Below, in pieces: positions 1-64,000 of a stretch of DNA of 64,000 bases. Within the stretch, counting starts at the first letter, position 1. Each line of letters opens with the position of its first letter. The translations under genes were made by a program, and so were the position numbers. Source of the stretch: Macrostomum lignano (Eukaryota); assembly GCA_002269645.1 (NCBI GenBank), contig NIVC01000261.1, forward strand, positions 186,001 to 250,000, read 5' to 3'. The notes below the pieces were generated by a model. It did not search any database and was not told where the DNA came from. It saw only the letters and a program-made list of their open reading frames with translations.

Positions 1-130
1 GAATGGATTGCTAATCTAGCCAATATCATGAGACGAATTGGAATAGAATGGATTGCTAATCTAGCCAATATCATGTGATGAATTGGAATAGAATGGATTG
101 CTAATCTAGCCAATATCTTGACATGAATTT
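1..130 (+). repeat. 45-bp minisatellite (about 3 units, cut by the window edge)
   Basis: GAATGGATTGCTAATCTAGCCAATATC recurs at 1, 46 and 91; reverse complement of the array at 14630-15080. Confidence 0.9.
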
Positions 131-770
131 GAAAAAAATAGCTGAAAAATGATGTATAAATCTGCCGATTTTATAAGGCTATTTTACTATTTTTCTTAGC
201 ATTACTATACTTATTTTAAATTGCTAAACTCATTAAACTTCTTTCATAATGTAGCAATTTTCAAGAAACCCAAGTCAGTCGCGAGGCCCCCCAATTTGTC
301 TAATGAAACGGTGCAGTGCGGTGCTCAAACCACATCGACCTGCGCCGCTGCTTGCAGTTCAGTCAGCTGTGCAGCAAAGTCGCTCTCGCAGCCCAGCAGC
401 TCAGGCAAGAATTAAAAAAAGCCTTCAAAAATTAGCCGGCTAAGTCTCGACTGCCGCCCCTAACGCTACGTTGAGCTTGCTTACGAAATCAGGCGTAAGA
501 ACTAACGGACCGTGACCGCAGCTTTACCCCTCTGTAATTATTGCTATAGTATATATGGTGCAAGCCTAATTCTCTGTGGGATCAACACATCAACAATGAT
601 GCAATGACCCGAGAGAGCTGTGCTTCTCCACAAAATAACACTTGAGCAGCTTTGGACTCAGCATTCTGGACACTTCAGTTCAGGCCATGGGTCTCAAGCA
701 CTTCCTGGCCTTTGAGGGTCCGCCAAAAGCCGTCAATTTAACTCTGCATCCTAGACCCTGAGAGAGCATC

Positions 771-2516
771 CTCTGTCTCACATCCTTAGCAATCAATCTC
801 ACCCTCTATCTCGCATCCTTAGCAATCAATCTCACCCTCTATCTCACATCCTTAGCAATCAATCTCACCCTCTGTCTCACATTCTTAGCAATCAATTTCA
901 CCCTCTATCTCGCATCTTTAGCAATCAATCTCACCCTCTATCTCATATCCTTAGCAATCAATCTCACCCTCTATCTCACATCCTTAGCAATCAATCTCAC
1001 CCTCTATCTCACATCCTTAGTAATCAATCTCACCCTCTATCTCACATCCTTAGCAATCAATCTCACCCTCTGTCTCACATCCTTAGCAATCAATCTCACC
1101 CTCTATCTCACATCCTTAACAATCAATCTCACCCTCTGTCTCACATCCTTAGCAATCAATCTCACCCTCTATCTCACATCCTTAACAATCAATCTCACCC
1201 TCTGTCTCACATCCTTAGCAATCAATCTCACCCTCTATTTCACATCCTTAACAATCAATCTCACCCTCTATCTCACATTCTTAGCAATCAATCTCACCCT
1301 CTATCTCACATCCTTAGCAATCAATCTCACCCTCTGTCTCACATCCTTAGCAATCAATCTCACCCTCTGTCTCATATCCTTAGCAATCAATCTCACCCTC
1401 TGTCTCACATCCTTAGCAATCAATCTCACCCTCTGTCTCATATCCTTAGCAATCAATCTCACCCTCTGTCTCATATCCTTAGCAATCAATCTCACCCTCT
1501 GTCTCATATCCTTAGCAATCAATCTCACCCTCTATTTCACATTCTTAGCAATCAATCTCACCCTCTATCTCACATTCTTAGCAATCAATCTCACCCTCTA
1601 TCTCGCATCTTTAGCAATCAATCTCACCCTCTGTCTCACATCCTTAGCAATCAATCTCACCCTCTGTCTCATATCCTTAGCAATCAATCTCACCCTCTGT
1701 CTCATATCCTTAGCAATCAATCTCACCCTCTGTCTCATATCCTTAGCAATCAATCTCACCCTCTATTTCACATTCTTAGCAATCAATCTCACCCTCTATC
1801 TCACATTCTTAGCAATCAATCTCACCCTCTATCTCGCATCTTTAGCAATCAATCTCACCCTCTATCTCGCATCTTTAGCAATCAATCTCACCCTCTGTCT
1901 CATATCCTTAGCAATCAATCTCACCCTCTGTCTCATATCCTTAGCAATCAATATCACCCTCTGTCTCATATCCTTAGCAATCAATCTCACCCTCTATCTC
2001 ACATTCTTAGCAATCAATCTCACCCTCTATCTCACATTCTTAGCAATCAATCTCACCCTCTATCTCACATCCTTAGCAATCAATCTCACCCTCTATCTCA
2101 CATCCTTAACAATCAATCTCACCCTCTGTCTCGCATCTTTAGCAATCAATCTCACCCTCTATCTCGCATCTTTAGCAATCAATCTCACCCTCTGTCTCAC
2201 ATCCTTAGCAATCAATCTCACCCTCTATCTCGCATCTTTAGCAATCAATCTCACCCTCTATCTCACATTCTTAGCAATCAATCTCACCCTCTATCTCACA
2301 TCCTTAGCAATCAATCTCACCCTCTGTCTCACATCCTTAGCAATCAATCTCACCCTCTATCTCACATCCTTAACAATCAATCTCACCCTCTGTCTCACAT
2401 CCTTAGCAATCAATCTCACCCTCTATCTCACATTCTTAGCAATCAATCTCACCCTCTATCTCACATTCTTAGCAATCAATCTCACCCTCTATCTCACATT
2501 CTTAGCAATCAATCTC
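771..2516. repeat. 33-bp minisatellite, about 53 copies
   Basis: Head-to-tail unit TCTCACATCCTTAGCAATCAATCTCACCCTCT(A/G); explains the RLIAKDMRQRV pseudo-ORF. Confidence 0.95.
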
Positions 2517-3574
2517 CAAGACTTCAAAATTTGCACGTGCCTGTAAAGACCTGTAAAGACCTGTAAGCACCTCAAAGGCTACTGTAGTTCACGAACGCAG
2601 GGCCCACTTAGAACCTATTCAGATACTAAGAATGTCCATAAACAATGTTATTCTCCATCAATCAGATAAATCCCTCCTTTCAGTAGTCGTCCTACTAAGC
2701 AATAAAAACTCTCTGCATGAAACGCAACCCTAAACCGCTCTCCATCCGGGACTATCTAGGTTTTTGTCTTCGACCCACTTCTTGAGATTGCGTAGAAAAA
2801 AAAAGAAACTATAGATAACGACTCAGATGATGGGATCTGTCTACTTTTTGTGTGTGTGTCTCTCCTATTGATAAGATTCCTATAGGCAAGACGACTGTAG
2901 GGTCATAAAATATGCATTCTGAGAACTTGGGATTCTTATGCTTCCCAAGTCCCCGTGCCCTAAGACACGCAAACATCTGGCCCTCTTTTTAAAAAAGCGT
3001 GATTTAAAAAAACCAACAAAAATGACAGATGCTCAATAATCAGGTGGGAATATCAGGCGTAGCTTAGGCACTACAGGGCGACCAGTAAACTTTTAAAGAT
3101 CCGTTGGTCCGGTTAAGAAGGATAACAGTAATATATGCCTGCAACCTCGGCACCCTTTGGGAATCTATCCATCACCTTCCCAGCTGTCGGTTCCCTCTTA
3201 CCTCAACTTTTCCACAGTATTTTCCGGGGTTGAAAGTTGAAACTATCTGAGAAAATTTTGTGTGGCTATTAGCACCGTGGAGGTGTTGCAGACAGGACGC
3301 CCGGAGTGCCATCGGTCACTGTCCGTTCTTCACTGTTTACACTCCCCCCCCCGTGCTCGGTTGTCTCCCCGTCTCTCATCCTGAACCATTCCCTTCATTT
3401 TTTCAATTTCGGTCAGCTGTTTGGTTTGGTCAAAAACTTCAAGCACGCGAGCCGTATGGTGGTCCTCAGGGGGGTTTGGAAAGAAAACTGAATATGAATG
3501 TGTAGGCTAGTGTTATGTAGCTATGCGATGCGGGGAGTAGGACATACCACTCTAAGTCTCTTCTTCTCTCTGCC

Positions 3575-4030
3575 TGTCTACTTTATCTACCTATCTACCT
3601 ACCTATCTACCTATCTACCTACCTATCTACCTATCTACCTATCTACCTGTCTACCTATCTACCTTCCTATCTACCTTTCTACCTATCTACCTATCTACCT
3701 ATCTACCTATCCACCTATCTACCTATCTACCTATCTACCTATCCACCTATCTACCTGTCTACCTATCTACCTATCTACCAATCTACCTATCTACCTATCT
3801 ACATATCTACCTGTCTACCTATCTACCAATCTACCTGTCTACCTATCTACCAATCTACCTATCTACCTATCTACATATCTACCTGTCTACCTATCTACCT
3901 TCCTATCTACCTATCTACCTATCTACCTATCTACCTATCTACCTATCCACCTATCTACCTATCTACCTATCTACCTATATACCTGTCTACCTATCTACCT
4001 GTCTACCTATCTACCTATCTATCTATTTAC
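3575..4030. repeat. Compound CTAC/CTAT microsatellite (ATCTACCT)n
   Basis: Direct inspection. Confidence 0.95.
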
Positions 4031-4426
4031 CTGTATAATATGTTATGATTGTAATTTATTTTACTCACTTAGGCTTACTCTAACCTTCATAAAAACCATC
4101 CATTATCCAATCCGAATCCTCTGCGCACATCTCTTATCTTTCTTGCTAAATTATTAAAATTTGCTTTTTTTTAAACTAGCCAACAGACCAGCAGCACTAA
4201 AAAAATTGCCGCTAAAATTCGAGGCAGAGGCCAGATCAAAGACACGAAAACATTGTTGCGTTTTTATACATAGCTGGCTTGGCAACGAAGCTTAGGATTA
4301 CTAAGCCATGCCTGATGACGTGATACATTCAGCAGCTCGGGCTATGACGTCTCAGCACTGTTAAGCCTATTTTAGGATACAGAAGGAAGGAGAGGGAGAA
4401 GCAGGGAAATACGAGAAAGAGGGAAT

Positions 4427-4896
4427 GGGGCGCCCACCTAAGAGACAGGGGCGCCCACCTAAGAGACAGGGGCGCCCACCTAAGAGACAGGGGCGCCCAC
4501 CTAAGAGACAGGGGCGCCCACCTAAGAGACAGGGGCGCCCACCTAAGAGACGGGGCGCCCACCTAAGAGACAGGGGCGCCCACCTAAGAGACAGGGGCGC
4601 CCACCTAAGAGACAGGGGCGCCCACCTAAGAGACAGGGGCACCCACCTAAAAGACAGGGGCACCCACTAAAAGACAGGGGCACCCACTAAAAGACAGGGG
4701 CACCCACTAAAAGACAGGGGCACCCACTAAAAGACAGGGGCACCCACTAAAAGACAGGGGCACCCACTAAAAGACAGGGGCACCCACTAAAAGACAGGGG
4801 CGCCCACTAAAAGACAGGGGCACCCACTAAAAGACAGGGGCGCCCACTAAAAGACAGGGGCACCCACTAAAAGACAGGGGCACCCACTAAAAGACA
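4427..4896. repeat. 21/20-bp minisatellite
   Basis: GGGGCGCCCACCTAAGAGACA units followed by GGGGCACCCACTAAAAGACA units. Confidence 0.95.
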
Positions 4897-5030
4897 CGAT
4901 CGCCCACTTGAGAAAATGGGCGCCAACCTAAGAGAGAGGGGCACACAAGTTCATAAGTGTATTCTCAGAACTTAAATTCCGAGAAAATGACAGTTGGCAA
5001 GCAACAGCACGATCTGAGTGATGTTCTCAC

Positions 5031-5129
5031 CTGTCTGTCAGACTTTAACAGCCGCTGATTTCTGCCAGCAGGCGATGCTGATCTCCTAGTGAGCCTGCGA
5101 TGCCGGAAGCTGTAGATGTCGGGCAGAAT
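5031..5129 (-). CDS. furin: Furin-like proprotein convertase, coding exon 2 (prodomain)
   Basis: Minus strand ttttcccag|ATT...CAG|gtgaga, 99 bp, phase 0/0. Encodes ILPDIYSFRHRRLTRRSASPAGRNQRLLKSDRQ, aligning without gaps to the human furin prodomain segment IFGDYYHFWHRGVTKRSLSPHRPRHSRLQREPQ (also 33 aa). Confidence 0.85.
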
Positions 5130-5155
5130 CTGGGAAAATGAAACAGGCATTGTAG

Positions 5156-5345
5156 TTTGCTTTCGCTTTTGCTTTTGCTTTTGCTTTTGCTTTTGCTTCT
5201 GCTTCTGCTTTAGCTTTAGCTTTTGCTTTTGCTTTTGCTTTCGCTTTTGCTTTAGCTTTTGCTTTTGCTTTTGCTTTTGCTTTTGCTTTTGCTTTTGCTT
5301 TTGCTTTTGCTTTTGCTTTTGCTTTTGCTTTTGCTTTTGCTTTTG
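5156..5345. repeat. (TTTTGC)n hexanucleotide microsatellite
   Basis: Direct inspection; source of the QK/FC pseudo-ORFs. Confidence 0.95.
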
Positions 5346-5837
5346 GTTTCGATTTTGCAGTAAGCGGAGAGAAGTATTTGCAGCAGAAAATTTAGTTTTA
5401 TTTGGTTGCATTTAAACTGAAAGCAACAGAATAACCTCATTACCTAGCCACTCTTGTTTGAATTTGAGTGTTGCTTGGGGGAAGTGTTGTCACTCCAGGC
5501 TGCTGCTTCCGGGCCGCATTGCCGCGAAAGCTCGGTGGCTGGGCTGTAAAACTATGGGAAATTTCACGAGGGAGGCCGAGTTTGGGAAATCTGGTAACAA
5601 CAGCCGGTTGCCGCCATGCTAAACACTGGCTGCGGAGGCTGGGCAGGTGGTGGAGGGCAGTTTGCTGGTAATTCGAGCCATTTCGCTTTTATTTCCGAGC
5701 TGCACAACTGGGGGCAGATCGGGGACTTTGGTGGCTGCAGATTTCCTGGGAATATTGTTCCTGCCGCGGCGCTGGCTTCTGCTTTTAGTGCCGGCAGGGC
5801 AAGTCAATATTTGTCTAGTGGGAATGGCCTTCCCGCC

Positions 5838-6575
<738 letters not shown>

Positions 6576-6997
6576 TGAATATCAATCGTATATCAATTAA
6601 AAACAGTTTATTGGCATAAAGCAAATGCTACAGAATAGTCTAATCTCCATAACAGCTCGCAACGCTCTATTATAGGTTAGTTTATAAAAAAACCACAAGC
6701 AGCGCCTTTTAATCCAGAGCGCCGAAGCGAGTGCAGCGATGCAAGAATTGCACGAAAGGCAAACGATTTCGTGTCAAGGATAATGCATCGGGGCATTGTG
6801 CGCAGCAGCTTCTGCATAAACTCTGTTAGTTCACTTGAATGAATTGGGTGCCGTGACTGCTGCGGCTGCCTCTGGCTCTGGTGAGGTTAAAAGCCATGGG
6901 CCTGCGTCAAGTGTTCTTGGCGGGGTTGAGGGTCTGAATGGGTGTAGTGTGTATGGCTTGCTTCAGGGTTGCTACTGAATACTAGTTTATGGTTTCA

Positions 6998-7014
6998 GGT
7001 AGATAGGTATATAA

Positions 7015-7068
<54 letters not shown>

Positions 7069-7109
7069 TGATTGATTGATAGATAGATAGATAGAAAGAT
7101 AGATAGATT

Positions 7110-7141
<32 letters not shown>

Positions 7142-7162
7142 TATAGATAGATAGATAGATAT

Positions 7163-7213
<51 letters not shown>

Positions 7214-7234
7214 TATAGATAGATAGATAGATAT

Positions 7235-7284
<50 letters not shown>

Positions 7285-7393
7285 TGATTGATTGATTGAT
7301 AGATAGATAGATAGAAAGATAGATAGATTGATAGATAGATAGATAGATAGATTGATTGATTGATAGATAGATAGATAGAAAGATAGATAGATT

Positions 7394-7425
<32 letters not shown>

Positions 7426-7446
7426 TATAGATAGATAGATAGATAT

Positions 7447-7493
<47 letters not shown>

Positions 7494-7514
7494 TATAGAT
7501 AGATAGATAGATAT

Positions 7515-7564
<50 letters not shown>

Positions 7565-7750
7565 TGATTGATTGATTGATAGATAGATAGATAGAAAGAT
7601 AGATAGATTGATAGATAGATAGATAGATAGATTGATTGATTGATAGATAGATAGATAGAAAGATAGATAGATTGATAGATAGATAGATAGATAGATTGAT
7701 AGATAGATAGATAGATAGATTAATTGATTGATTGATGAATTGATTGATTG
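6998..7750 (-). repeat. (ATAG)n microsatellite, inverted relative to 5838-6575
   Basis: Direct inspection; shares the interruption pattern with the left array in reverse complement. Confidence 0.95.
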
Positions 7751-8239
7751 ATGGCTAGGTTTGTGACATTGACAAAACACTAATAGACATGGAGAATGAG
7801 GACTTTTCCCGCAGTGAAGGAAGTGGATTAGTGAGCGTCACCCCCGCGCAGCCGTTTCCGAGAGCAGAAATAAATTAGAAAACTGATGACGAGGACTGGG
7901 GATTCTGGGGGAATTTATTAATTTATTCTTCATCCAACCAACCCAGAGCAAAAAATTGAAGTTCCTGACTAGCGAGAGGAGAAAAGGGAAACAAGAGAGA
8001 AAGTAAGTATGGAAAAATTGGAGAGAAAGTTGTTCTGCCTCTGAGAACTGGCTCAGGTGCTGCCGGCTGGCAGATGCCAGTGCTGAGACCTGGGCAGTCG
8101 ACGCGGCAGCTCATGCTTGTTTTCTGATTCAACTTTCCGCAATTTGCAGGGGTTTTGCTGGGGTTGTGAGGCGGAATGGTCATCTGGTTTGCGTCTTGTG
8201 AAGGGCTGGGCATTGAGAGACTGACAGAGCCACAAACTC

Positions 8240-8596
<357 letters not shown>

Positions 8597-9369
8597 TCAC
8601 CCTTAGCGCCAGGTGCTGCTCAGATGCAAATAACCCGGACAAAAAAGCTGGCATTTTAATGAGGCAGGCAAAGCCGATCGATGCGCCAAAAAGTTTTGAA
8701 CTGTGAAGCACGGGATTCTCTCTGAGGCGTCACTTCAAGTTCTGATCGGAACAATGTTGCCCAGTGATGTAGAGAGTTGCTAAGTAATGATTTAAAAATT
8801 GACTTCATCAGAAGCGAAGGAATTTCGAGTTTACTCACAGCTGGTAGCTGAGAGCTGAAAGCAATGCGGGTCAATACGCACGAGGTGCTCTGCTTTTAGT
8901 TGCTTGGGTCAGAAGAAAGGTCACACACTATACAGTTTGATGTGAGAGTGTGACTTTTTCATTTCTTAATTAGTTTATTGATCTGGCAGTTCTTGACAGC
9001 CTACCAGCCTCAAACCCGCCCAGCCCGCACAGAAAAACCAGCTGCCTTAGCGACAAGCAAAAGAGAAGAGAAGTTTGGTGTGAATTTTCTAGCATAGCAA
9101 CCGCGTTAAAGCAACATGCCAGAAATGCGGGCATTCCGTAGCTGCTTTTATAAGAATTCAATACTCTTGTGTAGAGATGGCAATTTTCCAGTTTTTCTTT
9201 AGCATAAAACTGACAACTTGCTTAAAGTTTGATACAGCACTGGTTTTGAGACTTGAGACTTTGTTCCAACTATTCCAATATCCTTAATCTCCGAAGGATT
9301 TTTTTGAGAAGAAACTTTTCCAACTGAATTCTGAGTTAAAAAATAATAAAGGGAAGACTACACTCTATT

Positions 9370-9780
9370 ACACACTACCCTCTACCCTCTACCCTCTACC
9401 CTCTACCCTCTACCCTCTACACTCTACCCTCTACCCTCTACACTCTACCCTCTACCCTCTACACTCTACACTCTACCCTCTACCCTCTACCATCTACACT
9501 CTACACTCTACCCTCTACCCTCTACACTCTACCCTCTACCCTCTACCCTCTACACTCTACCCTCTACCCTCTACCCTCTACACTCTACACGTTACACTCT
9601 ACCCTCTAAACTCTACCCTTAACTCTCTAAACTCTATCCTCTACACTCTACCTTTACCATCTACTCTACACTCTACCTTCTACTCTACCTTATACTCTAC
9701 CTTCTACTCTCTACTCTCTACTCTACTTTCAACATTATAGTTTCTACTCTACATTCTACCTTCTACTCTACCCTCTATCG
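9370..9780. repeat. 7-bp repeat (CTCTACC/CTCTACA)n decaying rightwards
   Basis: Direct inspection. Confidence 0.9.
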
Positions 9781-10303
9781 TCTACTACTTATCTATATTT
9801 TGTATTCTTCAGCTTCCCGAAAAAAATTTCTCAGACTTTCTAAAATATTTTGCCCGGTTTTTCATTTCATTCAAATAAATAATTTTATGCTTTTTTTAAA
9901 ACTTAGCCTTCAATAGTATACAGATTGACGCTTATCATTATTCTTTTGTTAATAAAGTGTGCGTGACCTCAACAGAAGCGCCACACACGCAAGCTTTTAT
10001 CATCATTTCTGGATCTCAGTACGCCGCACACCCCAAAACAAAAGGTGGCAGTGTTTGCAATCAAGGCTGGCTCTGTCTTCAACAATAGGTGATAACAGAG
10101 CAGAGGACCAGGGCACTGCAGATGAGTGTGAGTTAGAATTTGGGTTTTTCAGCCAGTTATAGATATCAATGCTTCCACTCAAGGACTACTAAAACACAGT
10201 CTGGAGTGGGAAGTCGACCATAATTCATAACACAGAATGATGAAAATAAGAAGTTATTTTCTCTTCACACTTTACCAAGAGTATAAAATAATTCAGATCT
10301 GAA

Positions 10304-11630
10304 TTTGGCGCTAAAATCTTGGCTCTAAAATATCGGTGCTAAAATCTTGGCGCTAAAATCTTGGCGCTATAATCTTAGCGCTATAATATTGGCGCTAAAA
10401 TCTTGGTGCTAAAATCTTGTTGCTATAATCTTGGCGGCTATAATTTTGGCGCTAAAATCTTGGCGCTTAAAACTTAGCGCTAAAATCTTGGCGCTAATAT
10501 CTTGGCGATAAAATTTTGGCGCTAAAATCTTGGCGCTAATATCCTGGCGATAAAATTTTGGCGCTAAAATCTTGGCGCTAATATCTTGGCAATAAAATTT
10601 TGGCGCTAAAATCTTGGCGCTTAAAACTTAGCGCTAAAATCTTGGCGCTAATATCTTGGCGATAAAATTTTGGCGCTGAAATCTTGGCACTAAGATCTTG
10701 GCGCTGAAATCTTGGCGCTATAATCTTGGCGCTATAATCTTGGCGCTAAAATCTTGGCGCTAATATCTTGGCGATAAAATTTTGGCGCTGAAATCTTGGC
10801 ACTAAGATCTTGGCGCTATAATCTTGGCGCTATAATCTTGGCGCTATAATCTTGGCGCTATAATCTTGGCGCTATAATCTTGGCGCTATAATCTTGGCGC
10901 TATAATCTTGGCGCTATAATCTTGGCGCTATAATATTGGCGCTAAAATCTTGGCGCTATAATATTGGCGCTAAAATCTTGGCGCTAAAATCTTGGCGCTA
11001 ATATCTTGACGATAAAATTTTGGCGCTGAAATCTTGGCACTAAGATCTTGGCGCTGAAATCTTGGCGCTATAATCTTGGCGCTATAATCTTGGCGCTAAA
11101 ATCTTGGCGCTAATATCTTGGCGATAAAATTTTGGCGCTGAAATCTTGGCACTAAGATCTTGGCGCTATAATCTTGGCGCTATAATCTTGGCGCTATAAT
11201 CTTGGCGCTATAATCTTGGCGCTATAATCTTGGCGCTATAATCTTGGCGCTATAATCTTGGCGCTATAATCTTGGCGCTATAATCTTGGCGCTATTATCT
11301 TGGCTCTATAATCTTGGCGCTGAAATCTTGGCGCTATAATCTTGGCGCTATAATCTTGGCGCTATAATCTTGGCGCTATAATATTGGCGCTAAAATCTTG
11401 GCGCTATAATATTGGCGCTAAAATCTTGGCGATAAAATTTTGGCGCTGAAATCTTGGCACTAAGATCTTGGCGCTATAATCTTGGCGCTATAATCTTGGC
11501 GCTATAATCTTGGCGCTATAATCTTGGCGCTATAATATTGGCGCTAAAATCTTGGCGCTAATATCTTGGCGATAAAATTTTGGCGCTGAAATCTTGGCAC
11601 TAAAATCTTGGCGCTATAATCTTGGCAATA
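10304..11630. repeat. 14-bp minisatellite (ATCTTGGCGCTATA)n with higher-order blocks
   Basis: 14-bp period; the diagnostic block ATCTTGGCACTAAGATCTTGGCGCTGAAAT recurs at 10681 and 11031 (350 bp = 25 units). Confidence 0.95.
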
Positions 11631-12044
11631 AAATTCAAAGCCATTGCTAGTTTTAGAAAATAATATGCTCGAGACAGTATATACTAAAACTCATATCAAT
11701 ATGAATAAAAATAGCCCAGACCTATATCAACACTTCTCCAAACCTAGACTAGAGGCACACACAAAACACATCGTTTGTCACGCCTCCCTTCGCTTCAGAA
11801 GCCGCGAGTGAATACCTGAGAAAATTTTACACAACTCACTGCTGCTGAGCGCCTCTCCCCTCTTCTCATCTCATGTCTAATGGGCAATAGTTAATTACCC
11901 CGTCACGTACGCTTCAAGATTGAAGCAAGAAGCAGACTCGCTCAGCGCACTGTCTCCAATCTTTATTGGGACAGGTCGATAAGTGCCTTTTGTTTGATCA
12001 ACGTCTTCCACTTATTTAATCTGGTGTTGTGTAGCTCATTGGAT

Positions 12045-12475
12045 GCGAGGAGAGAGGATAGGAGAGGGAATAGAGGAGAGAGGGAAGAGATGATAGGAGA
12101 GAAGGGGTGAGAGATAAAAGAAGAGAGGAGAGATGAGAGACTAGATAAGCGAAGAGAAAAGAGGCAAGAGAAGATGGGAGGAGAGAGATGAGATGAGAGA
12201 TGAAAGGCGAGAAGAAATTAGAGATAAAAGCTGAAAAGGGCTGAGGAGGATAAGAGGAGAGAAGAAAGAAGAAAGAAAAGAAGAGAGGAGAGATGAGATG
12301 GGAAAGAAGAAAGAAGAGAGGAGAGGAGAGATGAGATGAGTGATGAAAGGAGAGAAGAGGTGAGACTGAAGATAAGAGGAGAAATGAAAGAGAAGAGAAG
12401 AGAGGAGATGAGATGAGAGATGAGATAAGAGATACTCGTAAAAAAAGACAGAAGAGAAGAGAGCTGAGAAGACAC
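12045..12475. repeat. GA-rich low-complexity tract
   Basis: Almost purely purine on the + strand. Confidence 0.85.
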
Positions 12476-12959
12476 AAAAACCTTGAGCAGGGGCACGCCA
12501 CAGAGACCTAGCGGATGAGGAGGGTGGTTCATCTGTTGTGTTGTCGTTAGAAAGAACACAGGCGAAAATTTCTAATGGCTTGCATGACAAAAAGGCGCCC
12601 CCGTATGCATTAGAGATTTAGACGAAAAAACTGTTGCAAACAAAAGAAGCAGTGCCTAACATGGAAATCGCATCCTTCTAAAGCCCGATTCTCAAGGATG
12701 AAGAGGCCTCCCTACATATACTGATGAGGTTTGAATAGTGAATTGAATGTAAAACAAATTTTAGCGAATGAATTCTACTCAAATTAAAAATTTTTTATTG
12801 ATTTCAGGTCCTTTTTTGCAGCTAAATATTGTTTTTTTTGGGGGAGATTAGGGAAAAAGGATTGAAGATTTTGCGGGGGGGGAGTTTACTGGGTACAGAT
12901 AATTAAGCCAAAAAGAGGAGACAGGTAAAAGAGTAGAAACAAGTGGAGACTGAGATAGT

Positions 12960-13945
12960 GAGGATAGAGAGTAGAGAGTAGAGATTAGAGAGTAGAGAGT
13001 GGAGTAGAGAGTAGAGAGTAGAGAGTAGAGAGTAGAGAGTAGAGATTAGAGAGTAGAGAGTAGAGAGTAGAGAGTAGAGAGTAGAGAGTAGAGGGTAGAG
13101 AGTAGAGAGTAGAGAGTAGAGATTAGAGAGTAGAGGGTAGAGAGTAGAGAGTAGAGAGTAGATAGTAGAGAGTAGAGATCAGAGTGTAGAGAGTTGAGGG
13201 TAGAGAGTAGAGAGTAGAGAGTAGAGAGTAGAGAGTATATTGTAGAGAGTAGATAGTAGAGAGTAGAGATCAGAGTGTAGAGAGTTGAGGGTAGAGAGTA
13301 GAGAGTAGAGAGTAGATAGTAGAGAGAGGAGAGAGGAGAGAGGAAAGAGTAGAGAGTAGAGAGTAGAGAGTAGAAGAGAGCAGAGAGCAGAGAGTAGATA
13401 GTAGAGAGAGGAGAGAGGAGAGAGGAGAGAGTAGAGAGTAGATAGTAGAGAGAGGAGAGAGGAGAGAGCAGAGAGTAGATAGTAGAGAGAGGAGAGAGGA
13501 GAGAGGAAAGAGTAGAGAGTAGAGAGTAGAGAGTAGAAGAGAGCAGAGAGCAGAGAGTAGATAGTAGAGAGAGGAGAGAGGAGAGAGGAGAGAGTAGAGA
13601 GTAGATAGTAGAGAGAGGAGAGAGGAGAGAGCAGAGAGTAGATAGTAGAGAGAGGAGAGAGGAGAGAGGAGAGAGTAGAGAGTAGAGAGTAGAAGAGAGC
13701 AGAGAGCAGAGAGTAGATAGTAGAGAGAGGAGAGAGCAGAGAGTAGATAGTAGAGAGAGGAGAGAGGAGAGAGGAAAGAGTAGAGAGTAGAGAGTAGAGA
13801 GTAGAAGAGAGCAGAGAGCAGAGAGTAGATAGTAGAGAGAGGAGAGAGGAGAGAGGAGAGAGTAGAGAGTAGAGAGAGGAGAGAGGAGAGAGCAGAGAGT
13901 AGATAGTAGAGAGAGGAGAGAGGAGAGAGTAGAGAGTAGAGGGGA
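12960..13945. repeat. 7-bp repeat (AGAGTAG/AGAGGAG)n
   Basis: Direct inspection; source of the LSTLYS pseudo-ORFs. Confidence 0.95.
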
Positions 13946-14124
13946 TAGGGTAGCAAGCAGAGATGGAGTTTTGGCGTTCGACGATATAGTAGGGTAGGTA
14001 AGTTGATAGGTAGTTTGGTAGGTAGGTAGGTAGTCAAATAGGAAATTAGACAAGCAAATTGACAGGCATACAAAGAGAAGTATTTGGTTCGCGCCCAATA
14101 GGACACAGCCTCAGCCATTCTCAC

Positions 14125-14355
14125 CTGACCAACAAAGTGAAATCCGTGCCTTCGAGTGACCTCTTTAGCTGCCGAGACTCCACCGGAAATTTGCACCGCC
14201 CAGTAAGGCGTGAAGTGGCTGCCAGAACTTGCAGAATCCTTTTCTCCATCACTGATGCTGTCTTTGCTGACGCTGAGACTGTCAGATGATGCGGCAGACT
14301 GCAGCACATGGAGCCCCACAATTAACCCCAATAATTTTCTTTTCATAAGCAACAT
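14125..14355 (-). CDS. furin: Furin-like proprotein convertase, first coding exon (signal peptide and start of the S8 prodomain)
   Basis: ATG at 14355; MLLMKRKLLGLIVGLHVLQSAASS (signal-like)...HFTPYWAVQISGGVSAAKEVTRRHGFHFVGQ|gtgaga. Matches furin/PCSK FTNTWAVRIPGGPAVANSVARKHGFLNLGQ and ends at the same GQ| boundary. Catalytic exons were not found in the window and presumably lie to the left, so the exact PCSK subfamily is not proven. Confidence 0.85.
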
Positions 14356-14629
14356 TTCCTGCGTAAATACTCGTTGGTCAATTTGATTTGTGCGCCTGGG
14401 ATTCACGTCCTTCACACAGGAACATCTGAGGGGTTGAACACTTTCAATTAAGTCTCTGAAAACTGCTGCCTAACCAATGGACAAATGCTTCAATTCTCAT
14501 TGGCTGCTCAGTGCAGACTGGAGTCCGGCGACAAAATTCTTTGCGCACTACTCAAACCAGTAGGATATTAAAATATTTAACGATAAGCTTGATTTGTGAT
14601 TTTTCGTAACTTATTTGTATTCAAATTCA

Positions 14630-15080
14630 TCCATGATATTGACTAGATTAGCAATCTATTCTACTCCAATTGATCTCAATTATATCGGCTAGATTAGCAA
14701 TCCATTCTTTTTTAATTCATCCCAATTATATTGGCTAGATTAGCAATCCATTCTTTTTTAATTCATCCCAATTATATTGGCTAGATTAGCAATCCATTCT
14801 TTTCCAATTGATCCCAATGATATTGGCTAGATTAGCAATCCATTCTATTCCAATTGATCCCAATGATATTGGCTAGATTAGGAATCCATTCTATTCCAAT
14901 TGATCCCAATGATATTGGCTAGATTAGCAATCCATTCTATTCCAATTGATCTCAATTATATTGACTAGATTAGCAATCCATTCTATTCCAATTGATCCCA
15001 ATGATATTGGCTAGATTAGCAATCCATTCTATTCCAATTGATCTCAATTATATTGACTAGATTAGCAATCCATTTTATTC
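14630..15080 (-). repeat. 46-bp minisatellite (about 10 units), inverted relative of the array at 1-130
   Basis: Unit GGCTAGATTAGCAATCCATTCTATTCCAATTGATCCCAATGATATT (14825 to 14871). Confidence 0.9.
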
Positions 15081-15459
15081 CACGTTGTGTGGATTGCGAT
15101 TCAAATATATTGTGTCAAATCTTTCCTAACTGAGAAAAATATAAATATGAACTTGGCATTTCGAGTTTTACGACACTGTCGCGGCTTATCGAAATCGAAG
15201 ATTGTAAAATCTCGTCTCGAATGTCTGCAGAGAGGGGGCAGGCAGGCCCCGAATCCGGCCAGCAAAACACTTCGATTTGAAACGTGATAAGCAAAAAAAT
15301 AAATTTCATGATGTGGGGGATTTGGTGCAGCCATGCTGGACTATAAAAATTAATAATTTTTTAGCCATGATAATAAACATCTGTCCCGGCTTTTTCAATT
15401 CAGAAACTGTTGGGATGGTTTATAATAGAAAAAAACTCAGACGATAGATTAATTGTTAC

Positions 15460-19860
<4,401 letters not shown>

Positions 19861-20244
19861 TGTCACTGCAAAATACCGTTAGGTACCCCATGTTCCTAGA
19901 TACACAATACATGCATATTCAATATAGCATTACATGCACCGAAGACAAACCTTAATGACCTTCAAGAGTTATCATTCGCAGGGCAGCCAGCCTAATAATC
20001 CCTTTCCGAAGTCAGGCTATGCAGCACACGCAAAATTTCCTAAGACCTTAATGCGAAATTTTACGATATCAGTCAGCCTCTCCCTGCCGCTAATCTATGA
20101 TTGCCTTATCAGTGCTGGCATGTACGGGGCGCCATCTTATTTGAGGGTTGCCTATGCTGACTGATCCCTCATCAGATACTAATGTATATTTCTGCTCTTT
20201 GTTACTAGAATGAAAAGTTACGCATCTCATTTTTGAGAAGACTG

Positions 20245-20515
20245 CTCTACTTCTCTCTGTCGACTTTGTCGACTTCTACTTGTCTGATTCTATTATTTTA
20301 CGCGTCTACTTCTATTCTTCTATTTTCTATCTGTCTATTTCTCCCCATATTTACTTCTCTTCCTAACTATTTGCTTCCGTGTCTACTTCTCCAGTCTACT
20401 TCTCTCTCTGTCTACTTCTCTCTCTGTCTATATGTACTTCTCTCTGTGTCTACTTCTCTATTTGTATACCTCTTTCTCTTTCAGCTGCTCTTTGCGTCTA
20501 CTTCTCTTCCTACAG
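20245..20515. repeat. Pyrimidine-rich degenerate TCTACTTCTC repeat
   Basis: Direct inspection. Confidence 0.7.
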
Positions 20516-20761
20516 TTCAGTGTTCAGTTCCACTCATCAAAGAGAAATTTTCGTCAAGTTGAGCTGGTCCGCACTCCACTTTCAGACTGACCCCCCACGC
20601 TTAGCTTTCCATGGCAACTAATACTGCGAGTCCCTCTGAATAATTAATTATTGTTATTAAATTGGGTCTCGGAGCAAGCACTTGTGGGGCAGCAGCTTTT
20701 TCTCTGCCATGGACGTCTTGAGTTTAGTATCTGGATAGGAAAAAAATTATGTGAAAGTTCT

Positions 20762-21737
20762 AGAGTCTGACCCCATTGAAATGAGAGCAACGACAGTCTC
20801 ACCCCATTGAAATGAGAGCAACGAGAGCCGGACCCCATTGAAATGAGAGCAACGAGAGTCTCACCCCATTGAAATGAGAGCAACGAGAGTCTCACTCCAT
20901 TGAAATGAGAGCAACGAGAGTCTCACCCCATTGAAATGAGAGCAACGAGAGTCTGACCCCATTGAAATGAGAGCAACGAGAGTCTGACCCCATTGAAATG
21001 AGAGCAACGAGAGTCTGACCCCATTGAAATGAGAGCAACGAGAGTCTCACCCCATTGAAATGAGAGCAACGAGAGTCTCACCCCATTGAAATGAGAGCAA
21101 CGAGAGTCTCACCCCATTGAAATGAGAGCAACGAGAATCTCACCCCATTGGAATGGCAGGAACGAGAGTCTCACCCCATTGGAATGGCAGGAATGAGAGT
21201 CTCACCCCATTGGAATGGTAGGAACGAGAGTCTCACCCCATTGGAATGGCAGGAACGAGAGTCTCACCCCATTGGAATGGCAGGAACGAGAATCTCACCC
21301 CATTGGAATGAGAGCAACGAGAGTCTCACCCCATTGGAATGGCAGGAACGAGAATCTCACCCCATTGGAATGCCAGAAACGAGAATCTCACCCCATTGGA
21401 ATGCCAGAAACGAGAATCTCACCCCATTGGAATGGCAGGAGCGAGAATCTCACCCCATTGGAATGAGAGCAACGAGAATCTCACCCCATTGGAATACCAG
21501 AAACGAGAATCTCACCCCATTGGAATGCCAGAAACGAGAATCTCACCCCATTGGAATGGCAGGAGCGAGAATCTCACCCCATTGGAATGAGAGCAACGAG
21601 AGTCTCACCCCATTGGAATGCCAGAAACGAGAATCTCACCCCATTGGAATGGCAGGAACGAGAATCTCACCCCATTGGAATGAGAGTAACGAGAATCTCA
21701 CCCTTTCTGAGCGAACGGCAGGAGAATCTCACCCTTT
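20762..21737. repeat. 31-bp minisatellite, about 31 copies, two sub-blocks
   Basis: GAGTCTCACCCCATTGAAATGAGAGCAACGA, then GAATCTCACCCCATTGGAATG(GCAGG/CCAGA)AACGA; no spacers. Confidence 0.95.
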
Positions 21738-22039
21738 TAAGTGAAATGATTTCTCCCGTGAGCCAAAGCCAAGTAATCCAGTTCCAGATTTTTAATTTCA
21801 GGTCTCCATGGCTTCTTAAGAGCAGGTGAGGTCAAATCCTGCTCACCTTTCCTTTTCCTTCGGCATCGATTCCCCCCTCACCAAGCTTTCACGGTCAAAC
21901 AATTTTCAATGAGCCGCCAGAGCAGGTCAGAGGGATTTATCCCAAGGGATTTTGTCTGAAGATTGAAGTTGACCGGTCTGACAAAAGTCAAAAGCCGAGG
22001 TTCGCTCGAGTTCGTTCAGATAAATAAACTTCCTTTCTA

Positions 22040-22430
22040 ACTGAATCCCCCCTTTACCTGAACTCCCCTTTACCTGATTTCGTTTAACCTGAATTTCCCT
22101 TCACCGAAACCCCCCCCCCTTACCTAAATTGCCCTGACCTAAATTCCCTTTTTCTGAATCCCCATTTCACCTGAATTCCCCTTCACCTGAATTTCCTTTC
22201 ACTTGAATTCCCTTTCACCTGAATTCCCCTTAACCTGAATTCCCATTCACCTGAATTCCCCTTCACCTGAATTCCATTTCACCTGAATTCCCCTTCACCT
22301 GAATTCCCCTTCACCTGAATTCCCCTTCACCTGAGTTCACCCTTTACCTGAGTTCACCCTTCACCTGAGTTCACTTTTCACCTGAATTTCGTTTCCCATT
22401 AATTCCCTTTCACCTGAATTCCCCTTCACC
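22040..22430. repeat. 16-bp minisatellite (CACCTGAATTCCCCTT)n, degenerate
   Basis: Direct inspection. Confidence 0.85.
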
Positions 22431-22870
22431 GCTAAATTACTTCGTGATTTCCCAAACCAAAAAGTTCCCCCCAGATACCCCCGAATTTTTCTTTATTTTC
22501 CTTTGTTCATCGACTTTTAATATTAAACAGAGAAAACCAGTGAGCGTTATTTGCCATGTAGTGCACGTCTCAAATGGCAGTGGAGCATGGTGTTAAAAAA
22601 TATATGTATTTAGTTTTGTTACACAACAATCATATCTAATTGCAGAATTACAAGCATAAACAATTACATGCATGATAATTCGTTTTAAATACGCGTTCTA
22701 AATTTAAACCAAAACCATTTAACCAATCACTTCCAAGATTCAGAAACGTTAAAAAATCTTATGAACTTGTACATGAAAAATATCTTCGTTTGGTCATCTG
22801 TGATGGTAACAATCTTTAGGGCTTGAAAAAATCTTCCGAATGAAAACTTACAAGAATTTTCAAGAACAAA

Positions 22871-23848
22871 GTTTCTATGACCCAAAGTGTCTATGACCCA
22901 AAGTGTCTATGACCCAAAGTGCCTATGACCCAAAGTGTCTATGACCCAAAGTGTCTATGACCCAAAGTTTCTATGACCCAAAGTGTCTATGACCCAAAGT
23001 GTCTATGACCCAAAGTGCCTATGACCCAAAGTGTCTATGACCCAAAGTGTCTATGACCCAAAGTGCCTATGACCCAAAGTGTCTATGACCCAAAGTGTCT
23101 ATGACCCAAAGTTTCTATGACCCAAAGTTTCTATGACCCAAAGTGTCTATGACCCAAAGTTTCTATGACCCAAAGTGCCTATGACCCAAAGTGTCTATGA
23201 CCCAAAGTGTCTATGACCCAAAGTGCCTATGACCCAAAGTGTCTATGACCCAAAGTGTCTATGACCCAAAGTGCCTATGACCCAAAGTGCCTATGACCCA
23301 AAGTGTCTATGACCCAAAGTTTCTATGACCCAAAGTGTCTATGACCCAAAGTTTATATGACCCAAAGTGCCTATGACCCAAAGTGTCTATGACCCAAAGT
23401 GTCTATGACCCAAAGTGCCTATGACCCAAAGTGTCTATGACGAAAAGTTTCTATGACCCAAAGTGTCTATGACCCAAAGTGTCTATGACCCAAAGTGTCT
23501 ATGACTCAAATTGCCTATGACCCAAAGTGTCTATGACCCAAAGTGCCTATGACCCAAAGTGCCTATGACCCAAAGTGTCTATGACCCAAAGTGCCTATGA
23601 CCCAAAGTGCCTATGACCCAAAGTGTCTATGACCCAAAGTGTCTATGACTCAAAGTGTCTATGACCCAAAGTGTCTATGACTCAAAGTGCCTATGACCCA
23701 AAGTGTCTATGACCCAAAGTGTCTATGACCCAAAGTGCCTATGACCCAAAGTGTCTATGACCCAAAGTGCCTATGACCCAAAGTGTCTATGACCCAAAGT
23801 GCCTATGACCCAAAGTGTCTATGACCCAAAGTAATGTCTATGACCCAA
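22871..23848. repeat. 16-bp minisatellite (CTATGACCCAAAGTGT)n, about 60 copies
   Basis: Direct inspection. Confidence 0.97.
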
Positions 23849-24419
23849 ATTGGGTCTGACACAGACAGTGTTTCTAACTAAAAAATGTGGGTCGATGACC
23901 CTAGCTACATCATGACCCTAAATTGTCCAACGCGCTTCAAGTTTTTGCATGACACGAAAAAATTGTAACAATATCTGGTAATACGAGCGTAAGTATTTAC
24001 AATTACATGCAAAGCAACAACGGCGTAATCCATAAAATTTACAAAATTTCTATAGTTTGCAAAAATGCTGGCCATTTTTTGAATTGTCCAAATTTCATGT
24101 GTCGATTGGACTTAATCTATAAACACTTGTAAAATGCTCAATTTACCTAATAGAAGAATTCCATTATTCCCAAAAGCAAAGCAAATAGATCCGTTTAAAC
24201 AGGGTGGCACAACAATAAGGAGAACAGATAAACATATTGACGCAAAAATGACTACATTTAGTTAAACTGCTAAGGGGGCTTAAACAGTAAATCATAACTG
24301 TTAGACACATTTACACACTTACAAACTTCCTTGCTGAGTGAGAACTGTCTTTTCGAGATGGTTTGACAACATTAAAATTGTCCGTTGGGCATGACTTCAT
24401 GAAGATTTTCCTTGCTGAC

Positions 24420-24980
24420 AATCCTTATCTGACAACCCTCCTTATCTCACAACCCTCCTTATCTGACAACCCTCTTATCTGAAAACCCTCTTATCTGACA
24501 ACCCTCCTTAGCTGACAACCCTCCTTATCTGACAACCCTCCTTATCTGACGACCCTTCCTATCTGACAACCCTCCTTATCTGACAACCCTCCATATCTTA
24601 CAGCCCTCCTTATCTCAAACCCTCTTATCTGACAACCCTCTTTATCTGACAACCCTCCATATCTTACAACCCTCCTTATCTGGCAACCCTCTTATCTGAC
24701 AACCCTCCTTATCTGACAACCCTCTTATCTGACAGCCCTCCTTATCTAACAACCCTCCTTATCTGGCAACCCTCTTATCTGACAGCCCTCCTTATCTGAC
24801 AACCCTCTTATCTGACAGCCCTCCTTATCTGACAACCCTCCTTATCTGACAACCCTCCTTATCTGACAACCCTCCTTATCTGACAACCCTCCTTATCTGA
24901 CAGCCCTCTTATCTGACAACCCTCTTATCTGACAACCCTCCTTATCTGACAGCCCTCCTTATCTGACAACTCTCTTTATC
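24420..24980. repeat. 17/16-bp minisatellite (CTTATCTGACAACCCTC)n
   Basis: Direct inspection. Confidence 0.93.
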
Positions 24981-25182
24981 TGGTAACCATCATAGCTCAC
25001 AAAATTAGAAATCTGACAGTACCCTAAATAGCTGACAACCTACAAGTCAACCTACAACTAAGTCCCTGTTTTCTGACAACCCTTTAACACTGTATTGAAA
25101 ACCGCAACACCAGATTAATTCAACATGTGAGCGCATGCAAAATCAGGAAACAAATCTAATTCAAACTCAGAGATCCATCGGT

Positions 25183-26559
25183 TCAGAGCCGGTCCTCCTG
25201 TTGCAGTCGTTGAATCGCTGCCTGCAGTTCGCTGTGCGGAATCCGCTGAGAATTGCCGCTAGTCCTGGCCCTGCTGCCGCCGAACTCACTCAAGGACATC
25301 TGGTAGCCGATCGGGGTCAGAGTGCCTGCAGCAGCAGCCGCCGTTGTCGAGGTGGCCATGGGAGTCAGCGAGCTGAGTAGGCCGGAGCTGCCGCCCATGC
25401 CTCCAGTGTCCAGAGCCACTCCGCTGCCTCTCGGCCGTCCGGCCCTGGCCTGCACCAGATGGTGCTGACAATTGCCCATCGTGGACCTCGGATGCGAGCC
25501 CGTGCCGCCAAAGGCTGCCGCAGCCGCCGCCCTGCCGCAGAAGATCCTGTACAGAATCTGCTTGGATTTCTGGCGAAAGATTTTACCAGCGGCGCAGTAG
25601 AATACCCAGTTGAGGCTAGCGTTGAGGAAGCACAGCGATCTGAACAGATAATAATAGAACTTGTGCAAACTTTTCGCTATGTTGATGCCCACTTTGTTCT
25701 CCAATCGAAAGTTCAAGTCCATCATGTAGATTAGCAGGGGAAATGTGGTGCACAGGTAGAACAGGTTAATGCAAACCAACAGACGGGTGACGTGAGCGCC
25801 CTGGTCCGAGCCATGCCTCCGTCCGCCGATCAGAGCTGGCGGTTTAGGCGTCCGAGACTCTCTTCGTTCGTCCTTCGGCTTGTTGGCCTTGAACTGGCGG
25901 CCCCGCTTGTAGGCCACAAGCCGGTAGGAGATGCAGCCGGTGCAGATCAGCATGGAGGCCAGCGGGATGATGCCCCAGACAATCAAGTGCACCAGGGTCG
26001 TCACATAGTAGAACCATTTGTCCACTGGTTCGCAGTCGTCTCGCTCTCCGATGTGCCAATAGAGCAGGTAGGTAATGTTGGGGAAGAGCAGCAGCAGAGT
26101 GAGGCAGCCCCAGATTATGAACACTCGTTGACTGCTCAGCAGAGTTCGAGCGCGTAGCGGCGACGCAATGAATACGAGGCGTTGCACGGAGATTGCGGCC
26201 TGGTTGTAGGCGCTCCAGTAAAAGAAGAAGTTGCTCACGTAGACCTGCATCTTGCAGATAACCAAGCCTTGATCGCGGAAGTCGTAACCAAATGCCTGCT
26301 TGATGAACATTCGTCCAGCGTCCCAGATGAGGATCATGAAGTCGCCGAAGCAGATGCTAACTAACCAGACCTGGATGATTTTGGGGAACATTTTCGACAT
26401 GAAGATGAACAAGGTGCAGAACAAGCCGCCAATGGTGCCAACAAGCAGCACTAAAGGCAAGTACCAGCTCAGAAAGTAGCGATCCAAATTTGTGAACAAT
26501 AATTTTCCCAGCTTCTCCTGCTGGTCCAGATCTGTGAAATTGTTTTCTGTAGAATTCAT
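25183..26559 (-). CDS. Intronless class A (rhodopsin-like) GPCR, peptide-receptor-like orphan, 458 aa
   Basis: Seven hydrophobic segments; N-terminal sequons NST/NFT after the ATG at 26559 (the ORF-track start at 26613 is GTG). TM2 Asp (ICFGD), TM3 Cys and SVQRL..PL, TM5 Pro (WGIIP), TM6 FYLCTTFP, TM7 NASLNWVFY followed by GKIFR; Ala/Gly/Ser-rich tail. Confidence 0.93.
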   Translation of the reverse strand: MNSTENNFTDLDQQEKLGKLLFTNLDRYFLSWYLPLVLLVGTIGGLFCTLFIFMSKMFPKIIQVWLVSICFGDFMILIWDAGRMFIKQAFGYDFRDQGLVICKMQVYVSNFFFYWSAYNQAAISVQRLVFIASPLRARTLLSSQRVFIIWGCLTLLLLFPNITYLLYWHIGERDDCEPVDKWFYYVTTLVHLIVWGIIPLASMLICTGCISYRLVAYKRGRQFKANKPKDERRESRTPKPPALIGGRRHGSDQGAHVTRLLVCINLFYLCTTFPLLIYMMDLNFRLENKVGINIAKSLHKFYYYLFRSLCFLNASLNWVFYCAAGKIFRQKSKQILYRIFCGRAAAAAAFGGTGSHPRSTMGNCQHHLVQARAGRPRGSGVALDTGGMGGSSGLLSSLTPMATSTTAAAAAGTLTPIGYQMSLSEFGGSRARTSGNSQRIPHSELQAAIQRLQQEDRL

Positions 26560-28804
26560 TGCTAGTATAAGATTCGAAAGGCTCAAGACTTGAATTGTGT
26601 TGAAGAGCTTCACCCTATCCAGTCAGTTCGCAGACTTATGATGAAGCTACATTATGTCTCTGTGTCCTTGCCGAAGCCTGACTGGCTTGTGGAGTTGAAG
26701 ACCAATGGGTAGAGGGGGGGCGTCTGTGACTCTGTCTCTCTCTCTCAGGAAGTGATGTTGTTGCACTCGTTCGGTCTGCACACTGCAGCACGAATGAAGT
26801 TGTTGGACCCGCCCAGCTTCACTAAATTAGTCTTATAGATATTTAGATTTGATTTCTAACGAGTAAAAGACGCGGCAAGTTTCAAGCCTGACTCGCACTG
26901 TCTGCATGCATCATCTGCATCAGTCCAGTATGCACGATTTGCAGTACATTACATGTCGAATTATTTTGCTTGAATCTAGATATCACAATACTAGAGTAAT
27001 GCTGACTACGATATAAAGCCATGTACACAAGCAGGCTGATATATGAGATTAAGCAGGCTGCTATCCAATGCAGAGAGCCATATGCAGCGAAAAACACTGG
27101 ATAGACTTGCATATACAATAAGCCCATGCAGGCTATGCAAGGCTGAAGGCAAATATAGGGCGGTTGTTGGCCACCCACCAACCCTGCCCCGTTTTCGCAT
27201 GATAGATTAGTGGGATTAGAAAACTATTATAAGCGTCACTTCCCATGCATTCTGCCGATGTATATGGGGAAAAAGTGAAGGCTTTGAAAAGCGATGTTGG
27301 GATGAAATGGGGCAGAGTGAAGCTGGGAGCTTGCAGGCAGAAATAAAAGACCCTATCAACGACTGGATAAGGGTTAGGCACTTTGTAGTGGAACCAACAA
27401 GAGTGGAACCAACAATCGTAGGAAAGTACATGTATCCCGACTGACGAGATGAAAGACCCAGATCACTACCCGTGCAGCAGAGATCTGTCGGCACCGAGCA
27501 CGTTGGGTAACGTTGGCAGACATCTAAATGTGCCAGTTGGTTCTTTGCCAAATAAATTTGATTCAAAGAGTTAGAAATTCTATTTTTTTCCCTGCAGTAA
27601 ATCGCTTGAAAAATTGAATTGTCTCAGAACAAGTGGATGGCCGCCGACTTAATTATATTCAGTTGGGCGGCGGCACTGGCGGAGGCAGCCCATCGGCACG
27701 CAACGTCAGACACGTAAAATTGTGGAATTATGTATGAGTCTGGACTGAAAGCAGAAAGGCGGCATTGGGCCGGCAGCTCAACGGTCAGAAGATTAAAATT
27801 TTTCCCGCATCCTCATGGGTATTGGAATGTGAAATTAAGCAAAGAATGGGGCTTCCCTTCCAAGCGATCGAACGCGTGGAACAAGTCGCTACAGTTGACA
27901 AGAAATGCGTGGGTGTTGTGTCCGTGCGACCTACTTTCATTCTGTCAGCCTGCCAGAACTACTGGAGACTGACTGCCAAAGGCACTAAATACTAAACGGG
28001 ATTATTTATGTTAGAATTCCGTCTGCAGCCTCAGTGACTTTCCAGTCAAGAGACAAGCTAACACAATAAGAATTGTAAATGACGCTACTAAGGCATATCA
28101 AGTAAGCTTCAAAGAAAGATTTTGCTTTTTTACTTGTAACTATAAAGCTGTTTTAGACTGTTATAAGATCGTAAACTTTGTCAACTTGATGCTTCATCAC
28201 GCAAAACTTACTGGTCTAAATTTACACCTAATTTTACATGCACGTAAACAACCGGACGGTGTCTTCGAAATTCAGCAGTGAACTCTGCCCCAGGAAATTT
28301 AACAGAGAAAGTTTTATTCACATATTAGATAGTATTTCTATGTTTATGTTGCGTAATCAGTTTAGCCAGGTGCACATTTTGCACATTTTAGCTGTAAATC
28401 GAACCTTGACAGTAGCAACTTAGAAAAAGCACCTTCCAAACATTGATTCGCTATTGGGTTAACAAGCAGAACGGAATTAAAAGAAAACAGGCGATGTGGA
28501 GCGAAAAAAATTATATCTGGAAGCTGAAGCCAGCTGAAACGTGACGTTCATTCTGTGCAAACTGCATCTTTGCAGAGCCGCCGCGCTGGAGGAAGGGTTC
28601 AATATTAGCTCAACAGCTGCGTGTACTTAAGATAGAGCTTTTGGCTTTCAAAAACCAATTTTTTCATGCTTAGTCAATGTCGTAGACTATATAATGTATA
28701 CATAACATTTTAGCTAATATCGAATTTCTTCAGAGCAGCACATGTGAAGAAGCATCATCTACCAACAACTGATTTAAAAACGACTAACTCAGAGATATTC
28801 TCTG

Positions 28805-29165
28805 ACCCACTCGATGTACACTGCGGGCATAGACTGAATTTGAGTGAGAGGGTATTTGTACACTCGATAAACTCTGCGGCCATAGACTGAGTTTGAGTGA
28901 GAGGATATTTGCACACTCGATGTACACTGCGGCCATAGACTGAATTCGAGTGAGAGGATATTTGCACACTCGATGTACACTGCGGCCATAGACTGAATTT
29001 GAGTGAGAGGATATTTGCACACTCGATGTACAGTGCGGCCATAGACTGAATTCGAGAGAGAGGATATTTGCACACTCGATGTACACTGCGGCCATAGACT
29101 GAATTCTAGAGAGGGTATTTGCACACTCGATGTACACTGCGGCCATGACTGAATTTGAGGGGATA
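28805..29165. repeat. 53-bp minisatellite, about 7 copies
   Basis: GCACACTCGA recurs at 28911 and 28964; unit GCACACTCGATGTACACTGCGGCCATAGACTGAATT(C/T)GAGTGAGAGGATATTT. Confidence 0.93.
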
Positions 29166-29639
29166 AGAGATTTGCACAGTTGTGTTAAAATGTTAAATGC
29201 TATATGTTAAAAGAAACGAAACAAGCGTAAAAGTGCATAAAAGGTAGTAGTGCCACAGTGACCCCCCGGTCACACATTTTTAGCCTTAGTTTATTTCGTA
29301 CTATCATGAGTTCGCTGAGCCTGCTGATTAATAATAGGAAAAAATCAATTAACTGATAAAATTTCGGGATCAGAGAACTGTATTTCCTGAGTTCCCAGTC
29401 AGATAAACTGCAGCATACAACAGAATCCGAGATCTTCTTGAGTGCTCAGTTAAGAAAATACTTTGCGCACGAACGTTGAACTTTATTCGACTTAGAGGCA
29501 TTTGCGACAGCCAATAGTGATAAATCAGTTGGGACAAGATACGTTTTTCAAGGCTCACCAGCTTAAGTTAGACCAAAGACTGTTTGAGAACGACGTTTGA
29601 TAAAATTGATCATCTGTAAACTACAATTCAGGATGCTTA

Positions 29640-29935
29640 GACTTGACTGCAACAGATCCTTCAGGACCTTCAGGCTTGACTGCAACAGATCCTTCAGGAC
29701 CCTCAGTCAACAGATCCTTCAGGACCCTCAGGCTTGACTGCACGGATCCTTCAAAACCCTCAGGCTTACCTGCAACAGATCCTTCAGGACCCTCAGTCAA
29801 CAGATCCTTCAGGACCCTCAGTCAACAGATCCTTCAGGACCCTCAGTCAACAGATCCTTCAGGACCCTCAGGCTTGACCGCAACAGATCATTTAGGACCC
29901 ATTCAGGCCTGACTGCAACAGATCCTCTGGGACCA
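29640..29935. repeat. Mixed 33/25-bp minisatellite with core CAACAGATCCTTCAGGACCCTCAG
   Basis: Direct inspection. Confidence 0.9.
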
Positions 29936-30534
29936 ATCTTTCTAGACCATAAATTAAACGATTAGTGATCTACAGACGCAACTATCATAGGCTTCATACT
30001 CTAATATTAATAGTGCAGATGATGAATATAAAACCGCCCAGAAAACCTTCCTATAAGAGTGGTCAAACATTGAGACAGGAACCCGTGAGAACATTCACTC
30101 AAATCTATTCCATTGATTGAGTGCGACTTTATGCTGATGACAATTCTACATGCGAAAGTGGCAAACTCTGCTGTGCTAATGCAGCCAGTTCCGGTCAGCT
30201 TATTGTCCGAGAGAGGCAGCTGCAGCTAGTAAAACCTTTGTTCACAGCTTCGTCCAAGCGTTCTGTGTTGTTTGAGGCATAATGAGTCCTCTCTGGTTTG
30301 TGCGTTGGCTATCAAGTCTTCCCATTAATACAAGCCATCTCATCCGTCTAGCATATTCTGATTGTGAATGCAAAAATGCTTTTATTGCCTGCGACCAAAC
30401 AGAAGATTAATCGGATTGAGTTGGGACGGATTTGAAGCCCCAGTTCTGGCAATATCGGCTGCGCTGAACTGCATTGCACCAACGCGTCTCTATTCAGTCA
30501 TGGTGCTCTAAAACTAGGGGGTTCTGGGTTTTAG

Positions 30535-32070
<1,536 letters not shown>

Positions 32071-34449
32071 CACCTGTGTGAGCATGTGCATGGAGTGCTT
32101 GTTATCTCAGCGCTGGTTGTGGTCGCAGGGTCAGGGCCTAAACTGCGACAGCCACACCTTTTTTAAAGAATCTTAGAATTTTTTTACTTAAAATTCAAAA
32201 GCTTTAGACAAGAAACCACATACTTGACTACTATAAGCAGTAAAAGAAACAAATCTTGCCAGCAAATAAGCAGCCTTGCGACTATTTGTTTTAATAAAAT
32301 ATATAAGATAAAGATAAAAAAATATGAGTCATCATTTTAAGTTTTCATCTTTAGAAGAACACAAAAGGAATTAGAGGTAATTTTACCTTCAATGTATATA
32401 TTTAATCAGTGCAAAAGACGCTCGCATTCTTAGCAAACAAAAGTAGCATGAATGTGACGTGAAAAATCAAACAACTGAAGTCTCAGAACATGTCACTCTG
32501 GTACAGATCTAAAAAGCATCGAGTTAAAACAAAAAGGTACGGTATTCTTACGGTAAATTTACGATATATTTTACTATTTACAGCTTATCACAGCCTTGGA
32601 CGGACCAAATAGGTTTTGCATGCACAGTTTGAAAAAAGCACACAGCGCATCATTTAAACAAAATATCAATAACAAGCTCAAAGTCGTTATGTAAGCAAGA
32701 TTTTTATCGGACACGTTGCAAGCAAACGTCATTTTTTTGCTATTTTGTCAACTGTTGCTAGGAACAAATCAATATTTGAACCTTGGCATCAACTGACCAA
32801 ATATTAAAACAAAAATTCAGAAAATGAAAAAAAATCACGCAAAATTGTACGTATTGTTTTGTTCATCGCTAAGGCACGCGTAGTGTTTGTTAAAATTAAT
32901 ACCAGTCTTTCTATACGTACTATCTAAAATTGATTAAATATACTGCTTAACTACTAACACTGTTATCAACTCAGTAGTGCAGGCGAGTATCTAAACTAAG
33001 AAAAGATAGAACAATAGAAGAAACACAAAAAATAAAAAAATAACACTAAGGAAATATGACAACACTTGAGAAAAAAATAAACAAACACCGCCGCTACATC
33101 ATAGCGCTAGGAGAGGCCTCAACGTGCAACTCGAATCCTCAGATGTTAATCCATCTCTGAAACAAATAGTGCAATGGATTAGTCATATGATTAACATTAC
33201 TGATAAAAATAGTACAATATGCTATTTAACTGTGCATCGATAAAACTTACCTCGGCTTTACTGCAGGCCGGCAACAAGGGCTCGGCGGAGCCTCTGCACT
33301 CTGCAGGTTCCTCCCTAGCGCTGCAATGCAGAGCGAAGCGGCCGCGGGTTCTGAGCGAGATTTTGCAATTTTTAAAAGCCGCTTCTCGCCCCACCCCCTA
33401 TCCTACCCGCCGTCAGCGCCTGCCCCCTCCCAAACAGAGTCTCGCGTTGCCTCGTTGCCATTGACAACAGAGAAGAGAGAGAGATGGATTAGGAGAGACA
33501 GAGGCAGAGAGAGAGGGGGATAGACAGAAAATGGGCTCCACTCCTCTGTCCTGGCCATTGTTGTTGCTGGGGCAGAGGTGAGGCACTGTTGTTGCATTGG
33601 AGGCCAGCGATAGTGGAGTGAGTGAGTGCGTGGAGGCTGGATTCTGGATGAAGCCCTTTTAGAAGATGCTCCCCCAAAGGCTATGCAGTTGAGAGAGGGC
33701 TGAAAACAGAGACAGGGGGAGAGAGAGAGACTTGGAGTGAGAATATTTTGACAGAAAGGCAGCAGGTTAGTGCACACTACAATAGGGTTTAAGCTCAAGC
33801 CTTGTGCGACCCAGCAGTGCATTGTACTTGCCTGTCAGTTTTATTAGGGCTTAATTAGAATCTTGGGAAGGGGGGCAAAGCACGTAGCCGCCCCCTCTCG
33901 TACCTGACGCATCCAACTCCTGGCTTGAGAAGGCTGGATGAAAATGAAGCTCTTAGTGTAGAGTTCTATTGTGTGTGACGCTTCTGTACCTGACCCAACC
34001 CTCTGTGCAGTGCAGCTCAGAATGAATAGTGGGTTGAGTATAGCGAAGAGGTCCACAATTTCTAGAATTTTCTACAGAAGAAAAACGTAACAAGCGGACA
34101 GAAATTATGCATAATTTATTGTTGCTACCTGAAGTTTAAGTCTTGGCCATCCAGATGTTTTAATGTAACCCTAGTTTTAATGTTACAGAATCTTTGTTAC
34201 ATTTTTCCTAATCTCAACTGATCCCTCACGTCAATATCAATGTAAAAAAAATCCCAGCCCTTGGACTGAACAGCCGTACGCAGCCTTCAGATGCGCCGCG
34301 CAATAGCTGCGGCTGAGCTGTCGGTTGCACATCTGGCCCTATTGGGGCAGGTGTGATCAATAATCAGAAAATATTATGTAGATAAAATGTTTTAAAATAT
34401 AAAAAATGTTTTGGTATAAAATGAATACGCTAGTGGATGCTATATCAAT

Positions 34450-34950
34450 CAATTAATATTGCCGCTTTTTACATCAATCTTGTTGCTATTTACATCAATC
34501 TTGTTGCTATTTACATGTACATCAATATTGTTGCTATTTACATCAATATTGTTGCTATTTACATCAATCTTGTTGCTATTTACATCAATCTTGTTGCTTT
34601 TTACATCAATCTTGTTGCTATGTACATCAATCTTGTTGCTATTTACATGTACATCAATATTGTTGCTATTTACATCAATCTTATCGCTTTTTACATCAAT
34701 ATTGTTGCTATTTACATCAATATTGTTGCTTTTTACATCAATATTGCCGCTTTTTGAATATCAATATTATCGTTTTTTACATCAATCTTGTTGCTATTTA
34801 CATGTACATCAATATTGTTGCTATTTACATCAATCTTATCGCTTTTTACATCAATCTTGTTGCTATGTACATCAATATTGTTGCTTTTTACATCAATATT
34901 GTTGCTTTTTGAATATCAGTCTTATCGTTTTTTAAATCAATCTTGTTGCT
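34450..34950. repeat. 21-bp minisatellite (TACATCAATCTTGTTGCTATT)n
   Basis: Direct inspection; source of the YINLVAI pseudo-ORF. Confidence 0.93.
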
Positions 34951-35475
34951 TTTTACAACAATCGTAGAACAGTTTGCGGCCATTTTATTTCCATACACAT
35001 CAATATTGGCACCGGTATAAATGTTAACAGGCCAATTAATATTTAGGCAGCTACAATGTATAAACACTTTCCAATCACCCATTTTTAGCACCTGTGCAGT
35101 GAACTTTTCTTATCGACTACTCTATAATAGCTCGTACCAAGCATGCTCCGGAATAATTGGCTTGGAATATAACTTGTCCAAATAGAAAGTTTCTGTAGCG
35201 ATAGACCAGGCACAGAGGAGTACACAGAGGCTCTGTTGTTAGTTTTCTTTGGCGAATCAATTTCAACTGATAATGTTATCTGTTTGACCAAGCCAAAGGC
35301 TATTATCAAAAGCGAGAGCCAAAATTTCTTAGCGGTTAGAGAAATAAAGCTCTCAAAGAAGGCCGGAAAGTTATAACTGAAAATTTGACTGTACAAATTC
35401 GGCTTTTTGAACATTATTATCGACATAAACTATTCGTGTCGGTTTCGTTGTCGGAATTACCGACTGCTAAATGTC

Positions 35476-38400
35476 ATGCTGACGAATCGACTGATTTTAC
35501 TCGCCGTTCTGATCGGGTGAGGGTTGACAAATACTTACGATTTTGGCTTCAATATACGCTAAAACTAATCAATATTATCATTATATACTAATATATACCT
35601 AAAGAAACATTTCGTTTTTAGAATATTTAGTTACTTAGTTAGTCAGTTAGTTAGTCAGTTAGTCAGTTAGTTAGTTAGTCAGTTAGTTAGTCAGTTAGTT
35701 AGTTAGTTACTCAGTTAGCCAGTTAGCTAGTTCCATGGGTACCACAGCACCGCAAATTCTAAAATCCTTCCCACAGCGGCTGTCTCGGCTTCAATGAGAC
35801 AGACAGTTTGTTTGACATCGGCGGAGACGATCTGAATTTTGTCGATTCGCCAACGTCAATGCGCGACAATTTCCAATACGCCGAGACCGACATCCTCGAG
35901 GAGCTGTACAATACGACTCGAGTGACCAAGCGGTCTACTCGATCTAACCTGTGCACCTATCAGAGAAGCGAGACGCAATATTATCGATCGTACGAACGAT
36001 TGCCGCGTTGTTTTTGCTATTGCTTATTTGTCTAGACACGTTGCACTTTTACTAATTATGCATTTGTTGAAATTTCACAAAACAGACGGGGCAGCTGGTG
36101 GCGGAGACGGAAGAACTCTCGAACGGTTTTAGTCAATTATCAGGACTGCTGTCCCGGTTGGAGTCGCTATACTGGAGAGCCGTCCTGTCTACGCGGTGAG
36201 CGTATCTACGAGTAGAATATTCACGTCTGGGTTTCGGTCAGAAGACTTTTATTTTCTTCTGTAGCAAACGAAACTTGACCTACAGATTTCTAGATTTCTG
36301 TACTGGCCGGGTAATTTTAGGGTAAACTGGTGTTCTAGATTTTGCTGCCCCTCTTTCTTTTATTGTTGGAAGCAAGCGCAATTAAACGTTTTCCAAAGCA
36401 ATGAACAGATAGTCAAGCAAATATCTTGTCAATTAGAAAAGTTCAAGGTTTATTCAAGTTTTTCAGCCATATGTTAGGCCAAATTGGGATTAACGAAGAA
36501 TTGTTTTACCTGGATGCAGTATGCAGGTCATTAGAGTCAAGCCTTACTAATTCTTGCCGTTGATACATTTTTAAGTAACCAAAATAGTAATAATAAAACA
36601 TTGGTCATTGTTCATGAACTTGTTCAAGTTCTATCCATGTTAGGTAATAAATACTTTTATATTCTAAATCGAAAGATATTGAAAGTACATAACGCACTAC
36701 TGTGCCCAGTAGTCAATGTCTCTAATCTAAACTGCCTTATCTATTCCAGCAATCTGCTTCGGCCGCCTGCAGTACTGCCCCAATGGCGGCTCTTGCAACA
36801 GTCCGGACTTCTGCTCCAACTGCAATCCGACTCACTACAGTCCCCGCTGCGACTGTGAGTGGTGGCTCATAGCTTGTGTAAAGCTTCATTTAAAAGTCAC
36901 AGAAACGTGCATGCAGAGACATACGATTCGTACGTAAACCCAATTTCAGTGTGTCCACAAGTTCCGTTCTGCGCGCTGACTTACTGCACGCATTTGCCGA
37001 GCGCGATAGAGACGATGACCTGCCAGATTTGCATGTTCGATCACGGACCAAAGGGTCAGGCGTACAAGCTCAGTAGCGATCGGAAGGCTTGCATTGGTGA
37101 GTTAAAATTAGGCCTCAATTTCACGGCTCAACCATGAGCTTGTTGTAACAAACTGAACATTGAGGGGACCTTTGGAGAGCTGCCAAAGAGTGAGACAGCA
37201 AGTATCTGATACGGTACTTTGATTGCGCTGAGTCCTGAGCACATATGAGACATACCTATAGTGGCACGTGCTCATACAGGCTGTTACAACTGCCAAGACT
37301 TTCTCTGTCGTGAACACTGTCTGTGCCTTGAGGTTTCGCCATCGTGATCCTTGTATGGAAAAAAGCGAAAGTCACGTCTTAACACCTGAGCTACTCTGCC
37401 CCCTCCTGAGAAGAGACCCTCTAGTTCGGTCTGACTCTTTGGGCTCGGATAAGTTCCGTGTGGAGTTCCCACCTATAGGTAATAGTTTACCAAAGCCTAA
37501 GACAAACATTTGAGGGTTAAAATAAAGTCGTCATAGATTCGAATTAAACTGCAGAAACCTGCTCGTGGAGGCGAGAGCACAACCTGTGCTTTCCAGGCGT
37601 GTGCAACGGGTATCACACGGAGTGCCAGTGCGATGCCGGCTTCACATCGACACCTGGAGCGAGGGACTGTCTAAAAAGTAAACAAACCACAATGAGACAA
37701 CCTGGATTTGCAGAATTGAAACATAAAAAAAGATTCATCTTGGATATACTAGCATACCGTATTGACTTTCAGTTGTCACGAAGCCAACGGTACTGACTGC
37801 GACAATGACAGTGAGAATTCCTCCGGATGGAACCAGTAGGTAGATGCCTGGAGCCTTAGAAATTCATAGTTTTTTTAAGATATAAAATTTCCTAACGATT
37901 TTTTCAGCACCGAAGGACGATGTTACAATTGACTTCCATAAATCACCAAACTCGGTGAACTATATTAATACTAAACCAGGTGAGTGATCCAAAACAATAG
38001 CCATCTGATAGCCATACGCTAATGCAGTTATTTTTCACTGAAATATTCACCTTGTCAGCTCCAAACAGGAAAATCCAGCTTGAGTGGACAGCAACAAGCC
38101 GCTTCAAGCCCACAATATCCAGTCCGGGTCCTCGCGAACACTTCATCCCACCGTCCGGTTACAAGATCGGCCTTGTGCGAGAAAATTTCGTTTTCGTGCT
38201 GTCCGGAAACCGTGAGTTTCACACACGTGGACATACAGTACCTAGCTATACTTTCGGCTAGGTAAGCTTAGTGCCGCATCTTCATTGCAGAGAATTTTCC
38301 CGACAACTCGATCGGTCCTCTGGAAGAGACTGGGATCAGTCCGTCTAACCCGAAGCTCGCAGAACGCGCCTTTACCGGACAGCTGAACCAGCTGCCTCCG

Positions 38401-41400
38401 GCCGGCTGGCAGCTGCAGTCCGGACACTCGCTCAAGTACACGTACTCGGTGTACAACGGCGGCTTCGTCACTGTCGCTGACCTCGACGCCAGAGGAGCCA
38501 CGCATCCGAGATTTCTCACCGGAGAGTCGTTTACTCAGGCTGGAACATTCGTGTTTGACTACAGCCTGCCGTACCACTGCACAGTGGCGGGACACGGAGC
38601 TCGACCCTGCACTCAGCCATTCGACCAGCGAATGCTTGAGCTTAGCGAAGCCTTCACCAAGCAGGTATGAGCTTGAAATGACATGATTTTCATCGTTGAA
38701 ACACATCTAAGAATGCGCTAACGTACTTTTATAGAATCAAATCAACGGTAAATTCGGAGGCTGGAGAGACGATCACGCTGGAGTGCTGCAGTACGACATT
38801 GAGCTCAAGCTCATGCACAAAGTCGGAGAGGTGCTGAAGGAGAACGAGATGGCGGGCTCTGAGCACAAAATCATTGATTTGAATGGCGAGGGCGAGGAAG
38901 AGAGACGAAATGGCGGAAACGAGAGTTCAGTGTTCACTTTGACTTGCCTCCCGACGAGCCGTCGGTCTACACTGTTGTGGTGACGGTGCGCGATGCGGTC
39001 AGGAACTCGATCAAGAATGTGAGACGCAGCAGACGCTTCTTTATCTTTGATAACTCGTCGAGCGTGGAAAGCAGGGACGAGCGCTATCCTCTCGGTGTAG
39101 ACGATACCGTCAACAATAGAGGACTGTGGTGGCTTCGACGGCTTGACGGAGACGTCGCGTTCCGATGGACGGACAACCTGATCAACGAGGTGCACACAGG
39201 TCAAGGCTTTCTGCTACCGATCGAGCATGTGCCGGAGTTCTACGGTGACGGCTACGATCAGACTTCCGGACCTCGGAGCATCCACCCAATCGACAATGTG
39301 CACGGAGTCGTGCACTTCGCGTCCCAGTTCGGAGTGGACGCGGTCGGTGGTCGCAGTCTGCAACAGCCGGATCAAAGCCGGTGGCTCATTACCACCGACA
39401 TTCACGCCCAGATGCAGAGCTTTCGCTTCGATAGACGAGACGGCGAGTCAGCAAAGTTCTGGGTGATTGGCGAGGATGTGATGGGCAACAGCCGTGTGAA
39501 CAGCTTCCTCATGCACATCGACTCCTCACCTGCCGAGTTAGGGACGCTCAGTCTGACTAACAGAGGCGTCGATGGGCTCGTTGTGCACCACAGCAGAGAC
39601 CTACACAGTTTGAGGTGAGTCCGTTTGAATGCAAAAACTGCTGATATGGACTCGAGTGCCATGACATTTTTGCCCGTTTGTAGAGCTCACTGGACCGCGT
39701 CCGACTTGCACAGCGGCTTGCACACTGTGCTCTGGGAGATCTTCGACAACCACACTGACGAGATTGTGCAGATGTACTACAACATGGAAGGACGGAGACA
39801 TTTCGATAGTCTTACGGTAAGAAAGCTTATTAAAAAATGACTGTAGAAACAGGCAAATGATTTGTAAGTGCCGGATTGCTTCCAGCTGTGCCAAAGAGAT
39901 TCCGAGAGACCAGACAACTGCTACTGCACTCAAGCTACTGGCTGCTACAACTCATTCTTTGCGGCATCGCCAAACACAAATGCCACAACGGAGCACAACC
40001 ACGATTTGCACATTCGACTCACAGTTACAAACGGAGCGGAGTTGGTCGCGAGCAGCGTGATGAAGATTAGCATCGATTTGTCTGCTCCTCATCCTGGCCA
40101 CGTGTTCGACGGCGCGCCTGGCGATGAAGAGGTCGACTTCCAGAACGGGCGACACCTAACGGCGCACTGGAGCGGCTTCTTTGATCCCGAGAGCGGAGTC
40201 GAATGTACAGATACGGCTTCGGAGTATCCTGTCAGTCAGAGTCGCAACTCATCCAAGAGACGACGGGTCTTGAGGCGAGCTGGGAGGCTCCTGGTCCTGG
40301 TCGGTACTTCGTCACGGTAGCCGCTTTCAATAACGCGATGGAGCCATCTGCCGCTGTGTGCTCTGACGGAGTCCTGATCACGGATCAAAGGCCAGAAGTG
40401 AGCCAGTTGAGCATCGAGAGTCTTCGAGTCCGTCCAGGACTCATCCTGGACGCCAGCTCGCAGGAGCTCTGGTACCTGACCGACCTTGGTCGCAGACAGA
40501 AACTTCTAAACGTTAACGAGACGTGCAGGTAGAGCCAACAGTCTGCTAATTAGCTCCTGTGATCAGAGGTCGTTAATAATGGAAGCGTCTCTTTTTCAGA
40601 GCTCGAGCAACCGTGATGGCGGACAGTGGAGTTCTGGCACTTGATCTCAGCAAGTTCAATCGCACTGTAGTGCTCACTCACGAAGGAGAGTTCTGTGAGC
40701 AAATCGGACCAGCTGGAACGAGTTCTATCTCACCAAGGACGACAGGGTAAGGCGCGTGTATTGCTGAGTATTTTTGAGAAGAAGCTTCTTATCAGAGAGC
40801 AGGCACTGCATTTCAGCTGAAACTAAGCTGGATTGCCTCCGACAGTGTTTCCGGACTGAGGCACTCCATCGTGTCAGTAGTGAGCAACGAGAACTCCGTG
40901 TCTGATCTTGCCAATCGCGTAGTCACGACACACTCTAGCGAAATTCTCGACCACATTGATTTGAAAGATGGTCAGCAGATCTACTTGACAATAGCGGCAG
41001 TAAACAGGGCGGGACTGTCGTCAAACATGGTGAGATTTACACTGCAACTTATCTAGACTGCTTGCTATGAAACGGTGAATGTTTGTTCGTATCATTTTAG
41101 AGTGTCGGACCACTGACTGTAGATACCAGTCCACCGAGCTTCTCGGGCTCATTGTCCGTCAGTACCAACAATGAGCACTTGTTAGTCCGTTGGGATGCCG
41201 GCGACTTCGTAGATCCGGAGTCCGAGTCGCTCGAGTTTGAGCTCGGAGTCGGTTAGTAAATCTGTTATCTCATCCAGGACATTAAGGCCAAGCTGTTGCT
41301 CAATTTCCTTGTTTTAATTTTATAGGCAGCAAGGAGCACTCTACAGACATTGTTCATTTCGAGAGAGTCAAGCAAGGACCTGAGTGCAGTCACAGTCACA

Positions 41401-44400
41401 CGCCAGTGACTTGCGCGTCTCTGGAGCTGAGCCAGCTTGACTGGAGTTTAATCGGCGATCACACATACTACGTGTCCATCCGATGCACCAATGAAGCTCA
41501 GCTAAGAACTGTTGCATTCGCTGAGCCAATTGTACATAACAACCGACTTCCCAGTGTCGGTTTCGTTACTGACGAGGATCCGAGTATCGACTCGGACTCA
41601 ATGCTCGGGGTAAAGTGTACTTGATAGCCTAAAGATACCAGTTGTGTATTTTTAGCGTGAATTCTGAGTACACGAACAAAACACTGACATTCTCAATTTT
41701 AGACACCACACGACATTCAGTATCAGCTGCGATCGGACTCGCTAAGGTCGCGATGGACCGGATTCAAATTCGCAAACGAGTTCCATGTTTCGGTTGTGGA
41801 TTCTCAGCACAAGGAGCTCGCATCTGTGACCCTCCCTTCAAATGCAACTCGACATCAGTTTGACGGACTCAAGTTGGATGTATTCAAGGCAAGCTTATAC
41901 ACAGTCGTTCGATTCAGACTCGAAATGGTTTCATTCATTGAAATTATGTCTCTTCTGTTTGAATACGCTTCAGACCTACTTTACTCGAGTAACAGCATCG
42001 AATGTGGTCGGAAGCGTCTCTGCAGGGTCAAGCGGGGTGACTGTCGAGTCTCGAGAGCCCCTCCTCGAGTTGAGACCTGTGAACTGGAGACCCGACAATG
42101 ATGGGTCGCTGACGAATGATTTCCAAAGCTCTTTGTCCACGGTTGGTTTGAAGTGGACAAAGCCGAAATCACCCCTCGATCTGCTGTTTCACGACGTCAG
42201 TTGGGGTCTCGAGTTGAAGCGAGGAGACGGTACGGTAGAAAACTCATTTCTCCTTGTTTATCTGCAAGTAGACTGAGTTGCTTCCCGTGTTGACCCACTC
42301 GCTTTAGATTGGATCACAGTGGAAGAGTTTAGACGCGTCTCGCACTCGGGCGAGACGGTCCTCGTCACGAATTTGCACCTCATCGATGGGGCCACTTACC
42401 GATCGCGAATGAAGCTCTGTCATGGTGAAGTTTGCTCAGAGGTCGAGACTGCTCCAGACTTTGTGGTCCTGCACACTTCCCCAGTGGCTGGAGCGTGGAG
42501 TGTCAATCTTGAAGCTGACAACCAGACAGTATGCTGAACAACATACTCTGTTACAAATGCATTTATTGCGTCTAAACAATAATATTTTCTTTTGTTTTCA
42601 GATCACAGTGCAGATGGACGAGTTCAAGCAGCTAGGATCAGCAGGAAGCAGTGTTATCAGCGGATACCAGTGGTCATTGCAACACGATGGTGCCAACATC
42701 GTACAATGGACGGAATTGAAACTCGATTCGAGTAACTCGGTAGGTGGCTGCTTCACTTGAAACAATGAAACAATGGTGGTATGTAGCTACCTCCTAATTT
42801 GACTATCTATACTTTAGACTAAATCTATATCTCTACCGTGGCCTCTGAAATCGACGAAATGCATCCGTTTTGCGATTCGCTGCTTCAACAAGGCAGGCCT
42901 GTCGACTGTAGACAGTAGAGAGCTGAGAGACTGCAGCGCGTACGACCCGAAGCTGATAAGTAATCCGAACGTGATGGACGCGATCGGGCCAGTGAAGCTT
43001 GAGAAAAATGACCAATGGACAGCAGATGACGTGGACTACTCAAACTCGAGCGCTCGACTTGCAGCGGTGTGGCCCCAGCTGAGATATTTGGTGAGAGAAC
43101 AGGCTGCCATAAGAAACAAGCTTTTAAAAGCATACATGCATGGTTACCAAAATAGGATATAATCCTTACAGAACTACGAATGGGCTGTTCTAGCAGCCAG
43201 TGGGACCGGAGGCTCCGGTTACTATGACCGAATTCTGCTTGAGCCGCCAAAACGGCCGACGAGTCACGCGAATGCGATCGCAGGCGGCTTTACTCGGGAT
43301 GAGTTCGTAACGTTCCCGGAGTTCAGCTTCAACCAGGGACTCGGTATCACGTGTGCATTCACGCTAACGAAACTTTGCTGCAATTTGAGAAGTTCACTCA
43401 GCTGTTGCCTGAGTTAAGCGAGTGCAGCGATGGTGTCACTGTGCTTGGAGATGTAGCAACCGAGGGCAGGATCGCAGTGAATGGACGATTTGCCAATCAG
43501 ATGCTGGTAAGTTGAATGTCGATTTTGCAGTAAGTTTTACAAAGTAGATGTTTTAATGAATTCATTCATTGTTTGCAGTCATCTGTGACTGAGTTTCTTC
43601 TCGAGTGGTCAGGATTCGAGTCTGGAACGTCTACGGACATGCCGCACGTGACTGACATAAAGTACTACGAATACTGCATTGGATCATTCGCCTCCGGTTG
43701 CGACCTAATCGATTGGAAAAACGTCGGCGGTGCTCGCAGTGTGATTGTTACTCAGCTCAAGGGAGTCCTTCAGGAAGGTCACGTCTACTTTGTCTCGGTG
43801 AGAGGTAAGTGAAGAATTGAATTTCGCAAATAAACTACTGAGCTTCTATTGACTTGTGCCTTATGCTCCAGCTGTCGACTTCATCGGTCGCGAGAGTCGG
43901 TCAAAGCCCCGGTCGGTCCGAGTGGTGCTGCACGGTCCTAAGTCCAATCACTCAGCAGCTATCTCTGTGGGTCTGCGGCATGTAATCTCGAACAACAATG
44001 GCCAAGAAGTGTGCTGGAACGGTAGATTCTCTGACCCCGTCGCGGGCATTCGTCGCTACTGGGTCGGTCTCGGATCTTCGCCCGGTCGTCCTGATGTCAT
44101 TCCGTACACTGAATCAGATGGCGAGTGTGTTTGGTGGACAACCAAGCAGCTGTCATACTCCAGAGACGGACAGCACTACTGGGTGCTGCTGAGAGCTGAG
44201 AACTTTGCCGGACTTATATCGAGCGACCACTCGAAGCCAGTGCTCGTAGACAGAAGTCCACCAGTAGCTGGATCGGTGATCGATATCGACCCGACCGTAT
44301 CAAACAGCACCGATTGCAACTTTCGGTTCAATATGGACGGCATCTCAGCAAAATGGACCGACTTCCATGATCCTCACAGTCACGTGAGGGACTATTCGGT

Positions 44401-47400
44401 GGCGATCGGATCATGTCCAGGTTGCCAAGACGTGATGCCGTATCTTCACGTCGGTGTTCGACACAGTAAGTCAAACGAAGCTAATTATGCTCATTACTAA
44501 CTCTAAACAAAGAATACAGACGTACTTTGCTTACTTCAGGTATAAAGATTGACCATCTGCGTTTGCAACCTGGACAGAGGTACTTTGTCAATGTCAAAGG
44601 CTGCAACGCGGGGGATCTCTGTTCTGTGGCGTCTTCCGATGGTGTCATTTTGGATTCCACACCTCCGTTGAACGGAATCATCTTGATTGGTTCAAGCGAC
44701 GCAAACCAACAGTACCTGCGATCAAGGTGAGTAAATGTGTTTTTAGTAACAATTTTATCATAATGACTTGATACGCTGAAAGCCACTCATAGCCTAAACA
44801 TGCATGCTGTACTTTTATGTTTAGCTCATAGCTTTTTCGCTATACGGATTCAACGATCCAGAGTCCGACATTGCATACATCACCGTTGGGGAGTCGGTCG
44901 CGAAGAGTCTGACTCGCCGGATGTTATAGCCTGGATCAAAACTTTCGAAAGGAAGTTTGTGCGACACTCTGGAAGCTTGCCAACGGGCATACGTCTAAAG
45001 TTGTTTGTGGAAACTGTGAATAAAGCAGGTGAGCGGCGGGCATGACGTAATCATAGCGTCGATCGTGCTAAACTTTGCTGAATATTTGAACAACATTTTT
45101 ACAACCATTTAGGTCTTACGACATTGACTGAGTCGAGCAAGTTTCTGATTGACGACACACCTCCCGAGATCGAGACTGCTCTCTCAGCAAGCGAGACTTT
45201 CGGTCAGATTGAGCCGAACTGGCTCGTCCTGGACGACATCATGGTGGTAGAGTGGAGCGTCTTTGACAAGGAGAGCGGCATCAAAGAACACTGGATCTCT
45301 CTGTCTAACCATGATAACGGACGAGTGACGTTCGAGCCCGTTAAGGTATCTGACCTAGTTTTGCAGCTGATTTATTCAATTTGTATGTAAACTAATGCTG
45401 CGCACCTCTTGTTGACATCGCAGATTCCCGGTCTGCTGAGCAACTTTACATTCAGCGATCTGGATCTGAAAGACGGAGCCAACTACACTGTTCACCTCGT
45501 GTCGTGCAACCTGGCGGACGCATGCACTCGTCAGACGGCCTCGTTGGCTGTGGACACTTCGCCTCCGATCACAGGACACGTAGCCGCCGCGACAGAGTCG
45601 GCCGTGCAGCTGGGCAGACACATCGAGGATGGCCTCACGTGGGATGGAAACGAAGTCAACATCAGCTGGGTGGGATTCCACGATCCTCACTCGGGAATCG
45701 ATCGCTACACCGTTCAGATGGGCACAACATGGTTCGGATCGGAGCTTTTGTCGGTAGGTTGTGAACCACAAAGAATTTTTTAAAGTTACCGCGAAATAGT
45801 TATCACAAAACTGCATTGCCTGTTTTTGTTATTTAGGTCACAGAGGTTCCGCACAGTGACGAAGGAGTTGGTCTGCCGCTGAATCCTCACGAAGGTCCAA
45901 TTCAGATGGCCAGCTTTGAACTGAAGAGAAGTCTAACTGAGGGCACGTCCTTGATTGTGCACATTGTTGCAGTCAACAAGGTAATAGTCAGTTGGATATT
46001 TACTGTGAAGCTACTATTTAAACTTGAAAGTGTGTAATTTACTGATTCAGGCCGGTCTCCACAGTCAACCAGTTCAAGCGGCATTGTCCGTGCTGGAAAG
46101 TGGTCACTTGTGGCTCCTTCGTCGGTGTGCTGGCGCAGCTACTTGCTACGGGCACTGCTCGTGCGCTCCGCAGCATCAGACCTGCCGAGGAACTGAGTGT
46201 CGAGCCGTCGATGTAGTGGATAACGTCGACAACGAAGTAGAGGTTCTAGATGTGTCCGCCTTCGGTCCTCGAGGAGAATCTCAAACTGATGCAAAAACAA
46301 CTCCGACTAGGTCTCTGTTGGCAGCGACTTGGCGAGTCCGTCGAGCAATGGGACGACCACCTGTTCGTTATGAAGTGAGTGCAGGTCTGGCTGAGTACAG
46401 TGAGCCAAAGGGTATCTACGACGCTGTTCACGAGCGCGTATGGCATGACGTCGGTCTAAGGACGTTCTTGGCATTGAATATCACAGCTGGGCGTCGCCTC
46501 AATGTATTTAGATCATACAAGGTGTTTGTTCGGGCTTGGTTTGATCACAACACGTACGTCGTGTTCAGCTCAGACGGCGTACTGGTCAACCCGACCTTTC
46601 CGCGAGTGAATCGACACTACGGTGTCGGCGTCAAGGACCTGTTGTCACCAGATAGTCGACGGGATACCGATTTCATAACCAGTAATGACAGTCTGACTGT
46701 AGGGTGGCGAAATAAGTTCACGAGTCTAAATGAAGCACCGCCGCTGTCATTCCGCGTGTCTATTGGCAGTGAGATCGGAATGGACGATGTTGCAAACGTC
46801 GTCATACCTCCTGGAAACATCACCTATACATTCAATGGGCTGCAACTTGGGCCAGGTCAACGGTACTTTTCTACCGTGACCGCTCTCATGAGAACGGACT
46901 CTCTGTTTCGGTATCATCTGATGGGTTCGTACTGGACTTGGATAATCCGTCTACGGATTGGTGTTTAATAGTATTGGTAAGTTGCCTATGTCAACCCAAA
47001 TTATTTATCTAACCTATTTATAGTATCAATCTTAACAAGTTCAATCAAGATAAACAATTTCTCACAGGTCACAGCAACTCAAAGTACTCCAGCGACCAAA
47101 CGACTCTGTCATGCAGTTGGCACAGCTTCTTTGATCGAGAATCCTACATCAAGTCGTACTCTGCATGCATTACTTCCAGCAATGATGCCAGCAAATGCGA
47201 CATCGCCGACTGGAAGAATGTTAAGTTCGAGCAGAGAGCTACTTGGAAAGGACCTTGGCATCATGGAAGCACCTATTTCTGCCGGCAATGGCGGTCGACG
47301 CTGCAGATCGCAGCTCAGAGGCGATCACTTCTCCCGGAGTGACTATCGACATGACACCGGCTATTGCGGCAAACCGCATTGGACACCGGCCGATTAATGT

Positions 47401-49975
47401 CGATAACCCGAGCTTCGAAGAAGGAGCGCTCCGACCTCCGAGCTCAGCGCCACTCAGCCACATAGTTCTAGCTGGACTCGAGTCTGTTTCGCCACGCTGG
47501 ACTTTGCAAGATGGTCGAGCGATCGCAGTCCGCATTGGACATTCCATGGCCGTGGACGGAGAATCTGTGCTGCTGCTGTTCGGTCGGGTATCGCAGACTT
47601 TGACAACCGAAGCTGGACGTCGATATCGGATGCAACTGTTTGCGTCTCATCTTCCCGTCTCTGACCGCTATCAGTTACGGTCGGCGGTCTCGTCTCGGGT
47701 CCGGGAATGCTGCAGACGTTCCGGTTGTTCACCGATCTAGGCGGAGTGAGCTCCGGTGTAGAGTGGCACAAGCAGATATTCTACTTTACTGCCGAAGCGG
47801 AATCAACCGTTTCCATTGAGAATCAACCGTTTCCATTGAGTCTCTGTCACCTCACACCGGTCTGGGTGAGTTTCCTCTCGTTAGTCATTTGTTTCATTTG
47901 TTTTGCTTATGCTTTAGTTTTGCCCCTTTACAAAGAGTTCAATATCAATCGTCAGCCATCGACATGGTCTCAGTATCCGTGCTCAACGTGGGAATTGCTG
48001 ACTACAACTCAACTGCTGCACCCGTTCATGTGGACTCGGTGAGCGTCAGAGACAGCGGCACTGTGCACGCCAGTTGGGACGTCTCTGATTCCGAGAGTGG
48101 CATCAGCGAAGTTCTATGGGCCATCGGAACAGTTCGTGGTGGGACACAGCTTCTGCCGTTTACTCAGCTCGGACCGGCCAACGAGGCAAAGGCGGATGTG
48201 AGGCTCACTCATGGAAGCAATGTCTACGTGTCGGTGCTGGCTATCAACGGTGCCGGAATTCCGCGACTCTTCCACTCGCAACCCGATCTGATCGACTTGA
48301 CTCCGCCGGCCTTTGACTTTGTGCATGACGGAAGCTCAAGCGCTGGCCACACCGATCTGCAGGAAAATGCGCGCGAGCTGTCCGTTCGATTCGGAGTCGA
48401 GGATCCGGAGTCGGGACTGAGCGAGTGCTTCTGGTGCTCGGGAACTTCTGCAGCAACCTGCGACGTAGCGGAGTATGTGAAGCTGGCACAGGGCCAGCTG
48501 TCAGCAACACGGCTCATCAACGAGCCCGAGAAGCTTCTCGGCCAGCGAGTGTTCAGCTTGGTGAGGTGCTCGAACGGAATCGGACTGGTGTCTACAGGGT
48601 GAGTCACAGTCGGCTCAGAGGTGCATCGCAGCAGGATGATATGCTCAAAACTCGAATACCATTTCAGCGTATCAGCAGGCGTGCTAATCTACAACGGAGC
48701 TCCCGATGCGGCACACGCGAAGCTGCGAATGCTCAGCACCTCTGTGACGCCATTCGGTCAAACGAATTCCGTGCTCGGTAACGCCACAGACCTGCAGCTG
48801 AGCTGGAGCGGCTTCACCGATCGAATTCCGATTCAGGACTACGATATTCGACTGAGAGAAGTGACTCGAAACGCCGTAGTGCCGGACTGGACTCGGGTGA
48901 AGGGCGCCTTCGTTCAGGCGGCAGCTTTGCACGGTCTGTCGCTAGCGAGCGGGCAGCGCTACCGAGCTGAGGTGCGAGCCGTGAACGCTCTGGGGAAGCT
49001 GAGCAGCATTGTTGAGCGCGAGTTCTCGGTGGATTCGCAGTTTCCAGCGCTGACTGGTAAGAGTGGACATTGTGACTTGTTTTCAATTTCGAATTCGACC
49101 CGAAATGCAACCGCAAACCCAAATTCAACCTCAAACACAAATGCAACCGCAAACCAAAATGCAACCGGGAACCTAAATGCAACCGGGAACCCAAATGCAA
49201 CCTTAAACCCAAGTGCAACCGCAAACCCAAATGCAACCGCAAACCCTAATGCAACCGCAAACCCTAATGCAACCTCAAACCCGAATGAAACCACAAACCC
49301 AAATGCAACCTTAAACCTAAGTGCAACCACAAACACAAATGCAACCGGGCAACCGAAATGCAACCGCAAACCCGAATGCAGCCACAAACCCAAATGCAAC
49401 CGCAAAGCCAAATACAACCTCTGTAGTGACTTGGCTTGTGTTGTGTGGGGTGCTGAGGGGGTTGCTGCGTACACTCTACCATTGTGCTCTTTTAACTCTC
49501 TCCTTCGCTTGTTTTTGTGCGTACGTGCACGTGACTAATATGTATATTTTACAGTCCCCAAATTATTGATCGGTTAAAATACTATTTCGACAAATATATA
49601 TATGAATGATTTTATCAGCCTATCGCTCAGCATCTTTCTGGCACACAAACTAAAAAAAGTGAAGTCTTTACAACCTCAAACCCAAATATGCAAAACCGCA
49701 CCACAGGCAGGCAGTGGCAAGTCAGCTTCGACCCCGCTAAGCGCCAGCTGCTGCTGGACTGGTCCGGGATGTTCCGCTCCGACAGCTCGCTGCTGTTCGA
49801 AGTGACGGTCGAGACCAAGCCGGCAGCTGGCGACCTTCAGCGCTGGCTGGAGACCCGCGAGCCGAGTCTGCTGCTGAAGGCCATCGACCCGGGCAAGCAG
49901 AGGCTGTTCGTCAGGCTTTCGGCCATTAGCGAGGCCGGCCTGGCTTCGTCCGTCTACCGGGAGGTGCTGGTTTAG
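35476..49975 (+). CDS. Giant secreted EMI/EGF + FN3/Ig-like repeat protein, paralog 1 (35 exons, about 10.2 kb CDS, about 3400 aa); frameshifted as assembled
   Basis: Phase-compatible exons traced by hand: 35476-35516, 35777-35989, 36086-36195, 36750-36854, 36950-37096, 37555-37677, 37773-37835, 37908-37979, 38059-38211, 38291-38664, 38735-39614, 39684-39816, 39886-40528, 40600-40746, 40817-41029, 41101-41251, 41326-41609, 41703-41888, 41974-42229, 42308-42528, 42602-42739, 42818-43090, 43172-43506, 43579-43804, 43872-44465, 44540-44726, ~44825-45028, 45113-45345, 45424-45753, 45837-45980, 46051-46976, 47068-47865, 47918-48598, 48668-49056, 49707-49975. Signal peptide MLTNRLILLAVLIGGCLG; DCCPGW (EMI-like); EGF-like Cys spacing; repeated D(S/T)(S/T)PP, WxGFxDPESG and Y.V.V.AxN motifs; the spliced C-terminus (..YREVLV*) has no TM segment. 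Confidence 0.85.
35625..35730. repeat. Short (TTAG)n microsatellite in intron 1 of paralog 1
   Basis: Direct inspection. Confidence 0.9.
49085..49420 (+). repeat. 18-bp repeat (AATGCAACCGCAAACCCA)n, in frame N-A-T-A-N-P, within the last intron of paralog 1
   Basis: About 18 units; open and in frame with exon 48668-49056 through the unspliced donor. Confidence 0.9.
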
Positions 49976-50391
49976 ATGACTCTGGACAGGCCAATTTGTC
50001 ATTTTTTCAAAATATTTGTTCCGGTATCTTATTGCCCAAAAATGTACCGTGAATGATTTCTTCTAATTTCTGTGGCACGCTCTATTCTTACATGCAAATT
50101 GTACCTAGGAGCGTGACCAGTCGCCACGTGTTTCAGGTGCACTAATTCTTATCGTACGTTTGTAATAATTTCAAGCTTATGACGTAATTGATTTTTGCCA
50201 ATTAGCTAATCTACAGAACACGTGCAATCAATTGAGACTCCAGGATACTTTCACGTATCAAACAACAGAACGCACGCGTCAATGCGCAGCAATTATCATT
50301 TCAGAATTGATTTTATAAGTATTAGAAGTAAATTAACAAACGTTATACCAATTAGTGAATATTCGCGGAGACATATTATTATATCGATGAT

Positions 50392-50930
50392 TACGACCGG
50401 CTGTGTCAAAAAGTTTTCGGAAAACTAATATAGCCCCATGCCTCAAGACTCCAATTAAACGCAATTTCATCCATCGCAACTTCTACATCTACGAGCTACT
50501 CCACACTTCATAGCAAGCCCCTTTTTCAATCTACCAGTTTGGTGGGTTGGAAAAAAATGAATTCATTATACAGTCCTAATTTGGTTTTTGTGAAAGCAAT
50601 GCCGTCTTTGGAGAAGATGCGCCTTCTTATTAGACGGTTTTGAAGTTTATACAGTACTTTGAAGACGGCAGGGACACTATCAAAGACGCTTCGCGTGGCG
50701 GTGCTCCTCGAACAATAACGGCGGACACAAACGTGCATCGCGTGCAGGCTCTGGATACCGATCGATGAGCGACGCTGCGACATCCTGAGCATTCAGCTGC
50801 AGAGCGTTCATCACATTGTCGGGGAGCAGTTGAGAATGACGCGAATCGTTGCTCGCTGGGTGCCAAAGCTTTGGACAGACGTGCAGATGCAGGAGTGCAT
50901 GTTCACCTGCCGCGATCTGTTTGCCCCCAG
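50392..50930 (+). mobile_element. Degraded Tc1/mariner (mariner) transposon, 5' part
   Basis: TA followed by CGACCGGCTGTGTCAAAAAGTTTTCGG resembles a mariner TIR. Broken reading frames give NAVFGEDAPSY*TVLKFIQYFEDGRDTIKDASRGGAPRT and VHHIVGEQLRMTRIVARWVPKLWTDVQ, matching the mariner HTH region and WVP(K/H)xL motif. No right TIR found. Confidence 0.8.
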
Positions 50931-50959
50931 ACTTGGGTTTGGAACTGGCCTTATTCGCG

Positions 50960-51390
50960 GGACCTGGCACCCAGCAACTATTGGTTGTTCTCAAAGATGA
51001 AGGAAGGAGTGGAGTATTTCTAAGCTATTCATGGTCATCCATTGAGACAGGTTCTTCAGAAATGTTTCTCGCAGTCTTTCACGACCTCTTCTTCCTTTAA
51101 TCTTCCCAGTGAGTGACGGCGGCTCGATCCCTCTCTTCCTTATATTATGGCCAAAGAACTCCACCAGCCGTTTCAGAATGTTTGCCATCAACTTCTTTCT
51201 ATACAGTCAGCTCTTAACAGAACATTTTCATTTGCTGTGTGACTGGTCGAGCTCAATCTCAGGATGCGCCTAATGAACCACAACTCCATTGACTCGGTTC
51301 TTGTCTTCATTGCTGGTGATATTGTTTAAAACTCTGACCCGCATGTGAGAACAGGGAGAACATAGTAGTCAAGAATTCCTAAATTTTTGT
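50960..51390 (-). mobile_element. RTE-clade non-LTR retrotransposon, 3' fragment
   Basis: Minus strand reads ILDYYVLPVLTCGSEF*TISPAMKTRTESMELWFIRRILRLS..NENVLLRAD..ANILKRLVEFFGHNIRK..LTGKIKGRRGRER, matching the typical RTE C-terminus (LLYGxETW, EAFEMWCYRRMLRISW, FFGHxxR, GKIEGKRGRGR). Confidence 0.78.
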
Positions 51391-52016
51391 TCATATTGAC
51401 TTTCCAATACGTAAAAAATTTTTTCATCTGTTGGAAGCACTAAATTCTGTAGCCAAAATTTCTTTAGCTTTTAAGAGTTCTGACGCTAATTACTGGAAGC
51501 AGCAAAGTTATGAACTAATTAGTCTGAAGTTTTAACCGCTGTGCATCAACCAAGCCCACGGTGTAAGGAAAGAGTGCGCTCGGATAAGCAAAGATTTTCC
51601 TAGAAAAGTATATATAATAAGGACTGCATTGCTGATAGTGCGGTAATTTTGTTTTTAGAAAACGATTAGCAAGGTACTGCAAGGTTTTTTAGCTTTTCAT
51701 TAGCAAGTGCTCGATCTTTAGTTCCCATGCACCAATACAAACTGCACTAATTTTGATAACCAGAGCATAAGATTGCCATTATCTTATGTTTGAATGGCAG
51801 GAGCTTTCGTTGCGTCCTGGGAGTTGATTTGCCTTTAGAGGCAGACGAATTCGAGCTCCGATAGCATTATCAGTTTTGCTGAGTAGTTTAATGCTCGGCG
51901 AAGGAGTTGAAGACGCTGTTGCTATAAATTGGCTTGAAATTATCTGGGCAATATGCCAGCTTCAGCGCCTGGCTTAGAAGAAATTTTTAAACAGCAAAAC
52001 TGATTGCTCCAGAAGA

Positions 52017-53085
52017 ATGTCGGACATGTGGATTGCTCGACTGTTTCTTCTCTGCTGCATCTTCAGGTGCGAATTTCTGCCGAAGTTACTATCATAGGTG
52101 GGAAAAACCAGCTCGTCCCGTGAGCCCCCAGGTGGTTTCAACAGCGCGCTTGATCTGAGCCGGACAGCCAGGGCTTTTTCGGCTTTAGCTTGCTGTGGAT
52201 TTGGATGTGGTCCAGGATGACTGAACTAAGACCTGCTTCTCCATAGAAACTCGAGCCTCTCACCATGCAACTAGTGCATAGCCCAGTCCCACACAATCTC
52301 GGAGAAGACGACACAAGAGGACCTAGGAGCGGCGCTTTTTCATCGCCCCAGACTGGGAAGCTTTCGCTGCCGTGAGCCGTTGGCCCCTAGCCCCCGTTGA
52401 GTTTCCGCCGTTCTTGGCCCGCTTTGTCGAATTAGGCCGGCAGCTGAGCTGCCTGTTGTTAGCTGGCGTGGCTAGGTGTCCAACTACAGACATCGCTCAG
52501 GAATTGCTTCACGGGTCTCACCGAAGCGTCCCTCGATGGTAGCACGTGGTGTTCCAGGGCCCCGGCTGAGGCGGGATGCACTGTGTTATCCCAAGCCGGC
52601 AAGTCACTTCGGCTGAAAGCCATTGGCTGCAGGCCAAAAAATGAGGCTTCCTGCAAAACACAGGCAGAAGGCCACAAGGCCGCGACCCCAAACCAATCGG
52701 CAGGTCGATCCCCAATAGAAGGCGCTTTTGAGGAAAGAAAAAATCGGTGGTGCCACTTTGTGTGTTGGAGGCCCCACTTTGTGTGTTGGAGGCCCCGCTT
52801 TGTGTTTAGGTGTCGATAGCGTCACCTTGGATTTCGAGAGCGCCGCTTGTAGCGTTAAGGCAGCTTTTTTGTTCCCAAGGCCAAAATCGTGACTAATAGC
52901 CATACATTTCTATTCTTATCAGTCAGTGCGGCTGCTTCAATGAGTCAGCGTTTCTCGACGACTTGAACTTTTTCGAATCATCACTAACGCCTCACGATGA
53001 GTTTGAGTACGCGGAGACTGACATTCTGGCGGAGCCAAGAAACGCCACGCGAATAGTCAAGAGGTCGACAAGAGCAAACCTTTGC
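52017..53085 (+). pseudogene. Paralog 2 of the giant secreted protein: exon 1 (52017-52066) and the 5' part of exon 2 (52923-53085), interrupted by the LTR element
   Basis: MSDMWIARLFLLCCIF-S|QCGCFNESAFLDDLNFFESSLTPHDEFEYAETDILAEPRNATRIVKRSTRANLC is homologous to paralog 1 exon 2 (..YAETDILEELYNTTRVTKRSTRSNLC). The frame resumes after the TSD at 59152. Confidence 0.85.
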
Positions 53086-53355
53086 TGTTTAGGAGTTGGC
53101 TTACATGTACGAGTGTACTTTTCATTCACCTACGCGTAACTTTCATAGCAGAGATTTTGATACGTACGTTTCAGCCCCAGCCCCCATTTATAATGTTCAG
53201 CAGCACCCACCCCATTTATTTAAAATTATTGCAATATATAGTTATCAGCCTCTCCAGAGAGAGTGCGCACGCTGGTTGTTTTGTTCGGTTGGCTAGTAGC
53301 CGAAAAATAGTCGCTTACTGCGAAGACTCAATTTATTGAATGAACCATCAAAACA
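53086..53355 (+). repeat. 5' LTR (270 bp)
   Basis: TGTTTAGGAG...CATCAAAACA, followed by the PBS. Confidence 0.97.
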
Positions 53356-53417
53356 TCTGGTAGCAGAGCGTGGTTCTACTTGTGGTTCTACTTGTGGTTC
53401 TACTTCATTGGTAAAAG

Positions 53418-53858
53418 ATGTCTGATGAAGAAGCAGAGATGCAAGAACAAGTGCCGGAGGGAGACAGCCGTCTCATTTTGCTGAAGGCCAGAAAAGCGGT
53501 CGACAAGTGCGCGTTCACGAAGCAGCGGAATCGTCTACTGAAGGTATTGGGCTCGGACGGAGCTACTTTAGCGGACGTGGAACCGCTGGCCGGCACTCTG
53601 GATGACCACTACGAGCGAGTTAGTGCGGTGCTACAAGCGATTCTGCCCGAGGTCGTCGGGAATCTACCAGTGCAAGTCCAGACAGTAAAGGAGTTGGAAA
53701 AGCTGGAGACTGAGTACGGTGAGATTGTAAATTTGCTGAGAGAATTGCGCAAGAGGGAACGAGAGGTGCGACTAGAGTCGAGGGAGATCGAGCAGAAAGA
53801 GATGCGACAGAAGCTAGGAAAGAAGATTCGCTCAGAACGTTGCATCGATGGCTTCTGA
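53418..53858 (+). CDS. gag: BEL/Pao Gag N-terminal coiled-coil ORF (truncated)
   Basis: Starts just after the PBS; K-x3-K-x2-FTKxRNRLL pattern; goes out of frame at about 53820. Confidence 0.7.
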   Translation: MSDEEAEMQEQVPEGDSRLILLKARKAVDKCAFTKQRNRLLKVLGSDGATLADVEPLAGTLDDHYERVSAVLQAILPEVVGNLPVQVQTVKELEKLETEYGEIVNLLRELRKREREVRLESREIEQKEMRQKLGKKIRSERCIDGF

Positions 53859-56800
53859 CGGAGGCAGAGTACATGACAGTAGCGTGTGAGGCGGTAAGAG
53901 GCGTGGCTTCTTCCGGTGAGACCGGACGGCACGACAGTGTAAAAGCCAAGAAAACTGTTTCCCGAGGGGCAGCCGCAGCACGCTCGTTTTTTGTGAAGAC
54001 GAATGATTCGAATAGCCAAAACAAAGAACAGGCGGAAGGGCGAAAAGGTTGTGGTCTCTGCGGAGAACAGCACGGAGTTTGGAGCTGCCCAAGGTTTCAA
54101 CGAATGGAACCTGGAGCCAGATGGGCGACGGTTCGTGACAAGCGCCTGTGCTTCTGCTGCTTGGGAGCAAACCATCTAGCCGGTGCGTGCAAGCGAGCGA
54201 GAGTGTGCGGTGTTGATGGCTGCAAAGCAAACCATAATCGGCTGCTGCATCAACGAGGGCCGGCGGCGACAACGGCGAATCCGCATGAAGGGGGGTCGCC
54301 CAAAACGATCGAAAGACCAAAGTCCTTCCAGGAGAAGAAGAGCACAGTTCAAGAGCCGCAAGAGGCATGCACTTTACTGGCCAGAACATCGCCGTCAATA
54401 GCGCTGAGGACTGTGCCCGTGATTTTATCCAACGGCGGTCGGGAAGTCCGAGTGAATGTCTTGCTGGACGACGCTAGCACCCGGTCGTACCTGAACTCTG
54501 ACGTTGCAGCGGAACTCGGCTTGGAAGGCAACCTCGAACCGATGACGGTAAAGGTTCTGAACGGCCAGGTGAGCACCTTTCAGACGGTTCCGGTTGAGGT
54601 CGACATCCGCAGTCTGGACGGCGCCTTTCGTGCCACAGTTACGGCCCACACAACTGAGAAAGTGACCGGTGGGATGGAAGCCGTAGATTGGAGCCAGCTT
54701 GCAAAGCGTTGGGCTCATCTGAGGGGCGTGCCGTTCGACAAAATTAAAGGGAAGCAGACTGTGGATATGCTCATTGGTGTGGACAATGCAGACTTGCACT
54801 TTGCCTGTCGCGAAGTAGGTGGGCAACCTGGAGAGCCGATTGCCAGACTGACGCCAATTGGGTGGACCTGCGTTGGACCAGTGAATCAAGTAGGAACTGC
54901 AGAAGAGCAGCAGCAGCAGACATTCTTTACGGTGACGGCGGAGAACGAGGCATCTGATCTTCTGCGGAAGATGTGGGAGATCGATGAAGTGCCAGATGGA
55001 GGACAGCAGGCCAGAATGTCCGCTGAAGATCAAAAGATCGTAGAAGCGACACGAGCATCCTTGAAGATGGAGAACGGCAGGTTTCAAGTGGCGATTCCTT
55101 GGAAAAAGAATCCGGAAGAACTACCTATGAACAACGAAGCTGCCCTACAGCGTCTCGTCAGCACAGAAAAGCGCTTGCTGAAGAACCCGGAGCTAGCGAA
55201 GGCGTACCAGGCTGTGATAGACAAGCATCTGGCAAAAGGCTATGTGCGGGAGGTCGGCATCAGCGAGCCAAGTCAGGCTGGCCAGTGGTTCTTGCCGCAT
55301 TTCGCGATAGTGCGGGCCGATAAGGAGACGACCAAAGTTCGAATTGTGTTTGATGCAGCGGCTCGGAGCAATGGGGTCTGCCTAAATGACACCATTCATA
55401 CGGGACCGAAGTTGCAGCAGGATTTGCTAAAGGTGCTCCTACGGTTCCGGAAGCATCCCGTGGCGCTAGCAGCCGACATCGAGGAGATGTATCTGAGAGT
55501 TCGAATTGCGCCGGAGGACAGAAGATTTTTCCGATTTCTGTGGCGAGACTTAGACTTGAAGCAAACGCCGAAGAGCTATGAGTTCTGCAGTGTGGTATTT
55601 GGCGTAAACTGCTCTCCGTTTCTGGCTCAGTTTGTGGCACAGGAGAATGCGCGACACTATCAGCAACAGCTGCCGCTGGCGGCCAACACCGTGCTGCATT
55701 CCACTTATATGGACGACAGTCTAGACTCCGTAGAAACCGTTGGCCAAGCGGTGAAACTCTTCCAACAACTCGTAGAATTATGGAGCAAGGCAGGGATGCG
55801 AGCTTGCAAATGGATGTCGAATTCGTTAGAAGTGCTGCAACACGTTCCAGTCGAGGACCGCGCAGAACGCGCCGAGTTGCTATTGAAAGGTGAGGCCCGA
55901 ACCGCTAAGGCGCTTGGAGTGAATTGGAATGCGAAAGAGGACGTCCTAGGAATTTCCATCAGCGAGTCGAATGCTAGCGGCAAGGTGATGACGAAGAGAC
56001 TGCTTTTGCGCGGTGTGGCCGAGGTGTTTGACCCCTGTGGCTTCCTAGCTCCGGTAGTTATCACAGGAAAGATAATGCTGCAGTTGGCATGGCAACAAGG
56101 TGTTGGGTGGGATGAAGCGTTGGATCCTGAGTTGGCTGATCAAGCGTTTCAGTGGACCAGTGAGCTCTCCAAAGCTACGAGACTAGCCGTGCCTCGGTGT
56201 CTGCGTCCAGACAACGGATCCATCGAACTTCACTCGTTTGTAGACGCATCGCAAGAGGCCTACGGAGCCGTCGTATATCTGCGGAGCGAAACGATGAGTA
56301 AGACGACGGTCCGTTTCGTTGCTGCAAAGGCTAAGGTAGCACCATTGATGGCGGTGAGCATCCCTCGACTGGAGTTGATGGCGGCAGTCCTAGGACTTCG
56401 GCTCGCAAGGGCAGTGGCCGAGGCGTTGGAGATCGCGATTGAGTCTGTGGTGTTTTGGAGTGACAGTCACAATGTGCTTTGGTGGATTCGCAGGCAGAGT
56501 AGAGCGTTCAAGCCTTTCGTTGCGAACCGAGTCGCCTTCATCCAGCAGCAGGTGCAGCCAAATCAATGGCGGTACGTTCCAACAGGTCTGAATCCAGCGG
56601 ATGTGGCATCCCGTGGCTGCAGTGTGCAAGAGCTGATGGACAACGAGCTGTGGTGGAACGGCCCTGGATTCTTGGCGAGGTGCTCAAACGATTGGCCAGA
56701 AATGCCGATTCCAGTTGCGCCAGAAACTACTGAGGCGAATACCCGTCGAAGAGAGCTAGCAAGCATCCAGAAGCGTTGTGCAGAGCCCGTATGTCTGGTC

Positions 56801-58270
56801 ACCACCGATGAAGAAGACAAGACAGGCTGGCGACTCAAACCAGAGCGATTCTCTAGTTTCCATCGACTGCAGCGCGTCTTCGCTTGGGTGTTGCGGTTCA
56901 TTCGGAACTGTCAGACGGAGAAGTATCAGCGGAGCGGCGGTGAGCTGTTGGTGGATGAGCTCGAGGAGGTCGAGGAGCGTTTGGTAAGGTTAGCTCAGGA
57001 GGAAGCGTTCAAGACGGATACAGTGAACGAGAAGAAGCTGCGGTGCTTGCAGCCGGTACGTGATGCAGCAGGAGTCCTACGAGTGGATGGCCGGTTGAAA
57101 TTCAGGCCACAGGCGCCATTTGCAGCAAGACATCCATCTATTTTGCCGCGGAAGCATTGGATCACCAAGCTGATCATCAAACAATATCACGAGCAGCAGA
57201 GCCATGGTGGGACTAACCAAACTCTGGCGGCGCTGTCAGCCAAGTATTGGGTTATCTGTGCTCGGGAAGCTATTCGCGAGTGGGAGGTTGAATGCGCTGT
57301 GTGCAAGAGAGAGAAAGCTCGTCCCATCGTACAACAGATGGCGCCACTGCCTGATGCCCGTGTCGCAGGATCCTTAAAAGCCTTCACGAACGTAGCCGTC
57401 GACATGGGAGGGCCGTTCGTCACTATTCAAGGCCGATTTAAGAAGAGGCAGAAACGCTATTTGGCGCTGTTCACATGCCTCGAGACGCGAGCGGTACACC
57501 TCGAGATGACCTACAGCCTTGACGCGGACTCTTTCTTGAACGCCTTCTACCGAATGGTGAACAGGCGTGGCTTACCCAAGGCTATGTATTCTGACAACGG
57601 TGGCAACTTTGTAAAAGGTGCAGATGAACTGCGACTTCTGGAGGAGCTGGACAGGACAAGGATCAGTCGCGAGACATCCAAGCAGCGAGTCAAGTGGAAC
57701 TTCCAGCCGCCAGCCGCCCCGCACTTTGGTGGAGCCCACGAGGTGATGATTCGGGCTGCGAAGCGAGCGCTACACGCGATTCTGGGCAGCGCAGATGTCA
57801 CCGACGAGGAGCTTCAGTCAGCGATCACTGGAGCGGAGGCGCTTATCAACTCGCGCCCCATCACCTATCAATCGGCGAATCCGAGAGACGAAGAGCCACT
57901 AACGCCAAACCATTTCCTGCACGGTCAAGCTGGTGGACAATTCGCGCCAGATGTGCCCGACGACGTCGCGGCTGACCCGAGGCGGCGGTGGCGGCGCGTC
58001 CAAGAACTCGTGAGGCACGTCTGGCGACGCTGGATGCGCGAATGGCTGCCAGGGTTGCAGCCGAGAGCCAAGTGGGCGGGACCGCAGCGTGATTTACAGC
58101 CAGGTGATGTCGTTCTCGTCATCAAAGCAGACTCACCGCGGGGACACTGGCCGTTGGGACGAGTAGTCGAAGTCTACCCAGGTTCAGACAATCGAGTCCG
58201 GGTGGCCAAGGTCCAGGTCGGTGGGACGGTATTCGTGCGGCCTGTGAGCAAACTGTGCTATCTCGAGTGA
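53822..58270 (+). CDS. pol: BEL/Pao Gag C-terminus and Pol (Zn knuckles, aspartic protease, RT, Pao RNase H, integrase, C-terminal DUF5641-like region)
   Basis: Three Cys/His knuckles (CGLCGEQHGVWSC, CFCCLGANHLAGAC, CGVDGCKANH), LLDDAS protease, YMDD RT, FVDASQEAYGAVVY, H..H/CAVC Zn finger, VDMGGP / SDNGGNF / PHFGGAHE integrase, WRRWMREWL; uninterrupted ORF of about 1480 aa with no ATG of its own at the 5' end. Confidence 0.95.
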   Translation, partial: EDSLRTLHRWLLTEAEYMTVACEAVRGVASSGETGRHDSVKAKKTVSRGAAAARSFFVKTNDSNSQNKEQAEGRKGCGLCGEQHGVWSCPRFQRMEPGARWATVRDKRLCFCCLGANHLAGACKRARVCGVDGCKANHNRLLHQRGPAATTANPHEGGSPKTIERPKSFQEKKSTVQEPQEACTLLARTSPSIALRTVPVILSNGGREVRVNVLLDDASTRSYLNSDVAAELGLEGNLEPMTVKVLNGQVSTFQTVPVEVDIRSLDGAFRATVTAHTTEKVTGGMEAVDWSQLAKRWAHLRGVPFDKIKGKQTVDMLIGVDNADLHFACREVGGQPGEPIARLTPIGWTCVGPVNQVGTAEEQQQQTFFTVTAENEASDLLRKMWEIDEVPDGGQQARMSAEDQKIVEATRASLKMENGRFQVAIPWKKNPEELPMNNEAALQRLVSTEKRLLKNPELAKAYQAVIDKHLAKGYVREVGISEPSQAGQWFLPHFAIVRADKETTKVRIVFDAAARSNGVCLNDTIHTGPKLQQDLLKVLLRFRKHPVALAADIEEMYLRVRIAPEDRRFFRFLWRDLDLKQTPKSYEFCSVVFGVNCSPFLAQFVAQENARHYQQQLPLAANTVLHSTYMDDSLDSVETVGQAVKLFQQLVELWSKAGMRACKWMSNSLEVLQHVPVEDRAERAELLLKGEARTAKALGVNWNAKEDVLGISISESNASGKVMTKRLLLRGVAEVFDPCGFLAPVVITGKIMLQLAWQQGVGWDEALDPELADQAFQWTSELSKATRLAVPRCLRPDNGSIELHSFVDASQEAYGAVVYLRSETMSKTTVRFVAAKAKVAPLMAVSIPRLELMAAVLGLRLARAVAEALEIAIESVVFWSDSHNVLWWIRRQSRAFKPFVANRVAFIQQQVQPNQWRYVPTGLNPADVASRGCSVQELMDNELWWNGPGFLARCSNDWPEMPIPVAPETTEANTRRRELASIQKRCAEPVCLVTTDEEDKTGWRLKPERFSSFHRLQRVFAWVLRFIRNCQTEKYQRSGGELLVDELEEVEERLVRLAQEEAFKTDTVNEKKLRCLQPVRDAAGVLRVDGRLKFRPQAPFAARHPSILPRKHWITKLIIKQYHEQQSHGGTNQTLAALSAKYWVICAREAIREWEVECAVCKREKARPIVQQMAPLPDARVAGSLKAFTNVAVDMGGPFVTIQGRFKKRQKRYLALFTCLETRAVHLEMTYSLDADSFLNAFYRMVNRRGLPKAMYSDNGGNFVKGADELRLLEELDRTRISRETSKQRVKWNFQPPAAPHFGGAHEVMIRAAKRALHAILGSADVTDEELQSAITGAEALINSRPITYQSANPRDEEPLTPNHFLHGQAGGQFAPDVPDDVAADPRRRWRRVQELVRHVWRRWMREWLPGLQPRAKWAGPQRDLQPGDVVLVIKADSPRGHWPLGRVVEVYPGSDNRVRVAKVQVGGTVFVRPVSKLCYLE

Positions 58271-58876
58271 GAGGAGTTGATCATTTGCTTAAGAACTGTT
58301 TGTTTTCTTTTCCGGACTTTTCCGAGTTTACGCTGAGTTTTCAAATTGTTTGTACTGTATCGTGTGCGTTCAGTAGGCTTTCTGCCAGTTTTGGGCTTTT
58401 CAAGCCGTTGCCTTTTTGATTATTTGTTGTGTCTGTTTTTGTTCATGGTTTTTTTTGGGATCAGATTTTTTTGGAGCGCAGTTGGCGCATTTGTTTTTCC
58501 TTTGAGTTTGAGCTGTTTGAAGTTTCTGTTAAGTTACGGTGATGGGTTTTTTCTGTCAACCATTTTCGACTTTATTAAAATTGCGAGTTAAGCTGAGTTG
58601 CAAATTTTTATATTTTTTGATGTTTAGTGGTAACTTATTTCAGTTTGCGGTCTTGCGCATTTTCATTGTTTTCATTTGCGAGTCTTGGTGGCGGGTGCCG
58701 AAACATCTTTTCAGTTTGGCTTTTGAGCTCTTTTGAGCCCTCACGCTTCTCGTGCTGTTCCCAGGCGTTGTATGTTTTTTTTGCTATGGTCATAGTTTGT
58801 CCGTTCGGTTACTAGGTACTCAAGTTCAGTGTTTCCGGTCTTTGTTGCTGACATTGCTCTGTCAGGAAGGGGGGAA

Positions 58877-59146
58877 TGTTTAGGAGTTGGCTTACATGTA
58901 CGAGTGTACTTTTCATTCACCTACGCGTAACTTTCATAGCAGAGATTTTGATACGTACGTTTCAGCCCCAGCCCCCATTTATAATGTTCAGCAGCACCCA
59001 CCCCATTTATTTAAAATTATTGCAATATATAGTTATCAGCCTCTCCAGAGAGAGTGCGCACGCTGGTTGTTTTGTTCGGTTGGCTAGTAGCCGAAAAATA
59101 GTCGCTTACTGCGAAGACTCAATTTATTGAATGAACCATCAAAACA
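58877..59146 (+). repeat. 3' LTR (270 bp)
   Basis: Preceded by the PPT and followed by the TSD; no differences seen versus the 5' LTR. Confidence 0.97.
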
Positions 59147-59151
59147 TTTGC

Positions 59152-62100
59152 GAGTTCTCTAGAACTGAGAAGCAGAGCTATCGAGAGTAAGTTTTTTAAC
59201 TCCTTAGCTTTTAAGTTTTTAAACATAATTTGGGATTGCTAAAAGCCTCCGCTCGCAAAGGGCATTACATTAATCACCTTTACAACTTTTAGTCGTCGCT
59301 GGACTCGTCTGTGGATTAGAAGGAAGAAGACGCGCGACATTGAAGTCAAATACCACGACTGCTGCCCGGGATGGGCCAGAGGAGTTTTCGGCTGCACACT
59401 AGGTGAGTGTGCATCCCAACGAACTACGAGCGGACTCGTATAACAGAGCTCTCACAACCCAAAACATGTCTAAAGCTTCATAATTACTCAGGCAGATCAC
59501 AGAGGACTGTGAGCGCTTTTGTAAATAAAGGTGACAGTGATCCCCGCTTACCCTCCTCTGGTCCTCCATTGTAATTTCAATCATTACTGTGCCTCAACAA
59601 GGATTGCTTTGCTTCTTTCACACCAGCTATTTGCTTCGGTAGAGTTAATCACTGTCCGAACAACGGCAAATGCATCAGGCCGAACTTTTGCTCCAACTGC
59701 GACCCCACGCACTATAGCCCTCGCTGCGACCGTGAGTTTGAGGTTCAATATTGATCGCATTGAGTAATGCATTAATTCCTCTATAAGAATTATCGTTAAT
59801 GCTTCACCACCAACATGACTTTCAGTGTGTCCGAAGATTCCATTTTGTGCATTAACGCACTGTTATCATCTTCCGGACCCTTGGGAGACAGCGCGATGCC
59901 AAATTTGCAAGTATAACCACGGACCCAAGGGTCAAGCGTATCTGCTTAGCAGAGACAATAAAACTTGCATTGGTGCGTATTGATTTGAATGAATCTCATG
60001 ATAAATAAAATGTTTCGTGTTGGGGTTACAGTAAATTGCAAGCAAACAATGGACCTGCAATACTATGACAATATATCAGTATCATTAAAATACCGGTTCG
60101 GCTTTACATCATTATCAGAGACTTGCTCATGGAGACGGGAGCACAACCTGTGCTTTCCCGGCGTTTGCAATGGGCCGCACTCACAGTGCCGCTGTGATTC
60201 AGATTTCACCTCGACACCCACAGCAAAAAATTGTCTTAAAAGTGAGTGGGAAATATTGTGTCTCTGTTATTACTTAGTATACAATATCGACTACTAATTG
60301 ATAGTAAAAATTTTTAGTCAAGACTAAGCCTTCGGTGCTGATGGCATCAATGACAGTAAGGGTTCATCCTGACGGAGCGGGTAAGTTCTATAGAAAGAAT
60401 TAAGATTGCTCGTACTTTCATTCCTAAAAATGCTAAAGAAGAATTATTTTAATTTACAGCACCAAAAGACCATGTTACGATCGACTTTCATAAGTTTCCT
60501 AACACTGTGGACTACATTAAAACGAAGCCAGGTAATATTTTGCACGCATATAAAATGCAAAATACTTATTACGAGTGTAATCACAATGAGATTAAAAACC
60601 GTTTAAACATTTCAGCGATAAATAAAAAACTTCAGTTTGAGTGGACAGCGACCAGCCGATTCAAGCCCACAATATCCAGTCCGGGTCTTTCACGCGAACA
60701 CTTCATCCCGCCCACCGGTTACAAGATCGGCCTTGTGCGGGAAAATTTCGTTTTCGTGCTGTCCGGAAACCGTGAGTTTCACACACGTGGACATACAGTA
60801 CCTAGCTATACTTACGGCTAGGTAAGCTTAGTGCCGCATCTTCATTGCAGAGAACTTTCCCGACAACTTGATCGGTCCTCTGGAAGAGACTGGGATCAGT
60901 CCGTCTAACCCGAAGCTCGCAGAACGCGCCTTTACCGGACAGCTGAACCAGCTGCCTCCGGCCGGCTGGCAGCTGCAGTCCGGACACTCGCTCAAGTACA
61001 CGTACTCGGTGTACAACGGTGGCTTCGTCACTGTCGCTGACCTCGACGCCAGAGGAGCCACGCATCCGAGATTTCTCACCGGAGAGTCGTTTACTCAGGC
61101 TGGAACATTCGTGTTTGACTACAGCCTGCCGTACCACTGCACAGTGGCGGGACACGGAGCTCGACCCTGCACTCAGCCATTCGACCAGCGAATGCTTGAG
61201 CTTAGCGAAGCCTTCACCAAGCAGGTATGAGGCTTGAAATGACATGATTTTCATCGTTGAAACACATCTAAGAATGCGCTAACGTACTTTTGATAGAATC
61301 AAATCAACGGTAAATTCGGAGGCTGGAGAGACGACCACGCTGGAGTGCTGCAGTACGACATTGAGCTCAAGCTCATGCACAAAGTCGGAGAGGTGCTGAA
61401 GGAGAACGAGATGGCGGGCTCTGAGCACAAAATCATTGATTTGAATGGCGAGAGCGAGGAAGAGAGACGAAATGGCGGAAACCGAGAGTTCAGTGTTCAC
61501 TTTGACTTGCCTCCCGACGAGCCGTCGGTCTACACTGTTGTGGTGACGGTGCGCGATGCGGTCAGGAACTCGATCAAGAATGTGAGACGCAGCAGACGCT
61601 TCTTTATCTTTGATAACTCGTCGAGCGTGGAAAGCAGGGACGAGCGCTATCCTCTCGGTGTAGACGATACCGTCAACAATAGAGGACTGTGGTGGCTTCG
61701 ACGGCTTGACGGAGACGTCGCGTTCCGATGGACGGACAACCTGATCAACGAGGTGCACACAGGTCAAGGCTTTCTGCTACCGATCGAGCATGTGCCGGAG
61801 TTCTACGGTGACGGCTACGATCAGACTTCCGGACCTCGGAGCATCCACCCGATCGACAACGTGCACGGAGTTGTGCGCTTCGCGTCCCAGTTCGGAGTGG
61901 ACGCGGTCGGTGGTCGCAGTCTGCAACAGCCGGATCAAAGCCGGTGGCTCACCACCACCGACATTCACGCCCAGATGCAGAGCTTTCGCTTCGATAGACG
62001 AGACGGCGAGTCAGCAAAGTTCTGGGTGATTGGCGAGGATGTGATGGGCAACAGCCGTGTGAACAGCTTCCTCATGCACATTGACTCTTCACCTGCCGAG

Positions 62101-64000
62101 TTAGGGACGCTCAGTCTGACTAACAGAGGCGTCGAGGGGCTCGTTGTGCACCACAGCAGAGACCTACACAGTTTGAGGTGAGTCCGTTTGAATGCAAAAA
62201 CTGCTGATATGGACTCGAGTGCCATGACATTTTTGCCCCGTTTGTAGAGCTCACTGGACCGCGTCCGACTTGCACAGCGGCTTGCACACTGTGCTGTGGG
62301 AGATCTTCGACAACCACACTGACGAGATTGTGCAGATGTACTCCAACATGGAAGGACGGAGACATTTCGACAGTCTTACGGTAAGAAAGCTTATTAAAAA
62401 ATGACTGTAGGCAAATGATTGTAAAGTGCCGGATTGCTTCCAGCTGTGCCAAAGAGATTCCGAGAGACCAGACAACTGCTACTGCACTCAAGCTACTGGC
62501 TGCTACAACTCATTCTTTGCGGCATCGCCAAACACAAATGCCACAACGGAGCACAACCACGATTTGCACATTCGACTCACAGTTACAAACGGAGCGGAGT
62601 TGGTCGCGAGCAGCGTGATGAAGATTAGCATCGATTTGTCTGCTCCTCATCCTGGCCACGTGTTCGACGGCGCGCCTGGCGATGAAGAGGTCGACTTCCA
62701 GAACGGGCGACACCTAACGGCGCACTGGAGCGGCTTCTTTGATCCCGAGAGCGGAGTCCGAATGTACAGATACGGCTTCGGAGTATCCTGTCAGTCAGAG
62801 TCGCAACTCATCCAAGAGACGACGGGTCTTGAGGCGAGCTGGGAGGCTCCTGGTCCTGGTCGGTACTTCGTCACGGTAGTCGCTTTCAACAACGCGATGG
62901 AGCCATCTGCCGCTGTGTGCTCTGACGGAGTCCTGATCACGGATCAAAGGCCAGAAGTGAGCCAGTTGAGCATCGAGAGTCTTCGAGTCCGTCCAGGACT
63001 CATCCTGGACGCAAGCTCGCAGGAGCTCTGGTACCTGACCGACCTTGGTCGCAGACAGAAACTTCTAAACGATAATGAGACGTGCAGGTAGAGCCAACAG
63101 TCTGCTAATTAGACCCCCTTGCTACGAGCTCCTTAATAATGGAAAGCATCTCTTTTTCAGAGCTCGAGCAACCGTGATGGCGGACAGCGGAGTTCTGGCA
63201 CTTGATCTCAGCAAGTTCAATCGCACTGTAGTGCTCACTCACGAAGGAGAGTTCTGTGAGCAAATCGGACCAGCTGGAACTGAGTTCTATCTCACCAAGG
63301 ACGACAGGGTAAGGCGCGTGTATTGCTGAGTATTTTTGAGAAGAAGCTTCTTATCAGAGAGCAGGCACTGCATTTCAGCTGAAACTAAGCTGGATTGCCT
63401 CCGACAGTGTTTCCGGACTGAGGCACTCCATCGTGTCAGTAGTGAGCAACGAGAACTCCGTGTCTGATCTTGCCAATCGCGTAGTCACGACACACTCTAG
63501 CGAAATTCTCGACCACATTGATTTGAAAGATGGTCAGCAGATCTACTTGACAATAGCGGCAGTAAACAGGGCGGGACTGTCGTCAAACATGGTGAGATTT
63601 ACACTGCAACTTATCTAGACTGCTTGCTATGAAACGGTGAATGTTTGTTCGTATCATTTTAGAGTGTCGGACCACTGACTGTAGACACCAGTCCACCGAG
63701 CTTCTCGGGCTCATTGTCCGTCAGTACCAACAATGAGCACTTGTTAGTCCGTTGGGATGCGGGCGACTTCGTAGATCCGGAGTCCGAGTCGCTCGAGTTT
63801 GAGATCGGAGTCGGTTAGTGTCTGTCAATCTGTTATCTCATACTGGAGATTAAGGTAATGCATCGTTTAGTTCTCATGGTTTAATTTTATAGGCAGCAAG
63901 AAGCACTCTACAGACATTGTTCATTTCGAGAGGGTCAAGCAAGGACCTGAGTGCAGTCACAGTCACACGCCAGTGACTTGCGCATCTCTGGAGCTGAGCC
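59152..64000 (+). pseudogene. Paralog 2 of the giant secreted protein, exons 2b-17 (continues past the window)
   Basis: Exons 59152-59186, 59293-59402, 59627-59731, 59826-59972, 60119-60241, 60318-60380, 60460-60531, 60616-60771, 60851-61224, 61297-62177, 62248-62380, 62444-63087, 63161-63308, 63379-63591, 63663-63813, 63893-end. Same intron phases and nearly the same exon sizes as paralog 1; reading frame intact apart from the LTR insertion. Confidence 0.87.

What the first reader, a model, noticed from the sequence alone, without database searches (positions are those of the whole stretch)
35476..64000. Tandem giant secreted proteins with a divergent N-terminal head grafted onto a homogenised body (sharp identity break inside exon 9)
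By-eye alignment shows exons 1-8 are strongly diverged: exon 3 keeps little beyond the Cys frame (DCCPGW), exon 4 is 26/35 aa identical, exon 5 33/49, exon 6 32/41, and introns 1-8 do not align. From about 38105/60660 the copies become about 99% identical including introns (offset about 22.56 kb). Isolated diverged intron patches interrupt this (40550-40590 vs 63110-63150; 41255-41320 vs 63815-63885). This patchwork is typical of gene conversion or unequal crossover. A variable EMI/EGF tip on a constant stalk is the layout of diversified recognition or adhesion families, so this may be an undescribed variable-head secreted protein family (function is inference).
Basis: partly seen in the sequence, partly recalled or inferred. 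Interest (0 to 1): 0.72.

Follow-up and report, generated by a model that had tools for sequence, protein, structure and literature searches.

The report
Old gene heads, freshly homogenised bodies
Neighbouring copies of a giant extracellular-protein gene in the flatworm Macrostomum lignano keep ancient, different front ends, while the remaining 12 kb is kept almost identical by copy-correction between neighbours; this is a well-known process with an unusually clean boundary, and one copy is also broken by a young jumping gene.

Summary
The window is Macrostomum lignano contig NIVC01000261.1:186001-250000. It holds copy A (35476-49975, 35 exons, about 3,350 aa) and the start of copy B (from 52026). 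A third copy, C, follows outside the window.

- **Head versus body.** Exons 1-8 of A and B are 64-76% identical, their introns align no better than shuffled sequence, and synonymous sites are saturated (pS 0.68-0.78). From about 38076-38105 / 60633-60660, inside exon 9, to about 30 bp past the stop codon, the copies differ by about 1.1% (body pS 0.024).
- **Cause.** Interlocus gene conversion in an old tandem triplet fits best. A and C break at a different place (intron 3). Flanking spacers are not homologous. The body is a significant mosaic, and body similarity ignores head type.
- **Not supported.** There is no diversified variable-head family: only three head types were found, dN/dS is well below 1, and the head architecture is ancestral. 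The family is not an orphan either: uncharacterised orthologues of about 3,300 aa run from sponges to amphioxus.
A BEL/Pao LTR retrotransposon with identical LTRs sits inside coding exon 2 of B. Copy A carries about ten frameshifts, most of which look like PacBio consensus errors.

This is ordinary biology, cleanly displayed.

The parts
35476..49975 (+). Gene copy A: 35 exons, about 3,350 codons, ATG at 35476, stop at 49973-49975
   Evidence: Spliced protein-to-genome alignment of P0009 gives 3301/3322 identical residues. The cassette exon was added.
35476..37979 (+). Head of A, exons 1-8: 35476-35516, 35777-35989, 36086-36195 (CCPGW), 36750-36854, 36950-37096, 37555-37677, 37773-37835 (cassette), 37908-37979
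   Evidence: Identity to B is 64-76% at nucleotide level, and the introns are unalignable.
38059..38211 (+). Exon 9 of A. The A/B identity break lies at about 38076-38105, with a thin transition zone to about 38190.
38105..50004 (+). Homogenised tract of A: the rest of exon 9 through exon 35 and about 30 bp past the stop codon
   Evidence: 97.5-97.8% identity to B including gaps, and 98.9% counting substitutions only. The 3' end of the tract was located.
52026..52066 (+). Exon 1 of copy B (MWIARLFLLCCIF, 41 nt, same length and phase as in A)
52923..53085 (+). Exon 2 of B, 5' part, cut off by the retrotransposon
53086..59147 (+). BEL/Pao LTR retrotransposon inserted in coding exon 2 of B. LTRs lie at 53086-53356 and 58877-59147. 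The gag-like ORF is 53415-53855 and the pol ORF is 53723-58267. The target-site duplication TTGC (or TTTGC) lies at 53082-53085 and 59148-59151.
   Evidence: The LTRs are 271/271 identical. The flanks and TSD are shown. Pfam finds Peptidase_A17 (3.6e-48), DUF5641, RVT_1 and Integrase_H2C2.
59152..59186 (+). Exon 2 of B, 3' part. The empty-site reading ...RANLC|EFSRTEKQSYR matches A ...RSNLCTYQRSETQYYR.
59293..60531 (+). Head of B, exons 3-8: 59293-59402, 59627-59731, 59826-59972, 60119-60241, 60318-60380 (cassette), 60460-60531
60616..60771 (+). Exon 9 of B. The break lies at about 60633-60660.
60660..64000 (+). Homogenised body of B inside the window. Exons 10-16 lie at 60851-61224, 61297-62177, 62248-62380, 62444-63087, 63161-63308, 63379-63591 and 63663-63817. 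The reading frame is intact, and the tract continues to window-equivalent 72994.
40553..40587 (+). Diverged patch in intron 13 (B: 63113-63148). Two old haplotypes are shared among copies: A, C, D and F versus B and E, with G a hybrid.
41255..41312 (+). Diverged patch in intron 16 (B: 63818-63879). This version is private to A; the other six copies agree with each other.
38919..47663 (+). Eight single-base deletions in exons of A relative to the family consensus, at about 38921, 40198, 40718, 43307, 46888, 46953, 47286 and 47663. They are probably consensus errors of the assembly.
47797..47817 (+). Private 20-bp tandem duplication (with loss of 3 bp) in exon 32 of A. It shifts the frame and looks like a real mutation.
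44816..44880 (+). Cluster of private changes at the acceptor of exon 27 of A: -2, -4 (removes the AG), one TAG codon, and +2
49098..49419 (+). 18-bp minisatellite in intron 34 of A. It is not coding. It is about 1.2 kb in B and absent in C.

Best explanation
The locus is an old tandem triplet (A-B-C) of one gene in Macrostomum lignano.

**The protein.** It is a secreted, roughly 3,350-residue protein. It has a Cys-rich N-terminal head (EMI-like CCPGW motif plus EGF-like modules) followed by a rod of about 25-30 divergent FN3/Ig-like beta-sandwich domains. It belongs to an ancient, functionally uncharacterised metazoan family.

**Age of the copies.** They duplicated long ago. In the heads, synonymous sites between B and A/C are saturated, introns are unalignable, and the spacers are unrelated. 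A and C split later (dS 0.25 in exons 1-3).

**Homogenisation.** Since then, repeated non-reciprocal copying between neighbouring copies (interlocus gene conversion) has kept about 12 kb nearly identical. This tract runs from inside exon 9 to just past the stop codon. For the A/C pair it starts further upstream, in intron 3.

**Where tracts stop.** Conversion tracts stop where the partners are already too different to pair (inferred). This makes the boundary sharp and self-reinforcing.

**Selection.** Heads and bodies are both under purifying selection.

**State of the copies in this assembly.** Copy B has very recently been interrupted by a BEL/Pao retrotransposon in exon 2. Copy A carries many 1-nt deletions, which are mostly assembly errors, plus two or three lesions that look real.

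**Shown versus inferred.** Shown: the divergence contrast, the mosaic, the differing break points, the non-homologous flanks, the insertion with its TSD, and the orthologues. Inferred: the conversion mechanism itself, the cause of the boundary, secretion, and the extracellular structural or adhesive role.
For: 1. **Divergence contrast.**
   - Head A-B: pS 0.68-0.78, pN 0.16-0.32.
   - Body: pS A-B 0.024, A-C 0.034, B-C 0.031.
   - Introns 1-8 align no better than shuffled sequence, while intron 9 is 98.7% identical.
2. **Different boundaries in different pairs.** A/B breaks at 38076-38105. A/C breaks at about 36615 in intron 3. Copy D, the positional homeologue of B, is A-like already from 37890.
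3. **The tract ends about 30 bp after the stop codon, and the A-B and B-C spacers do not match.** This speaks against a recent segmental duplication.
4. **Mosaic body.**
   - The AB|C, AC|B and BC|A site patterns are heterogeneous along the gene (chi-square 83, df 20, p 1e-9).
   - A and B agree over 57 consecutive polymorphic sites at 46578-47554 (permutation p<=0.0005).
5. **Body similarity does not follow head type or position.**
   - Paralogues on one contig (pS 0.024-0.034) are as close as, or closer than, positional homeologues (A-F 0.026, B-D 0.036, C-E 0.043, C-G 0.041).
   - These values match the reported divergence of the three subgenomes: about 1.1% in CDS and 1.4-2.4% overall (PMC10733133).
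6. **Yardstick for no conversion.** A separate M. lignano paralogue locus (P0166) is 58-64% identical to the B and A heads and about 65% identical to the body. The A and B bodies are about 99.5% identical in protein.
7. **Purifying selection.** pN/pS is about 0.2 in the body. Private substitutions are A 10N:15S, B 8N:15S and C 15N:27S, against a neutral expectation of 3.2:1. The majority consensus of seven bodies is an open 2,945-codon frame.
8. **Independent copies of the junctions.** The junctions 'A head + body' and 'C head + body' also appear in proteins annotated on another assembly (P0009, P0012, P0016, P0010) and on other contigs (F, E).
9. **Protein nature.** There are full-length orthologues at 28-35% identity in 11 genera from Sycon to Branchiostoma. 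Pfam finds fn3 at E 5e-18. An AF2 model of exon 11 (pLDDT 86.9) folds as tandem beta-sandwiches, and its best matches are FN3 arrays and giant bacterial adhesins.
Against: - No sequencing reads could be examined. Mlig_3_7 is a PacBio/Canu assembly of a neopolyploid. In it, 93% of short-read pairs map to several places, and 36% of the assembly length lies in scaffolds that are chimeric between subgenomes (PMC5730564, PMC10733133). Part of the fine mosaic in the body could therefore be consensus mixing.
- The B-type head and its junction with the body are seen only on this contig.
- The within-array versus between-homeologue contrast is modest (pS 0.024-0.034 vs 0.026-0.043).
- No GC enrichment of the converted tract was seen: exons 0.545 vs 0.53, introns 0.371 vs 0.378. 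Biased gene conversion has therefore left no mark.
- Gene conversion and repeated unequal crossing-over cannot be fully separated from sequence alone.
Confidence: 0.75

Rival explanations
1. Assembly artefact. The head-body junctions, or the near-identity of the bodies, arise because the assembler joined or averaged reads from different paralogues or subgenomes of this neopolyploid genome.
For: - The assembly is known to be redundant and partly chimeric, and short-read polishing is hampered by multi-mapping.
- There are 49 private 1-nt deletions against 8 private 1-nt insertions, spread over all seven copies and over exons and introns alike. This shows that consensus errors are common here.
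- The B-type head is found on this contig only.
- Copy D abuts an inverted partial copy.
Against: - The A-type and C-type junctions recur in a second assembly's proteins and on other contigs.
- Each copy has its own spacers, insertions, minisatellite length and private substitutions, and those substitutions show a purifying-selection signature.
- B's 177-bp in-frame deletion is also present in ML2-derived proteins.
- Averaging of reads cannot create heads with saturated synonymous divergence and conserved exon structure.
- The retrotransposon has a clean target-site duplication.
Confidence: 0.08
2. Recent unequal crossing-over or segmental duplication. The bodies are alike because they were duplicated recently, and chimeric genes were formed by a crossover in exon 9 between old paralogues. 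On this view there has been no ongoing conversion.
For: - The break is sharp and falls in a conserved exon, where misaligned paralogues could pair.
- Tandem arrangement favours unequal exchange.
- Copy number and structure differ between homeologous arrays.
Against: - Homology ends about 30 bp after the stop codon, and the spacers are not duplicated.
- A/B and A/C have different 5' boundaries.
- The body is a patchwork of tracts with different nearest neighbours, rather than one block of uniform age.
- All three paralogue positions exist in homeologous contigs, so the array predates the subgenome split. Even so, paralogue bodies are no more diverged than homeologues.
Confidence: 0.1
3. Adaptive variable-head system. 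Selection diversifies the head for recognition or adhesion specificity, while the stalk is kept constant.
For: - Three head types sit on one body type.
- The heads are Cys-rich extracellular modules.
- Exons 1-3 show the highest pN (0.32) and the highest omega (A-C 0.43).
Against: - Only three head types were found, and A and C share exons 4-8.
- Omega is below 1 everywhere, and synonymous sites are saturated. The divergence therefore reflects age, not fast protein evolution.
- One head (B) is interrupted by a transposon.
- The head architecture is conserved across phyla.
Confidence: 0.07

Closest known systems
Partial interlocus gene conversion between tandem duplicates, for example the human fetal globin genes HBG1/HBG2, RHD/RHCE and CYP21A2/CYP21A1P (from my own knowledge of the literature; not tested here)
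   Same: Old tandem duplicates. Part of the gene is nearly identical, and the rest, with the flanks, is far more diverged. The boundary is sharp, the tracts form a mosaic, and paralogues are as alike as alleles or homeologues.
   Different: - The tract here is long (about 12 kb, 27 exons) and covers the 3' nine-tenths of a giant gene.
- Three copies have two different 5' boundaries.
- The setting is a neopolyploid flatworm with three subgenomes.
- No simple-sequence element was found at the boundary. It lies in a conserved exon.
Uncharacterised metazoan giant proteins of about 3,100-3,500 aa. Examples: Branchiostoma floridae LOC118405866 and LOC118415516, Acanthaster planci LOC110977889, Owenia fusiformis CAH1787741, Lineus longissimus LOC135497317, Sycon ciliatum LOC135808850.
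   Same: 28-35% identity along the whole first 1,200 residues, similar total length, the same order of Cys-rich head and beta-sandwich body, and the same D-x-S-P-P linker and W-x-G-F-x-D-x-x-S-G-I-x-x-Y motif.
   Different: - No function is known for any member.
- The amphioxus heads carry a fuller EMI-like Cys pattern than the flatworm ones.
- Whether the orthologues form tandem arrays with converted bodies was not examined.
EMI-domain/EGF extracellular proteins (EMILINs, multimerins, MEGF10/Draper)
   Same: N-terminal C...CCxGW...C motif followed by EGF-like Cys spacing, after a hydrophobic, signal-like N-terminus.
   Different: - There is no Pfam EMI or EGF match at E<=1.
- Only one Cys precedes the CC pair.
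- The rest of the protein is a long FN3-like array, with no gC1q, coiled coil or EGF array.
Clustered protocadherin / UGT1A type 'variable first exon, constant body' loci
   Same: Different N-terminal parts are combined with the same downstream sequence.
   Different: In those loci a single constant region is shared by splicing. Here each copy owns a full body, and sameness is maintained by DNA-level copying.
BEL/Pao LTR retrotransposons
   Same: LTRs, 4-5 bp TSD, Pao-type aspartic peptidase, RT, integrase and the DUF5641 tail.
   Different: Nothing unusual, apart from its position inside a coding exon.

Membership tests
Concerted evolution by interlocus gene conversion | Divergence between paralogues changes abruptly along the gene, by orders of magnitude at silent sites | tested here: met
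   pS is 0.68-0.78 in the head and 0.024-0.034 in the body. Introns 1-8 are unalignable, while intron 9 is 98.7% identical.
Concerted evolution by interlocus gene conversion | Paralogues within one genome or array are as similar as, or more similar than, positional orthologues or homeologues | tested here: met
   Within the contig, pS is 0.024-0.034. Between homeologues it is 0.026-0.043. Positions were assigned from flank homology. The margin is modest, and the subgenome assignment of the contigs is unknown.
Concerted evolution by interlocus gene conversion | Mosaic of tracts with conflicting nearest neighbours, beyond chance | tested here: met
   Chi-square heterogeneity p 1e-9. Longest-run permutation tests give p<=0.0005 for six pairs. 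Caveat: consensus mixing in the assembly could add to this signal.
Concerted evolution by interlocus gene conversion | Flanks outside the tract are not co-duplicated, which excludes a young segmental duplication | tested here: met
   Homology stops about 30 bp after the stop codon, and the spacers do not match.
Concerted evolution by interlocus gene conversion | In related species, the body clusters by species and the head clusters by paralogue | not testable with these tools
   No other Macrostomum genome was reachable.
Diversified variable-head recognition/adhesion family | Many distinct heads | tested here: not met
   Three head types were found among seven genomic copies and 15 protein models. 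A and C differ only in exons 1-3.
Diversified variable-head recognition/adhesion family | Excess of amino-acid change in the variable part (dN/dS > 1) | tested here: not met
   Omega is about 0.09-0.43. dS is saturated for the pairs that involve B.
EMI domain (Pfam PF07546) | Match to the family profile | tested here: not met
   No Pfam family matched either head at E<=1, and none matched the amphioxus or starfish orthologues. Only the CCPGW motif and its flanking Cys are present.
Fibronectin type III / Ig-like beta-sandwich arrays | Profile match and beta-sandwich fold | tested here: met
   Pfam fn3 at E 5e-18 at residues 2948-3020 of P0001. The AF2 model of exon 11 is all-beta, and its best matches are FN3 arrays and giant adhesins at E 2e-4 to 1e-3 with TM 0.23-0.35. 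Most repeats are too divergent for Pfam.
BEL/Pao LTR retrotransposon | Two LTRs, a target-site duplication, and Pao peptidase, RT and integrase in one element | tested here: met
Pseudogene (copy A) | Reading frame truly broken in the genome | tested here: inconclusive
   Eight 1-nt deletions fit the assembly's error spectrum. A 20-bp tandem duplication and an acceptor lesion look real. Intact A-type proteins exist in another assembly. Reads are needed to decide.

The most novel reading that the evidence does not exclude
Selection keeps the three heads as functionally distinct N-terminal modules, while conversion keeps one shared 12-kb rod. This would make a small 'interchangeable head' system in an ancient, still uncharacterised giant extracellular protein that runs from sponges to amphioxus and for which no vertebrate or ecdysozoan relative was seen among the 20 hits whose source organisms were looked up. 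The conversion boundary in exon 9 would then mark a functional module border.
Probability: 0.15. Interest if true: 0.5.

Novelty: new member of a known kind. Interest (0 to 1): 0.3.

Why it matters
- **A clean example.** The locus shows partial concerted evolution with three copies, two boundaries and an internal yardstick: a separate paralogue locus shows how far apart unconverted bodies would be. It could serve for studying how far conversion tracts run, and what stops them, in a recently polyploid animal genome.
- **Practical warnings for users of the M. lignano assembly.**
  - Near-identical paralogue bodies defeat read mapping and polishing, so frameshifts in such genes should not be read as pseudogenisation.
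  - RNA-seq or RNAi reagents aimed at the body will hit all copies. Only head exons are copy-specific.
- **An unstudied family.** The analysis also brings to light a large, conserved metazoan protein family that nobody has studied.

Tried and rejected
- **Word-index protein searches.** Exon 11 alone and the B head alone returned nothing. The full-length query returned only its own cluster. These searches also missed the 65% paralogue and the A-type heads, so their negatives say little. The exhaustive HMMER search then found 1,057 relatives.
- A 1,200-residue substring of P0001 was accepted instead.
- **My own splice-site and codon-usage gene finder.** It found most body exons but missed head exons and invented introns around frameshifts. 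I replaced it with a protein-to-genome alignment.
- **'Copy A is a decayed pseudogene'.** Largely rejected. Private 1-nt deletions occur in all seven copies (49 against 8 insertions) and hit exons and introns alike. Shared indels, in contrast, avoid exons (13 in introns, 1 in an exon). There is no excess of amino-acid changes on A's branch. Two or three larger lesions remain unexplained.
- **Positive selection on the head.** Rejected.
- **GC-biased conversion footprint.** Not seen.
- **Head of B imported from the second paralogue locus.** Rejected: the B head is only 58% identical to P0166.
- **Pfam EMI/EGF.** No match.
- **PDB sequence search.** No match.
- **Literature search for the gene identifiers.** Nothing found.

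Full report
**Where the window comes from.** The only close protein cluster for the gene consists of Macrostomum lignano proteins. Look-ups of two of them place the window at NIVC01000261.1:186001-250000 of assembly Mlig_3_7 (GCA_002269645.1). They also gave 37 kb of sequence beyond the window's end (L001 and L002). Mlig_3_7 is a PacBio/Canu assembly polished with Pilon (PMC5730564). The genome holds three subgenomes that differ by about 1.4-2.4% overall and about 1.1% in coding sequence. In this assembly 93% of read pairs map to several places, and 36% of the assembly length lies in scaffolds that are chimeric between subgenomes (PMC10733133). These facts frame everything below.

Self-comparison finds 38070-41433 matching 60626-64000 at 97.3%, and almost nothing upstream. 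I aligned the intact 3,349-residue protein P0009 to the DNA with a splice- and frameshift-aware alignment. I then added a conserved 63-nt cassette exon, seen in P0016 and present in both copies with good splice sites. This gives 35 exons for copy A (35476-49975). The head exons of copy B (start 52026) have the same lengths and phases, apart from exons 2 and 9.
- Exons 1-8 are 64-76% identical between A and B.
- Introns 1-8 align no better than shuffled sequence.
- Exon 9 is 87% identical, exon 10 is 99.2% and intron 9 is 98.7%.
- Differences fall from 24-29 per 40 columns to 0-2 within about 100 bp around 38076-38190.

**The wider locus.** With the extra sequence, the A/B near-identity runs for the whole remaining gene, 38070-49419 plus the last exon. 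It stops about 30 bp after the stop codon, and the spacers do not match. A third copy, C, follows B at window-equivalent 76783-94467. Against A, C is diverged only upstream of about 36615, in intron 3: exons 1-3 have dS 0.25. From there on it is 97-99% identical. So there are two different 5' boundaries in one array.

Three other contigs carry further copies. Flank homology identifies them as positional homeologues. F corresponds to A and has an A-type head. D corresponds to B; its head is missing, it sits next to an inverted partial copy, and it is A-like already from 37890. E and G correspond to C, and E has a C-type head.

**How old are the parts?**
- Between A and B, head synonymous sites are saturated (pS 0.68-0.78) while pN is 0.16-0.32. 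The divergence is therefore old and has been filtered by purifying selection.
- In the body, pS is 0.024 (A-B), 0.034 (A-C) and 0.031 (B-C). That is no more than between positional homeologues (0.026-0.043). pN/pS is about 0.2 throughout.
- A separate M. lignano paralogue locus (P0166/P0017) gives a yardstick. It is 58-64% identical to the B and A heads and about 65% identical to the body. Without homogenisation, the A and B bodies should by now be about as different as that. They are instead about 99.5% identical in protein.

**Evidence for conversion rather than one recent duplication.**
- The seven bodies share 350 polymorphic sites in 10,145 ungapped columns.
- Similarity ignores head type and position. 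The C-E pair is the most distant, while D-F and E-G are the closest.
- The three possible site patterns among A, B and C are strongly heterogeneous along the gene (p 1e-9).
- Several pairs show runs of agreement far longer than permutations give. For example, A and B agree over 57 polymorphic sites at 46578-47554.
- The patch at 40553-40587 consists of two old haplotypes distributed among copies. The patch at 41255-41312 is private to A.
- Taken with the non-homologous flanks and the differing boundaries, repeated interlocus gene conversion is the best account.
- I saw no GC enrichment of the tract.

**State of the copies.**
- **Copy B.** Its coding exon 2 is split by a 6,062-bp BEL/Pao LTR retrotransposon (53086-59147). 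The element has 271/271 identical LTRs and a TTGC/TTTGC target-site duplication. Its 1,515-codon pol frame is open and carries Pao peptidase, RT, integrase and DUF5641 domains. Removing the element and one TSD copy restores a reading frame that aligns with A. The insertion is therefore young. B also carries an in-frame 177-bp deletion outside the window, which recurs in proteins from the older ML2 assembly.
- **Copy A.** It has eight 1-nt deletions in exons relative to B and to the family consensus. I do not read these as decay, for the following reasons.
  - Across the seven copies there are 49 private 1-nt deletions against 8 private insertions.
  - Every copy has them.
  - They hit exons (3.9 per kb) and introns (7.2 per kb) alike.
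  - Indels shared by two or more copies avoid exons (13 in introns, 1 in an exon).
  - The majority consensus is an open 2,945-codon frame.
  - Private substitutions on A, B and C are mostly synonymous.
  - Intact A-type proteins exist in another assembly.

  This is the signature of consensus errors in a region where polishing fails.
- **Lesions that look real.** A's 20-bp tandem duplication in exon 32, A's damaged acceptor of exon 27, and a 16-nt exon deletion in C look like genuine mutations. Only reads can decide.

**What the protein is.**
- Pfam sees only one FN3 domain near the C-terminus and nothing in the heads.
- An exhaustive HMMER search found 1,057 relatives. They include full-length proteins of 3,100-3,500 residues at 28-35% identity over the whole 1,200-residue query. 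The organisms are Branchiostoma, Acanthaster, Amphiura, Anneissia, Saccoglossus, Ptychodera, Owenia, Lineus, Lottia, Haliotis and Sycon. All are annotated as uncharacterised.
- The N-termini of several of these orthologues align with flatworm exons 2-6; the amphioxus ones carry a fuller EMI-like Cys pattern followed by the same EGF-like modules. The head is therefore ancestral, not grafted.
- The body repeats share a D-x-S-P-P linker and a W-x-G-F-x-D-x-x-S-G-I-x-x-Y motif, which is the FN3 B-C region in divergent form.
- An AlphaFold model of exon 11 (pLDDT 86.9) is a string of beta-sandwiches. Its best matches are FN3 arrays and giant bacterial adhesins.
- No transmembrane segment follows the last domain (sequence).
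- I infer a secreted, rod-like matrix or adhesion protein. The function is untested in any species.

**Verdict.** The pattern is real and is a good example of partial concerted evolution. The variable-head family reading is not supported. The main uncertainty is assembly quality, above all for the B-type junction, which is seen only on this contig.

Noticed in passing
53086-59147: BEL/Pao LTR retrotransposon with 100% identical 271-bp LTRs and a 4-5 bp target-site duplication. It sits in the same orientation as the gene, inside coding exon 2 of copy B. The gag-like and pol frames overlap by about 130 nt with a -1 shift.
   Followed up: yes
15460-19861 and 35624-35732: A 4.4-kb (CTAA)n satellite. 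The same motif, in reverse complement, forms a 109-bp array in intron 1 of copy A.
   Followed up: partly
770-34963: About 20 separate micro- and minisatellite arrays (periods 4-90 bp, up to 1.7 kb each) fill much of the first 35 kb.
   Followed up: no
25183-26613 (-): Single-exon ORF of 476 aa with a rhodopsin-family 7TM match (Pfam 7tm_1, E 2e-15). It is probably a GPCR gene lying among the satellites.
   Followed up: partly
49098-49419: 18-bp minisatellite in intron 34 of copy A. It reads as NATANP repeats in one frame but is spliced out in the annotated proteins. It is about 1.2 kb in B and absent in C.
   Followed up: yes
37773-37835 and 60318-60380: 63-nt exon conserved in A and B (15/22 residues identical) with good splice sites. 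It is included in some protein models (P0016, P0166) and skipped in others, so it may be an alternative cassette exon.
   Followed up: partly
L001:26331-28186 and L002 (window-equivalent 76783-94467): Third tandem copy, C. It has a 3.9-kb insertion in intron 3. Its homeologue E (L003) has about 10 kb at the same place, partly the same sequence.
   Followed up: partly
L001:14244-14261 (window-equivalent about 64700): In-frame 177-bp deletion in copy B that removes intron 19 and 33 codons, fusing exons 19 and 20. The same junction appears in proteins from the ML2 assembly (P0011).
   Followed up: partly
L003:1-5476: An inverted partial gene copy (A-equivalent 45252-40597) abuts copy D, which lacks a head. 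This is either a rearrangement or a misjoin.
   Followed up: no
P0042, P0038, P0049, P0068 (hits): The body repeat also matches proteins with 17-25 repeats, one of them from a bacterial source (an Acidimicrobiia MAG) and others from metagenomes. The domain type is therefore not confined to animals.
   Followed up: no
P0024 residues 2838-2994; A about 47300-47700: The amphioxus orthologue has a near-threshold DUF642 (carbohydrate-binding-like) match in the region that corresponds to the 'NPSFEEG...' segment of the flatworm protein. The flatworm protein itself has no Pfam match there.
   Followed up: no
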